Source: Psammoneis japonica | Lineage: Eukaryota | Assembly: GCA_008632985.1 (NCBI GenBank) | Contig: QPGO01000016.1 | Span: 220,840 to 284,839 of the forward strand | Direction of reading: 5' to 3' | DNA length: 64,000 nucleotides | Shown: positions 1-64,000 of the stretch, piece by piece | How the letters are laid out: the number at the start of each line of letters is the position of its first letter | Position numbering within the stretch: the first letter of the stretch is position 1 | Notes under the pieces: generated by a model | Told to the model about the DNA's origin: nothing | Databases searched by the model: none | The model's input: only the letters and a program-made list of their open reading frames with translations | Program-made: the position numbers and the translations under genes

Positions 1-1248
1 ACAAGTGGTAACTACGTGCCTCAGTTTCTCGTTGACAATGGGCTAGGGCTCCAAAAGTATGACACGTTTGGCGGTGGCCAATCTCCTGACTACACAAGCC
101 CGTTGCTTCTTACAGCTCTGCAGCAATTCATTTCGGCTTTTGGTGCGCAGTACGATGGTGATCCTCGTTTGGCGTTTGTTCAAGCCGGTTTGTTGGGATA
201 CTGGGGGGAGTGGCATACCTGGCCAGACCGTTGGATTCCAGATAGTACCAGAGACTCTGTCGTGTCGTGGTACCAATCGGCATTTGAAACTACGCCCTTG
301 CAGATTCGTTATCCAAAGGATGCTAGAAAGGCTACCATTGGCTTTCACGATGACTCCTTTGCACGCTTCACATTATCAAACAGGACGGGACCGTCGTATT
401 GGTTTTGGCCGACGGTAGAATACATGGAGGCCACCGACTTTTGGAGAGACAACGTCATGGGTGGTGAGCTATCACCTGATCTACAACGTATTGCCTTTTC
501 AGATGCCTTTCCCAATCCGTATGATGAATATGAACAAGATTTTGCTAGTTGCGTCGACACCACACATGCTACCTACATGATTGTGGGCTACGCCTTTTCT
601 TCGAATTTTCCTGGATATGCATACAACGATTTGACGAGAGCCAAGGCCGCAAACAACCGCATGGGTTATTCCTTTCTTGTTAACAGGGTGGAAGTCACAG
701 CGCGTCAGAATGGTTTGGTTGATGTATCTGTAGAAATTGAACAAACTGGTGTGGCTCCATTCTATTATCCCTTATCGGTATCGCTCGCTTGTAACGGGAT
801 GGATACAATGTCACTTGGTGGCGTTGAAAACATTGTTGGGCAGGGGGATACATCGACATTTGATTTTCTTAATGTAAGCTCAACATTGGAATGTTTGGGC
901 TCCCTAACCATCTCGTTAAGCTCAAGTCGAGCCTACACAAGCAATCCAGTCAAGTTGTCGCAGGGACCAGCCGGAGTTGTGGAGTTGATCATCCCTCCTC
1001 CGCCCGTCGGTTCAGGTACTTCGAATCCGACACCATCACCTACTTCTGCACCGACGATAGCACCCACGCCATTGCCTACTGGGACCCCTACAGCAAAACC
1101 GACATTGAATCCGACGCCAGCACCAACACTGGCACCGTCACCTACAGCTTTCACCGGTGCAAGTACTTCGAGCAACCAGGCAGGAGTCAAGGATCTGGCC
1201 ACCCCTTGTGATTCAGATACTCCCAACCCAACACCAAAAAGTAGATAG
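1..1248 (+). CDS. 5'-partial glycoside hydrolase-like protein (DUF4832/GH-A clan-like) with Pro/Thr-rich linker
   Basis: Open from the window start. Motifs YDGDPRLAFVQAGLLGYWGEWH, IGFHDDSFA, MGGELSP and RMGYSF...GVAPFYY are typical of DUF4832-type beta-galactosidase-like proteins. PTxxPT repeats at the C-terminus. Confidence 0.7.
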   Translation, partial: TSGNYVPQFLVDNGLGLQKYDTFGGGQSPDYTSPLLLTALQQFISAFGAQYDGDPRLAFVQAGLLGYWGEWHTWPDRWIPDSTRDSVVSWYQSAFETTPLQIRYPKDARKATIGFHDDSFARFTLSNRTGPSYWFWPTVEYMEATDFWRDNVMGGELSPDLQRIAFSDAFPNPYDEYEQDFASCVDTTHATYMIVGYAFSSNFPGYAYNDLTRAKAANNRMGYSFLVNRVEVTARQNGLVDVSVEIEQTGVAPFYYPLSVSLACNGMDTMSLGGVENIVGQGDTSTFDFLNVSSTLECLGSLTISLSSSRAYTSNPVKLSQGPAGVVELIIPPPPVGSGTSNPTPSPTSAPTIAPTPLPTGTPTAKPTLNPTPAPTLAPSPTAFTGASTSSNQAGVKDLATPCDSDTPNPTPKSR

Positions 1249-1299
1249 AAAAAACTTTTCGATTATCCCCTTGTGCAGCCTTTTCCGTTCAATGCGAAT

Positions 1300-4200
1300 T
1301 TTTCGTAGCTTCGATGCAGCTTTGGGTGCAAAGAGCATTACTGTTCAATCCTCTGGACAAGGCAATCTCACCAACCTCACTTCAACCACGTGCCTAAACG
1401 CTGTTGGGTTGCATTTTTAATTCATTCACCAAAATTTGTTGTTCTATGCACTACACCAGCAATGTCTTTTCTACGAAAACGCAGAAAGCACGCCGTACCT
1501 TGCTGACAAGAAAATCTAAAACTGCATTGGTTTCAAGGATTTATTCTTTGGTTGCTTCGGGGATTGAATCCAAGACACTCTGGAACCTTGCAGCAACGTT
1601 CTCTTCTTTCTTCATGCTCACCAAGCATTGCCCAGAACCGGTTTCATCAATGCTCTTTGCAGCTTTTGGGCTGTTCTCAGCCCACATTGATTTTTCACAC
1701 AAGTCACTCAAGTCTTGCCTGATGGGAACACAGTGCTTCCATGGACTCGAGTTCATCATGCATGACACCAATCTGTGAAATGGAAAGACACAGAGAACAA
1801 GCAATGGCAAGTTGCAAAACACTCCTGACTCTGTGATCATCAGGGGCCAGTGTCTGGTTGCACCCCAGTCATTCCTCCTCTTTTTTGCCCTTGGCTTTGG
1901 TCAGAAAATCTGCTTTTTGAACACCAGCATCATTCCACTGCACATCTTCCAGCACAAGCCTCTCCTCATGTTGCATAAAAAAAAGCACTCTGCAAAGCTC
2001 CAGCTGATGTTTGCAATGAGCCACATCCTGAGCTGTCCTCCTGCAGCCATTTTTAGACTGCTCCTCAGCATCTAACCATGTTCTCATTGACCCACTCATT
2101 GCCATCTCAAGCACCATCAAGCATGCTGGCTCTGGGTCATCCCTGCAACGTTGACCCACACATCATGAGATGCCTCTTGCTTGTCTTCTTGCAAAACGAC
2201 AAGTTTGTCAAAGGCACACACAGTTGATGCAGCTTTTGTTCAAAGTGCCAGTGGCACATGAGGGCTTGGAACATGCCAACAAGAAGTTGAGCTTGTTTTG
2301 CGGTGTTTGTGGCTGTGTGAATGACAGGACAGCAGGAGCTGCAGGTGCTCTGTTCCAGCCCAACAAGTGCACTGCATCTGAGTTGAGCAAAAGGGTCATT
2401 CCTGGGGCAATGGCTTTGGTGTGGCTCACACACCAGGCTCAAAGGCACTGCACTTGGCTGACAGCCATTTTCCCAGAAACAACCATGCTGTTGCAAAGCT
2501 GTGTCACCCATTTGGTTGATTGTGAAGGTGCCACTTGTGCACCATTTGAGGAGCATCAAGTTTTCTGCATAAAGGTGGGACTGGAAGGGGGGGGGGTGCT
2601 TGCAGCTGCACTCTCTGCTGCCCATGCCTGGGATGTGCTGTCAAAAGCAGGGTTGCGTTTGGAGCCATTGATGTCTGCAATCAGCAAGTCTGAGGGTCCC
2701 ATCTGACCCAGCATTTGAGGGTCTAGTGTGCACTCATTGATGCACCCATCAGCTTGTGACTCTAACACAGATCTTGTGCACAGAGCTCTGTCAACTCTGT
2801 GCCACCTGACCCTGCTTCTTGGAGCTGGCACAGGCTGGGATGTTCAACTGGTTGAACATCTGAGCCTCTGTGGGGCTGGAGCACATTGCTGTCCACACCT
2901 GCACACCTGCCAACAACTGTGACCTCAGCACACCAAAGGTTCTTCTGCTGCAACAGAGACCACCTGCTTTTGGTGCTTGTGTCACATGCTTTGAGCCTCT
3001 GGCACCATCAAAACAGTGCCATTGCTGCACACTGCCTTCTTCCTCTCTGTTCCCCACACAAAATTGGCAAAACACTCAACTGCATTGCTGACAATGGATG
3101 AGGGCTTCAATTGGGTGCCTTGTCACTCTGCTTGTGTTTTCACCTCACACCACAAAGTCGGTTGTTGCTCTTTGTGCTTGAAAAAGTCTGCAGGCCAACT
3201 GCTCAGCTGTTTTTCCACAAGTTTGCTTGCTCTGTGAGACATGGGCTTGCTCACTTTCAGTTTTTGTGCACTCCAAGCCTCAAACAAGGTGACAGGCAGC
3301 CTTTTGTTCTCCACTCTTGGTCAACTTTGTTGGCTCCAACATTTCCTAAAAGTTTGAGATCATGTTCACAAGTCGTCAGGGCAAGTGCCACCAAAAACCT
3401 CAAAAACTGACATCATGATGGGCAAGCAAAGCAGATTTTGGTCTTTTCATAAAAAAACAAGTAGATTTCTTGCTTGTCACTGCTTGATTTCTCCTGCAGG
3501 AGGCAATCTCAGCACAGTCAATCTCTCAGCACAGTCTGTGCATTGCTCCAACTGGTGGAAGAGAGAAGAGTGGTTCAACTTCAGATTGAGAGCTGAGGAT
3601 CCCAACTGCAGAGTGAGAGGACACCCTGCTGATGCTTGCATGCAACCAACCCAACAACTGCAAGCCAAGGATGTTGAGGGTCTCCAGGGGAACCCGGGGA
3701 ACACTTTGAGGATGATGATTGAGTGTTGCAAGGCTTCTCTGGTGCAGCTGCACCCCCCCAGTTGCCAACCCAACAACTGCAGGCCCAGGGCATTGAAGGT
3801 CTCCAGCAGAACCTGGGAAACACTTTGAGAATTGTGGTGGAGTGCTGTTGGCTGCAAGGCTCATCTGGTGCAGTTGCGCCCCCCAGTCACTTCATCAATG
3901 CAAGAATGAGAGCCAAAATGCAAAAATCCAGAGTGAAGGGACACCCCAATGCAACCAACCAGCACAATGACTGCAGGCCAAGGGCACTGAAGGTCTCCAG
4001 CAGAGGAACCTGGAAAACACTTTGAGAATTGTGGTGGAGTGTTGCAAGGCTCATCGGGCGTGTCAGTGCCAGAACAAGAGCTGAGCTTTCCAGCTCCAGA
4101 GTGAAAGGACACCCTGATGCAGCCAACAACTGACACAACAATGGCAGGCAAAGGGAACACTTGAGATTGGTGGTGGAGCATTGCAAGTCTCATTTCGTGC

Positions 4201-5000
4201 AGTTGCGCGCCGCAGTCAATTCATCCATGTGCGCCAGAGTGACAGCTGAGTTTCCCACCCCAACTTGTCCAGAGTGAAAGAACACCCTGATGCAACCAAC
4301 CAACACAACAGCTGCAGGCTGATGGCATTGAAGGTCTTCAGTGGAGCCCAGGCAACATCTTGAGAACTGTGGTTGAGCGCTGCAAGGCCCATCTGGCACA
4401 GTTGTGCCCCCCGGTCATTTTGTCCACGTTGGAGCTCTGTGGGGCTCACAACTCCAGTGTGAAAGGAAATCCTGATGCAACCAACAAAGATGCCAGCTGC
4501 AGACTGAGGATGTCAATTGTGGTTGAGCACTGCAAGGCCCATCTGGCACAGTTGTGTGGAGTCAAGTTTCATCTTCATCACCTCGCCAGAAGGAGCTGGA
4601 CTTTTGGAGCTCCCCAACCTCCAGAATGAAAGGACACCCTGGCATGGCCACCAACACCAACACACCAGCTGCAGACTGATGGCATTGGGGGCTTTTGCTG
4701 GAACCCAGGGAACACTGAGAGCACTGCGTTGACAAAAGAAACAAGATGCGCGCCGGGTGCATCGCAGATTCTCTGCTTGGTCTGCAGCCTGCTCACCACC
4801 CATCTCAGAATCATGCATTGCACACTGGCACAGAAACCTGCGTGGATTCTGTGGGTTGTTCTTTGTGGGTTGTTGTGCCCCCCCCTTGTCCACTTGGAAG
4901 CTTGAGTCGGAACGATTGTCACATTGCCAGCAAGAAGTAGATTTTCAAGCTCGTCTCTGATCTGTCGGTGAGGCACTCGGTGATGCCGACATTTCCTCAC
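1300..5000. mobile_element. Decayed repeat/TE block 1 (CpG- and TpA-depleted)
   Basis: Few CG and TA, excess TG/CA, many overlapping Cys/His-rich Tyr-poor pseudo-ORFs. Contains a tandem array at 3600-4730. TE family not identifiable. Confidence 0.65.
3600..4730 (+). repeat. Diverged tandem array (~170-185 bp units), reverse-complement homolog of the 49.6-52.9 kb satellite
   Basis: Landmark GAGTGAAAGGACACCC-like motif at ~3611, 3931, 4099, 4272, 4457 and 4624. Recurrent AACACTTTGAGAATTGTGGTGGAGTGTTGCAAGGC-like motif. Confidence 0.85.
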
Positions 5001-5914
5001 ACACCATCCCGCTCAGGGGTGCACTGACCGACACCGAAATTTGCAACTGAACCGCAATGAGCAAGGCCATGATGGCGACAAATGGATCTGATCATGACTG
5101 CGATTCTTGAAAGAGATTCTTGTCAATTGGATGTCTGTGCTTAGAAGTGGTAACCCAAGCAACAATGTATGTGCCAATTGGTGGCACCAACCCCGCGTGA
5201 TCAGAAGATCGCAGCTCGCAGCGCAATAAAGGTGCCCTGGTCTCGATTCGAACCACCTCTTCACATTTATCTTTAGACACGGCTGCCATTGCTAATTGTG
5301 TTTCTCCCTTGTCTGCTCCCTTGTGTGACAGGACGTAAATTTCGATTCGCCGACCAACATTGACAATTGTGTGCATCGCATTGCGTGCTGGTATCACTGG
5401 AGCGGCCTCATCAATGAGCACAATAGCGGAATTGGCGTGAGCTTCGTGACTTTTTTGAGGAAAACGAACAGGAAGTTAGTTCCCTTCTGGCTCAATCCAA
5501 TGTGCAGGAGGCGGCCGTCGCTCGGGCAGACGCAACAGCTTTGGTGGCAGGGATGACACGTGGTGTTTATCCGAAATATGTGTATAGCAAGCGGCATGCA
5601 CTTTCTTCCTTCCAATATGTAGGGAGGGGGTGCGCAAGCATGTGTTTCGAAACGCATGCATCCTACTCTACTGTAGGTGTACCCCACCGGAAAGAAGTAC
5701 TCTAGCTAGGCTTGTGTTCGAACCACCAATCAAAAGCGCTCTCGTCGGAGCGTACAGAGGAAACATACCGGTTTGAAATTTTCGGTTCTTACGCATACGG
5801 CTTATCTTTCCAAGAGGGATGGGTCGGAAGCAGATCCAAAAGCGTGCGTGATCATTGCCACGTGGCTTTCACATGCTGGAGAGAAAAGGATAGTCTCCAC
5901 GGGCGGTGTGAACC

Positions 5915-8338
5915 ATGACACAACTTTTGTTTGGATACCACGGCATGCTTCTCCGACGGTCAATCTCGTTTCTACTGGCTAACCGGTGGGCCAACTGGGG
6001 AATCCGTGTAGCTGTGCATGACCACCCCAGGCATCAGCTTCTGGATCCAATTGCCTCCTCCTCCACCACCACCCTCCTTGGTCATGCCTCTGAGAAAAAT
6101 CTCTTACAAAAGGACGAAGAAGAGTCCCGCCTCTTGGAGTTGATAGATTCATCGAACGAAAAACGGATGCTGTCGTCTCAAATACTTCCTTCCTATCAAC
6201 AACGCTTTTCTATACCATTAGATTACAAGAGCAAAGGGTTCAAAAGTCTTGGACAGTATCTCAAACAGTTCCCAAATATTTCCATCCGAAGGGAGCAAGG
6301 TGATAATGTTTTTGTCGCGAGCTGTTGAACCTAGTGAGATATGTCGTTCGACGGAGTCGAGGATTCTCGAGTTGATAGATTCTGCCAACGGGAAGAAGCT
6401 TTTATTTCACAAACTTCTTCCGCTCTACGAAAAGCGGTATTCTGAAACTTTGGATTACAGGAGCAAAGGATTCAAAATTCTTTCAGAATATCTTGCGCAC
6501 TATAAGACCATACAGATGCGAGAGGAGAAGGGTAACAAGGTCCTTTCTCGTGCACCGGCCAATCCCGGAATCAATGGTACGTCTTGTGATTTGATGAGCA
6601 ATATATCAAAGAAACACGGGGTGCTATATGTAGACTCAATTGATCAGCTCGAAAAGCTCCAGGCGGTTTTCCCGTTTGACCCGCTTGCTTCAACTCCCAG
6701 TGGCGTGGTTTCGAACGGGCTCGAGACAGTTGTAGCTATAGACTGTGAAGGCGTACCAGAAAATCTTTATCTCGTTCAAGTTGCAGTGTCAGAAGACCTC
6801 GTATATGTATTCGATGGGGTCGAGTTAGGAGAACGCGAACTCATTCATTTCTTATCCAGGATGCTCAGTGACCCGAAATTACAAAGCTCATGCATGACTG
6901 TCACAAAGATTCCATCGCCTTACAACACAGCGGGTTGCATCTATCCGGAACTTTGGACAGTCAGCTTGCAATGGAAGAGCATACTGGAAGCATTCACATT
7001 GGACTCAACCAAATGCTCTCCATTCTAGGTCTGGAGACGAACGATTGAAATTACGGATGAAGGCGCAAGTTGAAGGTGGGAGAGGCTTTGCCAGTCGCCC
7101 CCTATCAAGAGAACTTTTACAATATGCAGTAGACGATGTCAGGCTTTTGCTCAAGGCAGCACCAGGTTTGCAGCGCCTTCTTGGTGAGAGTTGGAGCTTC
7201 TTGCGACGAGCTTCAGATGAGCGAGCGCGTAACACGAAAAAATGGGCGGCCGAGCGCATTGCTTGTTTTGACGGGGCCAATCAAAATCGCGTCGCATCTT
7301 TAGCACTTTTGAATGAGCTTCGCCCATCGAAAGTAAGGCTTCCGCGACCTATTGAAGTTAAATCAGATATTGGTTCGATGCTGAGCCTTCTACCGCAGGA
7401 CATTGTTGGTGATCTAATGCCTTTCGCCGAAGATCTTACAGAGATTCAGTTGGATGTTGGCCGAAGGCCAATAGCATGGTGCGACAGGCTTAAACAAGAT
7501 TTAGGTAGCAATGATCGAATGGTTTCGACTATAGAGCTGGAAAACATCGCGAAGAGTGTTGGACGTTTTGGATCTAATAATCGTGCTGCAATGGAAGGGC
7601 AGCTACACCGAATTAGCGCCATCAGAAATTTATCCGACGAGATAATTGGACTTACGCTCAGGGTTGGAAGGCAAGTTATGGGGGTCACTGAAACAATTTT
7701 GGATTTATTAGACGACGAATCGGAGCCTTCGATCCTGTTTCTCGGTAAACCTGGTAGCTCAAAGACTACGATAATTCGTGAGATTGCAAACATACTGGCA
7801 GAGCAGTCAAATGTGTGCGTGGTTGATACTAGTAATGAAATCGCAGGCGATGGCGATATGCCCCATGAATGCATCGGCAAAGCCCGACGAATGATGGTTC
7901 CTTTTCTTAAGCAGAAAAGCGTGATGATTGAGTGTGTTCAGAATCATACGCCACACGCGATGGTAATTGACGAAATTGGTAGGCCAAAAGAGGTGAAGGC
8001 GGCCAAGACCTGTAAAAATCGCGGTGTCCGGCTTATCGCCTCGGTACATGGCGGGGCCTTCGACAGCTTGTAGACAACTCCGATCTGTGTGGTCTCGTCG
8101 GCGGTGTAAAGGAAGTGATTCTCAGCGATTTGATGGCCGACATTCGAGGCTCCAGAAATTGGTACGAGAGCGGGCTGAGCCTCCTATTTTCGATGTAGTG
8201 GTTGAGATTCTACACAGAGACGAATGGCGAGTGGTGACGAACACTGCTAAAGCAGTCGATGATATTTTGAAAGGGAACAAGTATCTGTCACAAGTGCGGA
8301 AGCGAGATCCATTCCGAGTAGAAATTGAACGCTCTTAA
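5915..8338 (+). CDS. 2x LOTUS/OST-HTH + DEDDy 3'-5' exonuclease + Ycf45/SpoIIIAA-like P-loop ATPase fusion (frameshifted: pseudogene or assembly errors)
   Basis: Two repeats of YQQRFSIPLDYKSKGFKSL / YEKRYSETLDYRSKGFKIL. Exonuclease motifs VAIDCEG, KLMHDC, TLDSQL and QYAVDDV. ATPase motifs LHRISAIRN, GLTLRVGR, GKPGSSKTT, VVDTSNEIAGDGD and QNHTPHAMVIDEIG. Indels near 6310, 6876, 7040, 8055 and 8145. Confidence 0.8.
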
Positions 8339-8429
8339 TTAGACTTCATTGAAGAGAAACTCTGCCATTTAAATTCTAGAAAGATCGAGAAATGATCCAA
8401 ACGATGAATTGTCACCGCAATTTGTCGCA

Positions 8430-9650
8430 GTCGACCGGTTGGTCTCGCCCTGGGTTTGCACCCTTTGGCACTCAGGACAAATTGATGAGTCAAACGGAAT
8501 GAACAAGGAGTGCAAACAACCGCCAGTCATTCAAAAACAAAGAAAGCTTGAGTTCGCTCTTTCAGCCAAGTCTTGGGGGTCCATTGCACTTGTGCCACTT
8601 GCCTCCTGGTGCATTCCCAGATGAAAGGGACTGGTTGCTGGATGTTGGCAGCTGCAGAGTTTCAACTTCAACAGCTCGCTGAAAAAGCCCAGCCACCATG
8701 GGGTTGACCACAAACAAAATTTTGTTTGGGCCATCAGAGTGGCAAAAGTCGCAGCAGCTCAAAAAAGGCACTCACACTGGTGGTGAATGGCTTCACAATT
8801 GTCAAAACTGTCTTCTGGTCAAAAAGGCAAAAAAAAATGATTCTCAGCTGCCACGACAACAAACTGCGCTGCTTTGGCTCAGACAAGCAGAGAAGGAGCA
8901 ACTTCACAAAACTTCTGCTGAACTTTGTTGTTGATCACATTTCCAGCAGAAAGACATGCTGGCATGGGGCAAAAGAGGTCTTGGCTGGCACACACAGTGC
9001 TCAAGATGCTGTGGGACATTGCACGCAATTGCTTGCAAAGCCAACCCCACGTGCACAGAGCCCACATCAACACAGATGACGCACCCAGTCACAAAAGTTG
9101 CCAGCTCAAAACCAAGTTTGAGATGGTTTGCAGGATGGCCAGCAGCAAAAATTAGCTGCAAAAAAGCTTGCTCTCCCTTTTGGCATGAAACAAGCAAAAG
9201 GTGTTGTGTGGTGTGGTGCATTGAGGGAAGAAGGAGCTGGTGTGCCAACTGTGTGACAAGCAACTGGCCTGGCAACAAAGACACGCAGAGATGGTGCCAC
9301 TGTGAAGCTCCAGCAAAATTTGACAATTCTGCTCTTTGCAGACATGCAAAATGGAAGTGTGTGTGGCAGTGCATTTTGTCAGCTCCAGAAAACACCAGCA
9401 AATGACCCGAGCGGGGCTTTCTGTGCCGAGCGACAATGTCAACCCACACACCATCTTGCACCAGGACTGGTGTCACACCACCTTTGTGTCCCTGATTTGT
9501 GGTCCTTTGAGCCCATTGTGGAGTCGTCCGCATGCAACACACTCCATCACAGCATTCTGGCGGCCGCCTGCCCCCACAGCTCCATCATCTTCTAAATTTC
9601 GGACTCCTCTTTGTTGCTGTTGGAAAAAATCGAAAAACACGTTCAATGGA
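8430..9650. mobile_element. Decayed repeat/TE block 2
   Basis: Same CG/TA depletion and TG/CA excess, followed by an AT-rich stretch at 9660-9770. Confidence 0.6.
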
Positions 9651-9960
9651 CATTGATGTTTATGCATTTATAATTTAAAAATGCATCTAATAAAACATTC
9701 GATCAAAAAAGGGATAATAGACACTTTAACGTTATACACACAAAATAAAGAATATATAAAAAGGTGGGATTCCGTTGTCACAATTTCCGTTGAAGAATTT
9801 CTGGCGGCGCGGGAAGTGCACTCGCAAATTTTCAGACGGTCGAGGGGCGCGCACGCATGCACCACGCAATTGCACCAGTCATTTTTTTTGTGGTGCACTG
9901 CATGCATCACTGCAGAGAGAGCGTGTATGCATACCGTAGCTTCTTGTTTCAGTCAAAAAC

Positions 9961-11600
9961 GATGCAAACAATATATACGATGAAAAGAAGAAGAGGAAGA
10001 AGAATGCCTTATTCTCAAAGCAGAGGGTCGCGGTTTCTTGATGGCTCACCAGAATCATCATCCTCAGCGAGACAACATACACGACCGCGTCTCAATTTTT
10101 CGGTGTTCGCTTTGCTTTGCTTTTGTTGTCTCGAGAGCGTCTCTTGTTATTCGCATGTATCCCCACGTAATGAGCTATCGAATCTGAAACAAGGCAATGC
10201 TCTTGTCAGTACATCTAGAAAGAATGCAATACGAGGAGAGCGACGACTGTCCCCGGGAGGACGACGAGGGCTGCAGCAGGACAACGATAACAACAAGAAG
10301 AATGACGACAAGAACAAAAACAACAAAACACCTCCACCATCGCCCCCACCGACAATGCAACCTACGACTCGTCAACCTACAATAGAGCCAACATACTATC
10401 CAACATACTATCCAACAGCAGAGCCCACGAGTTCACCGACCGCGTCTCCGACAGTCGAGCCTCTGAATGCACCGTTTTCCGTTCAATTTTCGCTTTCACG
10501 ACCCGATGGGTCGCTGACTGCCGAGCAAGTAGAACAAGGAAACGAGGCCAACCTGACACAATCCGTATTCAATGCACTACTCAATGTCCTTTGTTTGGAA
10601 AAAGACACGGTAGTAGTCGCGGAACAAGACAATAAGAATGGCCCAAATGTCTGTTTTCAGACGCGTAGTATACCGCGACAGAGCGAAGATCGACAGGGCA
10701 AGACCATTCTTTTGACCAATCAAGAAGAATCGTATACTGTACGAAATGAACAATCCGGTGACGTCACGTGGGTAAACTGGGATGTGTCCTATATTGCGCT
10801 ACAAGTTGGAGACAAGTACTTGGATGAAATGGAGGAAGTGGAGGCTGGTGGCCCAACTAGTAGCCATGGCAGCAGTGCCGTGGCGCTCATGGAAAAGTCC
10901 GTACAAGAGACACTCAATAACGATATTGAAGAAGGATCCTTCTTGGCCAATGGAAGAAATCCAAGTGAGCGTCGTTGGAAACGAAATGGTAACATTTACC
11001 GGACGATTACTACTACGATGACGATGACGACGAGCTTGAACCGATTGATCCGGATTTCTGGCATGCTACACGCATTGCTGGCTTTGCGCTCTTGATCTTT
11101 TGTGTCGTCTCGTTATGTATCTGACAAGGCTTTCCGCACGACGCAAAAAGAAAAAAGCCAGGGAAGCGCTTTCGGACAGTGATCCTCAATTTCTCCACAC
11201 TGAAGAAGGCTTGCACGATATGCTGATTCAATCGAGGTTCAACAAGGGTGGAAGTGGTGAGGGTTCGAATCAAGCAATTGCCAAGGACGAAGACACCCTG
11301 ACTACGACTCCTGTCAGCTCATCCGATGATTCATCACCCAAGCAAGAAAGAGTTTACCCGAGACAACCGCTACAACGACGGCCCCAAGCAGAAGCCAAGA
11401 GACCCGAACCTCCTTCGTCGTTGACTAGCTCCATCATGGACCCATCTTCGTGGGGCTTTTCTTCCTTACTCGGACCCATGCATGATGATGATGATCATGA
11501 TACAGGTTCTATCATCCCAATGGATTGTGGCGGATCGTCCATGCAAAGTATCTTGCCGGATTGGATGGCACTATCAGCGGCTGAACAAAAAAAGGAATGA
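9961..11600 (+). CDS. Single-pass membrane protein with RXL motifs and Pro/Thr linker (frameshifted); paralog of 19139..20578
   Basis: Hydrophobic segment FSVFALLCFCCL, then ERRL..RRGLQ and a PT-rich linker. After frameshifts (~10945, ~10998, ~11108) it reads IDPDFWHATRIAGFALL (TM) and LHTEEGLHDML. Start codon uncertain. Confidence 0.65.
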
Positions 11601-11654
11601 TTTTGACACCAGTATCATCACTTGTTATTTGCTATGTAGTGGAGAGAGCATTCA

Positions 11655-11867
11655 CTGTACCTTTCGTTTTTGAAGATGCATGACGTTTGCTGAATTCAGG
11701 ATCTGTATATCCTCTAAATGACGACGAGCTTAGATCATACGTCATAGCATTTGGAAAGCTTTTACCGTACCTTTCGTTTTTCAGGATGCATCACGTTCGC
11801 TAGAAGAGTAAGCCTTTCAGTATCAGTATATCCTAGACGACGACGAGGTTAGATCATACGTCATAGC
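11655..11867 (+). repeat. Imperfect intergenic direct repeat, 2 x ~100 bp
   Basis: GTACCTTTCGTTTTT...GATGCAT...GTATATCCT...GACGACGAG.TTAGATCATACGTCATAGC occurs at ~11655-11748 and ~11765-11867. Confidence 0.85.
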
Positions 11868-12233
11868 TATCCCCCCCCCTAACAACTACAATGTGTTGAG
11901 TGGCGTCGCGCTTCGCCCAAAGAAAGGTCAGAAATCTCTCCGTCTCGAGGAGCTCATGGAGGTTTCTAAATAGAAGCTACAACATGAGACTGCCACTGGT
12001 CAACCCTTAGTTACTTCGTAGCTATTCTACTCTCTAGCTAGCTAGATTGCCCCCTCTTCGTGGTCCTCGGATCGCGGCGACGTTCGGCGATGTTCACCCA
12101 CACGCGCGCACGGCGATGATCGGTGATCGGATGGTCTGTCGGAAATGCACTCGAAAACGCTTCAACACAAAAGATACGTTTTCAGTTTGACATCCATCTC
12201 TCCACATTGTTGTAACCGCAATAAATCATCATC

Positions 12234-13422
12234 ATGAGTTCCATTGGTTTAATTGGTGTGATTGGTGCCACAGGGGCTCAAGGAGGAAGCCTGGTGGATG
12301 CGGCCCTAAAGGGCAATCAAAAAGTGCGAGCCTTTACTCGCGATACTTCCAAAGAAAAGGCTGTAGCTCTCAAGGATGCCGGTGCAGAAGTAGTCGCCTT
12401 GGATTTGGATACGCCCGAAACTATGGAGAAGGCTTTCGAAGGCGTTACGCACTTGTTCGTTGTGTAAGTGAAGGAATCTTTGTTGTCGTGACTTGTGAAG
12501 AAGTCTGATTCAATCCGCATGTTGTGGTTTTTGGATTCTCCCTTTTCTGCCATATCTTTACATCTATCTATGCTTACTTCTCTCTCTTCATTGATTGAAT
12601 TGTAAAATGGAATACCTATAGGACGAACTTTTGGGAGAGGTACGTAGTAGTAATGGCAACCAGGCTATTGTTGTCGCTGCCTCAAAGAAAAGTATCACTC
12701 ACATTGGATCCGCTGATCTTCTTTCCTCCACTCATAGCATGTCTCCCGCCAAGGAAAAGGAGCAAGTTCAGGCCGTAGTGAAAGCCGCGGAAGCCGCAGG
12801 TGTCAAGCATTACGTCTGGTCTACGTTGGAGAACTCCAAGCCATACTACGATGCACTTCCCGAAGACAAGCGCGTTCCCAAATTGACCGGAGGCTACTAT
12901 GTGCCCCACTATGATGCCAAGGGAGAAGCGAACGCTTTCTTTCCCAAGGAGAAGACTACCTTCCTTTATACGACCTTTTATTTGGATAACTTCTACAACT
13001 TTGGTATGGTTAGTAACGGTGTCTTGTGCAACAATGTGCCACAGGACAAGCCGTACCCCGTCATGGCGGCGGCGGACATTGGCACGTGCGCGTACGGTAT
13101 CTTCGCGGCGGACAAGACTTACCTTGGGAAGGAAGTGTACGTGACCGGGGAAGTTATGACCTTTGGTGAAGTCATGAAGATTGTATCCGAGGTTACTGGT
13201 AAGGAGTACAAGCACGCGACTGTGGACCGCGCCACCTATGCTGGATTCGGCTTCCCCGGTGCCGACGATTTGGCCAACATGTTTGACTACATGTCTAGCG
13301 ACCCGAGTGTCCTGAAGAACCATACCGTGGCGGCGTCCAAAGAGCTCAATCCCGAGCTCCAGACAGTCAAGCAATGGGCCGAAACCAACAAAGAGGCCTT
13401 GTTGAAGGTCGGACCCGAATAA
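12234..13422 (+). CDS. NmrA-like NAD(P)-binding protein (NMRAL1/HSCARG-like), 3 exons
   Basis: GATGAQGGS Rossmann motif, VWSTLE, VPHYDAKGEAN and FGFPGADDLANMF. Exons 12234-12463, 12622-12639 and 12738-13422 with GT..AG introns restore FVVTNFWESMSP. Confidence 0.92.
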
Positions 13423-13569
13423 AGCTAAGTTTTAAACTCGGAACGGTCCAACTTGCAAGTTGAGACAGGTGATGAACGTGAGATCTAGCCAGATAAAACG
13501 AATGAAAAGAAATGAACGTAAACCTCTTCAAGTAGGGAACTTCTCATATCTCAGCCTGTTGAACACTTA

Positions 13570-15700
13570 TCACAGTAAAAAGCCTTTTGTTATGTGTGAT
13601 GTCGTGATCAATGAGGGTGGTGCAAGGGGATGAAGCTTGCAACTTGGCTTTTGATTGGCTGCCCCAAAGAGTTGCAGCACCAAATCTAGGTTGCCGGCTT
13701 GCTAACAACAAGACAGAGTGGCTCTTTCGTCAGTGACAGTCGTGTCATTGATGCCGGGTTCTTTCCACCGATGACAACATCTCCACAACTGGCATGTGGT
13801 GGGATGCTCAGTTTGAAGACATGGTTGATGAGCAAGCTGGTTGCAGTGTCATTCGTGCCTGACTTCATTTGAAAGGGCCGGAACATGCATGGAAATTGGA
13901 TTACAATCATTTCTGAGACAGTTGGTGTGGCTTTAAATGCTGTTTGCCTCATCTCCTTTCAACTTGATTTTCCATGCTGCGGATGTCAACACCTGCTTTT
14001 CTGTTGGGAGAAGTCATCAAGCAGCAAGGAAACACTTCATGATTTTAAGTGTCTGTGTGTCTGTTGTCACACTGTTAACAAAGGACTTGTCATCTCATTG
14101 AACACCCAGTTAAAACAGCCCCAGTTCTTCTGTTTCATGCACATTTCTTCTGGGAAGCACAATGTCATCACACCTGTCAGGTCTTCTCATGATTCGCTGA
14201 GTCCTCTTTTCTTGAAGGCTGCATTGAGCACCTTGCTCTCACAAAAGTTGCAGCCATCTTGATTGGCAGGTGGTCACAAACTGCCGCTGTTGCTGTGTGC
14301 TTGTGCAAATCAACATCAGGAATGAGCTCTCTCCCTTCTCTCTGTCTTGAATCTTCTTGAGAAGAACTGGGGAGCCTGCTGCCCAGCATGTGCTTCTTTT
14401 TGGGGAGAAGGCAACTTTGCACTGTTGGCACCATCTCATTTGCTCTGTTGGAAAAGTGTGCACATTTTGGTGTGCAAGGTCAAGTGTGTGGGAACTGACA
14501 TCCAAAATTTGCACCTGCATGCCCCCGTTGTTGGCTGCCCCCTTTTGGGCACATGCACACATGCTGAAAGTGTCCTCAATTGGCCTGTCTTTTTTTCTCT
14601 TTTGATCACTCTTCCAAAGAGCAGTGAAAAGACATGAGAAAGGTGAGGCAGTTGGCAGTTTGTTTGTTGCTGCTCATGCCTCTTTGCCACCTTCTGGCCC
14701 TGCTGCCCAGGAGTTCCTCTTGGTGGTTTTTTTCAGGTGAAGGCATCTTCAGCACTGACAGAGCCTTTCCACTCTGTTTTGGCATTTGAGGTTGAGTGCG
14801 CAGGAACTGCAATTAGAAGCAGGAGCTTGCAAGCACACAAGACTGCTTCTGATGTGTGCAACAGCCAAGAGTGACTGTGTGGGTGCTGGCGCACCCCAGA
14901 CAAGAGGCACATGTCCGGCCACGTGCAGGCAGCTCTGAGTTCATGAAAAAAGGAAGATGAAAAGGAGGAGGAGAGAGAGAGAGAGGGCAACAGTTCAAGC
15001 TTCCTTGTGATGGCCAGACAAATGTTGCACCTCAGGCCTGCCTGCCCCTGACACATCTCAAAAAACAACCATGGTGGCAGCAACAGCCACTGCTCAATTT
15101 TGTTGACAAAGCTTTTCTGCTCAGTCAGATGGCATCGGCCGTCCATCCAGTCTTGAGTGGTGGTTGTCACCCAGCCACCAGTGTCAACTGGTGTTGTCTG
15201 GCCAGTCTTGAGTGGCATGTCATCTCAAGGAGCAGTGGCAAATGTCCAGTCTCGACTGGCATCATCCAGCCAGTCTCAAGTGGCACGCCCTCTCAGCCAG
15301 CACACACATCTGGTCTCAGGTGGCATCGCCCAGCCAGTCTCAAGTGGCATCACCTGGAAAGTCTCCAGTGGTGTGGAGGCTGTGGCTCAGACAGATTGGC
15401 TGCTTCTTTTGATGTTGTCATGCTGAAAGTCAATGCCAACTTGTTTTTCCTCGAAACAGCTTGATGAGCCAAGGAAGCAGGGCGGGCTCTCTCTTTCTTG
15501 TCACCATGCTGTGCAATGTGTGTGCCAGATCATTTCCACTTGCTTGTCATCATAGAAATGGAATTGTGTCATCATGGGATTCTACACAAGTTCCAGCACA
15601 TGTCCCACACACTCATGGAGTGCCACCCACAGCTGGACGATTGCCGGACGAGCGAGAGAGGAAATGAACGAAGTGAATCTTGATTTTTGTCAATGATCCA
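13570..15700. mobile_element. Decayed repeat/TE block 3, including a short CCAGTCTCAAGTGGCA-type minisatellite (15140-15370)
   Basis: CG/TA depleted. CCAGTCT(C/T)(A/G)AGTGG-like motif recurs at ~15147, 15202, 15246, 15270, 15334 and 15361. Confidence 0.6.
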
Positions 15701-16107
15701 GACACGCAACGCTCGAAAAATTTTTGTTTCATGTGACAACATAAACTTTGACACGACAAACATTCTCTTTACTCCGTAGTTGCACTGTCCCGCTCCCTGC
15801 TCATGGCCATGGCGTTGCGATGCCGGCAGCAGGCATGTGTGCTGGGTGCGCTGAGAGATTAAAATAAAAAAATGGACGATGCGTGGAGTAGCACGATCGT
15901 CTAAGCTTGATACGTGCACCAACTGCGCCTAAATAACTAACGCGAAACTTTCTTCGAACTTCAATGCAACGTAGAAACGGTCCACGACACGTAGATTTCT
16001 ACGTGTCTTGTACTTCCACGGCGCCTCCATTGCAGACAGAATCATCTCCTTCTCGTTCGTTCGAGTGCCTCACAATTTCTGAATTGCTCGTCAGTTCACA
16101 GTCCACC

Positions 16108-17136
16108 ATGAAAATCATGAACTTTGTCCTTGCCATCATTGCCGCCATGAGCGCTGGTGCCATCATCAGCCCTATCTCTGTCTCGTTTGTTGATACGGCA
16201 AAGCGCTGCGTTAGCGCCTTGTCGATCAAGGCAACCGCGGCGACCGACAGCCTCGCCACGATCAACCAAGAGCTCCTACGCAAGTTTTTGGACAACACCC
16301 GTTACTCAGATATCGAAACTACCTCCAGCTACTACCATAACATCATCACCAACGACGCTCCCAGCACTGTTCCCTTCGAAAACGCCATCATCATTTCCAG
16401 CTTTTGCGTTTATTTTGACGACGGCGACAAGTCTCCGAGTCGCGTCCAAGACCTCCTACGCAATATCACGCCCACGATTGTACCAGCAGAAGACGCCAAC
16501 GAGTATTGTGTCTATGAATATTTTGTTCAGGACAACAATGGCGACTCCAACGGCAGCCTCCAGCAACTCTTTCACAACACTACTCCCGACAGTACGGTTG
16601 AGACCAAGTCAGTCCCGTTCCAAGATACGTTCACGATATTTTTGGAGATCCAGTCGGCCTTCTTGTCGGACACGTACAGCATCTTTTCGGATATCAAGTC
16701 GGAAGCATTTCAGCTTTGGTGGAAACTTGTAGACGTAATTTCGAACGACGTCATCACGCAAATCCAGACTCAGGCACACGTTCTGCAGGAACGCGATAAT
16801 TTTTTGCCGTTTCGGAACCCAATCTTGTCTAACCATCTCTCTGAGATCAAATCGAGTGTTGGACACTGGGGAAAGAAAGTTTTGGAGATAGCAAAGACTC
16901 GGGCGAACCCAATTTTGTCTGACTTTCGCTCTACCATGGAGTGGAAAGCCAAATATTGGGGGACGAGAGTTTTAGATACGTCGATTCATGTGATGAACGT
17001 TATTCAAGATTCCGTGCCAATTTCGAAACCCCGTGAAGGACCCGAGAATGCTGTTGAGGTTCCGGCACCTGCCATTGAAAGTTGGCTCACGATTTTGAAA
17101 CAAATCAGGCTCGCCTTTCGAATCGGCGTTTTTTAA
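16108..17136 (+). CDS. Hypothetical secreted protein
   Basis: Long ORF with normal CG/TA content. N-terminal signal-like MKIMNFVLAIIAAMSAGA. Internal repeats NPILSNHLSEIKS / NPILSDFRS and HWGKKVLE / YWGTRVLD. Confidence 0.6.
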   Translation: MKIMNFVLAIIAAMSAGAIISPISVSFVDTAKRCVSALSIKATAATDSLATINQELLRKFLDNTRYSDIETTSSYYHNIITNDAPSTVPFENAIIISSFCVYFDDGDKSPSRVQDLLRNITPTIVPAEDANEYCVYEYFVQDNNGDSNGSLQQLFHNTTPDSTVETKSVPFQDTFTIFLEIQSAFLSDTYSIFSDIKSEAFQLWWKLVDVISNDVITQIQTQAHVLQERDNFLPFRNPILSNHLSEIKSSVGHWGKKVLEIAKTRANPILSDFRSTMEWKAKYWGTRVLDTSIHVMNVIQDSVPISKPREGPENAVEVPAPAIESWLTILKQIRLAFRIGVF

Positions 17137-17502
17137 GTGCCCGTAAGCATTGGATATCATGTGGGAGAAAAATGCAGTCAAGACGTTAGTGAGTCTCGAT
17201 TAGCATCGAGGGGATATATGTTATTAGTTAGCTTCGAGCAGAAAGTATAGTACAACAAATCAATTATCGTTCGCATTTCTACCGTACTGGTAGAGTTTGC
17301 CACTTCGTCTACCATCCTAACAGCACTACTTATGTAGCTATCTCTACCGAGACAGAGTAGCAGACTGATAGCTAGAACTGGAAGCCGCCATCTAGCTAGT
17401 TGTGCAGGTCGTATTCATAATTGCCAGCATCCCATCATGGGCGCATCATGTAGTGAAAGTGAAACGGGGTGCTACTGGATTCCCTGAGTATTCCGAAGCA
17501 CA

Positions 17503-18714
17503 TCACTTCTCTCGTTTGAAAATGTCTGGATTTTCTCGCAAAAAGTAGAATTGCAATTCCGGCTGCGAACATCTGTGCAAAACGAGCGGCCAAATGGCAC
17601 TTGGTAGATCCGGGTATCGAAGCAAACCTCGGCCATTTCTGTTTAATTCGGTGTAAAATTCAATTTCTTGCGATAGCCTGTTGTCGAACTGGTTCCCTTC
17701 AATTCCAACGCGCTCTAGGATCGTATTCGTTTCTCTTAGACACGAGGCCACCGCAATCGCCCCCATTGAACCGATTCGATTGCTATGCAAACGCAACTTT
17801 GCGAGCAATGGTTCCTGTCGAAGCGCTTGGGCGAGTAAAACGGCACCATCGTCACCAATCCGGTTAGCTCCTAAACATAGACTCGCAAGCGCCGACGTGC
17901 ATAAAGAACGGAAGCTGCTCCATCAGCGCCAATCCCGTTCTGTCCCACCCCGAGACATTTCAAAGTCCTGTTGTGTGCAAGTCCATTTGCAATTGCAGTT
18001 AGACCCTCATTACCAATTTCATTGCCAAAGAGCAGCAGATGAGTCAAGGTACGGTTGGTTTGTAACAGTGTTGCCAATGCAAAGCAACCTTGAGGGCCGA
18101 CCCGATTTCGACACAAGCCCAGATGCTCCAGTCCAGTGTTGTTTCGGAGCCCGTTTGCAATAGAACCTACTCCATCATCTGAAATTCGGTTGAGACCCAA
18201 TTCCAGGTTTTTCAAAGTATGGTTGACCGAGAGGGCGGCACCAAGTGCCGTAGCCCCGTCATCATCAATTTGGTTCTGACTTAGAACAAGCTTTGTAAGG
18301 CAAGCATTCTCAGCGAGTCGAGGCGCGAACGAAATGATTCCAATTGACCTTATCTGATTTTCATGCAAAATAAGGGTTCTCAAAGTGGTGTTTCCATCCA
18401 AAAGCACACCTATCATGAATGCTCCTTGGAACCGAATGTTGTTGCTTGTTGCGGGAAAGATGAAGTGTTTCGACTCGAGGCATCGTGCGCCGTAAACCCT
18501 CTACCAGTACTCGAACTCCATTGTCTCCCAACTCTTTATCACGAAGCCTCAATTCTTGAAGAGGACTGTCGTGAAGTGCATCAGCGATTACCTTAGCTTG
18601 CTCCTCCCCCTTGCTTCGAAAGTACAATTCTAATTGCAATCGTTGCTCGCGTGTGTATGCGGCTTCCAGCTCTTCTGTAGCAACTAATTCATCGTTTCTC
18701 CAGGCAACCGACAT
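17503..18714 (-). CDS. RNI-like (NLRC3-type) leucine-rich repeat protein (frameshifted)
   Basis: 28-aa LRRs of the form LxxLxLxxNxIxDxGAxAL...N. Diatom-type C-terminus LNRNGRGLL...IWPLVL...FYFLRE. Frame breaks near 18440 and 17905. Confidence 0.82.
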
Positions 18715-19138
18715 GGCTTCGAAGGTCGCTATATGGAAGAAGAGTGATGGAGTTCCCTTGTTTCTGTTTTTGGTCAAGACAGGCAAAGGTCGACACACCT
18801 CATGGCTCATGGTGCGCACGCGCACGCCAAAGTTTCTCTGGAAAAGATCAATACATAGTATTTTAATGAGCATATAAAAATTGATCAATCCAGACACTCA
18901 ACGCTCGAAAAATCTTCATTACTTATATACAATACCCGATACTTATAAAGTCCGTTTCGCGTTTGACTGTCAGCAATACAGAGGTTTCACTCACAAAATA
19001 TTTTTGTATCTCAAAATTGCTCAAAATTCGAGGACTTGTTCCCTCTCACAAAAAATTCACCTCGTCGGTTGGTCTCGTCACTTCCGTAAACGACAGGCAC
19101 TTGTCTCATTTCGCACAATAACACCTTTTCCAGGGACA

Positions 19139-20578
19139 ATGAGAAGAGTTGCCGTCACTCCATGGGTATTGCTCCAGTTTGTGCTTTCTACCATGTTTGC
19201 CAAACAAAGTTTTTGTGTGGTTTTCCTGTTGACTACTAGTCCTTGTGTGACTGGCTTCTCCCATGAACGATCAGAACCGGAGAAAACGATTGGTGCTATC
19301 AATCATGTAAGGCTGCAAGAAAAACAAGTATTGCAGAAAGAGAAGAAGAAGAATGAAAAGGGTGCTAAGAACAACGGTAAGGAAACGAAAGAGAAGGGAG
19401 CGAAAAACGGTGCGCCGCCGACAAGAGCACCGAAAGCATTTCAGCCACGAACAATCTCACCTACAGTAGCACAATCACAATCGTCCGTGACCCAGTCACC
19501 GTCATCTGAATCCACTGTAGGGCCGACACTTCCAATGACTCACCCACCTACTCTTTCTCCGACCCAAGAAAAGCTTGATATCTACGCCTTTTTGATAAAG
19601 AACGATAACGCAATCACAGTAGAGTTTTCAGTGTGGAACCCAAATGATATTATAAAGGCCGAAAGGAACAAAAGAGCTTTTAACCCCCTGGCTCATACAA
19701 TCCTGAGTGCTACTCGCACCGTTCTATGTCAGGGTACGGACCTAGTTCCGATTTCAAATCCTCATGAAAAGATCAATGATTGGATCAGCTATTGCGACTC
19801 GGAAGCTTCCGTGCAGGGTGCTTCATTGGTTTCAAATGAACTATCCTATGAGGTGGTGGAAAGAGAAACCGATGATATGGAGTGGTCCTCATGGGGCATT
19901 ATTATTCCAGTACTGAAAGTTGGGAAGCACTACCTTGATGCCGCTTTGGACAATGTCCGGCAGTCCTTTCTCGAGAATGAAACGACCTTTCGTCAAGAGA
20001 AAATCCTTGAGGAGCTCCTGAGAGAATCTCTTGTTCTCATGCAAAACACAGTGGACGAGGCCATGTCTACCTATATTACCAATGGGCATTTGGACAAACT
20101 CATTGGAAACGAGGTCCTCACCAGCAAGATTGGACAGGAAGCAGGCACATTCCCGATTTCGCCCAGTGTACAAGAAGAGGTTTTCCCCGAACAACTCCAT
20201 GTCAATACGTGGCATGGCATGCGAGTGTTTGGGATTGTTATGTTTTGCTTGCTACTGGTTTTCATTGTAGTTATTTCCGTTGTGGCTGCAAAAACAAAGG
20301 AGAGACGCCACGCGGAGATGATCCAACGCAACAAGATGCGTGGTGGATTGGCAACGGAAGAAGGTTTGGGCCTCATCCTTGACAACTCTAGAGAACTAGG
20401 AGGTGTCACCAGGAGCATAATTTCAAGCGACGAAAAGGTCGTATTGGGACCACCGCCAGCTTTGGAAGCCGGTTTTGAAGACCATAGCGCTGACTACGGC
20501 GGTGGTGAAGAGAGCTGCGACGAGGAAGCACTCAACAACTTCATGCCGTCCAAATACCAAGTCACTGAACCCATTTGA
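19139..20578 (+). CDS. Single-pass membrane protein with Lys-rich and Pro/Thr/Ser segments; paralog of 9961..11600
   Basis: Intact ORF. Hydrophobic N-terminus, RLQEK..KKKNEK, PT linker, TM MRVFGIVMFCLLLVFIVVISVVAA and cytosolic LATEEGLGLIL. Confidence 0.75.
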   Translation: MRRVAVTPWVLLQFVLSTMFAKQSFCVVFLLTTSPCVTGFSHERSEPEKTIGAINHVRLQEKQVLQKEKKKNEKGAKNNGKETKEKGAKNGAPPTRAPKAFQPRTISPTVAQSQSSVTQSPSSESTVGPTLPMTHPPTLSPTQEKLDIYAFLIKNDNAITVEFSVWNPNDIIKAERNKRAFNPLAHTILSATRTVLCQGTDLVPISNPHEKINDWISYCDSEASVQGASLVSNELSYEVVERETDDMEWSSWGIIIPVLKVGKHYLDAALDNVRQSFLENETTFRQEKILEELLRESLVLMQNTVDEAMSTYITNGHLDKLIGNEVLTSKIGQEAGTFPISPSVQEEVFPEQLHVNTWHGMRVFGIVMFCLLLVFIVVISVVAAKTKERRHAEMIQRNKMRGGLATEEGLGLILDNSRELGGVTRSIISSDEKVVLGPPPALEAGFEDHSADYGGGEESCDEEALNNFMPSKYQVTEPI

Positions 20579-20733
20579 GCCACAAGCATTCGGCGTAGCC
20601 AATTTCCCAGAAAACTTAGTTGTCAATGTATTACATACTATTTTTTGGAAACGAAAAGAGACTTTGGAAATCATAACTTATATCATCTGTTTACAGTCGT
20701 CCACTCTTACTCAATGGCATTTCATTTCATGTG

Positions 20734-22105
20734 TTACAACAAAACAATTCCAACTTTATTGCTCTTCATAGGGGGACAAGACCAGTTGTATAGATAATAT
20801 TGCAAGAATCCATCTCCATACCCGAATTTCAATTCCTGCAGAAACTCGTCATTGTCCATGAGATCCAAGGCATTAAAGACATCCGATCCGCCGTTGCGTG
20901 CCATTATCAAGGCGTCTCGAATCAAGTCTTCCCAAGAAACCGTATTGGCGACATTGTAAAACGAGTATGCCGCAAAGAGCGTATCGTCCCGATGCAAAAT
21001 GGACGATGGCAAATGATAAAAGCTCACCAAATCGGTCGCCTTGTTTTCGTCGTTTACCAACACGTACGAATTCACCACGCCTTCGCGGGGCAAGAGCCAG
21101 TGCGCAATCTCATCGGGCGTAAAGAGAATAGTGAGATTGAATTTACGCAAGTATGCTGTAAGCAGCTTGTGCACGTCGTTGACATCGTCCGGTTCCATGG
21201 GTCGCAAATTCTCCAAGAGCGGCTCGGAGGGGAGTTTGTACATTTTCACCATTCTCGCCATTGTCATTTTCTTACGCAGCTGACTAAAGCCGACATCGAC
21301 CAGCTTTTTCGTATTGAGCGAGCGATGGTGATAGCGAGAACTCGACAGGGGCACGGGCAAGACGACACCGGCCGTGTAGACAGCTTGAAAGGTTCCCGTG
21401 TGATTGACACGGCGAGTAATTTCCTTGATGAGAACGGGTGCCAACCGTTTGGAACGGAGTTTCTTGTGCACACAAAGAAAATTAATCTCCGCCACATTAG
21501 TTTCCTTTTCGTAGATACGAACTCGGGCGGGAACACCGGAAATAAAGGCCAAGAGTTTGCCCTTGGTCGATCGGACACCCAAGAGCAAATCGAGAGAATA
21601 GCCCGGAGGAGTCAGCGCCCACAAGAGGAAATCGGACGAGTAGTCAAAGCGAAACAAGCAATCGTCGTCTTCGACATAGTTCTTGGCGAGCAAGTCGTAC
21701 AGGTCGGCGCGGTCCTTGTCGTTGGTCACATCGACGTTGCACCACTCAAAGCCAGCAGGCAGACTGTAAGGATCGGGACGCAATTCCTCCTTGGGAACGT
21801 CCGGTTCAATCGGTCCCTCGGGACGGTCCTTGTCGTCTGGATGAGGCATGGGCTGAGCATAACACATATTATTAAGAAAAGAAGTGTGAGAATCAGAGGC
21901 TTACGACGATTGGATGAAAAAGTAGCTTTGCACAACACACCTGAGTATCCCAGAACGCGTGGCTTGCATCCTTCTCTTCTGTTGCAGCTGATGCCGTCTC
22001 GGTTATCGCTGCGTTTTTCTTGAGCACTTCAATAATAGCCTGTTCTGTTGGTGTAAGTTCACGAGGCTTATCGCCATTGTCGTTGCCACCTCCGGCCGAC
22101 GCCAT
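20734..22105 (-). CDS. NMT: Glycylpeptide N-myristoyltransferase
   Basis: HAFWDTQ|PMP across intron 21853-21940. NYVEDDD, FRFDYS, EINFLCVHKKLRSKRLAPVLIKEITRRVN, KFGYGDG and C-terminal GIVLL. Confidence 0.97.
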
Positions 22106-22287
22106 TTTGTAATAAAAGAGATCTTATACTCGAAATGAGGACAGCAGCAGCACATGCAGCATGCAGCAACATCCGCAACAACATATATAAAAACACGAGG
22201 AGTCGCCCTTCCCGCCAAAAACGGATGGAAGGAGAGACTGACCCCAACGCTCCGTCTAACTGTCCATCCGTCTTTCGAAATAGTTTG

Positions 22288-22304
22288 TGACGTAAAAATG
22301 ACGT
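22288..22304. promoter_or_regulatory. Tandem TGACGT bZIP/aureochrome-type sites
   Basis: TGACGT at 22288 and 22299 in the divergent NMT / CIA30-like intergenic region. Confidence 0.4.
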
Positions 22305-22449
22305 TTCATGGCATTTGGATTTTTAGCGGGAAACGATGCTCACTTTTTCACGACTGACTCATTGTTGTTGCCGATACCTTACACTTCTCGTGCCCATCGC
22401 GGCGAGACTTGCCACAATCTTTGCTTTATCATTTCTGATAGTTGCAATC

Positions 22450-23133
22450 ATGTTTGATTCGTATCGATTTCTCGTCCTCTCTTCCCTCCTTGTCACCGCC
22501 GTTCACGGTTTGGCGGCAAACCAGAGATGGAACCCCTTTCGGTTTGTACAGCAATCGTCCAAATTCGTGTCTCTTCCGGGATCCCGGCCGGCATCGACCG
22601 TTGACATTCGACCCGGAGACGTCTTGTGGGAACCCTCGTTAAAAGGTGCTGACTTTGGGTTTTCTCCACTGGACGATGTCGTCATGGGAGGAGTGTCGTC
22701 CAGTAACTTTGATGCGGCAACCGGTATTTGGAGGGGATCCGTCACGGACGCCAACAATGGAGGGTTTATTGGGATTCGATCGACACCCAACTTTAAATAC
22801 GACATGAGTCAATGCAAGGGCATTCAAGTCAAGGTGAAATCGCCCTCTGTAAAGCGATTTAAATTTGGAACAAGGGATTCGACCGATTTTAATGGAATCG
22901 TGTGGGTCACGAGTTTGGATACCAAGCCAAACTCCATTACAACATGGCGAGTGCCGCTGGATAAGCAAATTCCAACGCTCTTTGCCAATAAGGTTCCGGA
23001 TAAAGTGTTTGATAAGAGCAATGTGGCTGGATTTCAAATTGCGCACTCCAAGTTTGAATACGAAGGAGAGCTGAACCCCAAGTTTGAAGTGGGGGATGTT
23101 CAATTGCAATTGCTAGAGATTCGAGCATATTAG
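22450..23133 (+). CDS. CIA30/NDUFAF1-like domain protein, probably plastid-targeted
   Basis: Signal peptide, WNPFRF, LDDVVMGGVSSS, ANNGGFIGIRS and SKFEYEGELNPKF. Confidence 0.85.
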   Translation: MFDSYRFLVLSSLLVTAVHGLAANQRWNPFRFVQQSSKFVSLPGSRPASTVDIRPGDVLWEPSLKGADFGFSPLDDVVMGGVSSSNFDAATGIWRGSVTDANNGGFIGIRSTPNFKYDMSQCKGIQVKVKSPSVKRFKFGTRDSTDFNGIVWVTSLDTKPNSITTWRVPLDKQIPTLFANKVPDKVFDKSNVAGFQIAHSKFEYEGELNPKFEVGDVQLQLLEIRAY

Positions 23134-23256
23134 AACCCGAGACCAATCCCAAGCTAGACCTAAAACGATAGAAACACATGGATAGTAAAACTATAGTGCG
23201 TTTAAAATAACCGATCTCTATTATTTGTAGACTGTGACGGAGGACCGCTTGATTTA

Positions 23257-24690
23257 TTAACTAATCGATTGGTAGTTATTGGTTTGCGTGTGATGCGCCT
23301 CCGCGTCACATTCGCTACAAACGTCCCAAAAGTCATTGAGATAAAAGAAACCGACGAATCGAAACAACCCCATGAGTGCCACTTGGCACACAACATCTAA
23401 CAAGGAACTTTCGGGACTCATGCCCGCCGTTAAAGTTGACAGCATCCAACCCTCGAGTCCAAAGTACACAACGTACTTGGGATTTGTCCGTGTACCTTCC
23501 CGAACCATGACACGTGCCACACTGAAACAGGCCATACGCATGTTCGCGACAAGAAATAAGTACAATCACACGAAGTGACAAAAAAAGAATGATTGGATTG
23601 ACTCACTCTTCTGGCTTGACCAAGCCCAAGGTTTGCGAGATCATATTACAAGCCTTTGGTTTTGATTGCTGCTCAATTCGATATCCAGGTGTGTCTAAGC
23701 AAACAGGAAACAATCGTGTCAGTTATCTGCGTTTTGCAAGAGTCGTTTTTCACATGCACATAATCCCTTACCCGTGTCTGGAGGAAACGAAAGCTGCACG
23801 TTAACGTCCTTACAAAGTCTAAAAGAGAAAAGAAAATGCGGTAACGACAGAAAAAGGATGCGATGAGTGATAGACAGAGATGAAAGATTCAAGCCTTGCT
23901 TTCTTTAGGAAGCTCACAGTTCCATGTGTAGGGATTCAGCAAACCCTTTTAATGCTGCAGTGGTTAACGGGTGGACAATTTTTATCAGACACATCATTTC
24001 CAAAATGATTTCTGAGAGAGTCATTGTGCTTACCAAATTTTGGGCCAGAGTACGCTGTATAGCCATAGATTCCAACCTGTCCCGCTGCACTCAAGGTTAG
24101 CACAATTGTACCTCGTTTCATGTAGGGCAAGAAGGCATGAACCGTGTGGACCGCTCCAAGGTAATTCAAACGAGATTGCTTGGCAAACGCATCCGGCGAA
24201 AGTTTCCCAAAGTGGCCTGGAGTAGCTTCCCCCGCACACAAAAACAAATACATACTGCAGTTGTTCCGGTTGTTGCCCTTTTCACATATTTTTGATGCAG
24301 CCTCTTGAACTGCCGCAGCGTCGGTAACATCCACCGAAACAGCATCAACTTTCTGGGCCGACGATTCCTTTTCAAGCAATTCTTTTGCTTTGTTCAGTTT
24401 GTCTTGATTTCGCGCTATAATTGTGACTCGATCAAACCCAGACGCGACGCATTCTTTTGCAATCGACAAGCCGATTCCACTCGATCCTCCCGTAATAATG
24501 GCGTGCATTGTATGTTCATTCTTATCCGCATTCACATCGTCGCTGTCGATGGAGAATCGATTCTTTCGAAAACCATGAGAGAAAGCGGTGGCAAAGCCAG
24601 CAGCATTACCAGTGGCGCCACAAGTGCGAGCAAGAGTAATACAGGAAGAGACAAGGCATACGCCGCAAGCCTCTCCATCTTTCGCTTCAT
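23257..24690 (-). CDS. KDSR: 3-ketodihydrosphingosine reductase (SDR family), multi-exon
   Basis: N-terminal TM, HAIITGGSSGIG, GIYGYTAYSGPKF|ALKGFAESLHME and QLSFPPDT|DTPGY. Several GT-AG introns. One missing T in a homopolymer near 24570. 3' exon limits approximate. Confidence 0.85.
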
Positions 24691-24986
24691 GGTGTTGTCA
24701 TGGCCGAAGTTTCTTTTTTGTCTCCCCCGAGCCCCGAGTTGCCGAGCGAGTTGGATCTCCGCGCGGAAGCGCATAGCGCGCACAGAATGACGTCATCAGA
24801 AGTCCAAACACCTAAACAGCATCAATGTCAATTTTTCAAAAGTTCCATCCAACATTACACGCAACACGACGAACACCCACGCAGACGACCATAAAACAAC
24901 GACCAACTAAGACCACGGCGAATTCTCATATCTCAATTCTCTATCCCGATTGCAGCCCCAATGACATAAAAGCCAGTATTCACCAC

Positions 24987-26269
24987 ATGCCATCTATGAT
25001 ATATTGGATGACTGCTCATCCTGCCGTGGCCACCACGAGTGTAATTGTCGTGTCGGCGGCTTTGCTGTTTTTGTTCCCGCATTCCAACCATAACCACGAA
25101 AAAACGGTTTCCATAGCATTCGTCGGTAACTCCATGATGTTTTTCAATGACTTGCTTCGACTAGTAGAAGGATTTGGAGGAATTTAGAAAAATTGTTGCT
25201 TGCGATCGGGCACGAGTTTATCGACAATTGTCAAGCGCGGCTCGGGCATGCGGAAACGATTCAGGACGCAAAATGCTTTGCTTAGTAATGACGGAACAAC
25301 AACGATTCATGACTATGGTGCTTGCACAGTTCATCAGTTGTTGTTTGGAAATTATAGCGAAACCAATGATTTTGTTGCCTACTATGATGGAGACGATGAC
25401 GACGTACGACGTCTATTCTTCTTCCAACTACGCGTACAAGGCAGGACGATCTAATCCATGCTATTCGGAACAGACGTATATGGAATACCTACAAGATTAC
25501 TACAAAGACAACGATCCGCATTGGGACAATGTCGTGATGAATGATCAAAGCCGGACTCCCGCTCTTTCCAGAATCCAGACGCAAGAGACTGCAAAGTTTG
25601 AATGACACGTACATTCCCTGGTTTCAACAAATGAAAACCACCATTCCAATCTTTATGGCCACACACGGGTATTGGTCGGACGACAAAGACATGACGGGCA
25701 TTCCTTACAAGAACATTCTTGCATTTACCGTCATGCTCCACGACGCATACTCGGAGTATGCCAATTTCATGGCTCAACATCTGCCAATCGCACAGCGACC
25801 GCGCTTGGCACCGGTGGGTCTTGTCTATTTAACCATTTGGGAAGAAAACATTGATTTGTGGTATCAAATGTTTGACACAGATCAGTTGCATTGCTCTCCT
25901 CTTGGAACATTTGCACAAGCGTGCACCATTTATGCCACGATCTTTGGGCGAATGCCGCCGCAGGCGACACGACAAAACATGACGGTTCTGTGGGATCGTG
26001 CGAGACGAATGCAGCCACCCAACAAACCTCCCAATCCGTTTCCGACTCTACAACAAGCAGAATATGTACAGTACGTGGTGGAGCGTGTCGTGCTGCGAGG
26101 GCATGTACCAGAGTTTTTGTCAGGTATAAAGAGGAAGGGTCAACAGAAAGCGATTGAAGCAAAGTGTGGCGTGATTCTAAACAAGTGCAAACAATCGCAA
26201 ACAAAGGTCTTTCTAAAGACGCAGCTATACCTCCTGTCAGTCTTATTGACACAATTTAACAAAGCATAA
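24987..26269 (+). CDS. Membrane-anchored SGNH-hydrolase-like protein (frameshifted)
   Basis: TM, then SIAFVGNSMMFFNDL (block I), VVMNDQSR, RLAPVGLVYL and DQLHCSPLGTF (DxxH-like block V). Frame breaks near 25190, 25410 and 25570. Confidence 0.6.
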
Positions 26270-26319
26270 TCCAATATCGTGACGGGATGGACCAACTAGT
26301 CGCTGGCGCGGAGCTAATC

Positions 26320-27868
26320 TCACCAGATCTTGATAACGAAGATCGTGAGGAAGACGGAACACACGGCAAGGTTGAAATCAAGCAAAACGGCTGCACTCGG
26401 TGCAAAGGTGGTACAATCCAGGCTTGGGTCCTGCTCACATCCACCCTTGGCTTGATCCACCGTCGCCGGCCCGCCCGCCTCGCATCCCTCGGCCTTTAAT
26501 AGGTCATAGGCAGCCTTGGCTTGGACAAGGCCGTGGCCGTACTTAATGTCATAGCCGGTGGCACCCAGATCCTCGGCGGTCTTGATCAGCACACCACGAA
26601 TCTGATGGTTGGTACAAGCGGGAAAGTGACTCCATACCTCTGCAGCAACCGCGGCAACGTGAGGACACGCCATGCTTGTGCCCGACAAAAAGGCGTACTT
26701 GTTTTGTAAGTATGTGGAGAGGATGTCTACTCCAGGGGCTGCAAGCTCGACTTGATTGTTTGTCTGGGAAAAGCTTGCGTGCTCCTTGTCTTCGTCAACG
26801 GCCGCAACCGAAATAACCGCTGGATACGATGCTGGATATGAGTGATCCGAGTTGCCAGCGTTCCCCGCTGCAGCCACCACCAAGAAGTCATTTTCATACA
26901 AAAAATCATACACCTGGTCTTCAAAATCCACATAAGTAGGGCCTCCCAAACTCATGCTAATAACTTTTGCACCCAAGTCGTAGCAACCCCTGACTGCGTC
27001 GAGAATGGATGATGAAAAGCCACTACCTGCGTCCGACAGGCCTTTTCCAATGTGCTGCATTAGTGAGAGAGAATAATACATATTGCAATGCGTTTCAGCT
27101 CTTAATTCATCAAGGCGCTGGAGAAAAAGATTCACATTCATGTGCACGTACGAAGGAAAACAAGTCCGGATTTCTTCTCACGCCCACCACGCCCATATCG
27201 TTACCACCAATGGCTCCAATGACACCCGCTGCAGACCATACGTAAGAGAAATTGACTTGAGAAACAATCTCTCAAGAGAATTCAAGTTAAGATTTGTCAC
27301 GACGTACCACAGTGGGTCCCATGTCCGTTGCCATCGTCTTCCCACGTGCCAGCAACCACTGAAAGTTCTTGAAAACCATTGGTGCCGGTGACATTGTTCG
27401 ATTCGGAGCTTGGCAAGTCCGAATGACCGTCTTGAATGCCTGTATCCACAACACAAACGTTCACCGTACCGGGTGCATCCGCAGCAATATCAAAGAGCTG
27501 GTCTGCTTGAACGAGCCTAATGCCGTATTCAACACTTTCTTCAAACGACGACGAGTTTCGTTGTAGACCTTATCCACGGGTGGTTTCGGCCCCAAGCCAA
27601 TGAATGGGTCAACTACAGCGCCTTCAATATCGTCCGATTCATTCAACTGATCTAGAATGGTATTCTTTTCGGCATCGGGTACTTTAATTAGAGCCAAGCG
27701 AAACCTCTCAATCTGGAGGTCAATCTTGTTGTCAATGTCAAAACTCTCCAACAGCGCCACACCTTGATCGTTGACGTACCGGGCAAGAAGATTGGCTTCT
27801 TCTGCTACAACGCCCTGAAGGATTATCGTTAGAACCGCCAAGACAGGCGGGAACCGAAACGGCATCAT
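26320..27868 (-). CDS. Subtilisin-like S8 serine protease, copy 1 (introns; 1-nt deletion near 27541)
   Basis: Signal peptide. Catalytic triad motifs VCVVDTG, GHGTHCG and SGTSMACPHVA, plus VAAAGN. Hydrophobic C-tail (GPI-like). Confidence 0.88.
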
Positions 27869-28139
27869 GGTGGTATTTTCGCACGATCGATGAAAAAAAG
27901 TGAGGTGGTGCGGTGAAGTGGGAGCGGTGGCTTCATATTTCCTTTATTAAAGGGATGTAGAGCTCGCATACTTTGTTATGTGTTGGTATGTGAGCCACTG
28001 CTTCTTACGAGCTTCAACCAAAGCTATCTTTTGAGTCACACAGGACCAAATCCGCACCATAACCCGGAGGGCACTAGCCATGTGGCTCGTCATTGCCCTG
28101 GGGCCTGGGGGGCCCAGCAGTGGTTCTGCTCTGTAGCTA

Positions 28140-29690
28140 GAACAGCAGAGACAGCAGTTCTCTCTGCCAGAGTGCAGAGAGCATGCAGCAGCTGCTGATG
28201 TTTGCCTGTGCTTCATTGTTTGACAAGGAGGAATGAGTTGTTTGTTTTGGCAGAAACCAGCTGCTGACTGCTGACAGTGTGTGCATCGCTCTGTTTGGCT
28301 GCTGCTGCTCCTGCTGTGGCGTGTGACGACAGAGCCAAGCTTGTGGCTGCAGGGTTGTCTCTGGACAAATGGTGGACAGTGCACACTTCACATGTGGTCA
28401 TGCTGCAGTGCATTGCCAGCCACCGCATTTGTGCAAGAGCCAACAGGTTGGGAGTTTTTTTTTTTTTGCACAGAGTTTCAAAATGCTTTGGCAGGGCATC
28501 ACTTTTTGGTTGATTGGTGTGCCCTTTTTTTTTTAGTGCCAAGAAGATCACCGCCAATTGCATGCATTGTGCAAACTCAGCACACAAAATTGACAGATGA
28601 GTTGACTCATGCCTTGGTTTGCAGCATGTTGAGCCATGTGGGAGCACGCATGAGCGGTGCTTGCCACCACAGCTGTGTCATTTTTTGCATTGAAACTTTT
28701 GTGCGGGTCATTTTCATTTTGTGTGAAACACTTGGCACTCTGCACAATGATGTTTGCACTGCATCCATTGCCCCAAATGTGCATCTTTAAGCTTTAAAGA
28801 GTGGCGCACACTGGACATGTCACAAACACATGAAACTTTTTGTGCGGAGTTTCCCAGGGGTGCAAACTTTTGCAAGGGATTTCCTGGCACTGCTGCACAA
28901 TGAGCTTTCATGCTGCTGGTGTTCCTGGGGACTGAAAATGACATCAATGGTGCATGTCAAAAACAACAAAGCTTCTTGCACTTGCATGCTGCCTCAGCCA
29001 GGGCTTTTGACACAGCAGGGCATCATGGGAAGGCCACTTTTTTCCATTGATTGCACTGCGCAGAATGCGCATGACATCAAGTGTGTGCACCCAATGCCCA
29101 AGCACTCATTCACTCATGTGCCGAACATGCATTTGTGGGGCCCCACAGTGAGGGTGCTGTCTTTTTCTCTGAAAATGCCCCGCCATGTCCAAAGGCCCAG
29201 CCCCAGCACCACTTCCCACAAGGACCTCCATGATGCACTCTGGGGTGCAATTTGTCAGCTCTCATGCCTGAATGGCAAAAGTGCTTCACTGGCAAAAGGT
29301 CAAACATTTGCCAGTTGGAGTTGCAAAAATTCCCATTGTCAACAACAAACCATGCACACCATCCTTGCCGATTGTGCAGCCTGGCACTTTTTGTTGACAC
29401 AATCTTGTCAAGCAGCATGGTGTGACACACCTTGTGATGTTTTGGATGCTTTGCTGATGCAGGCAGTTGCTGCAGCATTGCTGGTTGCTGTTTGCACCAG
29501 AGATGACAATTGGGGACTTTCATTTTTCACAGAATTTTTGTGGGCTTCCACAGAGCATCACTTTTGGGTTGATTTGGCGGACACTTTCCAGCTCGCTCTG
29601 GGTGGGACCTCGTGCTGCTGGACTGTGACATTGACGATTTCTTGTCATGCGCCACAAGTCTCGAAGGTGCATTTCTACATGACTTTGGTG
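28140..29690. mobile_element. Decayed repeat/TE block 4 at the duplication junction
   Basis: CG/TA depleted. The first ~190 bp are converted host sequence homologous to 31860-32040; the rest is unrelated insertion up to ~29820. Confidence 0.65.
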
Positions 29691-29821
29691 GTGTTTTATG
29701 TCATTTTGCAGTGCAATTATTGGGCGATCCATTCAACAATTTTTCACATTTTCACACAGAAAGCCATTCCCAAATGTCTGCAGAATGGTGCAGTGCAGGC
29801 TGATTTTAATAAAAAAATTCC

Positions 29822-29930
29822 CATTCCGACTCCACAACAAGCAGAAATTGTACAGTACGTGGTGGAGCATAATGTGGTTCTGCGAGGTCATGCACCAGAG
29901 TCTTTTGCTAAGAGCAAAGAGGAAGGGTGA
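29822..29930 (+). pseudogene. 3' fragment of the duplicated SGNH-like gene
   Basis: PTPQQAEIVQYVVEHNVVLRGHAPE matches PTLQQAEYVQYVVERVVLRGHVPE at 26040-26115. Confidence 0.85.
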
Positions 29931-30109
29931 CAGCGAGTGATTGAAGCGAAGTGTGGCGTGATTCTAAACAAGTGCAAGCAGTCGCGAGCAAATCTCTACT
30001 TGTTTTTCAAGTTGCAGCTATCTCCTGTCAGTCTTATCGGCACAATTTAACATAGCATAATCCAAGATCGTGACAGAATGGACCAATTCACTTGGCGGTG
30101 AGCTTAATC

Positions 30110-31606
30110 TCACCAGATCTTGAAAACGGCAATGGTGAGGAAGGCCGACCACACGGCAATGCTGAAATCTAGCAACACTGCTGCGCTCGGAGCATCCGTC
30201 GCCGACCCGCCCGCCTCGCAGCCCTCGGCTTTTAATAGGTCATAGGCTGCCTTTGCTTGAACAAGGCCGTGGCCGTACTTGATGTCGTAGCCGGGTTTAC
30301 CTAGATCCTCGGCGGTCTTGGTCAGCACACCACGAATCTGATGGTTGGTGCAACTGGGAAAGTGACTCCACACCTCTGCAGCAACCGCGGCAACGTGAGG
30401 ACACGCCATACTTGTGCCCGATAAATAGGCGTAGCTGTCTTGTAAGTGTGTGGAGAGGACGTCCACGCCAGGGGCTGCAAGCTCGACTTGATCGTTTGTC
30501 TGGGAAAAGCTTGCGTGCTCCTTGTCTTCATCAACCGCCGCAACCGAAATAACCGCTGGATACGATGCTGGATATGAGTGATCCGAGTTGCCATCATTCC
30601 CCGCCGCAGCCACCACCAAGAAGCCTTCTTCGTACAAAAATTCATACACCTGACTTTCAAACGGAATATAAGTAGAGCCTCCCAAACTCATGCTAATAAC
30701 TTTTGCACCAAATTCGTAGCATGCCGAGACTGACTCGAGAATGGATGATGCAAAGCCACTGCCTTCATCCGACAGGCCTTTTCCAATGTGCTACATTAGT
30801 GAGAGCGAATAATACATATTGCAATGCGTATGAGCACGTAGTTCATCAAGGTGCTGGAGAAATAGATTCACATTTTTGTGCACGTACGAAGGAAAACAAG
30901 TCCGGATTTCTTCTCACGCCTACCACACCCATATCGTTACCACCAATGGCTCCAATGACGCCCGCTGCAGGCCACACGTCCGAGAATTTGACTTGAGAGA
31001 CGATCTCCCAGGAGAATTCAAGTGTAAGATTTGTCACGACGTACCACAGTGGGTCCCATGTCCGTTGCCATCGTCATCCCACGTGCCAGCAATCACCGAG
31101 AGTTGTTGAAAACCATTGGTGCCGGTGACATTATTCGATGCGGAGTTTGGCAAGTCCGAATGGCCGTCTTGAATGCCTGTATCCACAACACAAACATTCA
31201 CCGTACCGGGTGCATCCGCAGCAATGTCAAAGAGCTGGTCTGCTTGAACGAGTCTAATGCCGTATTCAACACTTTCTTCCAAACGACGACGAGTTTCGTT
31301 GTAGACTTTATCCACGGGTGGCTGGGGTCCCAACTCAATGACTGGGTCGACTACTGCGCCTTCAATATCGTCCGATGCATTCAACTGATCCAGAATGGAA
31401 TCCGTATCGGCCTCGGGTACTGTGATGAGAACCAAGCGAAACACCTCAATCTGAAGGTCAATCTTGTTGTCAATGTCAAAACTCTCCAACAGCGCTACAC
31501 CTTGATCGTTGACGTAGCGGGCAAGCAGTTTGGCTTCTTGTGCTTCAACGACCTGAAGGATTAACGATAGAACCGCCAAGACAGGCGGGAACCGAAACAG
31601 CATCAT
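30110..31606 (-). CDS. Subtilisin-like S8 serine protease, copy 2
   Basis: Same motifs and intron positions as copy 1. Reads RRLEESVEYGI in frame. Lacks copy 1's VDQAKGGCEQDPSLDCTTF segment. Confidence 0.9.
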
Positions 31607-32212
31607 GGTGGTTACGGTTTTCGCACGATCGATGAATCAACAGTAATCATGAAAAAAGTGAGGTCAGCGAGGTCGGTGGAGTTTTTTCATTTTTAAAGGT
31701 CAGTATAGCTCGCAACACTTTGTTCCGTTGTAGTACAGTATGTGTGGTACTGTAATCTTTTTACGAGCTTCAACTAAAGGTATCTTTTGATACACAGGAG
31801 AGATCAAACCCCGGAGGTCACTCGTCATCTTGATGTGCTCCGTTGCCCGTTGCACTCTCTCTACTAGTAGAGTAGAGTAGTATGGCCCTACATACTCTAG
31901 CTAAGTGGCTAGTAATTCTCTCTCAAGAGTGTAGAGAGTATGCTCCTATGCTGTACATTTGATGAGAAGGAATGAGTTGTTGTTGGTTGGGCAGCCACCA
32001 GCTAATAGTGTTTTGATTTGTGGCATGTGGCGTGATGCATGCTTGTAGTTAGTCCAGGTGTCTAATTGACCGCGCTATCATGAGATCGTTTATGCTGGGC
32101 GACTGCCTGATCCAGAGCTACAGAAGCAAGTACCGTTCCGAATTCATGGCGTCATCTGCAAAAGTGCATCAACTCCAATGTGCTCAACACCCTGCCACAA
32201 AGTGAAACTCAA

Positions 32213-33352
32213 CTATTCTTTCAATGGCTTCAATCCCAGCTTGGCTCGTTCTGCGTTCCAATATTCCTTGGATCCTTCTATCGGTGGCGCATCGCCGGAT
32301 GAATCTTGCGGTTGTGGAGGCGAATCTTCTTCGTTTTGTTCTCCTGGTTCCTTTGCCTGCTTTTCTCTCCCCTTTTCTCCCTTGGAAAAGAGAGTACCAT
32401 ACTTTGATGATTCCTTCTTTTGCTTCTTCTTTTTCTTGCGGGAAGACTCGCCATTGTCCACATTGTAACCTCTGTCATCCTTTCTCTTGCCACGACGGAC
32501 CGTTTCGTCTTGTCCATCACGAGAATCCCTATGAGGCCGGTGGTCCTCCTTGCGGCCACGACGTCGGTCGGAACGATCCCTGTCTCTTGTATCGTTACCG
32601 TGAGTTCCTCGTTGGTCGTGATTGTCTCGCTGCCGCTCGTCTGAGCTTTCCGCTCGTTCTTTGTTTGTTTGCTCGTCATATTTTTTCTTCTCCGCTTGCT
32701 GACGTTTTTCGTACAATTCCTTTGCAGCAACACTTCCCTGTTCCACCTTTTTCACTAGATATCCTTCTGGTCCACCGTATTGTTCCAGCATTGGTTTGAG
32801 TGCCGTCGGACGTGTTTCTTCTTCCAAATATCCCGCCTCCACCAGAGTTTCCCGCAGTGCCAATCTCGGCAGCGCAATCCCACAAACCTGTTCCTCGGTC
32901 AGAAGCGCATGTACAAACTCATCCATGGTGATCAGATCCCATTCCGTGACATTTCTCATTCGTAACTTTCGATAATCGCGATAGAGCGGTTCTAGCAATT
33001 CGTAAATGTCCGCTGGTCGTCCCGTCAGACGCTTGTAAAAAATCCCCAAGGCCCGAACATACTTGAAATCTTCGTTGGATATGAACTCCTCCACCAAATC
33101 ATCCGACGGTTGTATTTGTAATAATTTGAGAATTAAACAAAGAAATTTGGTGGGCTGCATGTTTCCTCCGTACGATCCACCAATCGTTTTCAACGCTGTG
33201 GCTTTTTCCAAAACTTGCACCGCCGTCAAACCAAAACATTCTTCTTTCCAATAACGCGAGTCGTAAATTTTCTGTCGGGTAATGTATTCCATTAAATTTT
33301 GTGGGTCCGTTCCATGGAGGGCCGCCACGAGAGGGTCTGTTACGTTTGCCAT
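32213..33352 (-). CDS. PRP38: Pre-mRNA splicing factor 38A
   Basis: MANVTDP, HGTDPQNLMEYITRQKIYDSRYWKEECFGL, FKYVRALG, DYRKLR, charged tail and YWNAERAKLGLKPLK. Confidence 0.96.
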   Translation of the reverse strand: MANVTDPLVAALHGTDPQNLMEYITRQKIYDSRYWKEECFGLTAVQVLEKATALKTIGGSYGGNMQPTKFLCLILKLLQIQPSDDLVEEFISNEDFKYVRALGIFYKRLTGRPADIYELLEPLYRDYRKLRMRNVTEWDLITMDEFVHALLTEEQVCGIALPRLALRETLVEAGYLEEETRPTALKPMLEQYGGPEGYLVKKVEQGSVAAKELYEKRQQAEKKKYDEQTNKERAESSDERQRDNHDQRGTHGNDTRDRDRSDRRRGRKEDHRPHRDSRDGQDETVRRGKRKDDRGYNVDNGESSRKKKKKQKKESSKYGTLFSKGEKGREKQAKEPGEQNEEDSPPQPQDSSGDAPPIEGSKEYWNAERAKLGLKPLKE

Positions 33353-33600
33353 GATCTGCTTTTAAAGTCTTTGTTGCGTGTTTTTAGAAGTATGAGAGGC
33401 TAATACAAAGTAGACTCTAGAGTACGACAGCGCTGAAAAGGAAATCGAGGGTCAATGTCGTCAATCGATCAGAGGAGCGGGGTGCGAGAGGGGCGACAGG
33501 TTCCCTTCATCCCGACGGAGGGACAGACCCTCCAGGCTACTTGAAGTGAGCGACGTCATCTTTATCAACCAATTATTATTCTATTCGTCTCTACTTCAAC

Positions 33601-35100
33601 ATGAGCCTAAGTGCATGCGGCCATACAACATACCAATGCCGTGCCGATGATAGATGCGAATGCGTTGGAACTTTCGACCTTCGGTTGCTTGTTTTCAGTT
33701 TTGCTGTACCGGAACACAGATTGGATAGCTCCCAACAACGACCTCATCAAGATGATGACAGTAGCATCACAGCATGGTTGGATTGGCTTGTTTGCCCTTG
33801 TGACTGTGCTGCGTTGCGTTTTATATGAATTGCACACCACTCAACGACTGGCTTCTCATTTCCAGCAAATCGACAGCATGCACGCTCTTCTTGTCAAAGC
33901 TATAAAGGCAGAGAGACCTTATCCACGCGTGACAGCCTTTGAAAGCAAGTCTATCAATAAAACAATGTCGTCGTCAAGACACAGTCGGTCCGTCGATGCC
34001 ATGTCGATCAACAGAGCGTTTGAAGATAGCGAATCGATTCCAGGCTCTTCAACGATTCCGTACTACGAAGAAGGATGTCGTTTCGACATTCATGGCATAA
34101 CCAAACGAATCCCATGTGCAACAATATCCATGAGATGGATTTGTATACCGGCTTTCGAAAAGAAAATGCAACCTATTTGGGCAAAGGAGCACGAAGAGTT
34201 GCGTGGCGAGTATTCGATGCCACGAAACACGTCATGGCGGTCAAGACACAAGTCTATGAAATACAAAGTGGATCTCGCTTGTATGTAACGCAGACAGAAG
34301 CACAAGTAGCGGCGAGAATGACTTCATCGAAACACAGTATACAATTTTACGGACATTGCGGAACCACCGGGCTACATGAATTTGCTTCTGGAAAATTTCC
34401 AAAAACATTCGAGAGTGGTCTCGACAAGTTGCGCATGGCATACGAGGTAACCGACGCGGTTGCGGATCTTCATGGAATTGAAAAGACGGCATACCATCCA
34501 TAGTCTATGGGCATTTGCAAACAAACAATGTAATGATTGTCAATGGGACTTGTAAGTTTTCGGACTATGAGCAAGCCAACTTTCTCATGTGGAACGATCA
34601 ACAAAGCGAACATGTGGTTTTTACCGAACACCAACGGGTAGTGTGAGTTTCTTTTTGTTTGTCAAGGTCAATAGTCGCCACGGCGAATGTGAGGCTAACC
34701 CTTCTCTTTCCCCTCTTTCCAGAAAAATCGTGCTCCCGAAGAGGGTGATCTCTACTACACGACAGACTACCCGCATCGAATGATAACAGAAGCCAGTGAC
34801 GTCTATCGAGTTGGGCTTATTCTTTATAAACTGCTGACGACTGAGTCAGCTCGAACCATACTGGAAGAGTGTGACATGAAGGAGACGACCTTCGAAAGAA
34901 ATCCAAGAGCATGCCATTGTCGGCGACACGCTGGTCAAGGCATTCTTAATGACGAATTCTTGTACCCCATCCGCTCGTGAAACCGCAGCCAATATTGCCA
35001 TGGTGTTGAAGAAGGGATTGATCAAGCCACAAGCAAATGAAGGACAGTTGTCCCCTCGCAGCAGCGGCCATTTTACACTCGCCGCCCACGAACTAAAAAG
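33601..35100 (+). CDS. PKDCC/VLK-like membrane-anchored protein kinase-fold protein, likely pseudokinase (frameshifted, one intron)
   Basis: TM, CNNIHEMDL, YLGKGARRVAW, VMAVKT, QFYGHCGT, SIVYGHLQTNNV, KFSDYEQANF, RAPEE (after intron ~34643-34722) and SDVYRVG. Ends uncertain. Confidence 0.6.
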
Positions 35101-35414
35101 AGAAAGATTGTTTCTACTCGGACAGTGGGGTTCAGAAATGCGGTACCTATCATTGGTGATCGTAACATTGCGCGAAACATGTTCAACGCCATTCTCCGAA
35201 ACCAAGAACGAAACCGCCACCACAATTCCCGGAAGCAGCAAGGGACAATATGAAAATGCGATTCGTGTCGCTGGATCATTCGCGTTCGAATTCGCGAGTG
35301 CCGGTACGACTTGACTATTGATCGCATGAAAATCGTCCGGGCAACCATTTCAACGATTTCACCTCTTCTTTTCTACCATCCTTCACTTGCTTAATCTCGA
35401 ATCCTCATCCACTG

Positions 35415-35972
35415 ATGCCGTTATCCCTCCAGCTACAAGAAGCTTCAAAACCAAGATTTCTTGCTTTTTGTCTCTCTTTTACAATCTTCGCCACCGTCGG
35501 TTCTTTTGTGGCCCTGATGTCGCTGATCGCAAACCACATTTTTGGGTGCTTGGAATACTGTGCAGGCGCTGAATTTGGCAATAACGGAAATGCAATTACC
35601 CTCGCCGCACTTACATCCTATTTGGGCACAGTTCTTTCTTGTTTTTGTGGGTGCGCCTTCTTGGGGGGGCGGCACATGGTTGCAGTTACACGCAAAGGAA
35701 CCGTTGCTCTCATTGTCATATACATCACGCTGGCGACGTTTCAATGCCTTAGCCTTGTCTTGTTTGCAGTGAAGGAAGCAGTGATCCCGAAGCAGGAAGT
35801 GTCCAAGCTAAATTCGTTGTTTGGCAACAATCATGTGACTCATCCCTGCAGCGTTGGTTCTTCTAGCGCAAATGTGCACCAAAACCAATGCAGCACCAGC
35901 ATAGAAGAAGATGAGAACACACTTTCTTGTCAGACTAAGGAGAGCTTGGAAATAGATTCCGCAGTCCTTTAA
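35415..35972 (+). CDS. Hypothetical 4-TM protein, copy 1 (frameshifted near 35785-35830)
   Basis: High identity to 37453..38013; four hydrophobic segments. Confidence 0.65.
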   Translation: MPLSLQLQEASKPRFLAFCLSFTIFATVGSFVALMSLIANHIFGCLEYCAGAEFGNNGNAITLAALTSYLGTVLSCFCGCAFLGGRHMVAVTRKGTVALIVIYITLATFQCLSLVLFAVKEAVIPKQEVSKLNSLFGNNHVTHPCSVGSSSANVHQNQCSTSIEEDENTLSCQTKESLEIDSAVL

Positions 35973-35978
35973 AATAGT

Positions 35979-37150
35979 TTTGTTTACGTTCTGGTTGTTA
36001 ATGTCATCTGGAGCTTCCTTCTTCCCAGGAATTGTGAGCGCTGAGACCTTTCTCCCGTTTCCTGGGTCCACATCTGAGTCCATGTTTGTTTGCAGGCGTG
36101 GCCAGAAAAATGTCATTTGGGTGAGTTGTTTGGTTGTTTGTCTTCAAGTCCACTTGTTTGAACACAAGATTGGGAATTTGTCATTCACTCTGTGCAGCAG
36201 TGGGGTGGCGTGTCACCTGCAATCCAGAAGCTGTGCCAGTCTGAGAATTTCCACATGTTGTTGACCCAGGTGTGAGCAGCTGGGTGATGGCAGCCCTTGT
36301 GCAGCTTTGTTCAAAAAGCTGTCACACTCTGTTGAGAGCACTGGGAGACCACCTTCTCAGTGTGAGACAACATTTTTTGTGACAAATGGTGACTCATGAG
36401 TGCCCAGCTTTGTTTGGTGAGTTGCTGGCCCACAAACTGCATCTCTGGTCATGCTTCACAGATCCCTGCACTTGGCATCATTGCTTGGCCAGCCATGGGG
36501 AGCTGTGCAAGAACAAGCAGCACACCGTGACTGGAACATTTGAGCACCACACAGCAATGTTGTCATGTCCAACAGCTGCCAGCTCAGCACCCACACTTCA
36601 CCATTTCCAAATGTTTGTCAATGGTGTGCCAGGATCACTTGACACCTTTTCATTGTTGCACTTGCTCCACAGTCCACAGACTGTGAGCTGTGGCATCTCC
36701 ACGTGGTGGCTGGAGGGGGCTGTGTCTGCAGTCAGAGCCCCCCCCCAACACACACACACACACAAGGGCTTGACTGTGTGCACAACAAACTGTCCAGGAG
36801 ACTGTGGGCTCCAGAAACTGCTTCACATCATTCTCCAAAGCCAGGAACAAAATTGCAGCCATGCCAAGGCATTGCCGAGCAAGAGTTTGAGACCAAAGCA
36901 AGTGCAGAAGGTGCGTTGTCAAGCAGTGCAGAGCAAAGTCATTGAAATGAGAACTTGCTTGGATGATCAATCTGCTTCCTCATCTCATGTGATGGTGTTC
37001 CCCTCATGCCACGAACGAAAAAGACGCCTGTCATTTTGTGCCTCTTGTGTTTCGCAAGTCTGCTGCACCGCTTCTCTCTCTCGCTGTTTTGCTCTTCCAA
37101 ATCCATGTTGTTTGACAACATCAAGGCAAATGACACAACTCAAATGCTTG
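35979..37150. mobile_element. Decayed repeat/TE block 5, inserted just after the stop of 4-TM copy 1
   Basis: Homology to copy 2 breaks after TTTAAAATAG (35978) and resumes around 37020-37120 (compare 38050-38127). CG/TA depleted. Confidence 0.65.
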
Positions 37151-37452
37151 TTCTCGATCAATCCATGAGCAAATGAAGGACAGGTGTGCGAAACAAGTTT
37201 CTACATGTGGTTCAGAAAATGTTGAAACGGCAGCAGCAAGCCAGGACGAACGAAACCGCCACCACAATTTCGGAAGAGGGGCAATACGAAAACGCGATTC
37301 GTGTCGTTGTGCGATCATTCCACGTTCGAATTCCGCGACTGATTGATATTCTCTATCTTGATCGATTGAAAACGGGGCAAGTTCTCATTTTTTCAACGAT
37401 CGATCGCTTCTTGCTACTTCTTCATTTGCTTATCTCAAATCCTAATCCAGTG

Positions 37453-38013
37453 ATGCCTTGCTTCCGGCAACAAGAAGATCCAACACCAACAAAATTTCTT
37501 GCATTTTGTCTCTGTTTCACAATTTTTGCAACCGTGGGTTCTTTTGTGGCCCTGGTATCGCTTCTCGGCAACCACCTTTTTGGCTGCTGGGAATACTGTG
37601 TAGGCGCTGACGATAGCATTAATGGCATTGCAATTACCCTCGCGGCACTTACATTCTTTTTTGGCACAGTCCTCTCTTGTGTTTGTGGTTGTGCCTTCTT
37701 GGGGGCTCCTCGTATGGACGGAGTAACACGCGAAGGAACCGTTGCTCTCATTGTCATATACATCGCGCTGGCGACGTTTCAATGCCTTAGCCTTGTCTTG
37801 TTTGCAGTGAAGGAAGACAGTGATATCGAGACAGGAAGTGTCCAAGCAAAATTCGTTGTCTTGGCAACAATCATGTGGCTCATCCCTGCAGCGTTGGTTC
37901 TTCTAGCGCAAATATGCACCAAAACCAATGCAGCTACAAGCATAGAAGAGGATGAGAACACACTCTCTTGTCACACCGAGGAGAACCTGGAAATAGATTC
38001 CGCAGTACTTTAA
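37453..38013 (+). CDS. Hypothetical 4-TM protein, copy 2 (intact)
   Basis: MPCFRQQEDPTPTKFLAFCL... with four TM helices. The duplication unit includes ~35030-35400, which resembles 37165-37450. Confidence 0.72.
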   Translation: MPCFRQQEDPTPTKFLAFCLCFTIFATVGSFVALVSLLGNHLFGCWEYCVGADDSINGIAITLAALTFFFGTVLSCVCGCAFLGAPRMDGVTREGTVALIVIYIALATFQCLSLVLFAVKEDSDIETGSVQAKFVVLATIMWLIPAALVLLAQICTKTNAATSIEEDENTLSCHTEENLEIDSAVL

Positions 38014-38374
38014 AATAGCTGAAACGACGTTTTGACTGTCGATTTGGCTGATGTCGGACACAAGAACCTCCTGTCGTTGCATCTCTGTCTTTCTGCAAGT
38101 CCTTCAAAACCCATGTTGTTTGACAACGAATGGAACGAATCATCAGCATCAAAACTATTTACCTGTACCAGTACCCGTACCCGTAAGCTATTAGTAACGG
38201 ATCTAGGTTTCAATCTTATTTTCATAGGGCCTAGAGAAGCAAAACGATCCCTAGTTCTTTTTTTTTTAATTATCACTAGATGGTGCGTTTGTGATAGCAT
38301 TGATAATGTGTCAAATGCAACAGCCAGGAAGAGTCCATACACAAAGTCACAAAGAAACGTATAGCTTTCGAATC

Positions 38375-39586
38375 TTAATGCAAGAGTCGTTGAAACAGCT
38401 CATAAAAGACAAAGAAAAATCCATTGGCTGGTACCTTGTGCAAGAGTCTTGGCACGCTTCCTCTCAAAAAGGCTTGCGGGCCACCCTCTTGCCACGTTTC
38501 TGCAAAGCAAGATTTTACGCTTCCTCCATATAAATGCGGATCCGTTTGTAGCCTCGTCTTGATGACATCCAGCGGGTTGGTCACATAGGATCCAATCCCG
38601 CCCGCCAAAGCACCGGCACCCATATCACACAGAGACGCATGACACCGTTCTTTCCAATAGGGCAAAAAGTGTATCCGAATGTATTCATAACTCAACAGCG
38701 TCACCATGGCGTAGGGGATATCCCGAATCATTTGAATCGAAACCGATCCCATTGGAAAGAACGCACCCGGTTGTTTGCTCATTTCTCGCAAGGCCACCAT
38801 GGTGGAGGGATATTGACCGGCTTGAAGCTTTTGCTTGACGACTTCGTAGGGGACACGCGAAAAACTCGCCACGGTGTTTCCAATCGCCGCAGACGCGGCA
38901 ATGCCCAGAGTGAAAACAGCCGTATCGGAAAGAATGGGATACTTTCCAGCAGGTCCAAAGATATTTTGTAGCGCAGGGCCAAGTGTGCGTTTGGAATAAG
39001 AATAAACGCCAAAGTACAAACCAACACTCGGCATGGAACCCAACACGGCAACACCCAAACCGGCCTGAAAAGCAACAGAAATACCCATGAGATTGAGAAG
39101 CTATGCATTAGTTTTTATCCATACCTTCTTCACACAGCACATAATTTTCTATAGATAACTTACATACAATTCCCAAAACCCATTAGGCCTCGACATGATG
39201 AACTTGGCCGCTTCCATAAAGCCCAGAGACGTTGCCGATGTAGCACGGTACTGTTGTTGCATGGTCTTGATGGTATCAAAGGGTGCCAAAATGGTTTTGG
39301 AACATGCCGCAGCCAAGGCTGACGCTAAACTGTTTCGTAGACCCTCCATGACGGGATTGCTCGTCGCAGCGGCTCCGCCACGAATGCTTAAAAGAGTATT
39401 GCATGTAGCAGCAGTAGATTTTGTGTGGGTTTTGTTGTTGCGTTGTATGCTTGGCGGCGGTGCCGTCACTTTTGTCGTCATTTTAATTCCATGACTGCAA
39501 CTTGTAGCCAATAGCAAGACAGTTATAAACAACAAGAACCACGTCCTTGACGGAGCAGCGGTTGCTCTGCTGCTGAGCTTCGTCAT
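38375..39586 (-). CDS. Mitochondrial carrier family protein (SAMC-like) with signal-peptide-like N-terminal extension
   Basis: Three PxDxxK signatures: PFDTIKTMQQ, PYEVVKQKLQ and PLDVIKTRLQ. Intron 39065-39163. Confidence 0.92.
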
Positions 39587-40266
39587 TGTCAAGGCAGCGG
39601 CTGAGGATTTTTTTTGTGTTGGGCTGAAAAATGCCGATTTTCGAGTGACGGTAGCCGCACGGACGGAGCTCGGCTCGATGAACTAACGAACGTCGAACCA
39701 AATACGAAGCGAAGTAAACTATGAAGGTAAGGGCCCTATGTCAAGCTGTCAATCATTGAGAGAAAAAAGCTCGTATTCATTAGTGTAGTCATGTTAAGGA
39801 ATGACACAATCGTGAGAAACAGTGTTGATTATAATCATCCTGTCGTTTATTGAAGACTAGTAGGGCCCTACAGTGCTGTTGTTTGCGGTAGAGGAGTCTA
39901 GCTAGCTAGGGCCCTAGTTTAGGATTCCTTAATTTTAAACGCCGCAATCGTGACAATAACAATCTTACTTTTCGTGCTTCGCTTCTCGTAGAATAGTACT
40001 GTTATTTTCGGCTAGAGTGAAGGAGTCCAGTGTTGGATCCCTTGACTTCGAAAAGCGAATTCCCCAAACTAGTTATTGTGAGCGGTTGACGCGAGTGGCT
40101 AAGGCGCGTTCCAACATAGTCGCCTTCAGGAAAGGAAAACAGTGATGACCTTGTGTAAACTGTATGCTACAAAACTACAGCTAAAATGATACGAGTACAT
40201 AGGAGCTAAATCCATTCTCTCAATCCTACCAAAACTATGTACATTTAGAGCGGTAGTACTCTCTTT

Positions 40267-40987
40267 CTAAAATCCCAAGTTCTCCAAAATACCTTTTCCG
40301 TTGACTAGCTCTTGCGCCATGAATCCGGCCGCGGCCAACATGGCCAAGCGTCCATTCTGAAGCTCCTTGGTCTGCATTTCTTCAAATTCGGCCGGGTCAC
40401 TTGGGGCAAGATTCAACGGGTCAAAGCCTAGATTACCCGGCACGTATTCGTCACGCATAAGTCCCTGTTGTCCAATCGGCACGTTACCGGGCGGTACGAA
40501 ACCCTCGTAGGCTCGATTAAATTCGGCGCCGGCCAAGAGACAGGCCAACAGAAAGACGGCCCAACCATTCTGGACGGGAACTTGGGGTAGGTGGCTAATT
40601 GCTGGACCCGTAATGCCCCATTTTCCTTCCACAGCTTCGCCCGTGACAAATCCCACCGTGGCCAACATGGCGACACGGCCGTGGACCAGCTCGGACTCTC
40701 GATAACGCTTCAAGACGGATTCGGGGGCGCTCTTGGAGAAGCCAAGAGGATCAAACAAACCAGTGGGACTGACAATTCCGGGAAAATCTTCAATGGAAGC
40801 AGCCTGTGGAAAAGTGAAACGCGAATAAAAACTACATTAATCGGGAGAGAACAACAGAGCATGAAAACAAATTTCGAATATTCCAACGTACCTCTAGAGA
40901 AGTAGCCGTTGTCGACTTGACTTGATGCGGAGCAAAGGCAGTGGCGGAGCCGACAAGGAGAAAGGATAGGGCGGCGGTAAACTTCAT
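40267..40987 (-). CDS. LHCX: Light-harvesting stress protein LHCX (LI818/LHCSR-like)
   Basis: MKFTAALSFLLVGSATAFAP presequence. Intron 40804-40891. FDPLGF, RESELVHGRVAMLA, ITGPAISHL and KELQNGRLAMLAAAGFMAQELV. Confidence 0.92.
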
Positions 40988-41220
40988 GGTGTTGCGTCGA
41001 CTTCAGAGAAAATTGTGAGCTACTCACTGTTTTTTGGAAGGCCCAAGGAAAGCACTGAGTCAAGGCAACGAGTGCCAGCGCAGCAGTGTCATCAGAACAA
41101 TCATCACAGGTACGAGGTTCGGTGTTTGAGTATGATGGGGACACCTTACAGCACTACTGTACTGTAAGCAAAATCGATTTTCGTTCGGCTTTTCGAAAAA
41201 AGATTTTCTCCCTCCGACAG

Positions 41221-41247
41221 TGACGTGGAAATGACGAAAAGTGACGC
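41221..41247. promoter_or_regulatory. Triple TGACG(T) cluster upstream of LHCX
   Basis: TGACGT (41221), TGACGA (41232) and TGACGC (41242), about 235-260 bp upstream of the ATG. Confidence 0.5.
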
Positions 41248-41349
41248 ACACAATAAATGCGTGTCTACATGTGTGAATACAAACGTACATACGCTAAGCA
41301 CCCGGATATTTCGTAGAAGACCACATGCTGACGCCGTGCAGACTTCGCC

Positions 41350-44300
41350 TCACTCCTTTCTTTCGTCAATGTTGACAATTGAGGAAGAATCGGGGTGTGG
41401 CAGTCTCTCTTGTCCCCAGTGGAAGGACACTGCATGGCAATTCCTCCTCAAAGTTTTGATGATTTGAGTGATGATGTTTCTTGCATTTCGATGACCCACC
41501 CACACATTTGCCTGTTGTCATTGTGTGCTGCCCCGACAGAGTGTGAATGTGTGCCCAAGACCTCACCAGCAGAGGTGCATGTCACCATCAACTCCTTTGT
41601 TGCCATGAGTGGTCAACAGCAATGGTTGTTCTGGTGGTTGGGAATGAACAACAAAGTTTTTCAAGTGCTTGAGATGCAGGTGGAAGCTGCTGGGGAGGCT
41701 GGAGATTTTTGTGACTGGCGGGGCGCTCATCCGACCAAACCAACACAAAAGAAGCTCTTCAAGTGATGTTGCAACCATCAGCATTCCATCACCAATGCAA
41801 CACCTGCCCAAGCCAGTCATCAGGGGGCACTCAAGCTGGTCGACCATCTGGGAAAACAGTGTGACAGCTGCTGCAGGGAGAGGCTCCTCAAACGTTTGGG
41901 GTTTGAGCCACGAAATGCACTCTCTGGATTTTGTTGCACCTGCAATTCAGCAGGAAAACCAATTGTTGGTGCACCGGACATGGAGCACATGGTCCCACAC
42001 TAGATGGACTCATGGCGATTGCCTCTGGCTTCGCTCATTCCCTTTTCTGGACATGCGTCACATGGCAGCTTGTGTCTGTTTGGGAGTCTGACAGGTCATG
42101 TCGCCCTTTCAATGCCTCCTCTGCATTGTTTGGGACACATGGCATCAATGCGTTACATTCGAGCACCTCAACTTGTCTTGTGGAAGAGCCCATTGGCCAC
42201 CAACCACTTCGACCATTTTTCAACGACTTTGTTTTTTTTTCTACGTGGGAGCCAGTGTTGTTTCCACGCAGCATCCAACCACGGCTGCGAATCGACTTGT
42301 GGCACTGCACCCTTTGATCCATCAAGGCTTTGCTGCTTTTTTTGCAGTGATTCATTGACAAGCATCCATTCTGTTGACATTGGCTGTTCTTTGCTCCGTT
42401 GCCGGTGGTTGTTGACACTCGCAAGCCTCACGAAGACTTGCCAGCCTTCATCCTCCGAATCGGATGTCTTCTGTGTGACCTCCAGCGCAAGTTCTGCGTG
42501 TTGATGCTGTTTTGTTCCAGCGAACTGTGATGCTCTGCACCAGTGATGACCTCTCCGGGACAGCTGATGATGATCCTGCCTCTCAGCCTTCCTCTCTCCA
42601 TCTTGTGCAATGTGCCAGCAGCTGTGGATGTGGTTCATGCCGGCCAATGCTCTCTGCAGACAAGCAGTCGGGAGCTCTTTTCTGTCACCCCGTGGCGCTG
42701 GCAGATTCTTTCCAACTGGCTCTGGAGCTGACAAAACCAGAGAATTTTGAGCTGCCTGATTGTGTCAATGCTTGGAACAGTCTCTGTCTGTGCACTTTCC
42801 TGTTTGCGAAGTTTTCAAGTCAGGATCCCAGGACGGTTCTAGAGGAGCTCTTGCCCCCTTGCTCTTTTGAGTCACTTCCTCACCTTCACTCACATGTTGA
42901 CCGGTGGTGGCATTTTCTGCTTGAACAGCTTGCCTCTCCCACTTCTGATCCCTTTGTCATCGATGTGGACATTGACAAAGCAGCTTCCAAGGTGGTGCAT
43001 GAGTCCATTTTGCCTGTGCAGCCCCCTGAGCAATGCCCTGATGCGGGTTGCCCGTGCAGCCCTGCTGCATCTTGTCGATCTGGTTCTCTCCCACTGAGAT
43101 CAATCAGGGCCTTTGCTTTCCCTTTGCATCCTTTTGATTGGGTTGACGGTTGTGTTTGCGATGCTCCTGCTTCTGGGAATGATGCTGACGTGTCTCTTTG
43201 TTTTGGAACAGACGCCACGTTGGATCCTTCCAAACTCCCCGACGACGACCCATTTTCCCCTGGATTGAAGTCTTTGCAGCCGCACCCCATCACACACACT
43301 GCACCGCCACTGCATTCCTTTGGTTGGATTGATGGACTTGGCTTTGAAGGTTCTTCCATTGCCCCGGCTGGCTTTTCTCTCAGGTTTGGTGCTGCCGCGA
43401 CTTTGGATCCATCCAAGCTTCCCGACGATGACCCAAACGAGGATGCCCCGCACCCCATCACATGGATGACCAACCTCTTCTTGGATGTCTTGACCCTTTC
43501 TGATGATGACCCAAGCCATCTTTCCTTGCTGTTTTGTTTTTCTGCTCCCTGGTTTGATGACCCAACATTGGATTTGTCGAAGCTGTCCGATGATGACCCT
43601 TGCTCTTCTTCTTCCAACTGGGGGAGGGTTTCTTACACTGCATTGCCTTGCAGCTGATTGTCCGGTGGACTGCGGCACAGCATTTGTGGGTGTGTTTTTC
43701 TGATGACAGCATCATTTGCTCCATTTGTGCGGCTCTTTTTTTTTTTGTGATCAAACCAATGCTTTGATCAGTGGAGGGTGTTGGCGCACCGGACATGGAG
43801 CACATGGTCCCACACTGGACAGACTCATGGTGATTGCCTCTGGCTTCACTCGTTCCCTTTTCTGGACATGCATCACATCGTAGCTTGTGTCTGTTTGGGA
43901 GTCTAACGCCAATGCCTCACCAAAGCATTTGAACCTGTTGCCAGAGCCAGCAGGACACTTTGAAGCACCATGATTTCTTGGCTGGGAGCTGCCTCAATGG
44001 CTGCATTGCCCCAGCACTTGTTGCATGTTTTGACATCTTCAGATTGGGTCCAGGCTCAATGGAGAGTAAAATGCAACCTGGTGGATGGCCAATTCTGCAA
44101 TTGATGCTTGGACATTTTGGTGAAAATCTGCCAAGTGTGAAAATGCCATGCTTTGGAGCTCATTTGGCCTTGACGATGATGGATGTCTCTGCCTGAGTGT
44201 GCACCTCATTTCCAGCCACCACGCAAACATCCAAGTGTGACCCACTTCTGCAAGATGACAGCACCCCTTTGATTGGCTTCTTTCCACAAAAAGACCTGAA

Positions 44301-45400
44301 AGCATCAAAGACACAAAGTCGAGCCCCAAAACGACAGAGCCTCTCAGAGCAACAACCATTGTGATGTGGTGCTGCCAGCCCTCGAATGACTCGCGGTTCT
44401 GATGTGCCAAAAAATGAGCAAAAGATGCTCTTTTTGGCCAGTGGAACTGCTCTGATTCTTTTTGTTTATGAAACAAGAGGCCAGAAAGCTTCACCCTGAC
44501 AATGACAAAGTCAAAAACAAAGAGTTTTGTGAGCAAAACAAAAGAAAATGTTGCAAAGCTTGCCCTCAAGTGCTCACCTCACAACACATGTTCTGGCATC
44601 TGACTCATGATTGGAAGCATCAAAAGGCACACTCTCACCCTAATTTGATGTTGCTTCTCTTCAGAACAATTTTGAAAAATCACTTGGCCCCAATCCACTG
44701 AAGTGCAAAAGTTCAAGCAACTGGAACTCCCACCCAGATTGGCCTCGACTTGTGGTGAGGGGGATGTTGCATGGGTCCTCCAGGTTTGCAAGCCAGAAAA
44801 GGAAAGAAAATGTGGCAGTTTCACAATGTCTCGTCAAGAAAAAACTCACGTTTGCCACCAGAATCAACGCGCTTTCATCATGGCCATGCCCACAAAAAAC
44901 TCCTTCGGCTCATTGCGCAAAATTTTGGAGAGTGATGAGACATCATGAGATGAGGTGATTTACACAGCGTTGTGGTGCAAAATGTGTGTGTGACATCAAC
45001 ATGCCAGGCCTGCGGCTGTGGTGCACCTCTTTCATGGGGTGCCTTTCAACATGTGTGGCGCAATTGCTGTCGGCCTTTTTGTTCCTGGGATGAAATCCAG
45101 TGACAGCTCTGCAGCTGTGGCTTTGGCAAACTCAGTGCTCCAAAGTTTGGGTGGACTGGATCACTCAACAGGCCACTCTTGCTTGCAAAAACTCAGGGGG
45201 GGGCTTCGTCCAGTGTTTCTGAAGACTCCTCTCAAGACCTCCATTGGCCGAGTTTCAACTTGTGTCACCAAACTTTGACGCGGCGCCTCCCACAGTTGTT
45301 GTTTGCCTCTTCTTTCAATTTTCAATGCATTGTCGTTTTCGATTTTCAATGCAACCGAATGCAACAATGATTGTGATGTTTCAGTTTTTGTGTTCACTCG
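41350..45400. mobile_element. Decayed repeat/TE block 6 with internal direct repeats
   Basis: CG/TA depleted. 128-bp direct repeat at 41964-42091 / 43779-43906. Four TTGGATCC..CCGACGATGACCC-type units at 43220-43600. Confidence 0.7.
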
Positions 45401-46037
45401 TCACTCGGGGATGGCATCCGTGACATCACGCGCACGCGACGGCGCGCGCCGCCTGGACTACGTTGACCAGTTCGGAGGACCAGGACGGCCGGCATCAATG
45501 GTGGGGAACGTCAAGACTGTCAATTCGGATCCCTTTCATTTTTGCATTTCAACTTCCCACAACATTTTAGCTTTACTTACTGTCAATCGATCATGTTGAT
45601 GCTTTAGAGCCATTTGAACGCTCTAATTCCACAGAACGCCAAGAAATCCAAAGCCAAACGCGCCTAAAAGGCTTGCTTGGGATCCAGCACGGACCGGATC
45701 GTGGCATTGGAAAATCGTTGTTTGTTCTCTGGGGCTGTGAGCATTGATCATCCCACCATGGTGTGCAGATGATCAGGCATTTAAGGCCGGTAAAGATTCC
45801 CACAGACAATTTAAAAGAAAAGATAGACACTACCGTACAACTGAACCTCATAACACCAGTAGTAGTCTATTTCAGTTGAACAACACAGGCAATACAGGTA
45901 TCTGCTAAACTATTACTATGGCTGCTACACACCCATCATCCTTGGGTGGATACGCTTACCAATCTTCTTTCGTGAGGCTTCATGAATGTGGCACAGAAAG
46001 AATGTAGTAGGATTCATGAATCATTCATGAGTCATGT

Positions 46038-47357
46038 CTATAAAGGAAAGATCTGACCACGAATCTCACCAGCATGATTCTCTTCAGAGTGCACGTTGAC
46101 GTAGATCTTGCGCTGTTGTATGGCTTCGAAGAGAGACGAGGGGCTGTCTATGACAACATCGCACACTCCGGTTCCGTCTGTAGAGCTGAGTTCAATTATC
46201 TTTCCCTTACTGATTCGTCCGTTCCTGGTCACACCACCAGGTCCTCCTACAGGGGCCACGTTGAACAAGAACGCAACGACAGGCCCATTTGCTCCCGCGG
46301 GGCCGCAGTGCAAGTGAGCCTGCGTAATCTTGCGTCCCTTGAAGACATCCAAGGTGTACCAGATGTTGGTGAACCTGTTGTCAAAGTAGAGTTGGACCCA
46401 CCCGCTCGTCCTGGACTCCACGGCAGGAACTTCTTGTGCGCCGCTAGCTCTTGCCAGAAAATGGTAGCAATTTCCTGTTTGGCAGCACTCTCCAAAGCAA
46501 TCTTTGACGACAAGTTCGCCGCACTTGGCACCATTGCAGCCGCCTGTGACAGTGAGTAGACGGGAACGAGGGCTCGATTGGGAGTCAGAAAGCCTGTCGA
46601 CGTGAGAATGGAAGAGACGCCGTCCCTCTTCGTTCGATGAGCCCCCACACCGGCCCCCTCCTCCCAAGGTCACGCACACGAGACGAGTGCCAGAACCAGT
46701 AGTCTCGAAGCAAACTCGGCCGGAGTCATTCTGTGCACCATCTGTGGAGAGTCCCACCATTGAGGATGACTGTTCTTCCTGACCATCTAGCGAGGAAAGA
46801 AGAAGCGAAACAGAAGTTCCGCGGCTCAGGTCTGTCCACATTTCAGCTACCGTCTCGATGGGAATGCAGCTGTACGACTCGCCAGTAGCCTCATCGATGG
46901 TAGAGTTGAATAGGACAGTAATGCCGACGCCCCTGGTAGCCACAACAATATCACCATCTGTAGTTACAAGCGTTCCATCAGCCTTGACCGTTGTGTCTTT
47001 GCTGAGAGATATGGCGAGGTACGTTGTTCCGATGTTTGCGACAGCCAGAACCACAACTAGAGACGCGAGAACTATCGCCCAGTTGCGTCTCTTCTTACTT
47101 TGCTCTTGCGTTCGTAGCAAATCCTGCGCTAAGCGTCGGACTTCGCGATCGTCGAGGTGACCATAATTGTTCTTGTCGCGGTTGCGCATTTCTTGCTCAA
47201 CTTCATCGAGGTATCCCTTGTTTCCCTTGTCGTATCTGGAGGAGACAGCGGAGAGATTCTGTTGTCCTCTTGTCTTTGTCGGCGTCGACTCGCTCACTCC
47301 GGCGTCGATGGGTGATCCGGTTTCCTCGTCCTCATGTCCAGGAGACTCCATTGTCAT
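46038..47357 (-). CDS. Membrane protein with EF-hand-like N-terminus and C-terminal CHRD domain
   Basis: YDKGNKGYLD..RDKNNYGHLD, then TM WAIVLASLVVVLAVANIG. CHRD motifs SGAQEVP, ITQAHLHCGPAGANGPVV and YVNVHSEENHAGEIRGQI. Confidence 0.85.
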   Translation of the reverse strand: MTMESPGHEDEETGSPIDAGVSESTPTKTRGQQNLSAVSSRYDKGNKGYLDEVEQEMRNRDKNNYGHLDDREVRRLAQDLLRTQEQSKKRRNWAIVLASLVVVLAVANIGTTYLAISLSKDTTVKADGTLVTTDGDIVVATRGVGITVLFNSTIDEATGESYSCIPIETVAEMWTDLSRGTSVSLLLSSLDGQEEQSSSMVGLSTDGAQNDSGRVCFETTGSGTRLVCVTLGGGGRCGGSSNEEGRRLFHSHVDRLSDSQSSPRSRLLTVTGGCNGAKCGELVVKDCFGECCQTGNCYHFLARASGAQEVPAVESRTSGWVQLYFDNRFTNIWYTLDVFKGRKITQAHLHCGPAGANGPVVAFLFNVAPVGGPGGVTRNGRISKGKIIELSSTDGTGVCDVVIDSPSSLFEAIQQRKIYVNVHSEENHAGEIRGQIFPL

Positions 47358-48159
47358 TATTTGCAGCCGTAGCTACTGGTGGCCATTTTACTTCTTCTTT
47401 TGGAGTGCAATGAGGGGTCACAAAGTCACAAAGAGGGCGGTGAAAGCATTACTTTTGGATTTTGTTTGACGTGAACCTACTATGTACAGTTCTATGTTCT
47501 ATTTTATTTTACAATGGTTGAAGACGTCAATGACTTATGACTGTGACCGCCATCAACGACTGAAACGATTGAACAACCAACGCGAACCCAATCAAAAATT
47601 TCGAGGTTCAAATCAAGAATGGAGCTCACTTTATTCTCGTTCTTACACTGACAAGAACTTCTTGTTCCTGTTAAGTCTTTGGCTCCAGCTCATCCATGTC
47701 ACCTTTGGCACATGTTCCTGTCACTTCTTGTTTCTTCACAATGATTGGCCTCCTTGTTGCTTGGCCTGTTCCAGCGAATGAATGCAGACACAGCATCGTG
47801 GCTGGTGTCACAATGCTCTTGCCCTTGTCTTTACGATGCACTCATTTCTGTGTAGCAGCTCCCACAAGTTTGCAAGCCAATCAGGCTTTCTTGTCCTGTG
47901 CTCCCCACACGTTCCATGCACTGACCAAGACAGACCACTCCGCCAGGATTTGCTCGATCCCCGCGAACCGACACAGCCACATCGACACAACTGTGTCTGT
48001 TCATCCACTCGAAACATCCTCTCATAGAGAGCCAAAACACAAACCCAATTTGCTGCCAGCCAATCTGGCTTGGGAGGTCACAAGGTGTGAGTGCGAGTTG
48101 CAAGCCCTGGACCTTGGCTGCAAAGGACCATCATCGCCGAAAGACAAATGAACATGGCT

Positions 48160-48678
48160 GCCAATGCTTTTCACCTGTCACAAACTTTGTCAACGGATCC
48201 ACCAAATTTGTCTCTGCATCTTCCTTTCCATCTCTCATCATTCTGGCTGCAACTGCCTCTCTCACTGTGCGACAATTGACTGCGTTGTGTGCTTCTTGTG
48301 CAGCGCAGATTCCGGAGTGCTGACATTCTTCACCACAACATGGTTGTCACAAAACACGCTCGCCGGTCCATCCAATGGTGCTCCAAACATGCACAACTTG
48401 TGATGCAAAGCAACAATCATGTCCTCACAGGTGCGCATTGCAACCAGTTCACTGCCAAATGCAGAAGACTCAACCGCATTCTGCCGTTTGCTGAACCACA
48501 TGATCGGAGAATTGTTCACAAAGACAACAACGCCAGAGTGTGACCTGTGCATGACAATGTTTCCGGCATGATTCACATCAATGAAAGCATGCACAGTTGC
48601 TGGGTTTCCACACAGCTTGGGCATCTCAGGCGGCAACTCTTCTTTGATGTTGCCATGGAATTTGACCCAACATGTCAA
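48160..48678 (-). mobile_element. Ty1/copia (CoDi-like) RNase H relic
   Basis: FIDVNHAGN..RSHSG..PIMWFSKRQNAVESSAFGSELVAM..VFCDN..KKH, then after a frameshift NAVNCRTVREAVAA..GKEDAETNLVDPLTK. Confidence 0.92.
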
Positions 48679-49569
48679 AAAAGGTGATTGTTAGACGGCG
48701 GGTGACGTTTGGGGAAAGAGGCACCCGGTGCAAACAAACAAACCTTTCTTGATTTCACACAAACAAAACAATGATTTGCACATCAATTTTTGCCGGCTCT
48801 CATCATCTGTGCACATCATTTGCTCTTTTGCATGACATTGCAGCCTCACTGAGCATTCAAAGATGTTTGCAAAACGCCCCTGCTTGTTGCTTGGCATGGC
48901 TTTGTTGATGAGAAATGACACCAAGAGGTTGCAAGAGTGGCGTGATGGGTGTTGTCATCCAAAAAAAATCTTGTGTTTGTCTGTGTGTGTGCAACTTGGC
49001 ACTTCTTCTTGTTCATGGAAGACCAACAGTGTGCAAAAAGTCACAGTCATTAGAACAGACTTTTTGCTGACTTTGACAGGTCATGCCAGTCAAAGTCACT
49101 TGCAGCGCTGCAGCTGGTCAAGAGCAATGATGAACAATCAGAAGTCAAAGTCAGGTACGCAGCAGTCAGTCACCTCTCATGGTGTTCAGTCAGCAAACTG
49201 ACTGACACTCAGCCAGCAAACTGACTGACACACATCACTTGTCAAGGCCATCTGAAACTTGTTTCTGCTCTGAACAAGAAGGAGTGTGAGTGAGCACAAT
49301 TCATTGTGCAAAACTTCCACAAGCTGTGTGGCAATTGCACAAAAATTGACTCAGGTCTTGTTTGTTGTCAAAATCAAGCTCAAAACAACCACGCCAATTT
49401 TGCTCTTTGTTTGTCGCACTGATCCAGCACATCCATTGTTGTCATTTGTCTTTTCAAACACAGTCATGTGGATGGTTGCACACCTTCAATTTCTTTGTTT
49501 TCTTGTCAAAATCTCATCCACAGTTGATGCACTTCTTGTTTCAAAGCCAGCTCCACCATTCTGTGGCAC

Positions 49570-52500
49570 TCTCAACGACAGCTCTTGAAAAGTTTCATCT
49601 CTGGGGTCTCCCAAAGAAGCCTCTCAGTGCCTTTTGAATGCAGTTGTTGGGTTGGTTGGTGCACCCCCCATGGTGTCCTTTCACTGTGGGCCAAGGCATT
49701 GCTTTGCTGCAAAATTGCACTCATGAAGTGCTTCCACTGCGGACTTTGGATTTCAAGCCTCGCCCTTGGCTCTGTGTGAAGTGACATGAGGTCACAGCTG
49801 AGCCAGGAGGGTGGCCTTTCAACTCTCAACCACAGCTCTTAAAGTTTCAACTGGGGTCCACTGTGGACACCCAGCACCTTTGGATGGCAGTGGTTTGGTT
49901 TGTTTGTGCATTCACTCATGGTGTCGTTCCACTGCAGAGCTGGGGCTTCAAGTCCCCCCCCCCCTTGGCTTTGTGTGAAGTGACATGTGGGGCCACAGCT
50001 GAGCCAGAGTGGCCTTGCAACTCTTCATCACAGCTCTTGAAGTGTTGTCTGGGGTCCAGAAAAGACACTTGGTGCCTTGTGACTGCAGTTCTTGGGTTGG
50101 CAGGTGCACTCATGGTGTCCCTTCACTGAAGAACTGGGGCTCAAGCCCCCCCTCTGGCTTTGTGCAAAGTGACATGAGGCCACAGCTGAGCCAGGGTGGC
50201 CTTGCAACTCTTTGCCACAGCTCTTGGAGAGTGTTGCCTGGGGCCCAGAAAAGGCACTTGATGCCTTGTGACTGCCGTTGTTGGGTTGGCAGGTGCATTC
50301 ATGGCACCCCTTCACTGCAGAAAAGGGGTTCAAGTCTCACCCTTGGCTTTGTGCAAAGCGACACGGGGCCACAGATGAGCCAGGGTGGCCTTGCAACTCT
50401 CAACCCCAGCTCTTAAAGTGTTGCCTGGGGTCCACCAAAGACACTCAACACCTTGTGCCTGCAGCTGTTGGGTTGGCAGGTGCACTCATGGTGTCCCTTC
50501 ACTGCAGAACTGGGGCTCAAGTCTCGCCCTTGGCTTTGTGCAAAGTGACATGGGACCACAGCTGAGCCAGGGTGGCCTTGCAACTCTCAACCCCAGCTCT
50601 CAAAGTGTCACCTGAGGGGGTCCACCACACGTGCTCAACACCTTGTGACTGTGGTTGTTGGGTTGGCAGGTGCACTCGTGGTGTCCCTTCACCACAGAGC
50701 TGTGCGGGGGGTTCAAATCTCTCACCCTTGGCTTTGTGCAAAGTGACATGGGGCCACAGCTGAGCCAGGGCAGCCTTGCAAATCTCAACCATGGCTCTTG
50801 GAGTGTTGCCTGGGGTCCACCACACATGCTCAACACCTTGTGACTGTGGTTGCTGGGTTGGCAGGTGCACCCGTGGTGTCCCTTCACCGCAGAACTGGTG
50901 CTCAAGTCTCGCCCTTGGCTTTGTGCAAAGTGACATGCTGGGGCCACATCTGAGCCAGGGTGGCCTTGCAACTCTTAACCCCAGCTCTCAAAGTGTTGCC
51001 TCTGGGGTCCACCAAAGACACTCAACACCTTGTGACTGCAGCTGTTGGACTGGCAAGTGCGTTCATGGCATCCCTTCACTGCAGAAAAGGGGTTCAAGTC
51101 TCACCCTTGGCTTTGTTCAAAGTGACATGGGGCCACAGCTGAGCCAGGGTGGCCTTGCAACTCTCAACCCCAGCTCTTGGGGTGTTGACTGGCATCCTCC
51201 AAAGACACTCAACACCTTGTGACTGCAGCTGTTGGGCTGACAAGTGCATTCATGGCATCCCTTCACTGCAGAAAAGGGGTTCAAGTCTCACCCTCAGCTT
51301 TGTTCAAAGTGACATGGGGCCACAGCTGAGCCAGGGTGGCCTTGCAACTCTTAACCCCAGCTCTTAAAGTGTTGCCTGGGGTCCACCAAAGACACTCAAC
51401 ACCTTGTGACTGCAGCTGTTGGGCTGGCAAGTGCATTCATGGCATCCCTTCACTGCAGAAAAGGGGTTCAAGTCTCACCCTTGGCTTTGTTCAAAGTCGC
51501 ACGGGGCCACAGCTGAGCCAGGGTGGCCTTGCAAACCTCAACCATGTCTCTTGAAGTGTCACCTGGGGCCCACCACATGTGCTCAGCACCTTGTGGTGAC
51601 TGTGGTTGTTGGGTTGGCAGGTGCACTCATGGTGTCCCTTCACCACAGAACTGTGCGGGGGTTTCAAATCTCTCACCCTTGGCTTTGTGCAAAGTGACAT
51701 GGGGCCACAGCTGAGCCAGGGCAGCCTTGCAAATCTCAACCATGGCTCTTGGAGTGTCGCCTGGGGTCCACCACACATGCTCAACACCATGTGACTGTGG
51801 TTTGGTGGGTTGACAGGTGCACTCACAGTGTCCCTTCACCACAGAACTGGTGCTCAAGTCTCGCCCTTGGCTTTGTGCAAAGTGACATGCTGGGGCCACA
51901 TCTGAGCCAGGGTGGCCTTGCAACTCTTAACCCCAGCTCTCAAAGTGTTGCCTCTGGGGTCCACCAGAGACTTTCAACACCTCGTGACTGCAGCTGTTGG
52001 ACTGGCAAGTGCGTTCATGGCATCCCTTCACTGCAGAAAAGGGGTTCAAGTCTCACCCTTGGCTTTGTGCAAAGTGACATGGGGCCACAGCTCAGCCAGG
52101 GTGGCCTTGAAACTCTCAGCCATGTCTCTCAAAGTGTCACCTGGGGCCCACCACATGTGCTCAACACCTTGTGAAGGTGGTTGTTGGGTTGGCAGGTGCA
52201 CTCATGGTGTCCCTTCACTGCAGAACCTGGGCTCAAGTCTCGCCCTTGGCTTGACATGAGGAGAGACAGGTGGCATTGCAGCACTTGACCATGGCTCTTA
52301 AAATGTTCACTGGGGTCCACCAAAGACACTCAACACCTTGTGACTGCAGTTGTTGGGTTGTCAGTCAGGCACATTCATGGCGTCCCTTTGCTGAAAAATT
52401 TGGGCTAAAGTCTCAGCACCCTTGTGTTTGTGTGAAGTGTCGCGGGGTCTCAGTTGCACCACGGCGGCTTTTCAGCTCCCAACCGCGGCTCTGAAAGTGT

Positions 52501-52890
52501 CACCTGGGGTTCACCAAAGACAGTCAATGCCTTTTGACAGCAGTGGTTGGGAGGGCAGGTGAGACTTGAACCCCACTTCATTGCAAAACTGGGGTTGAAG
52601 TCTCGCCCTTGGCTTTGTGCAAAGTGACATGGGGCCACAGCTGAGGCAGCCAGGGTGGTCTTGCAACTCTCAACCATGGCTCTTAAAGTGTTGCCTGGGG
52701 TCCACCAAAGATGCTCAACACCTTGTGACTGCAGTTTTTGGGTTGGCAGGTGCACATTCATGGCATCTCATTGCTGCAGAGCTGGGGTTCAAGTTTCACC
52801 CTCAGCCAGGGTGGCCTTGAAACTGTTGCCCATGGCTCTTAAAGTGCTGCCTGGGGTCCACCAAAGATGCTCAATGCCTTGTGACTTTCG
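49570..52890 (+). repeat. Satellite array, about 17 monomers of 187-198 bp
   Basis: CCAGGG landmark at 50191, 50380, 50567, 50765, 50955, 51144, 51331, 51518, 51716, 51907 and 52096. Diverged monomers at both edges. Confidence 0.95.
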
Positions 52891-53775
52891 CAAAGTTGCA
52901 AAGCAGGGTGATGAAAGCATTTTGTTTGATGTGAACCTGGGCAATTCTGTGTGACATTTTAACGTTTAAAGATGTCAATTGTTTTGTCCAACACTGAATG
53001 TGGAATGCAAAACACATGATGAGATGGTGTTTTCCAGATTTGAACTGACCTTTTCAGAGCATTTGCAACTCGGGCAGTGAGAAAATGAGTGGATCACAAA
53101 TTGCTTTGTTTTCTAAGAGGGGAGAGAGTTGAAGATGACCAGACTCCAACTCAACTTGGGCTGGATGATCAGGGCCAAATTGAGATGTTGTGCTTGCAGC
53201 AACTGGGTGTCAGGTTTCAGTGCCAGATGTCCAAAAGCTCAGAGAACAGTGGCGGCTGTTTCTGAGCTGGGTGCTCTTGAGCATCAGTCGCAGCCATTTT
53301 GAAGCAACACCACCAGCATGAACGCACTTTGTTCTTGTTGCCTGTTTGCTGACTGGCTCAAATGGAGTGGACACAGAAACATTGTGTTGCATCTTCGGCT
53401 TTGTTGTTGAGACTGATCTTGAAAAGACGCTGCCACTCAAACTCAAGCACCAGCTTTGGGCACAAAAAATTCCATCCACCGCCTTCTTTGGTGGTCCCTG
53501 CCCCTGCATCTGGAGTGTCCTTGCCCACCCAAAAGATGACGGGGTTCTTTGGTGTGTGGTTTTGCGTGCTGAATGAAATGTGTGAGGAGATGGGCACACT
53601 CAGCTTCATGATGTGAGAGAAAAACAGGCAAGAGAAAAACAAACACTCTGTCTCTCACCAAGGCTGTGTTGAGGGGACTTGCCAACAAAGGAAAATGACA
53701 ACTCTTTTGCCACTGGCTTGCTCCTTCGGCTGTGGTCACTTGGCCAAAGCACTCCATTTTTCTCAATGATGCCTT

Positions 53776-54222
53776 GTGCAACATGCAGCCACCAATGAGA
53801 GTCAACGCATCACGGCGACGTGTTACAGCCTTTAAATGTCACAAAGGGCGTGACAAAAACAACCTTTTGTCTGCATGCATGCTTCATTGTGAATTCACAG
53901 CGGAGTGGTACATCGTGACCACTGGGCAGGAGGCCAGGGGTTCGAAACCCGAGTGGGAGTTGTCTGCAGCAACGTTGATCACTGTCGAACGCGTAAAACT
54001 CTGTGCAGTTCTGTATGTTCCTTCGTACGTACCCACACTGTTCCGCCAAAACCGTGCAGTGTCAGCACACGTCAGTAAAGAGCCGCATGGACGCGTGACA
54101 CATGGGGAGGAGTGCAACACACAGCCACTGATGAGAGTTAATGTATCACGGCGACGTGTTACAGCCTTTAAATGTCACAAAGGGCGTGACAAAAATGACC
54201 TTTTGTCTGCATGCACACTTCA
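53776..54222 (+). repeat. 111-bp direct repeats (53776-53886, 54112-54222) enclosing a tRNA-like sequence
   Basis: Gap-free alignment at offset 336. Confidence 0.92.
53891..53960 (+). mobile_element. tRNA-derived Pol III promoter / SINE-head-like element
   Basis: A-box-like CAGCGGAGTGG (53898) and B-box GGTTCGAAACC (53939) in a GGG-TTCGAAA-CCC T-arm. Acceptor and anticodon stems are poor. Confidence 0.6.
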
Positions 54223-55396
54223 CTTGCCCCCCCCCCCCGCCCCTTTGCCAAGGGTTTTCAGAAATGGCTGTGGGCTGGCAGATGAGCTGCTGCTTGCTGT
54301 GTGCAGCACCAACACACTCATCTCATGCTTGTCTGGTGGGCAACACTTGCTTGTTTCTTGCTTTCTGTGTCTCCCTCTGCACTGCCCCCCCCCCCCCCCC
54401 CCGCAAGCAGAGGAGTGCAGTTGCAGCTGGCTTGCTGACTGGCGCACACTTGTTGGTCTTGCTGATCTCTGATGAGAAATCACTGCATGGGTTGCAAGCA
54501 CATTTCTGTCACCACTGCCACCTTTGCCATGTGTCAACTGCGGCTGTGCAGAAACTGAAAAGCAAGTGCCAGACCCACAACTCAGCAGGAGCTGTGAGCG
54601 CAAGTTTGCCACATCGCCAACAATTGCCAGTGCATCCTTTGCTGCAACATGCCATCTGTCTGTCCTGCAAAGAACTGCCTTGCACCCCAGCACTCCAACA
54701 GCGGCACTTGTTCTCTCCAAAAAGAACAAACAACAAACCAATCACTCACAGGGTTTTTGCAGGTCTTTGATGCACCACAGAAAGTTGGTGCATCATGAGG
54801 CAGCCACAAAGCAGATCTGTGTGACACAGAAACAGCAGCACAGGCAAGCTCAGATGTGGCCAGTTCAGCGGCTGTGTCTGAGTGGCTTTGGAGGAGCATG
54901 TTCTTCAATTGAAAGTCGCTGAAGTTGTCACAAGTTTGCATTTGTGCTGCACTTGACAAAAGGCAAATGGCGCCTGCAGACTGGACAAAATGTGCAGGAG
55001 CTTTGACGGCATCATTTTTGTTGTTGCAAGGCAACAGAAGCTTTGGCAAAGATGTGGATGGTGGTTGTCATTGTCATGTTGCTGGGGCACCTGCTTGCTT
55101 CTCATGATGTTTTGTTGTGCTCTGGGCTGATGGAATCTCAAAGAGCATTTCAAGCTGGTGACATCTGTCATTGTTTGGCAGAAAAGACTCCAAAGCATTT
55201 GGGCATTGGGCCTCACATTTTTCACTGGTTGACCAGGGCAACCTTTCAGACCCGTTGTTCCCACCACCACCAAAGTGACCCCAAAGTTGACAAAGTCACC
55301 ACAGAGAGTGCAGAGCGGCACTTTGAGCATGGGCTGAGCTGGGAGGGGTGCTTTTCCACTCAGCTCACTGCACTCCAGGCAGTGGGGGGGGTGCCA

Positions 55397-55681
55397 TGTG
55401 TGTGAGCAGGGGAAAAGCCAGACAAGAAAAAAGCAGCACAAAAAGATGTTGTTTGTTGATGCCAAACAAATGACAAAATGAGCTCACACAGTTGAAATTT
55501 GCAGAGGAAGCACATCGCTGCTTGCACAACATGGGGGCATGTGTGTGAGCAGGGGCAAAGCCAGACAAGAAAAAAAGCAACACAAAAAGACATGTGTTGT
55601 TTGTTGACGTGCCAAACAAACAACAAAAAATGAGCTCACAGTTGAAATTTGTGGAGGAAGCACACCACTGCTTGTGCAACA
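55397..55681 (+). repeat. Imperfect tandem repeat, 2 x ~140 bp
   Basis: GTGTGTGAGCAGGGG.AAAGCCAGACAAGAAAAAA...TGAGCTCACA..GTTGAAATTTG..GAGGAAGCACA occurs twice. Confidence 0.88.
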
Positions 55682-57296
55682 CTGCTGCTCACCTCAGGTC
55701 AGGGCAGCCACCTCACTTTGCTCCTTTTGTTGGTTGTGGGGAAACTGCCCAGCAGTGTGCACGCATGAGGAGCTCACATGCAACGTCACCCACCAGCGGC
55801 GCAGGGGTGGAGCAGGGACAGATGTGGGAAGCAAGGGTGGAACTGAGTCATGCATGCAGGAAAAGGGGTGGGTTTCAGGTTGGGGTTGGAGAGTTGGGAT
55901 TGCAGTTTGGCAGAGCATTGGGTCAGTTGGTCAGCGAGCGATTTGGCAGTCACAAAGCTCAGGCTTTGAAGGCCCCGCTGCGATGGAGCCGAAGTGTGGT
56001 GGGCCAGGGGGCAGAATCATCATGCAGTGGACATGTTCTGCCAAGGGGCAGCAGCAGCAGCAGCAGCAGGGAGAATGGCAGACAGCGGCAGTTGGGTGCA
56101 GTCATGTGCTGCATGGGTGGCTGGATGTTGAAAGGAGGATTGAGCAGCCCAGAGAGGGGCTGGTGGAGCAGATGCGTTCCAGCCCCAGGTGGGACTCCGT
56201 GTGACATTGGGCCCGTGGAATTCTGCGTGCGAGCTCCGCAGCACAAGAATTTAATTGATGGATGCATTTGTCTTCAACATCAAATAAACGGCCAAGTTTG
56301 TGGTGCAATTTTGCCCCTTGCCACTCGACGTTTTTGCAAATGCACCTGCCCTGCGCGATTTTTAAGACATTGTAGAATCGCGCTGCAGCAACAAATGTCA
56401 AAAGTTTTTGGACGGATCGCTCAACAAGCACACCATAAAATGACACAAGATGTCGAAAAAATCACGTAGAAATCTACGTGCGCGACATACGACGTGATTC
56501 AAAAAACTGTCGATGTCACAGTTCAGCAGTGCGAGGTCCCACCTGGACCTGGAGCACGTCAGCAGGGGGATGGGGTGTTCTTGGTTGGCTTCGAAAAGAA
56601 GAAGAAGGTGGTGAGCGAAGCAGCCAGGGGCTCCCAGGTGGTCGACGGTGAAGGGAATGAGGTAAATGCCGGCGTCGTTGAGAGCAGATGTAAGGGTGGC
56701 TTCTCTGTGCGATCGACCACAGGCTCGAGATGTTCGTCAGAGTGGCTCTCTGCCTGCCGCCTGGGAGTGCCGCATCTCATTTTCGGAACATCACCGAACT
56801 TCGTTCATGTGCATACAATACACATACAATGTGGCGGGTCATTTTCACGTACTCGTATGTTTGAAATGTACAACATACATGCCTGAAAATATATAATGGA
56901 GCCCAAACCATTGATTTGGAAACGTGTTACGTCATCACTATCGAAAATATGTACTTTACTGGGGTACGTGGCACTGACCTCAACATTCTATGCAAATGCA
57001 TGTCGTACTTTTTGATCGTTGAATACTTCGTATGTACAATCATACATGAGAATGATACCGCAGTGATACAAGTGCGCACGCGAGAATTTGATTGGTTCGC
57101 ATTTGACACCTTGGTAGGTTTTGTACTGTGAGCTACGCAGGCTCATGAAAGTTCTGCGATCTTTTGCTAATGCGCCTGTCGTGCGTAGATTTTGTACCAA
57201 GCTCAACGGATTCAATCTCTCATCACAAACATCAAAATCAGCAGGCCATGGCCAAAGATTGAAACCGACCATTGTATTCCTGAATCGCCATTCACC

Positions 57297-57986
57297 ATGT
57301 GTAGAGGAGCTGTACCAAAACGCCCCAAGACCTTAAAGGTCCCCATAGACTTGTTGAAGAAGGAGAGCGGTGACAAGAGCCGCGATTCCATCCGAACACT
57401 CTCGTTCTCCGAAAGCAGCACATGCAGCAGTTCCTGTTGTTCGTTCCGAGACGATGAACCCAAGAGCTGCCTCAAAATAAAGACACAAGAAGAATCACTC
57501 AAGACAAATACAAACAGGTTTCATTTATACCCAGCCGAGAGGTCGGTCAGTTTTTCCACTCTGGAAATCCGACTCTATCCTCTGGCGATTGGTGATAATC
57601 CCTGCGTAAGTTCTGGTCCTCCCATGACCATGGGCTGGAAGCACGCAGCTACACTGCATTGTAAGGTGGACGAATTCAAACAGGAAAGCTGTTCTCGAGA
57701 AGACTTGAGAATTCCCAGCTTGGTCCGTCAAGAACTGTTGCACGACGAGGGCTTTGCCCGAAGTGAAATCAGAGCTGCAACCGTGCAAGCCATGAAGATC
57801 AAGGAGCAACGTCTAGCCAGCATGAAGGACAGCCTGCCGCTGATTCAAGCCAAGGAATTGGCGTCACGCAAATTGAAGAAATGGATCTTGCATACACCAA
57901 GTGACAAGAAACTCTATCAACAGTGGAAAGAGCAACAAGAAGCAATCCATAGCAACCAACTCGTTGCGATTGCTTGTCCGCTCTGA
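57297..57986 (+). CDS. Diatom-type hypothetical protein
   Basis: RSVSFSTLEIRLYPLAIGDNPCVSSGPPMTMGW...LRIPSLVRQELL..GF resembles a widespread expanded diatom family of unknown function. Confidence 0.8.
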   Translation: MCRGAVPKRPKTLKVPIDLLKKESGDKSRDSIRTLSFSESSTCSSSCCSFRDDEPKSCLKIKTQEESLKTNTNRFHLYPAERSVSFSTLEIRLYPLAIGDNPCVSSGPPMTMGWKHAATLHCKVDEFKQESCSREDLRIPSLVRQELLHDEGFARSEIRAATVQAMKIKEQRLASMKDSLPLIQAKELASRKLKKWILHTPSDKKLYQQWKEQQEAIHSNQLVAIACPL

Positions 57987-58409
57987 GGAAAGCAAGCTTT
58001 CCGATTTGACGGTAACATTTTTGAGAGGGACGCTAGAACGCAAACGCCGTCTCTTGTAAATAGCTACATAATACACAATTTTAAGATCTTAAATTTAGTT
58101 TCGCACCTTTACCAGCCTGTAGTAGCTCGGACTGATACTCGTAGAGTAGAAGGTGTAACTGCTGCTGAGGAACCAGAGATATCTCTCGGCTACACAGAAA
58201 TGCTGTAGGATCTATTCATAAAATACAGCTGTGTGACTTTTGACAAGTATCTATGGCCGGCAACGCGTTTGGTGGGGCAAGTAAGGACATCTACTGTATT
58301 GGTGCATTGTGTGCGGGCTACCGCTCAGGACTCAGGAGCAAACCGATGATTATTCGAATAATACTTCTTAGGATTGACTAGCACTTTGTGAGTTTGAATG
58401 TTGCATGGG

Positions 58410-60104
58410 TCAAGCTTTGCCAGCTGGTTTGCTTTCATGATGCTCCCATGCTAAAATTACAATGCGAGCAAAAGTATAATAGTAATGTTAGTGTAGGGAA
58501 AGTTCCAAAGGAGAATACGATAGCCGGTCTTCCGCTACTACTCAAAGTGTACCACTCGACAAAAACTTACCTTCAGATACAGTATCCCACAATAGTGTAC
58601 AGGCAAACGACTGCTGTTCGTCCAAATCCTTGGGTAGCTTGTCGGGATGAAGAAAGAATCGAACCTTGCGTACCGCCTTTTTGAGCTTTTCCGTCTTGGT
58701 GTCGTGGCACAAGTAATTGATGGGTTTCCACGTCGTAAAGTAGTCGTGAGGTGCCATACCAAAGGCGGGAGGAAACACCGTATGAATCGACGTGAGCAGA
58801 GCATAAATGGGTCGCAGTGACTGACCGTTATTGGGTTGCAGTGCCCAATTTGTCAGAATGTTCTTTTTCAATGTTGCAATAGCGTCCTGTTCGGTCGTTT
58901 TTTGTACAGCAGAGACTTTAGGAGGTTGCGGCGCTGCCCGAGGCATTTGGGGAACAGATGGTCTCGTGGAAGGATGATGCTTGTTGTTTCGCGGTGTAAA
59001 CACTGGTTGTGCCGGTGGGGTTGGCGCCCGAGGCGTTGGCTTGGGGGCAGTCGAAGCCTGATGGTAGCCAGGCGTTGGGTGTGGGCGTGCTGCCGACGGC
59101 GTTGTATTGTACACTGGCGGCGGCACAACTGGAGGAGTACTAGTAGGCGGTGTTGCTGAAAAGGCTGCTGCTGCTGGATGGTGACTTGTGGTGAATCCGG
59201 TATGAGGAGTGTGGAGCTTTTTCTTTTCGTGCTCCTGCATGTGCTGCTTGGCATGCCAATTCTTTTCCCATTCTTGTCTTTGTGCCGCAACCGCAGCAGC
59301 TTGCTGCGCTTGCCACTGTGCCTGTTGCTCCTTCATTTCCTTGCTTGGACGTCGCGTAGTAGTACTTGCAGCGTTTATTGATGACTGCAGTTTCTTTTCC
59401 GCTTCCTGTACGCTTCGTTCACGTCTTCTGCTGGCCCGTTCCTTTGCCAAGCTCTCTTGGACTTGCGCGTGCTTTTTGCGTCGTTCGGCAGCCTCCTTTT
59501 CCAGCAGCAGACGCTTTTGAGCTTCTCGTGCCTTCTCCATTCGCTCTTGTCTTTCTTTTTCTTTGGCAAGTCGCTGTCGCTTTTCCTCTTTGTATGCATC
59601 TATCGAAAAAGCTTCAGGTTTTATATCGGTTTCAGCTTTCCGTTTCAGCTCAGTTTCTTTCTCTGTCGTCACTTTTTTTTCTACAGATGTTTTGGGTTGT
59701 TTGTCAGTCTTCTCATTCTCACATTCCATTTCTGCGCCTTTTTCCTCGTCAACTGGGTCGCTTTCATCTTTCTTTGATTCAGTTTTCTCCTCCTCTTCAG
59801 AAGTCATCGCAGCTTTTGGTGGAGGCACCTCTTTTTCACGTTTCTCAGGCAGAATATGCTCCTTCAACTCTTGTTCTATACCATCATTCTCTGAATTCTT
59901 CTCTTCCCTTTTATTTTCTTCGCACTCTTGCACAGTCCCGATATCCATAACGTTGATTGGGTCAGCCGTTGTTTCTTTTTGTTTTGGCTTGTCATGCGAA
60001 AACGAACTAAACAATTCCGAGATACTCTCGTCCGCCCCACAACAAACCCAGCTCCCACAGAACCACATTGAACTCTTGGACGATGAATTATCGTTCGGCG
60101 CCAT
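58410..60104 (-). CDS. Auxilin-like C-terminal J-domain protein with coiled-coil and Pro-rich regions
   Basis: WALQP..LRPIYALL..LKKAVRKVRFFLHPDKLP. Intron 58451-58570 gives the ending VSEAWEHHESKPAGKA*. Confidence 0.85.
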
Positions 60105-60987
60105 GGTCAATCTCGCTGTTGTTTCGTCGTCTCAAAGTAACGACATTACCATGCCGGCGTCCATCTTTGTACGCACCGGTATGTTGCCATGCATCGGCTC
60201 TCGTCATTCGTGCTTTTCGCTGACGTGTCCGTTGAAATAACGGTAGAAACCGTTATTTTATATACTCGTAGGCAGCAAGTAAAGACAAATAATATCATTC
60301 GGTGCTTAAGAGATTGCATACAGTATGGCAAATGTAGGTGCCACGAGCTCGAATTTAATGTTTTTAGTCTCCCGGATCGTACAATCGTGTCAACGATAGT
60401 GATGACGACTCTAGCTAGCTAGTCCATGCATCCAAAGCAGAATACGCCTACACTAACTCTTCTTTCGATTCGTTGTAACGAGGAGGCATGTTGCTGGCGA
60501 AATTGCCGACACCTCGGCGGTAGCGGTCTTCTTTGCTTGGTTGACTATCACACTCTCTCTAGCTAGGTGAATCAGTATTTTTTTCGCGTTCGTTTTCTAA
60601 TTGATAGACTGTCACACTCTGTAGTGAATCAGCGATTTCGATCTGGATCTGATGCCACAGTTTAGTTTCACAGGGCTGCATCGCAAACGAGACTGAGGAA
60701 AAGGAACTGCTTCTTCCGGGGCTTTATGCTAATCTAAGTCAAAAGCAGGATTAGTAGCGGGGAAGTCTCTCGTCTACCGTACTGCAGCTAGCTCTGAAAT
60801 ACGTCATGGAACGCACCAAGCTACTGTACCGGTGAACAAGTGTCCTTTGACTGTTCCAGAGACTCCTTTTTAGAATGATTGCAGCGAAGGTTATACCCAA
60901 TTGAGCCACAATCGACCAAGAATGAATTGCACCTTCCTTTTGCTCTTATGCAACAAATCAAAAGTCGGCAAGAGACTTTTGCCAGCT

Positions 60988-61905
60988 CTATGAATCACCG
61001 CCACCAGGCAAAATGTCCTTTGATGCATCATAGGTGGGAGCAGCATCGTCCACTTTGATTTCCGAAGCGTCCATTTGAAGCATTGGCATTGGCTTTTTCC
61101 TTCCATCTTTATCGTCCGCTCGGACCAATACAAAGAGACTGCCGTCTCCGCCACGGGAAATTCGCAGCTCATTATCCAAATATGTGACATCGATACTCGG
61201 AATAACGCCTTGTTTTTCGGCTGGTCCTTTGGGTATAGCGGTCTTTTTAATCTTTCCAAACGTCGGAAGGACCAACAGTCTTCTCAGGGTAAACACCACC
61301 TTTTGAAACTTGACATTGGCCCTACTTCCGTCATTGGTCACTCCAGCACGATTTACTTCTCCAATCGGTGCTAGCCAAAAGTTGGCCAAGACTCGTGTAT
61401 GACCACTCGCAATTCGTAACTTGTGCTTGATGAGGGCTTGGTTTTCAAAACGGCCATCCGTCACGTTAATGGGTTGAAACACTGGACCAAGAGCAAACCC
61501 GAGCGGCAGCTTGACAATGCGTGTGATTTCCGAAGCGTCCGAGTACACCAATTGCCAATCCCCATTCAAGGTATCAACCGCAATTGTCGAATTCGATAAC
61601 GGAGGGAGCGGTGCGGCAGCCTCGAGTGCCATGACGGCCTTTTCAATTTCAGAAATTGTATCGACGTCAGTAGTAATGTTGGTCGCCGGCGCTCCAAAGG
61701 GACGCTTGGGAATCAAGTCCAAAAGATTCTTCTTTAATACGTCTGTGGACGGACTGCTAGTAGACTCATCAGCATCAGAAGACGGCGTGGAGGAGATTAT
61801 CAAGGCAGAACATGCGGGACGGAGAAACGGAACACTTGGAACGAACGCGGTCAACAAGGGAAGGACCAAGAATGCGATAGCGATACTCATACATTTTCTC
61901 ATCAT
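60988..61905 (-). CDS. Plastid lipid-associated protein / fibrillin (PAP_fibrillin)
   Basis: Signal + LTAFVP presequence, LNGDWQLVYS, GPVFQPI and IDVTYLDNELRISRGGDGSLFVL. Confidence 0.9.
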   Translation of the reverse strand: MMRKCMSIAIAFLVLPLLTAFVPSVPFLRPACSALIISSTPSSDADESTSSPSTDVLKKNLLDLIPKRPFGAPATNITTDVDTISEIEKAVMALEAAAPLPPLSNSTIAVDTLNGDWQLVYSDASEITRIVKLPLGFALGPVFQPINVTDGRFENQALIKHKLRIASGHTRVLANFWLAPIGEVNRAGVTNDGSRANVKFQKVVFTLRRLLVLPTFGKIKKTAIPKGPAEKQGVIPSIDVTYLDNELRISRGGDGSLFVLVRADDKDGRKKPMPMLQMDASEIKVDDAAPTYDASKDILPGGGDS

Positions 61906-64000
61906 TCTAAGGGCTCAACAGATTGTTTGGTAACAAGAATCCTTGATAAAATGCAAACCTTGATGAGCGTTATGGTTGAGAGATCCTCCAAAAGCGCCGT
62001 GAAAAATGTTTGAGTTGAAGTCGAAGATTCTCGGTATCTTTGCATCATATGATATAGCCCCAAACACGAATATTTTAATATTTTCAGGTGGAGGGAAAAT
62101 TTTGCCCAAACGAGAAAACAAAGGATCATGAATCATGAACAAAAAATATCTAGGGCCCTATTATAGAGAGAGTGAAGTCATGACGCTTCCACCGTCAAGC
62201 CGTGAGAGGAATCCCAGTGGGTGGACGAAAGGAGTGTTCTCTCGATAAGATATTCACACGGTACATCAAACTTGTACATTTTTGATTTTGATCGAGTTGC
62301 AAATATTTTGTACAAGTACATACCGGTACAGAGCATGGAACCAGTCAAGCACCTTGGTTGTGCTCGCCGCTCCTCTTCAATAGGCAGTGGAATATGGTAT
62401 GAGAATAAATGTAGAGCCGTCACAGCGATGAATCCTCGTGTAACTATAGAGCGGCTTGTCAAGCTTGAAAGCCTACTACCGGTACGACAGGCGGCGCCGT
62501 CCTACCGGTATCAGCCCCGATCCTTCACCGGGCTATTCGGTCAGTATACATGCTTGAGTAGTGCAGAGGGCATTTAGATTGGTCCCTCTCTCATCTGGAC
62601 AAAGCATCTGGCACATAGGAGACAACTCGCGAATCCGTACAGTAGATAGCTGGCGCGACATTATTTCCTCTCGAGTCTTTCTACCTGGGACAATGCAGCT
62701 GCGAGAGGCAGTACCGGTAGTACAAACGAGGACTCCAATTTTACCACGTATACCCATTGCACACGAGGGCCCAAAAACAACAAGAAAGCGTTGAATCGTT
62801 CCGACCTTGTCGGCATACATGGCATGCACAGAAGAAATGCACTCCCGAACAATGTCCGTTGAAAGATGAACTGCCGGTCGCATCCCGAGCCATCATCAGC
62901 AATAGCCCCACCGTGACCCCAAAGTCGTGCAACGATACCTGATCACCACTCGAAAACTGCGACAGGAGTACGTCACTCATGGTTGGAGGGATGTAGTTCT
63001 TGCCAGATCGACCAAAGATATAGCGATTAATCTCTTTTGGAAACTCAAAGGCACTATCTTTAGACTCGACTCGGCCAGTTCCAATCTCCAAATCATGGTT
63101 GAGTCACGCAGAACAATAAGAGTTTCGTGCATTTTAACTCCATCGACCTTCAAAGAGACGGGTCTCACAGCAACATTTCCGATATCTTCGTAGGAAAAGG
63201 TTTTCTGGCGAGAGCAAGGATATGCCCCTCTCCTGCTTGGACTGCTTGAACATGCAGCATCCCATACAAAAGAATCGGAAGGGAAGCATGAACAGATATG
63301 CGAGACATGGTGGCGGTGTCTCAACTCTCAACGACAGCAATCCCATTCGTGTCCGGGACAAGCTTTGGAGAACCCGATGCAGAATTCGGGACAAGGTCCG
63401 ATGATGGAATCGGCTGGTTCTGAGTTGGGATGTTGGAAGCGGTGTCGGGGATACTTTTCGTCAATGAATTCAGTTGGCGCAGGTAGAAACGAGAGTCCGA
63501 GAAAGAAAATTACGCACTGTGAGCTCTTTTTGTTTCTGTACGTTTCAACAACACGGTTTTTGGTTCCACGACTGCGTGACGCTATTACTGCACATCTCGA
63601 TTGCAGAATTTCTGTTGCCATTCTTACCCGGACTTGGAGTTGCTTTCCATTCCTGAGTCTCGCTCCCCAGCAGGAGTTTGATTCGTTGAAGTTACCGTCA
63701 TGATGCTCTTCAAAAAGATATAGGCTGATGTTTAACAGCACTATATGGGCAGAATTACGCTTGATTAGATGCAGAATAATCCGCGTCACCTCAGCGCTCT
63801 CAAGCTCATGCCTCTATCATCGGATGGCGTTGCTTCAAAAAACAGCTTTTGAAAAATTTGCCACCCTTTCGCAATTTTTAAAATTTTTGCCCCGCTATGT
63901 ACATTCAATCATATTTAAAACTATTCATACACTACATTATTGTAATGATTCAGAGGGGGGCTCACTCACCCCCCTTCTCCTGCTATTCTCACGTGAAAAA

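Follow-up and report, generated by a model that had tools for sequence, protein, structure and literature searches.

Several described processes resemble, each in part, the mutated DNA discussed here. RIP, found in Neurospora and other ascomycetes, inactivates repeats by dense transitions, creates stops, and leaves sharp tracts beside intact genes, as seen in our sequence. It differs in that C to T changes, mostly at CpA, create TpA, whereas the blocks described below gain CpA/TpG and lose TpA. In addition, RIP is without an A:T to G:C arm and depends on duplication, whereas in the window tandem paralogues beside two blocks are unmutated and parts of the blocks are single-copy. The RIP-like hypermutation of basidiomycetes is TCG-specific, whereas CG survival in our blocks ranges from a minimum of 0.14 (ACGA) to a maximum of 0.52 (GCGC) across contexts, following no TCG rule. 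What it shares with them is C to T change at CpG-containing targets and CG depletion in mobile elements (Microbotryum and relatives; PMC3318451, PMC5381629), and the accessible portions of both papers report no loss of TA. Passive decay of methylated CpG, as in vertebrates and, according to the available part of PMC9998398, in DNMT5-methylated diatom elements, likewise turns CG into TG/CA in silenced elements and is slower in GC-rich contexts. It leaves TA untouched and lowers GC, however, whereas the blocks have 50% GC against 47% outside. The second phase of somatic hypermutation, in which Pol eta acts at WA motifs, also combines C deamination with subsequent A to G change at TA, but it hits AA as well and produces transversions; here, AA is intact and transitions are confined to TA. 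APOBEC and ADAR enzymes edit a single strand of cDNA or RNA with distinct neighbor preferences, whereas here both strands are affected, a satellite is hit, and copies diverge in place. The likeness lies in deaminase-driven hypermutation of mobile elements, described in the accessible part of PMC4866542. Finally, aberrant thymine excision by TDG/MBD4 involves a methylation-linked repair enzyme and context-specific T to C change opposite damaged adenine, but its context, in the available part of PMC4041421, is TpG/CpA and its product CpG, whereas the blocks change at TpA and are depleted of CpG.

The DNA that we analyzed (the window) comprises 64,000 nt of Psammoneis japonica (GCA_008632985.1, contig QPGO01000016.1, positions 220,840 to 284,839, forward strand), and the block analysis covers this single 64-kb window. 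An NMT protein encoded in it is 64–66% identical to its best named matches, which are raphid pennate diatom proteins, and this marks the source as a diatom. Two-state segmentation of pyrimidine-purine (YR) steps across the 64 kb yielded eight blocks with a sum of 21,376 bp (21.4 of 64 kb; Table 1). Once blocks 7 and 8 are joined across the island between them, these become the seven blocks that an earlier note on this DNA had placed within 1300–56300, and the range agrees as well.

Table 1. Blocks and associated features in the window (o/e, observed/expected)
Feature	Positions	Strand	CG o/e	TA o/e	Remarks
Block 1	1565-4904	none	0.13	0.04	segmentation; satellite-like units at ~3640-4720
Degenerate tandem units	3640-4720	-			inverted relatives of the block 7 187-bp satellite; 70-77% matches to 50.1-52.7 kb
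Block 2	8451-9559	none	0.25	0.01	segmentation; 1 TA in 1109 bp
Block 3	13605-15635	none	0.18	0.08	segmentation
Block 4	28091-29802	none	0.22	0.07	occupies gap between tandem subtilase-gene paralogues
Subtilase-gene paralogues flanking block 4	26040-28045 and 29824-31799
Block 5	36063-37188	none	0.19	0	0 TA in 1126 bp; between tandem paralogues
Paralogues flanking block 5	35206-35977 and 37248-38018
Block 6	41367-45277	none	0.37	0.05	segmentation
129-bp direct repeat, LTR-like, left copy	41964-42092	+			in block 6
129-bp direct repeat, right copy	43779-43907	+			in block 6
Block 7	47646-53804	none	0.21	0.05	segmentation
Ty1/copia-type polyprotein RNase H tail relic	48265-48690	-			in block 7; homology
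187-bp satellite, about 16 copies	49752-52802	+			in block 7
111-bp direct repeat, copy 1	53776-53886	+			right end of block 7; 336-bp period
Normal-composition island	53805-54186	none			382 bp; separates blocks 7 and 8
111-bp direct repeat, copy 2	54112-54222	+			extends into block 8
Block 8	54187-56174	none	0.18	0	segmentation; 0 TA in 1988 bp

The presence of CG- and TA-purged blocks is confirmed. Inside them we count 301 CG (o/e 0.22) and 59 TA (0.05) next to 2441 TG (1.74) and 2337 CA (1.84), whereas outside there are 2396 CG (1.00) and 1748 TA (0.59), with o/e values of 1.13 for TG and 1.18 for CA. The comparison with intergenic DNA proposed in the earlier note finds TA about 15 times lower in the blocks than in the other non-coding DNA of the window (TA 0.74 and CG 1.0 in non-block DNA lacking long stop-free frames, our intergenic proxy). 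Measured against outside rates, the depletion per block reaches Poisson log10 P values of -18 to -80 for TA and -11 to -64 for CG, and the blocks contain a stretch of 2083 bp devoid of TA, whereas outside them no such stretch exceeds 204 bp. YR steps are as dense inside as outside (0.240 versus 0.242) and purine/pyrimidine k-mer frequencies are equal, as expected for transitions restricted to YR steps. The block sequence is complex and does not consist of simple repeats. Both strands are affected alike: TG is about as frequent as CA, and strand runs are absent (z from -0.2 to -2.0). Loss of TA favors R-TA-Y and spares TTAA, survival being 0.43 at TTAA, 0.21 at CTAA/TTAG, 0.14 at CTAG, and 0 to 0.014 at ATAT, ATAC, and GTAC. 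The conversion model is incomplete, as it leaves the low AT of the blocks unexplained (o/e 0.72, where simulated CG/TA conversion yields only 0.93).

Pooling of the 16 edges gives a CG/YR of 0.267 outside and 0.043 inside and a TA/YR of 0.117 and 0.016, respectively, with the whole drop taking place in one 50-bp bin; the edges were set by the segmentation, so this step is partly built in, but the flat plateaus on both sides, free of any gradient, are not. The sharp bounds beside intact genes claimed earlier are upheld. The assembly could be compared with k-mer contigs from run X1, in which single-copy DNA has a depth of about 55. One contig matches 8373–9828 without a single difference and runs past block 2 on either side; others correspond to 976–4123 (14 differing letters; left edge of block 1), 4519–6532 (crossing a block edge), and 11268–13902 (left edge of block 3). 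Within the island, a 45-bp core of the 111-bp repeat retains 4 CG and 2 TA in each of its copies, a hint at local protection; short stretches within a block can escape the process. Searches of the island revealed no tRNA and no Rfam family.

The direction of change can be read from the copia-type relic in block 7, which matches the C-terminal part of 1300–1400 aa proteins (E 1e-44). It contains no Tyr, and the surrounding 310-residue read-through holds six stops, five of them TGA. Compared with 84 homologues at 70 conserved columns, it departs from them at 19; 14 of these differences are single-step conversions, eight from CG and six from TA to TG/CA (Y100H, Y185H, V119A, V192A, T160A, and T165A), versus 1 explained by the reverse direction. 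As conserved Tyr and Arg codons are gone and TGA stops gained, the relic is decaying rather than adapted. A DNA-level family consensus offers 4 TA and 5 CG columns only, at which the relic is converted at 4/4 TA and several intact loci lack 2 or 3. The family is not inherently TA-poor, a point on which the earlier note had asked for intact copies to be examined: 80 environmental loci have a median CG of 0.97 and TA of 0.71, with TA of at least 0.5 in 76. Two metagenome contigs from other projects, L074 and L075, have TA 0.25 and CG 0.8, their conserved Tyr being replaced by Cys or His, and differ from each other by TG versus CA at 16 of 997 nt (control pairs, 0.16–0.53%, 8 examined of 43). L001 and L002, on the other hand, have CG of 0.03–0.06 and retain the conserved Tyr. 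Owing to the TA loss with little CG loss in the former pair, the two activities look separable.

Duplicates formed in place give the same polarity. The 129-bp repeats of block 6 differ by ten events, nine of the CG/TA-versus-TG/CA type (5 CG, 3 TA, 1 TG versus CA) and one transversion, and all seven events between the 111-bp repeats of blocks 7 and 8 are YR-type (4 TG versus CA, 2 TA, 1 CG). Together, these two youngest duplicates show 16/17 YR-type events and no non-YR transitions; in normal paralogues the fractions are 59/260 and 23/154. With 22 of 48 site-copies converted and other changes at 1 of 384, conversion exceeded the background rate by a factor of about 235, with 42 as the lower bound. 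This extreme ratio hangs on only 240 bp of sequence, in two short duplicates, and on one background event. Since near-identical duplicates are already about half converted, conversion must be very recent as well as long-lasting. Alignment of 11 monomers of the 187-bp satellite reveals 19 variable YR sites, and at 13 of them some copies have TG and others CA, a state that requires a CG or TA ancestor; CG is retained at nine sites and TA at two, and one site has TA in two, TG in five, and CA in three copies. In older repeats, ordinary differences form the majority: YR-type events number 16/147 in block 1 units and 4/13 in the block 8 tandem, and satellite pairs show 424 against 1477 others. Non-YR transitions in in-block repeats are about as numerous as transversions. 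Two arguments of the earlier note, that CG decay alone is insufficient and that the direction opposes fungal RIP, hold: TA was lost via transitions to TG/CA, and relic, satellite copies, and young duplicates all polarize the change.

We consider the whole best explained, at a probability of roughly 60%, by repeat-type DNA hypermutated in place at CpG and TpA through two separable activities on silenced elements. The sequence shows that inserted DNA of repeat type, comprising a retrotransposon relic, satellites, and further sequence, was hypermutated after arrival at its present sites. The two self-complementary pyrimidine-purine steps were turned into TpG/CpA equally on both strands, with other dinucleotides mostly spared and the process ending <50 bp from flanking genes. 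One activity would be deamination of 5-methylcytosine at CpG, giving C to T, and the other would change A:T to G:C at TpA, with R-TA-Y favored. The accessible part of PMC9998398 describes CG methylation of diatom mobile elements by DNMT5 and, in some diatoms, an additional RID-like DNMT4.

What is targeted is less clear-cut than the label "repeat-targeted" in the earlier note implies. The copia relic, satellites, and 129-bp repeats fit it, as does the summed X1 depth of the satellite-like units in block 1 (825–1397 versus about 55 for single-copy DNA), but mobile-element or repeat origin is demonstrated solely within blocks 1, 6, and 7, and there for some portions. No Pfam domain turned up in 20 block ORFs or in six-frame translations of the four largest block regions, and the six-frame translation of block 6 is likewise without any. 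A 381-aa open frame in block 6 has no protein-like character. Targeting could be RIP-like, with duplicates sensed by homology, perhaps through RID-like DNMT4, and mutation limited to what is duplicated; this concerns targeting rather than chemistry, and we regard it as possible but doubtful. Edges of <50 bp are expected where the element defines the target, satellites and the retrotransposon relic are affected, diatom DNMT4 groups with RID (available part of PMC9998398), and a base loss of about 10% per copy would push copies below 85% likeness and make them appear single-copy, as much block DNA does in X1 at a likeness threshold of at least 85%. Against it, the tandem paralogues adjoining block 4 (2 kb, 84.5% identical, with normal composition and an ordinary divergence of 133 transitions and 126 transversions) and block 5 (0.8 kb, 82%) are unmutated. 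Moreover, 16009–17342 beside block 3 has 25 to 40 times single-copy depth yet normal composition, so repetition by itself is insufficient as a trigger, and parts of the blocks are single-copy. The least probable reading of all is that inserted element or virus DNA always avoided CG and TA, or was edited before integration. RNA viruses do avoid CpG and UpA with TG/CA excess (accessible part of PMC3829696), but CG and TA are normal in the element's intact relatives, the duplicates that arose in place differ nearly exclusively at CG/TA-type sites, the relic is decaying, and a non-coding satellite is hit too; one-strand cDNA editing, furthermore, would not make TG equal CA.

As to the chemistry of TpA loss within hypermutation in place, our top-ranked but tentative mechanism is that a deaminase-superfamily member, recruited to repeat chromatin, turns DNA adenine into inosine at T-A-Y. 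A TadA-like DNA adenine deaminase, as the earlier note proposed, is a possible candidate, although we know of no natural eukaryotic DNA adenine deaminase. Thymine oxidation at TpA is nearly as likely for this activity. In its full form, which we judge improbable though worth serious attention, a TET/JBP-type dioxygenase at repeats would oxidize the 5-methyl group of both 5mC (CpG) and T (TpA); 5-formylcytosine read as T and 5-formyluracil as C would let one enzyme family make both conversions. Both targets are the first-position pyrimidine of a self-complementary YR step, the outcome is strand-symmetric, and the loss of TA but not CG in L074 and L075 is accommodated if their host lacks 5mC. 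Thymine hydroxylation at TpA is found in dinoflagellates and in the telomere repeats of kinetoplastids, Naegleria TET oxidizes T too, and 5-formyluracil pairs with G. However, 5hmU and 5fC are weakly mutagenic, whereas the observed rate is at least 40 times background, and the slowest context, T-TA (TTAA), is that of base J in telomere repeats. Far less probable is error-prone patch repair, in which T:G mismatches from 5mC deamination would enter non-canonical mismatch repair with Pol eta errors (WA to WG). It would couple CG and TA loss regionally and yield A to G at TA, but the WA motif implies that AA should drop alongside TA, and AA is unreduced (o/e 1.27 in blocks, 1.15 outside) while 95% of TA is gone. 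Non-YR transitions only equal transversions in blocks and are missing from the young duplicates, and in L074 and L075 most TA has disappeared while CG is still at 0.8; this candidate of the earlier note is accordingly disfavored. A technical artefact, with modified bases (5mC in CG, modified T or A in TA) being misread, seems a shade more remote still. Such transitions are reported as basecalling errors at methylated motifs, the three sequencing runs found come from one common sample, and the X1 reads (platform unrecorded) may be data behind the building or polishing of the assembly. Yet contigs of about 55-fold depth extend across four edges and agree with the assembly at every letter of a 1.46-kb stretch, an agreement not expected from noisy long reads, which makes a consensus artefact unlikely; opposite-strand misreads would leave mixed columns instead of the clean loss seen, and L074 and L075 carry the same substitutions in other projects' metagenomes.

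Overall, the earlier interpretation is partly supported, and all four ways of refuting it listed in the earlier note were tried, each with an outcome that left it standing. The mechanism that we would guess at is an enzyme that deaminates or oxidizes bases and is directed at silenced repeats, where we infer both the recruitment to silenced chromatin and each of the enzymes proposed. Our literature search found no description of such a process, and purging of CG and TA from repeats seems previously undescribed. Its outcome would be permanent inactivation of the element, with Tyr, Arg, and other codons altered and CGA turned into TGA. What the window indicates is a targeted mutation process by which repeat blocks are purged and adjoining genes are spared.

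An earlier note on this DNA had proposed that CpG and TpA are both converted to TpG/CpA in seven sharply bounded blocks of repeats. A sliding dinucleotide profile of the window and a two-state segmentation confirm the bounded blocks and delimit eight (seven if the last two, 382 bp apart, are merged), summing to 21,376 bp. In these blocks, the observed/expected ratio (o/e) is 0.22 for CG (301 sites) and 0.05 for TA (59 sites versus ~880 expected at the outside rate), and TG and CA are raised to 1.74 (2441) and 1.84 (2337), respectively, so the joint depletion and excess are as claimed. Non-block DNA has CG at 1.00 and TA at 0.59; the latter reaches 0.74 where the DNA also lies outside long open frames, and the blocks are thus far poorer in TA than intergenic DNA. 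Per block, the TA scarcity has a Poisson log10 P of -18 to -80, and the longest TA-free run is 2083 bp in blocks versus a maximum of 204 bp outside. From block to block, TA is uniform (0.00-0.08) and CG variable (0.13-0.37). The edges are steps: as a share of the pyrimidine-purine (YR) steps CG, TA, TG, and CA, CG drops from 0.267 to 0.043 and TA from 0.117 to 0.016 inside one 50-bp bin, with flat plateaus on either side. Block sequence is complex and does not consist of simple repeats, and its GC content is not lowered. The whole analysis covers one 64-kb window from one sample.

The blocks are also low in AT (o/e 0.72 vs 0.93 outside). Simulated CG and TA conversion of the window's normal DNA reproduced the YR dinucleotides but not block AT (0.72 actual vs 0.93 simulated). 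In addition, GA/TC is slightly reduced and CT/AG slightly raised in blocks, and the simple conversion model does not account for these AT/GA/CT shifts.

Four concordant lines of evidence place the direction of change from CG and TA to TG/CA, by transitions and in place. The density of YR steps is 0.240 in blocks and 0.242 outside, and all purine/pyrimidine k-mer frequencies are equal, as expected if transitions turned CG and TA into TG/CA. The two youngest duplicates within blocks differ at little else: the 129-bp repeats of block 6 differ by five CG-type, three TA-type, and one TG versus CA event plus one transversion, and the 111-bp repeats at the block 7/8 junction by four TG versus CA, two TA-type, and one CG-type event with no other; for comparison, YR-type events make up 59/260 and 23/154 in normal paralogues. 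Across the young duplicates, 22 of the 48 palindromic site-copies were converted versus one other change in 384 site-copies, a conversion rate ~235 times background (lower bound 42) based on 240 bp. With the duplicates about half converted and almost no background change, the process is recent or ongoing. In the alignment of 11 satellite monomers, 19 YR sites vary and 13 of these carry TG as well as CA, which requires a CG or TA ancestor struck independently on either strand. Nine sites retain CG and two retain TA; at one of the latter, the copies divide into TA 2, TG 5, and CA 3.

The fourth line comes from a decayed RNase H tail of a Ty1/copia-type polyprotein (the relic), which is broken by six stops in 310 codons. 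Compared with 84 homologous proteins over 70 well-conserved columns, it agrees in 51 and differs in 19. Fourteen of these differences are explained by single steps, namely eight CG to TG/CA changes (e.g., Arg to His, Cys, or TGA) and six TA to TG/CA changes (Tyr to His twice, Val GTA to Ala GCA twice, and Thr to Ala twice via a codon junction between T and A), whereas the opposite direction accounts for one. The postulated loss of TA by change to TG/CA, and its polarity, are therefore seen in relic, young duplicates, and satellite sites alike. In older repeats, ordinary differences prevail (131/147 events between block 1 units, 9/13 in the block 8 tandem, and 1477 ordinary vs 424 YR-type differences in satellite pairs), yet TG versus CA differences are still ~15 times commoner than in normal paralogues.

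Only CG and TA are subject to the process. AA is not depleted (o/e 1.27 in blocks vs 1.15 outside), and other transitions within blocks equal transversions. TA survives at 0.43 in TTAA, 0.21 in CTAA/TTAG, 0.14 in CTAG, and 0 to 0.014 in ATAT, ATAC/GTAT, and GTAC, and the near-zero survival of the last group marks R-TA-Y as the favored target. CG survival is highest in GC-rich contexts (GCGC 0.52 vs ACGA 0.14). TG and CA are balanced between strands, and since the strand-run test gave no clear clustering of either, a start at the A and a start at the T of TA look the same. One stretch inside the largest tract escapes altogether: the island listed in the table and a 45-bp core of its flanking repeat keep all CG and TA, in both copies. 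The island could be a boundary element, or it could shield the DNA from the process by being bound or transcribed. A Pol III B box-like motif (GGTTCGAAACC) lies in the island with an A-box-like motif upstream; searches of the island returned neither a tRNA nor, whether the cutoff was the gathering score or E up to 1, an Rfam family.

Features of the window and related environmental (metagenome) loci
Feature	Location	Strand	Description
Block 1	1565-4904		inverted satellite units, related to the 187-bp satellite
Block 2	8451-9559
Block 3	13605-15635
High-copy stretch	16009-17342		normal composition; adjoins block 3
ORF in high-copy stretch	15964-17136	+
Block 4	28091-29802
Tandem paralogues around block 4	26040-28045 / 29824-31799
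Block 5	36063-37188
Tandem paralogues around block 5	35206-35977 / 37248-38018
Block 6	41367-45277		129-bp direct repeats, 1.8 kb apart
Block 7	47646-53804		187-bp satellite, ~16 copies
Copia RNase H relic (block 7)	48265-48690	-	142-codon open piece; E 1e-44 to C-terminal RNase H part of 1300-1400-aa Ty1/copia-type polyproteins
Normal-composition island	53805-54186		382 bp, within largest hypermutated tract
Block 8	54187-56174
L074, L075	L074:1-1344, L075:1-1590		TA ~0.25, CG ~0.8; conserved Tyr of LRYKL motif is Cys or His
L001, L002	L001:1-2137, L002:1-2085		CG 0.03-0.06, TA ~0.4; Tyr codons retained

The window is nuclear DNA of the diatom. Beyond the blocks, its genes code for ordinary eukaryotic and plastid-related proteins (NMT, PRP38, CIA30, PAP-fibrillin, mitochondrial carrier, and subtilase), and among named proteins, the NMT protein is closest to those of raphid pennate diatoms (64-66% identity; unnamed hits reach 71%). 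None of the 20 block ORFs tested (21 are listed) belongs to a Pfam family, and a six-frame Pfam scan of blocks 1, 6, 7, and 8 minus the satellite core (49801-52799) gave no credible domain. A tblastn search of the window with 18 full-length copia polyproteins matched the RNase H piece and nothing further of the element, and an atlas look-up of the 381-aa frame in block 6 gave no usable match, with low recognition. In a purine/pyrimidine alphabet, no block resembles normal DNA elsewhere in the window, which rules out that the blocks are hidden mutated copies of it. Because TAA and TAG have vanished, the blocks are filled on either strand with long open frames that overlap and are false (e.g., 42004-44569 and 53732-56469); 21 of the 63 ORFs of at least 150 aa fall in blocks, which make up one third of the window.

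Blocks 4 and 5 each fill exactly the space between tandem gene paralogues (2 kb, 84.5% identity, and 0.8 kb, 82%, respectively), whose composition is normal and whose divergence is ordinary, transitions being about as frequent as transversions. That two of eight blocks sit exactly between such pairs (82-85% identity) suggests a link between insertion and local gene duplication, such as unequal exchange where elements have inserted.

Outside the window, loci encoding the same copia domain were obtained with an 8-sequence alignment (a 29-sequence alignment yielded no conserved stretch). The best 80 of 502 environmental relatives, a choice that favors intact copies, have a median CG of 0.97 and TA of 0.71, with TA at least 0.5 in 76/80. 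Low TA is thus not native to the element among these relatives, and intact copies are not equally TA-poor. Family-consensus columns at the DNA level (four TA, five CG) are too few to use. Three database homologues (P0220, P0251, and P0210) are nearly devoid of Tyr; where Tyr is conserved they have His or Cys, and where Arg is conserved, His, Gln, or Trp. The genome analyzed here may be their source. Two pairs of environmental loci show opposite patterns, L074/L075 being low in TA and L001/L002 in CG, so the two arms look separable and TA loss has no need of CG loss. L074 and L075 differ by 16 TG versus CA changes in 997 nt, compared to 0.16-0.53% in controls (8 of 43 pairs examined).

What has happened here is in-place, element-bounded hypermutation at CpG and TpA by transitions alone, with a mobile-element or repeat origin assigned for parts of blocks 1, 6, and 7 and none for blocks 2-5. 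For the CG arm, deamination of 5-methylcytosine would be the simplest reading. In diatoms, DNMT5a methylates mobile elements at CG, and some species also have a RID-like DNMT4 of unknown function (PMC9998398). Methyl-CpG decay fits the CG ratio of 0.22, the satellite sites segregating CG/TG/CA, and the eight polarized CG conversions in the relic, but it fails as the whole signature because GC content is steady and TA falls from 0.59-0.74 to 0.05, a loss that the earlier note had already put beyond 5mC decay. The TA arm needs a second activity. Enzymatic adenine deamination at T-A-Y ranks first among the candidates, although as a doubtful one; the native substrate context of TadA is U-A-C. Thymine oxidation at TpA by a TET/JBP-type enzyme ranks second and seems unlikely, and as A to G on one strand equals T to C on the other, both would leave the same sequence.

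Pol eta patch repair (WA to WG), the earlier note's other candidate and akin to somatic hypermutation, is disfavored: it predicts loss of TA and AA alike, yet AA is untouched, and TA is lost without CG loss. TDG-type glycosylases are known to cause T to C changes in specific contexts when they excise thymine aberrantly (PMC4041421), but they act at TpG and make CpG. Single-strand editing of retroelement cDNA or RNA (APOBEC, ADAR) is rejected by the strand balance and missing strand runs, and it is limited to retroelements, whereas satellite and in-place duplicates are also changed here. Selected CpG/UpA avoidance, a virus-like native composition, would require functional relatives alike in composition, but the medians of the best 80 of 502 are normal and the relic is broken.

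A technical artefact, in which block letters were misread, is very improbable. The window is found in three sequencing runs of a single sample, with no RNA data set listed. A contig of the first (X1) spans 8373-9828 with 0 differences at a depth of ~55, equal to that of flanking genes, and others lie over 976-4123 (14 differences), 4519-6532, and 11268-13902, crossing four block edges in all. The X1 contigs reproduce the block letters, within the limits of a run of unrecorded platform that is possibly the data behind the assembly and not an independent biological replicate. Contigs built from k-mers such as these cannot stem from uncorrected noisy reads, and in short-read or HiFi data 5mC and 6mA appear as C and A, respectively. 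Furthermore, metagenome contigs from other projects (L074, L075) carry the same kind of change. The second run (X2) covers genes and lacks cover in the blocks within 1-20000, and the third (X3) has no cover at all; neither is taken as evidence. An X2 contig omits 271 bases at 12464-12736, and its depth over genes is very uneven, which suggests that X2 is transcript-derived, with an intron upstream of and overlapping the 5' end of the NmrA-like ORF (12631-13422).

Fungal RIP is the obvious comparison. RIP changes C:G to T:A, mainly at CpA, so that TpA rises and CpA/TpG fall; it strikes only duplicated sequence, needs a RID/DNMT4-type enzyme, and acts before meiosis. Both processes permanently inactivate mobile DNA by dense transitions, and the step-like edges here are in line with a process that, like RIP, recognizes the element itself. 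Its defining chemistry is absent, however, since CpA accumulates and TpA is destroyed, with polarity from TA to CA/TG, the direction opposite to RIP, as the earlier note had stated. Ordinary methyl-CpG decay, on the other hand, corresponds to one arm of the process. The link to duplication is mixed: satellite and element relics are altered, much block DNA is at single-copy depth (at least 85% likeness), and the high-copy stretch at 16.0-17.3 kb and two tandem paralogue pairs are duplicated and unmutated, which argues that repetition alone is not the trigger. The summed X1 contig depth over that stretch is 1300-2400 (vs ~55 for single-copy DNA), and the 390-aa protein encoded by its ORF matches no Pfam family. 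The stretch represents either a gene family with many copies or a young element that escapes hypermutation.

Fungi (RIP) and animals (cytosine deaminases) are known to subject mobile DNA to targeted hypermutation, to our knowledge always C to T, and we know of no counterpart to the TpA arm. No paper reporting that eukaryotic repeats, of diatoms or others, lose CG and TA together was found in the openly available full-text literature, and a description may exist elsewhere, for example in the supplement of a genome paper. Region-restricted TpA removal by A:T to G:C transitions, at least 40 times background, needs an activity that is not known to belong to any natural DNA-editing or repair system. 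We put the probability that a new enzymatic activity on DNA is behind it at roughly 0.35. Equally tentatively, diatoms, and perhaps other protists (L074, L075), may have a genome-defense mutator of a chemistry known from no organism. Such a mutator, possibly a DNA adenine deaminase or a thymine-oxidizing enzyme, would make natural, chromatin- or element-targeted A:T to G:C changes at TpA in DNA and, beside CpG deamination, would erase both self-complementary YpR steps from mobile DNA. If true, no other A-to-G hypermutator acting on DNA in nature would be known before it, and RIP would have a counterpart working in the opposite direction. Any enzyme behind it would edit DNA naturally from A to G (or T to C) within two bases of context, which is of interest for base editing. 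For diatom genome annotation, the false long ORFs would mislead gene finders, and the signature hides old elements from repeat finders. Diatoms are major primary producers of the ocean in which copia-type elements are abundant, and the process bears on how they keep these elements under control.

What the first reader, a model, noticed from the sequence alone, without database searches (positions are those of the whole stretch)
13570..53900. Surviving TpA sites in converted blocks are mostly TTAA/TAA/TTA
Residual TAs seen include ctttaaat (13931), ttttaagt (14043), gttaac (14074), gttaaaa (14109), tttaagctttaaag (28786), cttaaag repeatedly in the satellite (50412, 51363, 52682), ttttaacgtttaaag (52957) and tttaaatg (53831). 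GTAC, GTAG, CTAC and ATAC are nearly absent. This suggests a sequence-context fingerprint for the mutator, with T 5' and/or A 3' protective.
Basis: seen in the sequence. Interest (0 to 1): 0.7.

Follow-up and report, generated by a model that had tools for sequence, protein, structure and literature searches.

The report
Flank rule of diatom TA-erasing mutator
In this diatom-like genome an unidentified activity rewrites T-A steps in transposons to T-G or C-A, fastest when the A is followed by C or T and hardly at all in TTTAAA, which explains the few TA steps left and narrows down what kind of enzyme is at work.

Summary
Partly confirmed and refined. Eight transposon/repeat blocks keep 59 TA in 21.5 kb, against 1,581 in 37.9 kb outside. 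Of these, 44 of 59 have a 5' T or 3' A (36% outside); TTAA is 18 of 59, or 10 of 50 once the satellite is collapsed. CTAC/GTAG is not nearly absent, and CTAG also survives.

Comparing unmutated with mutated copies elsewhere in the genome gave direct rates. Outer flanks act symmetrically (fast RRTAYY, resistant TTTAAA). Rates from one Copia family predict the window's survivors (fit p 0.35-0.8) and replicate in three other families.

Changes are almost pure transitions, hit both strands and are not clustered by strand. AA is not raised, so Pol eta is rejected. The 3' rule resembles TadA editors, not ADAR or fungal Tad2/3.

Best guess: a DNA adenine deaminase aimed at silenced repeats (55%); no enzyme identified. 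TpA hypermutation is in print only for Bigelowiella, without flank data. This scan noted TA erasure and TTAA survival before on other pieces of this genome.

The parts
1571..4904 (.). TA-erased block 1 (includes degenerate repeats related to the 187-bp satellite); 9 TA left
8448..9584 (.). TA-erased block 2; 1 TA left; matched with 0 differences by a contig of public run X1
13613..15636 (.). TA-erased block 3; 10 TA left, four of them TTAA (T at 13934, 14046, 14076, 14111)
28077..29802 (.). TA-erased block 4 between tandem gene duplicates; 8 TA left, two TTAA at 28788 and 28795
36003..37189 (.). TA-erased block 5; 0 TA; no second copy found in the genome search
41363..45041 (+). Converted copy of a 1.84-kb non-autonomous element with 16-bp terminal inverted repeats (element A: 41363-41962 and 43909-45041), split by element B; unconverted copies on C3, C223, C32
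41964..43907 (+). Element B with 129-bp direct repeats, nested in element A; relatives on C59 and C150 keep TA in their first 600 bp, where the window copy keeps 2 of 24
47646..53797 (.). TA-erased block 7; 20 TA left
49752..52900 (+). 187-bp satellite, about 16 units; unit site tctTAaag reads TA in 6, TG in 5, CA in 4, GA in 1 of 16 units; site tctTAacc reads TA in 3 of 16; the other TG/CA-polymorphic columns keep no TA
53772..54226 (+). Young, partly converted 455-bp TRIM-like LTR element; cttTAaat in each LTR is the most resistant site across 36 copies
54174..56214 (.). TA-erased block 8; 0 TA as called by the HMM

Best explanation
A nuclear DNA adenine-editing activity, most likely a deaminase (A to hypoxanthine, copied as G), is aimed at silenced, CpG-methylated transposon domains after insertion. 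It converts TpA to TpG one site at a time on either strand, over many rounds. It needs a 5' T almost absolutely and prefers a pyrimidine just 3' of the target A (TAC, TAT about 3-4 times TAA; TAG intermediate). It is further tuned by the bases two steps out on both sides in a dyad-symmetric way (fast RRTAYY, slow YYTARR). A TA site has two target As and is lost at the sum of both rates, so sites reading TAR on both strands (TTAA, CTAA/TTAG, CTAG, above all TTTAAA) go last. Shown: direction, timing after insertion, flank rates, strand behaviour, product purity. Inferred: that the lesion is on A rather than T, that the chemistry is deamination, that methylated chromatin recruits it, and that it serves defence.
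For: Direction: the C172 copy of element A differs from the unconverted C3 copy by 107 substitutions, 78 of them TA>CA (43) or TA>TG (35). TA falls from 91 to 11 while CG falls only from 82 to 77. Rates (25 Copia copies, 5,927 site-by-copy records): +1 A .48 C 1.84 G .67 T 1.69; +2 A .58 C 1.38 G .95 T 1.32; -2 A 1.40 C .88 G .95 T .85; -3 A 1.64 C .84 G 1.29 T .56. Replication: at sites with TAY on one strand and TAR on the other, the TAY strand is hit 73:23 (element A), 234:84 (TRIM), 48:14 (second Copia family) and 10:4 (element B, not significant). Prediction: with exposure fitted only to the total, the rates reproduce the window's survivors (log-likelihood -15 vs -58 for uniform; fit p 0.35-0.40, or 0.54-0.82 with variable exposure; Spearman -0.94). 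They also fit 87 TA in ten scattered 10-kb pieces (p 0.08-0.14) and 266 TA in flanks of TRIM loci (p 0.05-0.08). Leak at non-TA adenines follows the same 3' rule, only in converted segments: VAY 36 of 6,470 vs VAR 6 of 7,587 (p=1.5e-7); VAY in unconverted segments 11 of 12,005. Purity: 1,100 A>G against 1 private A>T and 0 private A>C at TA in converted segments. Private CpG transitions are raised in the same segments (25 of 4,342 vs 4 of 6,131), transversions are not (17 of 34,444 vs 19 of 54,584). TadA-derived editors prefer TA/UA and a 3' pyrimidine (PMC12528748, PMC12027372, PMC13225742; passages).
Against: No enzyme is identified. Three family searches found only housekeeping-like deaminases, with no chromatin-reader or dsRNA-binding domain in the frames scanned: TadA-like (C38), ADAT2-like (C26), two ADAT1/ADAR-domain genes (C40, C79), a pan-diatom deaminase-oxygenase fusion, dCMP deaminase, RibD-like and guanine-deaminase-like. 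Sequence data cannot tell A>G from T>C on the other strand. The TA requirement (at least 90-fold over other As) is far stricter than the 5-10-fold of TadA8.20 on RNA. The one eukaryotic ADAT-type mRNA editing system checked prefers UAR, the opposite 3' rule. The dyad-symmetric outer effect and lack of same-strand clusters are not expected of a single-strand editor. Site residual SD is 1.74, so unmodelled site effects remain. Methylation was not measured.
Confidence: 0.55

Rival explanations
1. The lesion is on the thymine: an enzyme or reaction modifies the T of R-T-A (oxidation or O4-alkylation) so that it pairs with G, giving T>C. The flank rule then reads as a 5' purine preference.
For: Formally identical spectrum; pure transitions; fits dyad symmetry equally well. 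That such T lesions miscode is recalled knowledge.
Against: No TpA-specific thymine-modifying mutator appeared in my searches. The motif matches a known adenine-deaminase hierarchy, YAY over YAR. TET/JBP-type genes were not searched.
Confidence: 0.2
2. Two-step process: a palindrome-reading adenine methyltransferase or other duplex-binding factor marks TpA (RRTAYY), and a second step deaminates or miscopies one marked A.
For: The -3/+2 effect changes site loss about 2.7-fold but barely changes which strand is hit, while +1 does both. A symmetric -3/+2 model costs 9.5 log-likelihood units; dropping -3 costs 105; a symmetric -2/+1 model costs 127.
Against: TAC is as fast as TAT, so symmetric ApT methylation is not the mark. 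Adenine methyltransferases were not searched. DNA shape or stacking could give the same symmetry with one enzyme.
Confidence: 0.1
3. Error-prone patch synthesis (Pol eta-like) during repair of T:G mismatches in methylated repeats inserts G opposite T.
For: CpG transitions co-localise with TA loss; Pol eta hotspots include TA, and a 3' T raises them (PMC8749460 passages).
Against: Pol eta acts at WA, so AA should be raised (PMC6423074 passages). Here AA>AG is 11 of 3,769, against CA 20 of 5,191 and GA 11 of 5,097. TAH vs TAG did not differ for Pol eta, whereas here TAC is far above TAA and TAG. Transversions are not raised; neighbouring hits share a strand 1,039 times against 1,037 expected. 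TA loss far outruns CpG loss.
Confidence: 0.07
4. RNA-level A-to-I editing (ADAR/ADAT) fixed by reverse transcription or cDNA gene conversion.
For: Conversion is graded from the 5' to the 3' end of the Copia element; ADARs prefer a 5' U.
Against: Both strands are hit almost equally (strand factor 0.90). Copies are mutated independently (direction concordance 0.589 vs 0.588 expected over 191 pairs). The two LTRs of one element differ. A DNA-transposon-type element and a satellite are affected. ADARs prefer a 3' G, which is disfavoured here.
Confidence: 0.04
5. The bias is an artefact of satellite pseudo-replication, ancestral composition, re-creation of TA, or sequencing error.
For: 9 of 18 TTAA come from two satellite positions; 50 of 114 residual TAs in old Copia copies are not at young-copy TA sites.
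Against: It holds after collapsing the satellite, in direct copy-to-copy fates and in independent DNA. A public-run contig matches block 2 with 0 differences (possibly the same sample).
Confidence: 0.01

Closest known systems
TpA hypermutation of integrated NCLDV and virophage DNA in Bigelowiella natans (Mettrop et al., bioRxiv 10.64898/2026.01.13.699255)
   Same: TpA>TpG/CpA only, both strands, confined to foreign or mobile DNA in the nucleus, adenosine deaminase proposed.
   Different: Rhizarian alga vs diatom; there two viral regions with TpA still abundant, here near-complete erasure across many transposon classes. The main text has no 'context', 'trinucleotide', 'flanking' or 'diatom'; its supplement (Table S2) was closed.
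TadA and TadA-derived adenine base editors (ABE8e, ABE8e-YA, TadA8.20)
   Same: A>G, 5' T/U preferred; YAY over YAR in ABE8e-YA; UAU highest for TadA8.20 in the randomised library; native site UAC.
   Different: Engineered, act on single strands. 5' selectivity is 5-10-fold and CA is often accepted, whereas here TA is at least 90-fold above other As. UAG is a good TadA8.20 site in the fixed reporter. Here there is a dyad-symmetric outer preference and no same-strand clustering.
Repeat-induced point mutation (RIP) of ascomycetes
   Same: Domain-limited, dinucleotide-specific mutation of repeats after insertion (PMC2621366, start of abstract in listing).
   Different: RIP is C>T at CpA and creates TpA; this removes TpA. 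One erased block has no second copy found.
DNA polymerase eta A:T mutagenesis in somatic hypermutation
   Same: A>G at TA is a hotspot; a 3' T enhances it.
   Different: WA includes AA, not raised here; no TAC over TAG/TAA hierarchy; strand bias and patch synthesis not seen.
ADAR and fungal Tad2/Tad3 mRNA A-to-I editing
   Same: 5' U preferred.
   Different: RNA substrates; the 3' preference is G (ADAR) or A/G (Fusarium), the opposite of the pyrimidine preference here.

Membership tests
Bigelowiella-type TpA hypermutation | Changes almost only TpA>TpG/CpA | tested here: met
   78 of 107 substitutions in a 94% copy pair; 1,100 A>G vs 1 private transversion at TA
Bigelowiella-type TpA hypermutation | Confined to foreign or mobile nuclear DNA, after integration | tested here: met
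   Blocks are transposon/repeat copies; copies mutated independently; genes between blocks keep TA
Bigelowiella-type TpA hypermutation | About 1000-fold raised de novo rate, active in some lines only | not testable with these tools
   Needs a mutation-accumulation experiment
Bigelowiella-type TpA hypermutation | Same flank preference (same enzyme class) | not testable with these tools
TadA/ABE-like adenine deamination | 5' T preferred and 3' pyrimidine over purine | tested here: met
   against PMC12528748 and PMC12027372
TadA/ABE-like adenine deamination | Single-strand substrate, giving strand-biased or same-strand clustered edits | tested here: not met
   Same-strand ratio 0.98-1.03 at all distances from 1 to 640 bp; strand factor 0.90; 1 of 5 pairing/hairpin terms had an interval above 1
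TadA/ABE-like adenine deamination | A TadA/ADAT-fold enzyme shown to do it | tested here: inconclusive
   TadA-like and ADAT2-like genes exist but look like ordinary tRNA editors; activity untested
Pol eta mutagenesis | WA hotspot: AA raised as well as TA | tested here: not met
   AA 11 of 3,769 vs CA 20 of 5,191 and GA 11 of 5,097
Pol eta mutagenesis | Other errors and strand-coordinated patches | tested here: not met
   Transversions not raised; no strand runs
ADAR / fungal Tad2-3 editing | 3' purine (G, or A/G) preferred | tested here: not met
   +1 A 0.48 and G 0.67 vs C 1.84 and T 1.69; reference values
Fungal RIP | C>T at CpA, raising TpA | tested here: not met
   TpA is removed; TG>TA is the rarest G>A class
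Fungal RIP | Triggered by homology pairing; needs RID/DIM-2 | not tested
   Methyltransferase genes not searched; block 36003-37189 has no second copy found

The most novel reading that the evidence does not exclude
Diatoms (and perhaps other SAR algae) have a natural adenine editor that works on double-stranded chromosomal DNA. It is recruited to silenced transposons, reads the duplex around a TpA step as the near-palindrome RRTAYY, and changes one A per visit, choosing the strand by the base 3' of the A. I found no such natural enzyme in print.
Probability: 0.3. Interest if true: 0.9.

Novelty: new variant of a known kind. Interest (0 to 1): 0.72.

Why it matters
TpA-directed A:T>G:C hypermutation of mobile DNA appears in print for one alga only, with no enzyme and no flank data in its main text. 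A measured rate table (T-A-Y over T-A-G over T-A-A, symmetric outer flanks, leak at V-A-Y, pure transitions, no strand runs) rules out Pol eta, ADAR-type and reverse-transcription routes. It gives a signature that any candidate enzyme must reproduce in vitro and that can be checked at once in the Bigelowiella mutation list. If the enzyme edits adenine in duplex DNA, it would be a new kind of genome defence and a natural counterpart of engineered base editors. The table also works as a clock: the share of TTTAAA-type survivors measures how long a repeat has been exposed.

Tried and rejected
Pol eta (AA not raised, no transversions, no strand runs). In the oldest Copia copies AA>AG is raised (307 of 4,885 vs CA 139 of 5,937); I read this as lineage divergence before insertion and did not use it, but did not test that reading. 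Processive single-strand editing. Hairpin substrate: 4 of 5 pairing terms null, one (3-base loop xTA) 1.47 with interval 1.12-2.25, among 11 terms tried. TACG as a TadA-like extra hotspot: 1.2, interval 0.96-1.66; local CpG count: no effect. Nucleosome-scale periodicity of site residuals: none. A>T excess as a sign of abasic intermediates: none. Deaminase fused to a chromatin reader: none among 10 PF00383, 6 PF14437 and 4 PF02137 matches; no ADAT3 was seen, so the search is incomplete. The deaminase-oxygenase fusion on C79 is widespread in diatoms and gives no specific link. The N that Mettrop et al. flag is present in the diatom ADAT2-like protein (GCRND), but I recall it as general in ADAT2. 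Pfam found nothing in 12 open frames from the window's blocks. ARAGORN and Rfam found nothing in the TRIM. Public runs: no RNA holder listed; contigs only, no usable TA polymorphism. Rows dropped: L180 (no alignment), L181 (solo LTR), L155 (partial); L171 and L160 (shared history with L168 and L176) from then on; overlapping TATA sites and records with changed flanks throughout.


Full report
SETTING. The window is G000:C17:220840-284839 of a 91.4-Mb eukaryotic assembly. Genes between the blocks include N-myristoyltransferase, PRP38, NmrA and a chlorophyll-binding protein. Named relatives of one protein from this genome are from diatoms (Attheya, Chaetoceros, Cyclostephanos, Seminavis), so the host is taken to be a diatom (inference).

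OBSERVATION. Eight blocks (21,542 bp) hold 59 TA; the 37,896 bp outside hold 1,581. Survival relative to outside is TTAA 0.47, CTAA/TTAG 0.22, CTAG 0.13, GTAA/TTAC 0.055, ATAA/TTAT 0.053, CTAC/GTAG 0.048, ATAG/CTAT 0.018, GTAC 0.014, ATAC/GTAT 0 and ATAT 0. Uniform loss is rejected (0 of 200,000 simulations), also with one satellite unit and with 100 bp trimmed from block edges. Half of the TTAA come from two positions of a 187-bp satellite.

DIRECT TEST. Residual counts cannot separate survival from ancestry or gain, so I looked for repeats with both unmutated and mutated copies. (i) Element A (window 41363-41962 and 43909-45041) has TA-rich copies on C3, C223 and C32. A copy on C172 differs from the C3 copy by 107 substitutions, 78 of them TA>CA or TA>TG, and keeps 77 of 82 CG. 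TA loss is therefore separate from, and faster than, CpG decay. (ii) A 455-bp TRIM-like element (window 53772-54226): over 36 copies compared with the least mutated one, cttTAaat is kept in 34 of 36 and 33 of 36; the other 29 sites are kept in 3-71%. (iii) A young Copia family: 30 loci fetched, 27 used. Direction concordance between copies equals expectation (0.589 vs 0.588, 191 pairs), so copies were mutated independently after insertion; two pairs share history and one member of each was dropped.

THE RULE. Each TA has two target As. A competing-risk model with exposure per copy and 500-bp segment (25 copies, 5,927 records) gives relative rates by offset from the A: +1 A 0.48, C 1.84, G 0.67, T 1.69; +2 A 0.58, C 1.38, G 0.95, T 1.32; -2 A 1.40, C 0.88, G 0.95, T 0.85; -3 A 1.64, C 0.84, G 1.29, T 0.56. 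Site-bootstrap intervals from the 27-copy fit exclude 1 for the main terms. The other families together give the same pattern (+1 A 0.42, C 1.94, G 0.66, T 1.89). 'T 5' protective' is thus mostly the 3'-A rule seen from the other strand. With exposure fitted only to the total number of survivors, these rates predict the window's residual classes (observed 6,0,2,0,14,7,5,6,1,18; predicted 4.0,0.8,0.8,0,18.5,10.1,4.1,6.5,0.4,13.8; fit p 0.40). They fit less tightly 87 TA from ten scattered 10-kb pieces (p 0.08-0.14) and 266 TA from TRIM flanks (p 0.05-0.08, CTAC over-predicted). In the pooled survivors TTTAAA is not depleted at all (ratio 1.17), while ATTAAT is at 0.05. In the six most diverged Copia copies, 50 of 114 residual TAs are not at young-copy TA sites but show the same bias, so 'survivor' includes later gains or lineage differences filtered by the same rule.

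TWO LAYERS. Which strand is hit depends strongly on the +1 base (odds A 0.58, C 2.06, G 0.69, T 1.21) and weakly on +2 (0.83-1.19; 0.59-1.56 in the other families). Whether the site is lost depends on both (+2: A 0.55, T 1.47). Forcing -3/+2 to be dyad-symmetric costs 9.5 log-likelihood units; dropping -3 costs 105; forcing -2/+1 to be symmetric costs 127. Site residual SD is 1.74, so these differences overstate certainty about threefold. The outer flanks behave like a property of the duplex (RRTAYY fast, YYTARR slow); the +1 base behaves like a property of the edited strand.

OTHER CONSTRAINTS. In converted segments TA gives 1,100 A>G against 1 A>T and 0 A>C (transversions counted only if private). 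Non-TA adenines leak at under 1%, and only when followed by a pyrimidine (36 of 6,470 vs 6 of 7,587; 11 of 12,005 in unconverted segments). AA is no higher than CA. Both strands are hit (factor 0.90), and neighbouring hits are not on the same strand more than expected at any distance up to 640 bp. Private CpG transitions are raised about ninefold in the same segments and transversions are not. This fits co-location with methylated chromatin; in Phaeodactylum loss of DNMT5a depletes methylation and raises expression of young transposons (PMC9998398, abstract). Methylation was not measured here.

MECHANISM. Best reading (0.55): a DNA adenine deaminase recruited to silenced repeats, acting one site at a time over many rounds. 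The 5'-T, 3'-pyrimidine hierarchy matches TadA-derived editors (PMC12528748, PMC12027372, PMC13225742; passages). It is opposite to ADAR and to Fusarium mRNA editing at +1 (PMC4817773, passages). Against: selectivity for TA is much stricter than TadA8.20's, nothing points to a single-strand substrate, and the deaminases found in the genome look ordinary. A thymine-centred lesion (0.2) or a two-step mark-then-edit process (0.1) cannot be excluded from sequence. Pol eta (PMC6423074, PMC8749460; passages) and RNA editing followed by reverse transcription are disfavoured.

WHAT IS KNOWN. Mettrop et al. (bioRxiv 10.64898/2026.01.13.699255; I read parts 1-3 of 5, abstract to conclusion, and ran a word search) report TpA-only A>G/T>C hypermutation of integrated viruses in Bigelowiella natans and propose ADAT2. 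They give no flank analysis and do not mention diatoms; their supplement, which may hold flanks, was closed. Searches for a diatom report or a natural duplex-DNA adenine deaminase listed nothing relevant (titles and abstract starts only; subscription journals are mostly missing). This scan has noted TA erasure and TTAA/YTAR survival many times on other pieces of this genome; two word searches for a rate or enzyme analysis returned no note.

VERDICT. A real feature: a new variant of a kind described once. Interest 0.72.

Noticed in passing
window 53772-54226; L081-L121: High-copy 455-bp TRIM-like LTR element with roughly 117-bp LTRs, a polypurine tract and an internal tRNA-like A/B-box stretch (box identity recalled; no ARAGORN or Rfam hit). 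All 14 other copies checked sit inside already TA-erased DNA, suggesting targeted insertion into heterochromatin.
   Followed up: partly
L152-L176 (Copia family, reference G000:C16:221915-228484): Conversion is polar along the element whatever its orientation: 0.56-0.58 at 0.5-1.5 kb falling to 0.09-0.10 at 5.5-6.5 kb; 5' LTR 116 of 283 vs 3' LTR 70 of 317. It looks nucleated near the promoter/gag end.
   Followed up: partly
window 36003-37189: Fully TA-free block with no second copy found in the genome search, lying between two tandem gene duplicates; a partner repeat may not be needed, or has been lost.
   Followed up: partly
window 28077-28262 vs about 31800-32003: Conversion at the edge of block 4 runs into DNA homologous to the unconverted flank of the neighbouring duplicate gene.
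   Followed up: partly
Copia family: An A in CGTA is edited about half as fast as the additive model predicts (0.48, interval 0.34-0.75), while the opposite TACG strand is not slowed; an adjacent CpG, possibly methylated, may shield one strand.
   Followed up: no
L201:1315-1773 (G000:C151): TA-erased fragment of a nucleoside-deaminase-like gene inside a converted domain.
   Followed up: no
L196:313-1785 (G000:C79): Deaminase fused to a 2OG-Fe(II) oxygenase, conserved across diatoms; substrate unknown.
   Followed up: partly
L208 and L209 (G000:C40, C79): Two separate ADAT1/ADAR-domain (A_deamin) genes; no dsRNA-binding domain in the six frames scanned.
   Followed up: partly
L022 and L023 (element B relatives): Both copies are TA-rich in their first 600 bp and TA-poor in the rest, as if the element kept moving after part of it had been converted.
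   Followed up: no
window 3583-4732 and 49568-52900: The 187-bp satellite has a diverged inverted relative (about 60% identity) in block 1.
   Followed up: no

Follow-up and report, generated by a model that had tools for sequence, protein, structure and literature searches.

Two tandem subtilase genes lie in the stretch of DNA analysed here (the window, 64,000 bp), and the host sequence upstream of them is present twice, once beside an inserted block of DNA and once away from it. Only the copy beside the block has lost its TA dinucleotides, and the locus raises the question of what exposes a piece of host DNA to such a loss: its sequence, its copy number, its foreignness or its position. The single-exon ORFs of the window, which encode N-myristoyltransferase (NMT), PRP38, a chlorophyll a/b-binding protein, a PAP-fibrillin protein, a mitochondrial carrier and others, show that it comes from a gene-dense photosynthetic eukaryote. 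The protein relatives of NMT have 62–71% identity among the matches listed (n = 120), and all those with a full organism name among these matches are diatoms, with Seminavis, Fistulifera, Nitzschia, Mayamaea, Cylindrotheca and Pseudo-nitzschia represented.

A sliding count finds 11 nearly TA-free stretches (blocks) that make up 19,327 of the 64,000 bp, about 30% of the window, and such blocks occupy all of its long intergenic spaces. The observed/expected ratio of TA is 0.04 in the blocks and 0.57 outside, and that of CG is 0.19 and 0.97, respectively, while CA and TG are raised to 1.84 and 1.74 in the blocks against 1.21 and 1.16 outside. TA depletion is even throughout the blocks, and CG depletion ranges from 0.03 to 0.77 per 500 bp. 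No block ORF rose above the Pfam cut-off in a search of the 157 ORFs of at least 110 aa across the window and of 136 of the 159 shorter block ORFs, the set that excludes 23 short ORFs within a tandem array. Two matches in the blocks lie below the cut-off, Glyco_transf_90 at 1544–1900 (minus strand, E = 2.8e-4) and VWC2L_2nd at 50603–50974 (minus strand, E = 1.4e-4), and one block ORF has a lone distant relative, which is uncharacterised. No viral or transposon protein is recognisable in the blocks of the window.

The block at 28066–29650 lies between the two tandem subtilase genes. This locus was compared with two runs, X1 (DNA) and X2, of one sample that is probably the same as that of the window assembly. 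X2 carries the label 'DNA?' and is probably transcript-derived, since its contig over copy 1, which ends at 27900, is spliced across two introns with GT..AG borders on the minus strand. The word depth of X2, about 1500–1965 over copy 1 and 121–507 over the covered part of copy 2, is unfit for ranking the two genes, and the absence of X2 cover over 28124–29543 is likewise unfit as a sign that the block is silent. The features of the locus are as follows.

26035..27900, minus strand: subtilase copy 1, with a Peptidase_S8 match on ORF 26323–27177 (E = 3.8e-36)
27055–27151 and 27229–27307, minus strand: introns of subtilase copy 1, both spliced over by the X2 contig (CT..AC on the plus strand)
27868–27866, minus strand: start codon of subtilase copy 1
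27901..28065, unstranded: proximal upstream DNA of copy 1, diverged from copy 2, with TA and CG retained
28066..28141, unstranded: transition zone, in which TAs at 28075, 28134 and 28138 and CGs at 28065 and 28088 survive and the others are gone; its alignment to copy 2 is gapped
28142..28340, unstranded: host-derived DNA without TA, homologous to about 31905–32066 upstream of copy 2
28341..29594, unstranded: core of the inserted block, single copy, nearly TA-free and CG-poor
29595..29752, plus strand: 158-bp repeat with about 100 genomic copies, partly depleted
29815..31606, minus strand: subtilase copy 2, with a Peptidase_S8 match on ORF 30113–30790 (E = 2.4e-37) and an X2 contig over 30044–30401
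31606–31604, minus strand: start codon of subtilase copy 2
31607..32099, unstranded: upstream DNA of copy 2, the unmutated reference, covered from 31942 by the PRP38 transcript contig
32216..33361, minus strand: PRP38 gene, next to copy 2 on its right (PF03371, E = 1.5e-60), with an X2 contig over 31942–33440

Self-BLAST aligns 26040–28045 with 29824–31799 at 84.5% identity over 2042 bp. In a global alignment the homology starts at about 26035 in copy 1 and 29815 in copy 2 and extends to about 28340 and 32066–32099, respectively, this right limit being exact to within about 30 bp. The initial annotation had proposed that the upstream regions of the two copies are homologous, and their alignment is significant: the local alignment of 28153–28262 with 31911–32003 scores 71, a score reached by none of 300 dinucleotide-preserving shuffles (23.1 ± 3.6, top shuffle 40; z = 13). 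The two pairs of strings quoted in support of that proposal are also present, AGAGTGCAGAGAGCATGC at 28171–28188 facing AGAGTGTAGAGAGTATGC at 31928–31945, and CAGCAGTTCTC at 28152 facing TAGTAATTCTC at 31910.

In the gene region (26040–27870), copy 1 keeps 47 of the 63 TAs of copy 2 and reads CA or TG at 10 of them, and in the reverse sense 13 TAs of copy 1 read CA or TG in copy 2. In 28066–28340, only 2 of 18 copy-2 TAs are kept; 11 of the 16 that changed, all within 28118–28306, read CA or TG and 5 read otherwise, with no change in the reverse sense. After 28142, none of 12 is kept and 9 read CA or TG, again with none in the reverse sense. Both the retention of TA (upstream segment against gene region, Fisher p = 1.6e-6) and the direction of change (11:0 against 10:13, Fisher p = 0.0018) differ significantly between the two regions. 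The segment 28142–28340 has no TA against 10.6 expected, while its copy-2 homolog at 31905–32066 has 11 against 12.1 expected, and the copy-2 upstream DNA as a whole (31640–32070) has 34 against 34.1 expected. All five GTA sites in the paralog comparison became GCA. These counts confirm the loss of TA from the copy-1 upstream host DNA beside the insertion, and the earlier claim that this host sequence is depleted only where it adjoins the block agrees with the 2 of 18 TAs kept there against 47 of 63 in the genes. The TA-free span proposed for it is correct in that the loss is real, but it takes in two TAs that survive at 28134 and 28138, so that the fully TA-free host part begins at 28142. The spill is demonstrated for TA only, because CG is scarce in this segment in both copies (3 and 1).

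The initial annotation had called the affected host DNA a promoter, which describes only part of it. At the copy-2 locus, the homologous stretch spans the subtilase promoter and runs into the end of the PRP38 3'UTR. In copy 1, 28142–28203 is distal upstream DNA of the subtilase gene, but about 28203–28340 is the duplicated end of the PRP38 3'UTR, which is presumably functionless there. A distance of about 240 bp separates the last TAs kept, at 28134 and 28138, from the point where the copy-1 transcript contig ends.

An X1 contig covering 27831–29978 is identical to the window with a depth of 63.7, and the depth over the block is 64–83 against 58–73 in its flanks, so that the block is real and present in a single copy. 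No second haplotype of 27831–29978, whether as a block-free contig or as one with other letters, was found in the runs of this one sample. The block core (28341..29594) contains TAs only at 28534, 28788 and 28795 and has, with ordinary scoring, no homolog, whether in copy 2 or in the two flanks. Within the block, 28448–28527 partly repeats at 29510–29587, and ORF 28791–29927 has no Pfam match and no homolog. The sole repetitive piece is the 158 bp at 29595–29752, where the bin depth is 5996 compared with about 64 and loose ends occur at 29595 and 29752. An inverted second copy of this repeat lies at about 56393–56545, at the edge of the largest block (aligned to the reverse complement of 56330–56545), and the window holds no further copy. 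Of 13 well-aligned CGs in the copy at 56 kb, 4 are kept in the copy at 29.6 kb, 6 read CA or TG and 3 read otherwise, the reverse change being seen once; the depletion thus fades inside the repeat. Read from the loose ends, the consensus of the repeat family is rich in CG at places where TG or CA stands in the window copy.

The description of the block as a transposable element lacks support here: no block ORF reaches the Pfam cut-off and only the 158-bp piece is repetitive. A search for a terminal inverted repeat, a long terminal repeat or a target-site duplication at 28340/29815 gave nothing convincing. The term insertion is justified only in the sense that about 1.5 kb of non-homologous DNA (28341–29814) lies between the two duplicated units. 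The block was also considered as a hypermutated third copy of the flanking DNA, and an ordinary-scoring alignment of 28340–29824 gave nothing. A transition-tolerant alignment of the block core against the left and right flanks of both tandem duplications of the window, with a scoring that drifts positive, gave nothing above shuffles, which leaves the third-copy idea unsupported.

The second tandem duplication (35020–35999 and 37156–38040) carries a block at 36005–~37050 inside unit 1. The left edge of this block abuts an ORF end and shows no spill: the TAs are kept up to 35999, among them an ATAG that both copies retain at 30 bp from the block. Its right edge is uninformative because the paralog has no TA there, and direct evidence of spill from a host paralog comes from the copy-1 edge, one block edge in all. 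Across the window, the TA-free zone exceeds the CG-poor zone outward at 12 of 14 block edges, by a median of 168 bp (range −245 to +1065) when the edges are set by simple, arbitrary density thresholds. At the copy-1 edge, the recovery point of CG (28357) is essentially the junction, and that of TA is 28147. This overshoot fits a TA process that extends further than the CG process, and it also fits a shared graded profile in which the faster TA process becomes visible first at the margins. Under both readings, the limits of the blocks are graded and positional and are not set by sequence. The earlier proposal of a chromatin-domain mechanism reaching about 200 bp is supported for the copy-1 locus as far as position is concerned, the gene duplicates there being unaffected and the block core present in one copy; the appeal to chromatin goes beyond these data.

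The TAs need not have been lost by an aimed process. If TpA and CpG decayed throughout the genome wherever constraint is relaxed, the useless host copy beside the block would have drifted to its present state with neither targeting nor spreading. The block limits do match functional units: the TA-free zone ends about 240 bp short of the point at which the copy-1 transcript contig ends, TA loss at 35999/36005 stops at the ORF end, and no function is evident for the affected host piece. However, the introns and the proximal upstream DNA are near expectation for both dinucleotides. The two copy-1 introns have 6 TAs against 8.9 expected and 4 against 7.2, with 3 CGs against 3.7 and 3 against 2.8, and their homologs in copy 2 give similar figures. 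The proximal upstream DNA of copy 1 (27901..28065) has 11 TAs against 14.6 expected and 8 CGs against 9.8, and it keeps 5 of 9 aligned copy-2 TAs even though it has diverged by about 30%. TA and CG are ordinary, as observed/expected ratios, in both subtilase genes. In this one 64-kb window, depletion therefore spares introns, genes and proximal upstream DNA. Moreover, the decay at RTA sites in the blocks, about 2.5–3 per strand, greatly exceeds the divergence seen generally between the copies, and in Bigelowiella natans the same signature is confined to regions and arises at about 1000 times the baseline, as far as the preprint text describes it (10.64898/2026.01.13.699255). We therefore consider decay under relaxed constraint unlikely, and a local process is favoured because the introns and the ~30%-diverged proximal upstream DNA keep their TAs. 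Selection or transcriptional protection might also have kept the TAs of the introns and the proximal DNA. Since the affected host piece is probably functionless, loss of constraint contributes at this locus and is inseparable from targeting.

A local process could instead be set off by repeats, and repeat-induced point mutation (RIP) of ascomycete fungi is the obvious comparison. RIP, too, is a transition hypermutation specific for a dinucleotide; it ruins non-genic DNA and can hit neighbouring unique sequence. RIP leaks into unique flanking DNA, and such leakage was reportedly seen in a Leptosphaeria study; because RIP itself leaks in this way, the spill alone does not exclude it. A RIP-like mutation of the insertion that leaked a few hundred bp into the unique flank would agree with the ~100-copy repeat at the end of the insertion and with its internal partial repeat. 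The distribution of the mutations runs against such a trigger: no part of the insertion is mutated less than the high-copy 158-bp piece, whose family has a CG-rich consensus in the reads, the block core is present in a single copy, and neither of the once identical 2-kb tandem duplicates has been touched. RIP mutates both duplicates, while the changes between the two subtilase copies are symmetric (10 against 13); its targets are repeated, while the target here is single copy; and it makes TpA from CpA, while TpA is destroyed here and CpA and TpG are raised, the reverse of the CA to TA change of RIP. A trigger by homology pairing of the RIP type does not suit this locus, since host TA loss is found only beside the block, the duplicates are unaffected and the block is single copy. 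The initial annotation had rejected homology pairing, a view with which the untouched duplicates, the single-copy core and the opposite direction of change agree, and mutation triggered by repeats is in our view improbable.

From parsimony and the internal evidence, we infer that copy 1 is the changed copy; a metagenome scan with the subtilase catalytic exon, which could have supplied an outgroup, found a single locus (L001) of 39% identity and no ortholog. That CA and TG are ancestral and copy 2 gained TAs, or that 28142–28340 is a host fragment captured by a mobile insertion, would accommodate the TAG runs in the copy-2 upstream DNA and the looseness of the right homology limit by about 30 bp, but is very improbable given that copy 2 has 11 of 12.1 expected TAs and copy 1 has none of 10.6, that the segment without TA passes directly into 1.3 kb of DNA that is likewise TA-free, that the alignment is colinear and unbroken from the gene to about 28340, and that the copy-2 segment lies under the PRP38 transcript contig, its native setting.

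The direction of change can also be followed inside the blocks. The largest block contains a 187-bp tandem array (49752–52802), in which 12 sites vary between CA and TG from unit to unit, whereas control two-step swaps number 0–3. CG is still present in some unit at 6 of these 12 sites. At two sites of the array TA is among the variants: one has TA in 5 units, TG in 5 and CA in 4, and the other has CA in 10, TA in 3 and TG in 1. Four lines of evidence, namely the array, the consensus of the 158-bp repeat, the context of the residual TAs and the precedent in B. natans, point to a change in place of TA to CA or TG and of CG to CA or TG.

The residual TAs reveal a rule of flanking bases. The blocks retain 50 TAs in 19.1 kb, mostly in TTAA (19) and CTAA (13), and the RTAY classes fall to 0–2% of their density outside. 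A model in which the two strands decay independently according to the base 5' of T fits this residue (chi-square 2.0, 6 df) with decay rates of 2.97 for A, 2.49 for G, 1.22 for C and 0.31 for T, and the CG residue follows a flatter rule of 1.08 for T, 0.90 for A, 0.68 for C and 0.30 for G (chi-square 2.6), on the assumption that the starting composition of the blocks was that of the window outside them, most of which is coding. The preferred context is RTA on one strand, which is TAY on the other, and TTAA is spared. This rule is compatible with an adenine deaminase of the TadA/ADAT type. The substrate of TadA contains UAC.

The nearest known process has been described in B. natans, in which mutation-accumulation lines show TpA to CpA or TpG changes only, at about 1000-fold over baseline, according to the preprint text (10.64898/2026.01.13.699255). 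The target there is described as single-copy, silent, integrated viral DNA, and the genome is said to contain 124 clusters that are poor in TpA and rich in CpA and TpG (10.64898/2026.01.13.699255). An ADAT2-like deaminase has been proposed in that text (Mettrop et al., 10.64898/2026.01.13.699255), and an adenine deaminase is compatible with the preference for TA followed by a pyrimidine found here. As far as the preprint text goes, the two systems share the change of TpA to CpA or TpG, the single-copy target, the confinement to regions and the existence of unannotated TpA-poor clusters rich in CpA and TpG. They differ in lineage, B. natans being a chlorarachniophyte and the present organism a diatom-like alga. 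The depletion here is near total (observed/expected 0.04), whereas the preprint gives a Rho of 0.45 for B. natans' NCLDV region, and TA loss is accompanied here by CpG loss, which does not figure in the preprint text on B. natans. By that account the B. natans target is viral, whereas the blocks of this window have no recognisable viral or transposon protein. The spill into host DNA and the flanking-base context are described here and are not treated in the main text of the preprint. That text reports de novo mutations in B. natans, while the present locus displays only a long-term footprint. Measured against the preprint text, the process is best classed as a variant of B. natans TpA hypermutation that is near total, is accompanied by a CpG decay with separate limits and follows a flanking-base rule.

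Two further processes account for parts of the pattern. The CpG decay of methylated transposons resembles it in the change of CG to TG or CA in the block cores, in the CA/TG swaps with CG remnants in the array and in a mild preference for A or T before C. However, it gives no account of the loss of TA, CG depletion is variable where TA depletion is uniform, and the limits of the two zones differ. Editing by ADAR or APOBEC enzymes resembles it in producing clustered A to G or C to T transitions with neighbour preferences, directed against selfish nucleic acids. Unique host DNA has been changed in place here, however, which is impossible for RNA editing without reverse transcription, and what ADAR-type hyperediting would have to explain is a colinear host upstream duplicate altered in place and not a retro-copied element. 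ADAR prefers a 3' G, whereas here a 5' T is required almost without exception and, on the 3' side, a pyrimidine is preferred far above G, followed by A. A literature search for joint loss of TA and CG in diatom repeats returned no report.

Taken together, these results make it reasonably probable that a local, context-specific hypermutation of TpA to CpA or TpG, aimed by position, has spilled about 200 bp into host DNA. Such a hypermutation would turn TpA into CpA or TpG in the long non-genic blocks, and the block cores would in addition undergo a decay of CpG to TpG or CpA of the kind expected from cytosine methylation. The TpA process would target a place rather than a sequence, with a zone that is graded and displaced with respect to the insertion. 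On its left side the zone would run about 200 bp into the duplicated host DNA, or up to 275 bp if the transition zone is included, and stop about 240 bp upstream of where the copy-1 transcript contig ends; on its right side it would fade within the 158-bp repeat. Silent chromatin may do the aiming, or else a read-through or guide RNA, and the enzyme may be a DNA adenine deaminase of the TadA/ADAT type that acts on TA followed by a pyrimidine.

To our knowledge, TpA hypermutation of DNA has been described in one preprint and one chlorarachniophyte, and we know of no mechanism for it. The present window suggests that it also occurs in a diatom-like alga, which would be a second lineage. The locus provides a natural control: of two copies of one host sequence, just the copy beside the insertion is mutated. 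This speaks for position as what aims the process, and against sequence, copy number or foreignness in that role. With the flanking-base rule, and with limits that differ between TA and CG loss, there are handles for finding the enzyme and for testing a link to cytosine methylation. There is also a cost to the host, since regulatory DNA beside silenced insertions can erode. Beyond these points, we offer a tentative hypothesis, for which the present evidence is suggestive and which may well prove wrong: diatoms may share with chlorarachniophytes a DNA-editing defence directed at TpA that is old and widespread in SAR. Such a defence would be aimed by position, through silent chromatin, read-through or guide RNA, its regular overshoot of about one nucleosome would erode host regulatory DNA, and it would act through a TadA/ADAT-like DNA adenine deaminase independent of cytosine methylation.

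Long intergenic stretches that are almost free of TA, poor in CG and raised in CA and TG, hereafter called blocks, make up about 30% of the 64-kb window and fill every long intergenic space in it. Dinucleotide counts over the window give observed/expected ratios within the blocks of 0.04 for TA and 0.19 for CG, and the ratios of CA and TG are both near 1.8. The blocks and associated features are as follows.

1518-4754, block
8437-9525, block
13770-15638, block
28066-29650, block
29595-29752 and about 56393-56545 (inverted), two copies of a 158-bp repeat
35020-35999 and 37156-38040, units of a second tandem duplication that align at 82% across about 790 bp
35988-37025, block within the first unit of this duplication
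41347-45284, blocks in three pieces
42479-43654 (+), TA-free ORF of 392 codons with repeated ...DDDP... motifs
48026-56226, largest block
49752-52802, tandem array of a 187-bp unit inside the largest block, 16 units, 78% matches

Since 47706-48771 and 45000-45500 are TA-free yet only mildly depleted in CG (CG observed/expected 0.43-0.77), the loss of TA is not coupled to that of CG. The 158-bp repeat is estimated from contig depth to be present in about 100 copies in the genome, and each of the two copies in the window marks the margin of a depleted block.

The first unit of the second tandem duplication holds a TA/CG-poor block at 36005-about 37050, and comparison of the paralogs revealed no TA loss running past its left edge into host DNA; 37053-37119 and 38059-38127 match weakly. 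In sequencing run X1, no variant was seen in the contig spanning block 28066-29650 (27831-29978). Two haplotypes, with depths of 33.8 and 23.5 of 57.3, are present in this run at 26275-26384, within the 3' portion of subtilase copy 1, suggesting that the source is diploid and heterozygous.

The ORF at 42479-43654 has one distant protein relative, P0122 (33% over 91 aa; library E 1.6e-5, pairwise E 6e-12), itself an orphan without a Pfam family. Tyr of P0122 is replaced by Cys or Phe in the ORF, which resembles the relic of a hypermutated coding sequence. A weak, below-cut-off match to Glyco_transf_90 (E 2.8e-4) at 1544-1900 (-), on the left margin of a block, may be a mutated gene fragment.

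Twelve positions of the 187-bp array carry CA or TG depending on the unit, and CG is still present at some of these positions in a few units. The array thereby preserves its own record of how its units, once amplified, decayed independently.

What the first reader, a model, noticed from the sequence alone, without database searches (positions are those of the whole stretch)
41964..43906. Internal control 1: two 128-bp repeat copies differ almost only at pyrimidine-purine dinucleotides
By-eye alignment of 41964-42091 with 43779-43906 gives 10 variable sites: 5 CG vs TG/CA, 3 TA vs TG/CA (ctaga/ctgga, gcagc/gtagc, tctga/tctaa), 1 TG vs CA (two independent hits on an ancestral CG or TA), and only 1 unrelated transversion. 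The rest is identical, so these changes far exceed background.
Basis: seen in the sequence. Interest (0 to 1): 0.8.

Follow-up and report, generated by a model that had tools for sequence, protein, structure and literature searches.

The report
LTR pair recording CpG/TpA decay
The two repeat copies are the end repeats of a small jumping gene in a diatom-like alga, and every difference between them lies at a CG, TA, TG or CA step, which suggests that this part of the genome is being mutated selectively at CG and probably also at TA.

Summary
The copies differ at 11 of 128 columns: 10 transitions and 1 transversion. All 11 lie in pyrimidine-purine steps, which make up 54% of positions (p about 0.001).

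The copies are really 130-bp LTRs (41964-42093 and 43779-43908) of a 1,945-bp LTR element. It has TG..CA ends, a 5-bp target duplication (CCAAT), a purine run before the 3' LTR and an element-free paralogue in a public run. The host is a diatom-like alga. LTRs are identical at insertion, so the 12 differences arose after insertion: 6 CG vs TG/CA, 3 TA vs TG/CA, 1 TG/CA doublet and 1 transversion. None of the 59 positions outside such steps differs.

The element lies in one of several islands where CpG (o/e 0.06-0.5) and TpA (0.00-0.16) are both nearly erased and TG/CA is enriched. Gene-bearing DNA is normal. CpG loss fits methyl-cytosine decay. TpA loss matches the TpA->TpG/CpA hypermutation shown experimentally in Bigelowiella natans (2026 preprint).

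The direction of change could be read at only one of the three TA sites. There a third copy gives TA/TG/CA, which favours ancestral TA. A rival remains open: cytosine deamination at CWG, which would create TA.

The parts
41959..41963 (.). Left copy of the 5-bp target-site duplication, CCAAT
   Evidence: Read. The same five bases directly follow the 3' LTR at 43909-43913.
41964..42093 (+).
   Evidence: Alignment; TG..CA termini read.
42094..43778 (+). Internal region, 1,685 bp. No RT, integrase or gag domain. TpA o/e 0.04 and CpG o/e 0.48. It holds a 69-bp internal repeat (43184-43252 / 43367-43435, 77%).
   Evidence: Pfam scans (0 families); composition; internal repeat.
42479..43657 (+). Open frame of 392 codons with L(P/S)DDDP repeats. 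Probably a real or recently real gene of unknown family.
   Evidence: Only 3 of 2000 dinucleotide-preserving shuffles reach this length. One distant relative, P0241: library-wide E 1.6e-5, 33% identity over 91 aa plus the shared DDDP motif. No Pfam family. No hit in the word-indexed search or the Atlas. Tyr is 1 of 392 residues.
43770..43778 (+). Purine-rich run AGTGGAGGG abutting the 3' LTR (polypurine-tract-like)
   Evidence: Read; 8 of 9 bases are purines. Its function is inferred.
43779..43908 (+).
   Evidence: the last dinucleotide is CG where the 5' LTR has CA.
43909..43913 (.). Right copy of the target-site duplication, CCAAT
   Evidence: The pattern CCAAYRCCTYRCCAAAGCATTT joins the left flank's last bases to the loose end of an element-free contig. 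It matches only 43909-43930.
41001..45000 (.). The CpG- and TpA-depleted, TG/CA-enriched island that contains the element
   Evidence: 1-kb profile: CpG o/e 0.29-0.52, TpA 0.05-0.23, TG/CA 1.59-1.72.

Best explanation
The two copies are the long terminal repeats of a 1,945-bp LTR retroelement (41964-43908). It carries one open frame of unknown family and no reverse transcriptase. It lies in the nuclear genome of a diatom-like (ochrophyte) alga.

The two LTRs of one insertion are made from one template, so their 12 differences are mutations that arose since insertion. All 12 are at pyrimidine-purine steps because the element lies in a repeat island where two context-specific processes dominate.

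(1) Decay of CpG to TpG/CpA. The most likely cause is deamination of 5-methylcytosine in silenced, methylated transposon DNA. This accounts for 6 single differences and probably the TG/CA doublet.

(2) Exchange between TpA and TpG/CpA. I read this as mainly TpA loss by A->G / T->C hypermutation, of the kind seen in mutation-accumulation lines of Bigelowiella natans. This accounts for 3 differences.

Shown: the repeat structure, the context restriction and the island-wide erasure of CpG and TpA. Inferred: methylation, the direction of change at two of the three TA sites, and the enzyme.
For: LTR element:
- 130-bp direct repeats with TG..CA ends, CCAAT on both sides, and a purine run before the 3' LTR.
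- One contig of run X1 follows the left flank to 41962 and then continues with 18 letters. These match the right flank at 14 of 18 positions. The 4 mismatches are two TG/CA doublets, so this is a paralogue without the element (table 7; pattern check: 1 match, 0 in 100 shuffles).
- Diatom Copia-type elements have the same TG/CA ends (23 of 26 families) and a 5-bp target duplication (one case, ACAAG) (PMC2806351, passages).

Host:
- The N-myristoyltransferase and LHC open frames have their best named hits in diatoms, at 64-70% and 59-68% identity.
- The window is gene-dense, with long unbroken frames on both strands.

Context restriction:
- 12 of 12 differences are in YpR steps against 54% expected. 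None of 59 non-YpR positions differs.
- B versus the third copy: 11 of 11 in YpR steps. Across the 40 listed differences between the window and X1 contigs, 34 of 40 are in YpR steps against 47% expected, and 35 of 40 are transitions.

CpG decay:
- Of 8 columns where either LTR has CG, 1 is shared, 6 are CG vs TG/CA and 1 arises from the transversion.
- Columns 53-54 read CG/TG/CA in three copies.
- All LTR retrotransposons tested in P. tricornutum were methylated, and the one locus examined by bisulfite was methylated at CpG, which the authors report as preliminary, data not shown (PMC2806351).

TpA:
- 3 of 3 non-CpG transitions swap TA with TG/CA, where 26% would be expected (p = 0.018).
- The element has 7 TA in 1,945 bp (o/e 0.07). 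The 3 that lie in the LTRs are all LTR-variable and none is shared.
- Islands pooled over 19 kb have TpA o/e about 0.08 in every context, against 0.5-0.8 in gene-bearing DNA.
- CpG and TpA depletion co-vary over 64 one-kb windows (Spearman 0.79, p = 8e-15).
- 21 of 64 windows pass both thresholds used for the B. natans clusters.
- Columns 38-39 read TA/TG/CA in three copies.
- The open frame has Tyr at 1 of 392 residues, against 3.0% in the window's Pfam-supported frames and 2.6% in its only relative. Cys and His are raised.

Precedent: in B. natans, the 20 mutations in the virophage-derived region and 210 of 211 in the NCLDV-derived region were A->G or T->C, all at TpA. The rate was about 1000 times background (bioRxiv 10.64898/2026.01.13.699255; abstract, Results and Discussion read).
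Against: - The direction at the TA sites is not established. Only one of three could be polarised, with a single extra copy that is known only from a table of differences.
- All three TA-variable sites are CAG/CTG vs TAG/CTA. CWG makes up about 20% of the LTR's TG/CA sites (0.2 cubed = 0.008, noticed post hoc). Two of four further sites where a paralogue has TA are CTG->CTA. This fits TA gain by deamination of CWG-methylated cytosine.
- The third copy has a private TA where both LTRs have CA (columns 96-97), which may be a gain.
- In four disjoint close pairs of the nearby satellite, only 2 of 41 differences involve TA.
- Other duplicates in the window, which are gene-bearing and of normal composition, show only a mild YpR excess (168 of 259) and transitions about equal to transversions. 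The pattern is therefore regional, not genome-wide.
- No primer-binding site beginning with TGG follows the 5' LTR. No tRNA gene is available for comparison.
- No methylation, RNA or mutation-accumulation data exist here.
- Run X1 may be the sample that the window was assembled from, so it is not independent support for the sequence.
Confidence: 0.55

Rival explanations
1. All transitions are cytosine deaminations at symmetrically methylated sites, CG and CWG. CG becomes TG/CA and CAG/CTG becomes TAG/CTA. On this view the TA at the three variable sites is derived, not ancestral, and no TpA-specific process is needed for this LTR pair.
For: 3 of 3 TA-variable sites lie in a CWG context, against about 20% of the LTR's TG/CA sites. 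Among the listed differences to paralogous contigs, 41926 and 42496 are CTG->CTA. The third copy has a private TA at columns 96-97 where both LTRs have CA. Transposon methylation is known in diatoms (PMC2806351; PMC9998398, passages).
Against: Steady CAG->TAG flux should enrich TAG. Yet TAG o/e is 0.06 in the islands, and every TA context is depleted (TAA 0.13, TAC 0.08, TAT 0.03). At columns 38-39 this model needs at least three changes, against two for an ancestral TA. TA-variable sites in the satellite are not in a CWG context. The CWG pattern was noticed post hoc on three sites.
Confidence: 0.2
2. Only CpG decay is special. The three TA-involving differences are ordinary transitions that happened to fall on the very abundant TG/CA steps. 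The island's TpA poverty has another cause, such as inherited composition of the repeats.
For: TG/CA steps cover nearly half of the LTR (28-30 TG/CA dinucleotides per copy). Without the CpG-related changes only 4 differences remain, so the numbers are small. In gene-bearing duplicates, TA<->TG/CA changes are as common as CG<->TG/CA (27 vs 29 of 259) with no asymmetry.
Against: P(3 of 3 non-CpG transitions swap TA with TG/CA) = 0.018, and none of 59 non-YpR positions differs. TpA o/e of 0.00-0.16 in six unrelated islands, tightly correlated with CpG loss, is hard to get by inheritance alone. No TA is shared by the two LTRs.
Confidence: 0.1
3. The pair is not an LTR pair but the overlap of a 1.07-copy tandem (segmental) duplication with an 1,815-bp period.
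For: Tandem duplications are common in this window, for example 26040-28045 / 29824-31799, 35206-35977 / 37248-38018, and the 187-bp satellite. No canonical primer-binding site and no RT were found.
Against: The pair has TG..CA ends, an exact 5-bp duplication directly outside both repeats, and a purine run before the second repeat. A paralogous contig joins the left flank directly to the right flank without any copy of the repeat. A tandem duplication would leave one unit behind.
Confidence: 0.05
4. CpG and UpA are removed by selection on the element's RNA, as in RNA viruses and retroelements that avoid CpG- and UpA-sensing nucleases, not by DNA-level mutation bias.
For: Joint CpG and UpA suppression is well known in RNA viruses and cytoplasmic RNAs (PMC3829696, seen in the search listing and start of abstract only). 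The element replicates through RNA.
Against: The LTR differences arose after insertion in a single copy, where selection for replication no longer acts. A non-coding 187-bp satellite and other island DNA without open frames or domains are as depleted as the element (TpA o/e 0.06). Depletion to 0.00-0.1 is far beyond the values quoted for viruses. TG and CA are both enriched, so the pattern is strand-symmetric.
Confidence: 0.05

Closest known systems
Non-autonomous LTR retrotransposons (TRIM/LARD class) and the Copia-type CoDi elements of diatoms (Maumus et al. 2009, PMC2806351)
   Same: Terminal direct repeats, TG..CA ends, a 5-bp target duplication, a purine run before the 3' LTR, and an empty paralogous site. 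CoDi elements share the end motif and the 5-bp duplication.
   Different: No reverse transcriptase, integrase or gag domain. The single open frame belongs to no known family. No TGG-type primer-binding site was seen. The size, 1.9 kb, lies between typical TRIMs and LARDs (size classes recalled).
Methyl-CpG deamination decay of silenced transposons (vertebrates, plants, diatoms)
   Same: CG vs TG/CA differences, TG/CA doublets, and regional CpG o/e of 0.06-0.5 beside unaffected genes (CpG o/e 1.02 in coding DNA).
   Different: Methylation was not measured here. In the classical cases TpA is not erased together with CpG (recalled).
TpA->TpG/CpA hypermutation of integrated viral and other foreign DNA in Bigelowiella natans (bioRxiv 10.64898/2026.01.13.699255)
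   Same: [quoted passage not shown] 21 of 64 windows pass that paper's two thresholds. The signature falls on transposon-like and unannotated DNA. TA vs TG/CA differences separate young copies.
   Different: The host lineage differs (diatom-like stramenopile, not a chlorarachniophyte). Depletion is far deeper here (0.00-0.16, against 0.45 for their NCLDV region). It affects a satellite and an LTR element. It is coupled to CpG loss, which that paper does not mention (0 occurrences of 'CpG'). No direct mutation data exist here. The preprint's supplementary tables were not seen.
Repeat-induced point mutation (RIP) of fungi
   Same: Transitions at a preferred dinucleotide, confined to repeated or transposon DNA next to intact genes.
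   Different: RIP turns CpA into TpA and enriches TpA (PMC2621366, start of abstract). Here TpA is nearly erased and islands are no more AT-rich (GC 0.50 vs 0.47).
5-hydroxymethyluracil at TpA/TpC in dinoflagellate DNA, enriched on transposons
   Same: A thymine modification with TpA preference on repeats could give T->C at TpA (PMC6723414 and PMC11572971, passages).
   Different: The window's genes are diatom-like, and the gene layout is not dinoflagellate-like. I know of no report of this base in diatoms (recalled; not searched).

Membership tests
LTR retrotransposon | Two terminal direct repeats in the same orientation | tested here: met
   130 bp, 118 of 130 positions identical, 1,815 bp apart.
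LTR retrotransposon | LTRs begin with TG and end with CA | tested here: met
   The 5' LTR reads TG...CA. The 3' LTR reads TG...CG, a CA/CG difference at the last step.
LTR retrotransposon | Target-site duplication of 4-6 bp directly outside both LTRs | tested here: met
   CCAAT at 41959-41963 and 43909-43913. The chance of an exact 5-bp match at fixed places is about 1 in 1024.
LTR retrotransposon | Empty (pre-insertion-like) site elsewhere | tested here: met
   The loose end of one X1 contig at 41962 continues into right-flank sequence (14 of 18 letters). The pattern check hits only 43909-43930. This rests on one contig and a paralogue, not an allele.
LTR retrotransposon | Polypurine tract before the 3' LTR | tested here: inconclusive
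   AGTGGAGGG, 8 of 9 purines, abuts the LTR. It is short and its function is untested.
LTR retrotransposon | tRNA primer-binding site after the 5' LTR | tested here: inconclusive
   GGTCATGTCGCC follows the LTR, with no TGG start. There is no tRNA gene in the window and no genome is held.
Autonomous LTR retrotransposon (Copia/Gypsy) | gag, protease, RT, RNase H and integrase domains | tested here: not met
   0 Pfam families in every internal open frame of 70 aa or more, on both strands.
Methyl-CpG decay | CG replaced by TG/CA; regional CpG deficit with TG/CA excess | tested here: met
   6 CG vs TG/CA differences; the element's CpG o/e is 0.48, TG 1.57 and CA 1.69.
Methyl-CpG decay | 5-methylcytosine present at CpG in the region | not testable with these tools
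   No methylome is available. The only run found is DNA contigs.
B. natans-type TpA hypermutation | Clustered TpA depletion together with CpA+TpG enrichment | tested here: met
   [quoted passage not shown] The longest run is 8 (permutation p = 0.0026). There are 3 clusters of at least 3 windows, which is not significant by cluster count (p = 0.10).
B. natans-type TpA hypermutation | New mutations are A->G / T->C at TpA only | tested here: inconclusive
   3 TA vs TG/CA differences between the LTRs. The direction is read at one site only (TA/TG/CA in three copies). CpG changes occur as well.
B. natans-type TpA hypermutation | Targets of foreign or mobile origin | tested here: met
   An LTR element and a satellite are affected, while Pfam-supported genes are spared (TpA 0.59, CpG 1.02).
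Fungal RIP | CpA->TpA, giving TpA enrichment in repeats | tested here: not met
   TpA o/e is about 0.08 in the islands.
Dinoflagellate 5hmU system | Host is a dinoflagellate | tested here: not met
   The best named hits of two proteins are all diatoms. The window has intron-poor genes on both strands.

The most novel reading that the evidence does not exclude
A diatom-like alga runs a region-targeted editing defence that erases both self-complementary pyrimidine-purine steps, CpG and TpA, to TpG/CpA in transposons and satellites while sparing neighbouring genes. The TpA arm would be the process just seen in Bigelowiella natans, here carried almost to completion and in a different supergroup lineage. 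The two arms might share one targeting system, or even one ADAT2-like deaminase that acts on both A and C in DNA. The preprint's Results state that amphioxus ADAT2 edits both A and C in DNA, and that the trypanosome enzyme deaminates A in RNA and C in DNA.
Probability: 0.4. Interest if true: 0.8.

Novelty: new variant of a known kind. Interest (0 to 1): 0.6.

Why it matters
An LTR pair is a natural before-and-after experiment, because both ends start identical. This pair shows that in this alga's repeat islands nearly all change happens at CG and TA-related steps. None of the 59 other positions changed, while about half of the CpG sites did.

Three things follow.

First, dating insertions by raw LTR divergence (9%) would be badly wrong in such genomes.

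Second, if the TpA arm is real, the TpA-specific hypermutation known from a single 2026 preprint on a chlorarachniophyte also operates in the diatom lineage. It would act on transposons and satellites, and together with CpG loss. That would point to a widespread, RIP-like but opposite-direction genome defence in marine algae.

Third, the question is directly testable. The islands are easy to find by composition. LTR families, methylomes and mutation-accumulation lines would settle the direction and the mechanism.

Tried and rejected
- **Whole genome.** Not held.
- **Metagenome scans.** Two scans with YR-degenerate LTR patterns found 0 loci each.
- **Other copies in the window.** None.
- **Sequencing runs.** One DNA holder was found and no RNA holder was listed. 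The single read-laying run shows only 40 of 240 differences, so columns 103 and 127 stay unpolarised.
- **Tree-based inference of ancestral states** for the 15 satellite units. This could not be run. Per-column majority counts showed that the satellite's majority has 0 CG and 0 TA sites, so no TA-loss rate could be measured there.
- **Polarising by a functional versus a decaying gene copy.** Both subtilase-region copies have normal composition, and changes are symmetric (TA loss/gain 14/13, CG 14/15). The 35206/37248 pair gave 2/6 and 7/6.
- **Inverted pair 29601-29751 / 56393-56543.** Too few sites.
- **Dinoflagellate 5hmU idea.** Dropped after the protein hits proved diatom-like.
- **Fungal RIP.** Rejected because TpA is depleted, not enriched.
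- **VSP-repair-like loss restricted to CTAG** (recalled from E. coli). Rejected as the sole cause, because all TA contexts are depleted.
- **Domain relics in islands**, to use HMM consensus as an outgroup. None of 150 open frames reached a curated Pfam cut-off; three had weak sub-threshold matches.
- **Other searches.** Rfam found 0 families. There are no tRNA genes. The Atlas gave no usable hit for the open frame. Earlier-findings look-ups gave nothing on this genome and only phage cases elsewhere.
- **Literature.** Searches for joint CpG/TpA depletion in diatoms or transposons found no such report. The B. natans preprint came.
Full report
**1. The observation**

The two stretches align without gaps over 128 columns and differ at 11 of them. 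The repeat finder lists them as a two-copy family 1,815 bp apart (D20). The differences are 10 transitions and one G/C transversion.

- five CG vs TG/CA (columns 7, 53, 70, 74, 94);
- three TA vs TG/CA (39, 103, 127);
- one TG vs CA doublet (42-43);
- one transversion (101).

The transversion itself sits in a TG step in copy A and makes a CG in copy B. The similarity runs two bases further and adds a twelfth difference, CA vs CG.

Pyrimidine-purine (YpR) steps cover 54% of the positions, yet hold 11 of 11 differences (p = 1.1e-3) or 12 of 12 (p = 7e-4). None of the 59 positions outside such steps differs.

**2. What the repeat is**

Read in context, the copies begin with TGTTGG and end with CTGACA (41964-42093) and CTAACG (43779-43908). 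The five bases CCAAT stand directly before the first copy and directly after the second. A purine run, AGTGGAGGG, abuts the second copy. This is the anatomy of an LTR retroelement of 1,945 bp with a 5-bp target-site duplication.

Laying the contigs of the only public run that holds the stretch (X1) gave 60 related contigs at 80% likeness or more. One of them follows the left flank to 41962 and then continues with 18 letters. These match the sequence right of the element at 14 of 18 places, and the four mismatches are two TG/CA doublets. A pattern built from this junction matches the window only at 43909-43930. A paralogue of the flanks therefore exists without the element. That fits an insertion, not a tandem duplication.

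The internal 1,685 bp hold no reverse transcriptase, integrase or gag domain. They do hold a 392-codon open frame. Only 3 of 2000 dinucleotide-preserving shuffles reach that length. The frame has one distant relative among 1.8 billion representatives: P0241, E 1.6e-5, 33% identity over 91 residues, with the same DDDP motif. Neither protein has a Pfam family.

I found no TGG-type primer-binding site, and the window has no tRNA gene to compare with. I file the element as a non-autonomous LTR element that carries a gene of unknown family.

**3. The host**

No genome is held. The window is gene-dense, with long unbroken frames on both strands. These include N-myristoyltransferase, PRP38, CHRD, fibrillin, subtilase, NmrA, CIA30 and an LHC protein.

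The best named hits of the N-myristoyltransferase (64-70% identity) and of the LHC protein (59-68%) are all diatoms. No hit is closer. The host is therefore a diatom-like ochrophyte that is not in the protein collection.

My first idea was a dinoflagellate whose 5-hydroxymethyluracil prefers TpA (PMC6723414 and PMC11572971, passages). I dropped it for this reason.

**4. Why the differences sit where they do**

The two LTRs of one insertion start identical, so the 12 differences arose after insertion.

*CpG.* Of eight columns where either LTR has CG:
- one is shared;
- six are CG vs TG/CA;
- one comes from the transversion.

About half of the CpG site-copies have therefore changed, while none of 59 non-YpR positions has.

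*The third copy.* One X1 contig covers about 43758-43905 at depth 61. The window-identical contig there has depth 63.5, and the depth of the flank with the lowest summed depth (taken as single-copy) is 62.5. The contig is therefore a paralogue and not an allele. It differs from copy B at 11 listed places, and all 11 are in YpR steps. The three copies read:
- CG/TG/CA at columns 53-54;
- TA/TG/CA at columns 38-39;
- CA/CA/TA at columns 96-97.

*All listed differences.* Across the 40 listed differences between the window and X1 contigs (200 more were not shown), 35 are transitions and 34 lie in YpR steps, against 47% expected. They include eight TG/CA doublets and ten CG vs TG/CA singles.

*Comparison with gene-bearing duplicates.* The gene-bearing duplicates in the window behave differently. 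The pair 26040-28045 / 29824-31799 has 133 transitions and 126 transversions, with 168 of 259 differences in YpR steps. The pattern is regional.

**5. The regional context**

The window is a mosaic.

Six islands share one composition: 2001-5000, 14001-15000, 28001-30000, 36001-37000, 41001-45000 and 48001-56000. They have CpG o/e 0.06-0.5, TpA o/e 0.00-0.16 and TG/CA o/e 1.6-1.96. The rest, which bears the genes, has CpG near 1.0 and TpA 0.5-0.8. Pfam-supported frames have CpG 1.02 and TpA 0.59.

Over 64 one-kb windows, CpG and TpA depletion correlate (Spearman 0.79, p = 8e-15). Pooled over 19 kb, island TpA is depleted in every context (TAA 0.13, TAC 0.08, TAG 0.06, TAT 0.03).

The element lies in one island and has 7 TA in 1,945 bp (o/e 0.07). 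The three TA in its LTRs are exactly the three LTR-variable ones, and none is shared. Its open frame has one Tyr in 392 residues, against 3.0% in the window's other proteins and 2.6% in P0241. Cys and His are raised.

The islands hold a 187-bp satellite and unannotated DNA. None of 150 open frames there reached a curated Pfam cut-off.

**6. Mechanism**

CpG loss with TG/CA gain in transposon DNA next to unaffected genes is the classical trace of 5-methylcytosine deamination. In P. tricornutum, all LTR retrotransposons tested were methylated. The one locus examined by bisulfite was methylated at CpG, a preliminary result the authors give as data not shown (PMC2806351, passages). Diatoms carry DNMT5 and DNMT4 (PMC9998398, passages). 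Methylation here is inferred, not shown.

TpA loss needs another process. A literature search found a 2026 preprint (bioRxiv 10.64898/2026.01.13.699255). I read its abstract, Results and Discussion but not its supplements.
- In mutation-accumulation lines of Bigelowiella natans, two integrated viral regions mutate about 1000 times faster than the rest of the genome.
- The changes are almost exclusively A->G or T->C, and always at TpA.
- An ADAT2-like adenine deaminase is proposed as the cause.

Here, 21 of 64 windows pass both thresholds. The longest run is 8 (permutation p = 0.0026), although the count of clusters of three or more windows (3) is not significant (p = 0.10). The flagged windows have median CpG rho 0.29 against 0.95. 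The preprint does not mention CpG.

I therefore read the three TA-involving LTR differences as mainly TpA decay of this kind. For the LTR pair itself, 3 of 3 non-CpG transitions swap TA with TG/CA, against 26% expected (p = 0.018).

**7. What speaks against this reading, and what stays open**

- *Direction.* It could be read at only one of three TA sites. Columns 38-39 read TA/TG/CA, so the per-column majority is T and A. An ancestral TA needs two changes there, and any alternative needs at least three. The evidence is one contig.
- *CWG context.* All three TA-variable sites are CAG/CTG vs TAG/CTA. CWG makes up about 20% of the TG/CA sites (0.008, noticed post hoc). Two of four further paralogue-specific TAs are CTG->CTA. 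This is what deamination of CWG-methylated cytosine would give, and it would create TA. Against that rival, TAG is as depleted as every other TA context.
- *Satellite.* Only 2 of 41 differences in four disjoint close pairs involve TA. The satellite majority has no TA or CG left to lose.
- *Tests that gave nothing.* Polarity tests on the two gene-bearing duplicate pairs were symmetric. The inverted pair gave too few sites.
- *Tests that could not be done.* Tree-based polarisation could not be run, and no further LTR copies could be fetched.

**8. Comparison and verdict**

The structure is an ordinary kind, an LTR element. Its CpG decay is also ordinary.

The joint, near-complete erasure of CpG and TpA in islands is not ordinary. 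Neither is the fact that an LTR pair changes only at these steps. The only known counterpart of the TpA arm is the B. natans preprint. The case here differs in host lineage, in depth of depletion, in targets (a transposon and a satellite) and in its coupling to CpG loss.

Fungal RIP is excluded, because it enriches TpA. My searches found no report of joint CpG/TpA erasure in diatoms. The library lacks most subscription journals.

I rate the finding a new variant of a known kind, with interest 0.6. My confidence is about 0.85 that this is an LTR pair. It is 0.55 for the full reading, which includes net TpA decay.

Noticed in passing
window 2001-5000, 14001-15000, 28001-30000, 36001-37000, 41001-45000, 48001-56000: Six islands where CpG (o/e 0.06-0.5) and TpA (0.00-0.16) are both nearly erased and TG/CA reaches 1.6-1.96, set between gene-bearing DNA of normal composition. 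CpG and TpA o/e correlate over the 1-kb windows (Spearman 0.79). Windows 36001-37000 and 55001-56000 hold no TA at all.
   Followed up: partly
window 49747-52780, with inverted relatives at 3600-4700: A satellite of about 16 units of 187-198 bp with a higher-order repeat of about 950 bp. 14 of 38 YpR sites are TG/CA-polymorphic among units. CG remnants occur at 10 sites and TA remnants at 1-2. One site reads TA/CA/TG in 4/4/5 units with no CG.
   Followed up: partly
window 26040-28045 vs 29824-31799, and 35206-35977 vs 37248-38018: Two tandem duplications of gene-bearing DNA (the first holds a subtilase domain). Each pair brackets a CpG/TpA-depleted island. The duplicated copies themselves have normal composition, transitions about equal to transversions, and symmetric TA and CG changes.
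   Followed up: partly
window 42479-43657 (+): A 392-codon frame inside the element with four L(P/S)DDDP repeats. Its only detectable relative is an unnamed 265-aa protein from an ENA assembly (P0241) with the same motif. No family, fold or function is known.
   Followed up: partly
window 42001, 43881, 43904 (LTR columns 39, 103, 127): All three TA-variable LTR sites are CAG/CTG vs TAG/CTA, one of them inside a CTAG palindrome. It is unclear whether this reflects a wider motif of the TpA process, CWG methylation, or chance.
   Followed up: partly
window 43090, 43281, 43292, 43304-43305, 43594: At these places every X1 contig that covers the site differs from the window. The run and the assembly therefore differ here, by strain, haplotype or assembly error. 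Three of the six places are CG/TG changes.
   Followed up: no
window 41868-41951 and 41899/44070: The left flank of the element is itself multi-copy in run X1 (summed depth 260, against about 62 for the lowest-depth flank). One contig joins 41899 to 44070, skipping 2,170 bp. The element seems to have landed in an older repeat.
   Followed up: no
window 40267-40836 (-): An intact LHC gene of the LI818/LHCX type, by the names of its hits, lies under 200 bp from the island edge and keeps normal CpG and TpA content. The boundary of the depleted state is therefore sharp.
   Followed up: no

Follow-up and report, generated by a model that had tools for sequence, protein, structure and literature searches.

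Can a decayed transposon fragment tell from which ancestral state, and by which kind of change, the DNA around it came to be almost devoid of the dinucleotide TA? The question is raised by a relic of a copia RNase H in the window (by which we mean the whole stretch of 64,000 nucleotides that was analysed). An earlier note had read the motifs FHG, LHHKLCMFG and VNCR in this relic as altered forms of a diatom consensus that reads approximately FYG, LRYKLRMFG and INYH, and had proposed on that ground that TA and CG are the ancestral dinucleotides and that a single process removes both and destroys the coding capacity of transposable elements by missense. The relic can serve as an internal control, as the conserved protein gives an ancestral state that is unobtainable from non-coding DNA.

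The span to which the note referred (48160-48678) falls inside a stretch of the minus strand, 48134-48723, that is homologous to the last ~190 codons of a Ty1/copia polyprotein, i.e. to its RNase H part. The homology is distributed over two reading frames:

48262-48690, minus strand: frame A of the copia RNase H relic (ORF list and translation; 142 codons, without stop and without Tyr)
48131-48346, minus strand: frame B, the C-terminal end of the polyprotein, reading ...HNAVNCRTVRE...NLVDPLTK... (translation; TGA stop at 48131-48133)
48283-48304, minus strand: frameshift zone, where the homology leaves frame A and continues in frame B (2 extra bases or 1 missing base)

The minus-strand translation, with ...WVKFHGNIKEE... 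and ...ALHHKLCMFG... in frame A, contains the three motifs as claimed, and no in-frame stop was found in the 142 + 71 codons of the two frames. A phmmer search against 1.84 billion representative proteins returned 5183 matches at E≤1e-3 (62 at E≤1e-30). Among the best 150 of these 5183 the identity to the relic was 38-61%, except for P0001 (23%), an unrelated multi-copy protein that was left out of the tallies. The same best 150 included 17 full-length relatives of 1281-1468 aa, of which 16 passed the Pfam cut-off for RVT_2 and one, P0096, stayed below it (29.4 vs 31.6 bits). In tblastn, all 17 matched the window only at 48134-48723 and did so by their residues ~1070-1420; for 14 of the 17 the frame switch near 48283-48304 was visible, with segments that ended at 48274-48298 and others that started at 48289-48304, the second segments, in frame B, being located at 48134-48304. 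Within the frameshift zone, one contig of run X1 lacked 2 letters at 48286. An HMM made from the 17 full polyproteins aligned with frame A over positions 1154-1281 (E 1.6e-60) and with frame B over positions 1278-1326 (E 5.5e-9), and among the six-frame pieces of the 64-kb window it recovered nothing besides these two frames (positions 1154-1326). With that HMM no gag, protease, integrase or RT was found in the window, nor did self-BLAST and tblastn recover a second copy of the relic, of its flank or of an LTR partner there. The summed word depth over the relic was 234-270, which implies that a few related copies (at least 88% alike) occur elsewhere in the genome. The locus is a solo, 5'-truncated, frameshifted copia fragment and not a complete element.

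The assignment to the Ty1/copia RNase H is based on homology to the domain that follows RVT_2; sequence searches of Pfam, NCBIfam and PDB yielded no family or name for the relic domain. An AlphaFold2 model of frame A had a mean pLDDT of 74.3 and gave no match at E≤0.001 in a Foldseek comparison with the PDB, where the top rows (E 0.012-0.1) were mostly RNase H-like: Piwi, EndoV, RNase H1 LC11, E. coli RNase HI and HIV RT. A name was obtained indirectly via P0076, itself a match of the relic, two NCBI-named relatives of which are called 'Ty1/Copia family ribonuclease HI', while others are a reverse transcriptase from the diatom Fragilaria crotonensis.

The relic is situated in a region of unusual dinucleotide composition, of which the following parts are relevant here, together with one of the genes outside it:

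48026-48691, no strand: TA-free stretch over the relic (666 bases, flanking TA at 48025 and 48692)
47833-56362, no strand: block that surrounds the relic, poor in TA and CG and rich in CA/TG (made up of three adjoining segments; 1-kb profile)
49752-52802, no strand: 16 copies of a 187-bp satellite, located in the block of the relic (TRF)
53776-54222, no strand: high-copy repeat in which TA is kept (word depth 30,000-80,000 vs 62-64 in single-copy DNA)
20734-21900: N-myristoyltransferase gene (NMT; best named matches in diatoms, 64-67% identity)

The stretch 48026-48691 contains 0 TA where 43.9 would be expected from its mononucleotide composition; in the window's ordinary genes, four of which were counted, there are 33-43 TA each in 927-1335 bases. 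When TA-poor was defined as at most 2 TA per 400 bp, nine segments were found that together cover 22,261 bp (34.8% of the window) and in which the longest TA-free run of the window measures 2083 bp. Compared with the rest, these segments had rho values of 0.05 vs 0.60 for TA, 0.28 vs 0.98 for CG, 1.80 vs 1.19 for CA, 1.72 vs 1.14 for TG and 0.74 vs 0.93 for AT, at a GC content that remained steady at 47-52%. The block around the relic consists of the segments 47833-52959, 52961-53908 and 54145-56362 (15, 4 and 4 TA, respectively), is interrupted by a TA-bearing island at ~53.8-54.2 kb, and has a left edge that is passed within about 150-350 bp, around 47.68-48.03 kb. The genes between the blocks (the CHRD gene at 46038-47372, NMT, PRP38 and PAP-fibrillin) have an ordinary composition. 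The host has plastids and, to judge by the matches of NMT, is most likely a diatom. Five long ORFs within the TA-poor blocks had no Pfam match, and ARAGORN reported 0 genes in 53000-57000, where one stretch resembles a tRNA T-arm.

The repeats within the block vary at the same dinucleotides. An alignment of 15 satellite units displayed 23 variable dinucleotide columns, made up mainly of TA, CG, CA and TG, and in 18 of these 23 both CA and TG occurred in different units. CA and TG are one step away from TA or CG and two steps away from each other. Residual CG was present in 11 of the 23 columns and residual TA in 1, and most of the visible CA/TG alternation of the satellite may stem from CpG. 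Word depths of 30,000-154,000 identify the sequences at 53.7-54.4 kb and 55.9-56.6 kb as a very high-copy repeat, which at 53776-54222 contains 111-nt direct repeats. The 53.7-54.4 kb repeat is the only place inside the block where TA is kept (12 sites), and for at least 9 of the 12 the reading in further contigs of run X1 is CA or TG; the variant rows in the high-copy repeat are at 53825, 53994, 54015, 54026, 54030, 54076, 54139, 54144 and 54161. A comparison of run X1 with the window, based on 40 of 72 variant rows, gave 33 transitions, of which 18 set TA against CA/TG (11 with TA in the window and CA/TG in the others, 7 the other way round), 8 set CG against CA/TG (6 with CA/TG in the window and CG in the others, 2 with CG in the window and TG in the others) and 7 had other contexts. 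Run X1 is possibly the source of the assembly and in that case not independent of it.

To assign a direction to these differences we turned to the protein. For the column tally, 149 matches (the best 150 minus P0001) were aligned to a profile of the 17 full-length proteins, and the low-Tyr matches P0097, P0107, P0136 and P0076 were set aside. The columns that correspond to the motifs are the following, with all counts of relatives taken from the best 150 of 5183 matches:

48655-48657, minus strand: His codon CAT, in FHG where the consensus has FYG, inferred change TAT to CAT (Tyr in 105/112)
48403-48405, minus strand: first His of LHH, CAT, at an Arg column (Arg in 114/144)
48400-48402, minus strand: second His of LHH, CAC, at a Tyr column (Tyr in 115/144)
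48391-48393, minus strand: Cys of KLC, TGC, at an Arg column (Arg in 106/144)
48272-48274, minus strand: Cys of VNC, TGT, at a Tyr column (Tyr in 82/106)
48269-48271, minus strand: Arg of NCR, CGC, at a His column (His in 95/105)

The consensus given in the note thus agrees with the relatives, which have Tyr or Arg in the majority at the tested columns, and the relic codons are a single transition away from TAY and CGY, as had been proposed. The Tyr codons are TAY, and CGN accounts for four of the six codons of Arg, so that loss of these dinucleotides turns conserved Tyr and Arg into His (CAY) and Cys (TGY). The four columns with a Tyr consensus read His, Phe, His and Cys in the relic, i.e. 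three His/Cys and one Phe. The Phe, which is found at that column in 34/144 relatives (best 150 of 5183), represents a transversion if Tyr is ancestral and counts against the scheme. The eight columns with an Arg consensus read, in the relic, His, Arg (AGG), Arg (CGG), Arg (CGC), His, Cys, Arg (AGA) and His, so that 4/8 are now His/Cys. Of the relatives (best 150 of 5183), 137 extend over 3 or more of the 4 columns with a Tyr consensus; His/Cys occurs at none of these columns in 119 of them, at one in 13, at two in 3, at three in 1 and at four in 1, compared with three in the relic. Another set of proteins (119, retrieved separately) gave 113 with none, 4 with one and 2 with four. That active relatives have His or Cys at these positions, which would speak against the proposed direction, is not borne out: the large majority have Tyr or Arg, and nearly all of the full-length ones (16/17) pass the cut-off for RVT_2.

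A change was considered inferable where a column had a consensus of at least 50%, the relic differed from it, and a unique single-base path led from the consensus codon to the relic codon. There were 30 such single-base changes, 25 transitions and 5 transversions. The transitions comprised 5 TA>CA, 4 TA>TG, 5 CG>TG, 6 CG>CA and a remainder of 5 elsewhere (two at AA, two at CA and one at GG); 20 of the 25 thus led from TA or CG to CA/TG, which bears out the direction claimed in the note. TA and CG together account for about 19-22% of the bases in the window's ordinary genes, and with p = 0.2 the binomial probability that 20 or more of 25 changes fall there amounts to 2e-10. A single codon contains the whole dinucleotide in 14 of these 20 changes, which are of the types Tyr>His/Cys, Val>Ala, Leu>Pro, Arg>His/Cys, Pro>Leu, Ala>Val and Thr>Met, and here the consensus residue gives the ancestral context. 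For the remaining 6 of 20 the neighbouring base belongs to the adjacent codon and was taken from the CA/TG-rich relic itself, which makes them partly circular. Among the 11 CG>TG/CA changes are three of Arg>His and one of Arg>Cys. The A>G and T>C changes inferred in this way number 13, and nine of them are at TpA, their direction being given by the consensus and not by an observed mutation. The sense strand has about as many T>C (5) as A>G (4) changes at TpA, which implies that both DNA strands were affected.

That the relic gives the direction of change is supported by these counts, since protein conservation supplies the ancestral state, and TA and CG are likewise supported as the ancestral states at the relic columns. 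The direct ancestor was represented by a clade consensus, the nearest relatives being 44-61% identical (among the best 150 of 5183). Some of the differences between relic and consensus are ordinary lineage divergence. The tabulation by context, which is wider than the one by codon class that the note had suggested, was in large part favourable, with 20 of the 25 transitions fitting. One of the note's own examples does not fit: in VNCR, His was replaced by Arg (CAC>CGC), which makes a CpG and runs opposite to the proposed direction. Nor is missense, to which the note ascribed the loss of coding capacity, the only damage, given that the copy was also truncated to ~190 codons and frameshifted. 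Loss of TA cannot create stop codons, in agreement with the lack of in-frame stops in the relic.

The note spoke of a single process for TA and CG, and on this point the data led us elsewhere. Taken as one machine resembling repeat-induced point mutation (RIP), a single deaminase or repeat-triggered pathway would attack the A in TpA and the C in CpG of repeats. The TA and CG depletions have the same block boundaries in the window; the available part of one report has amphioxus ADAT2 editing both A and C in DNA and Trypanosoma ADAT2 deaminating C in DNA (10.64898/2026.01.13.699255), and the DNMT4 enzymes of diatoms are, in the part of the source at hand, described as related to fungal RID (PMC9998398). 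The extent of the two losses speaks against it: TA loss is nearly complete in every block (rho 0.05), whereas CG loss varies from block to block (CG counts per 1-kb bin of 4 each at 2001-4000, 30-31 at 42001-44000 and 26 in the bin of the relic). The two signatures also occur apart among database relatives. The metagenome proteins P0076 and P0271 have His/Cys at 4/4 Tyr columns and His, Cys, Gln or Trp at no Arg column, whereas P0092, P0054 and P0129 have 4-6 Arg columns changed to His, Cys, Gln or Trp and no Tyr column changed to His or Cys, and the metagenome copia locus L001 (53% identity to P0076) has a CG rho of 0.38 at a TA rho of 0.83. Passive deamination of 5-methylcytosine, moreover, suffices for the CG part. 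We therefore consider a single machine unlikely. TA loss and CG loss are probably two separable processes, and because their signatures occur apart in the relatives we read the CG part as decay of methylated CpG and the TA part as something separate.

P0076 and P0271 are also of use where it is asked whether there was any directional loss, or whether His/Cys and a TA-free coding style are native to this copia lineage. His is present at the Tyr column of LRY in 4/144 relatives (best 150 of 5183), including P0003, which is among the closest matches, and even the closest relatives are at most 61% identical (among the same best 150), as a native peculiarity would allow. Against this, Tyr prevails at the first column in the proportion given above, and among the best 150 of 5183 none of the relatives with a normal Tyr content shows His/Cys at as many as 3 of the 4 columns; the copy has suffered truncation and a frameshift, which implies that it is not under selection, and its non-coding neighbours have the same signature. 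P0076 and P0271 are 85% identical over 218 aa, and yet the Tyr column of FYxD is His in one and Cys in the other, a split that would be expected from independent TA>CA and TA>TG events on one TAY codon. A native coding style is thus highly improbable. Editing at the RNA level, in which a retrotransposon transcript would be edited A-to-I beside U by an ADAR/ADAT-like enzyme, reverse-transcribed and integrated, is in line with the affected sequence being a retroelement and with the U that is typical before an A edited by ADAR (as stated in the available part of 10.64898/2026.01.13.699255). It should, however, not leave both strands equally affected, and the TA-free state extends far past the relic into the 187-bp satellite and unclassified DNA, with repeat copies that differ at TA sites after integration; we regard this route as very improbable. 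As to an artefact, strand-specific long-read miscalls at palindromic modified sites would turn TA/CG systematically into a mix of CA and TG, and the library type of run X1 is not on record. The exact-31-letter-word contigs of this run (up to 315 kb, depth 64-70) nevertheless match the window with 0 differences over 46000-48391 and 48528-50121, which fits accurate reads, proteins from separate metagenome assemblies have the same Tyr>His/Cys pattern, and the relic also contains ordinary decay in the form of transversions, a frameshift and a truncation. An artefact is extremely improbable. GC-biased gene conversion was rejected as well, as CG>CA/TG runs the opposite way and as gene conversion is not dinucleotide-specific.

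The reading that we prefer, and which we hold to be likely, is that of a dead, 5'-truncated and frameshifted Ty1/copia (CoDi-like) fragment in a repeat block that was rewritten by two context-specific transition processes. After the end of selection, one process would have turned every TpA into CpA or TpG, by A:T>G:C changes on either strand, and the other would have turned about half or more of the CpG into TpG or CpA. The CpG process would be deamination of 5-methylcytosine, a reading adopted because diatom transposable elements are methylated at CpG; the 11 CG>TG/CA changes and the CpG deficit (rho 0.28) are what such decay leaves behind. The TpA process appears to be of the same kind as the targeted TpA hypermutation of Bigelowiella natans and to act at the DNA level, confined to repeat or silenced domains. 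It may consist in adenine deamination on DNA by a putative ADAT2-like enzyme that is aimed at silenced repeats; the candidate agents at TpA are an adenine deaminase or a mutagenic modification of thymine or adenine. Whether it would represent a defence or a by-product of chromatin or base modification we judge to be roughly even. More tentatively, and with more doubt than belief, we suggest that diatoms possess a TpA-directed DNA-editing process that acts on silenced repeats to saturation, alongside and apart from CpG decay, and that it is the same ancient system as in Bigelowiella, a SAR-wide defence. Such a process would be the mirror image of fungal RIP: whole kilobase blocks would lose every TA, TAA and TAG stops would be removed as a side effect with long false ORFs as a result, and the genes of transposable elements would erode in a GC-neutral manner through Tyr>His/Cys missense.

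A TpA-loss process in diatoms is apparently unreported within the literature searched: full-text searches and a 2025 preprint on diatom transposable elements yielded no report of TA loss in diatoms. As far as the accessible text goes, a TpA-only mutation process was first measured in 2026, in one chlorarachniophyte (10.64898/2026.01.13.699255). Its saturated trace in a diatom-like genome would show that the process is not a curiosity of a single species, that it acts on ordinary transposons and satellites besides viral insertions and that as much as a third of a genomic region can bear its mark. There are practical consequences too. TA-free DNA has TGA as its sole stop, so that annotation would contain long false ORFs and relics of transposable elements would be missed by homology searches; substitution clocks used to date insertions of transposable elements would fail in TA-poor blocks. 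The findings also bear on the search for a eukaryotic defence based on DNA adenine editing.

Fungal RIP converts CpA to TpA, raises TpA, lowers GC and makes TAA and TAG stops. The present case resembles it in that repeats are targeted, that the transitions have a dinucleotide preference and that genes of transposable elements are ruined, and differs from it in that TpA disappears, the GC content keeps to 47-52% and stop codons do not arise. Instead of an excess of TpA with a deficit of CpA/TpG the window has the opposite signature (TA rho 0.05, CA 1.80, TG 1.72), and RIP of the fungal type was rejected. The decay of methylated transposons at CpG shares with the relic the CG>TG/CA changes, with Arg>His/Cys/Gln/Trp also in other database relatives, and leaves the TA loss unexplained. 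Methylation of LTR elements in Phaeodactylum, reportedly in CpG context, is described in the available parts of two sources (PMC2806351; PMC9998398). With the Ty1/copia elements of diatoms (CoDi), as described in the accessible part of Maumus et al. 2009 (PMC2806351), the relic has in common an RNase H end that is homologous to the C-terminus of RVT_2 polyproteins, but it keeps the last ~190 codons only; lacking RT, integrase and an LTR pair, it offers no basis for assignment to one of the CoDi groups, these groups being based on RT phylogeny.

The closest counterpart for the TpA part is B. natans, for which all statements here follow the available part of the report by Mettrop et al. (10.64898/2026.01.13.699255). 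In its mutation-accumulation lines, two viral regions integrated in the genome acquired 231 mutations, of which 230 were A>G or T>C, all at TpA, at a rate of about 6e-7 per site per generation; its genome contains 124 clusters of 1-kb windows that are poor in TpA and rich in CpA+TpG, its low-TpA CDS are enriched for reverse transcriptase and DDE domains, and adenine deamination via an ADAT2-like enzyme is the proposal of its authors. The host there is a chlorarachniophyte and here most likely a diatom (stramenopile), and the targets there are NCLDV and virophage insertions and here a copia relic, a satellite and high-copy repeats. The depletion of TA is near total here (rho 0.05), compared with a rho of 0.45 in the NCLDV region of B. 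natans. Its spectrum is almost purely A:T>G:C and without CpG loss, whereas here, with 11 CG>TG/CA changes and a CG rho of 0.28, the spectrum is not almost free of G:C>A:T and CpG is depleted as well, and the match therefore covers one half of the signature only. Within that half the likeness is close: A:T>G:C changes at TpA on both strands, as TpA>TpG and TpA>CpA, and clusters depleted in TpA and enriched in CpA+TpG were found in both, and in both it is selfish or foreign DNA that is targeted.

Beyond the block that holds the copia RNase H relic, six further TA-poor, CA/TG-rich blocks were found in the window, at:

1497-5150
8341-9668
14047-15741
28076-29717
35976-37346
41296-45573

No copia homology was detectable in these six blocks, and the extent of their CG depletion varied widely. 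Ordinary genes lie between the blocks:

6898-8073 (+), SpoIIIAA-like ATPase
20734-21900 (-), N-myristoyltransferase
32213-33361 (-), PRP38
60988-61914 (-), PAP-fibrillin

The edge of the relic's block is sharp, since a 444-codon ORF of ordinary TA and CG content (46038-47372, minus strand) is situated about 300-450 bp away from it; this ORF has no introns and encodes a CHRD domain (E 1.7e-19) at its C-terminus.

Five long stop-free frames of 257-392 codons occur inside TA-poor blocks:

28791-29930
36383-37168
42479-43657
53699-54472
55549-56469

A Pfam search of the five gave no match, and they are probably false ORFs, because TGA is the only stop that is possible in TA-free DNA.

The relic's block also contains a satellite (49752-52802) of about 16 units of 187 bp, alternatively read as a 385-bp double unit, in which the same dinucleotide alternates between CA and TG from unit to unit. 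In contigs of X1, the sequencing run whose contigs were compared with the window, the units are joined in different orders, and these contigs therefore represent array variants or other arrays. A very high-copy repeat (53707-54440 and 55909-56642) reaches a word depth of 30,000-154,000 in X1, where single-copy sequence has 62-64. Its first stretch, the sole TA-bearing island within the block, is bounded by 111-nt direct repeats that are 90% alike (53776-53886 and 54112-54222) and includes a tRNA T-arm-like run; ARAGORN called no tRNA gene in it.

Within the relic's frameshift zone, one X1 contig lacks 2 letters at 48286 (depth 91.5 of 155.9), so that the genome may hold, at another place, a related copy whose reading frame is unbroken here. 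Five database hits from other assemblies (P0076, P0271, P0136, P0107 and P0097; P0076 and P0271 from metagenome contigs) are pieces of copia RNase H that, compared as proteins, contained 0-2.3% Tyr and carried His/Cys in its place at the conserved Tyr columns. Judged from these protein sequences, TA loss like that of the relic seems to be present in environmental relatives as well.
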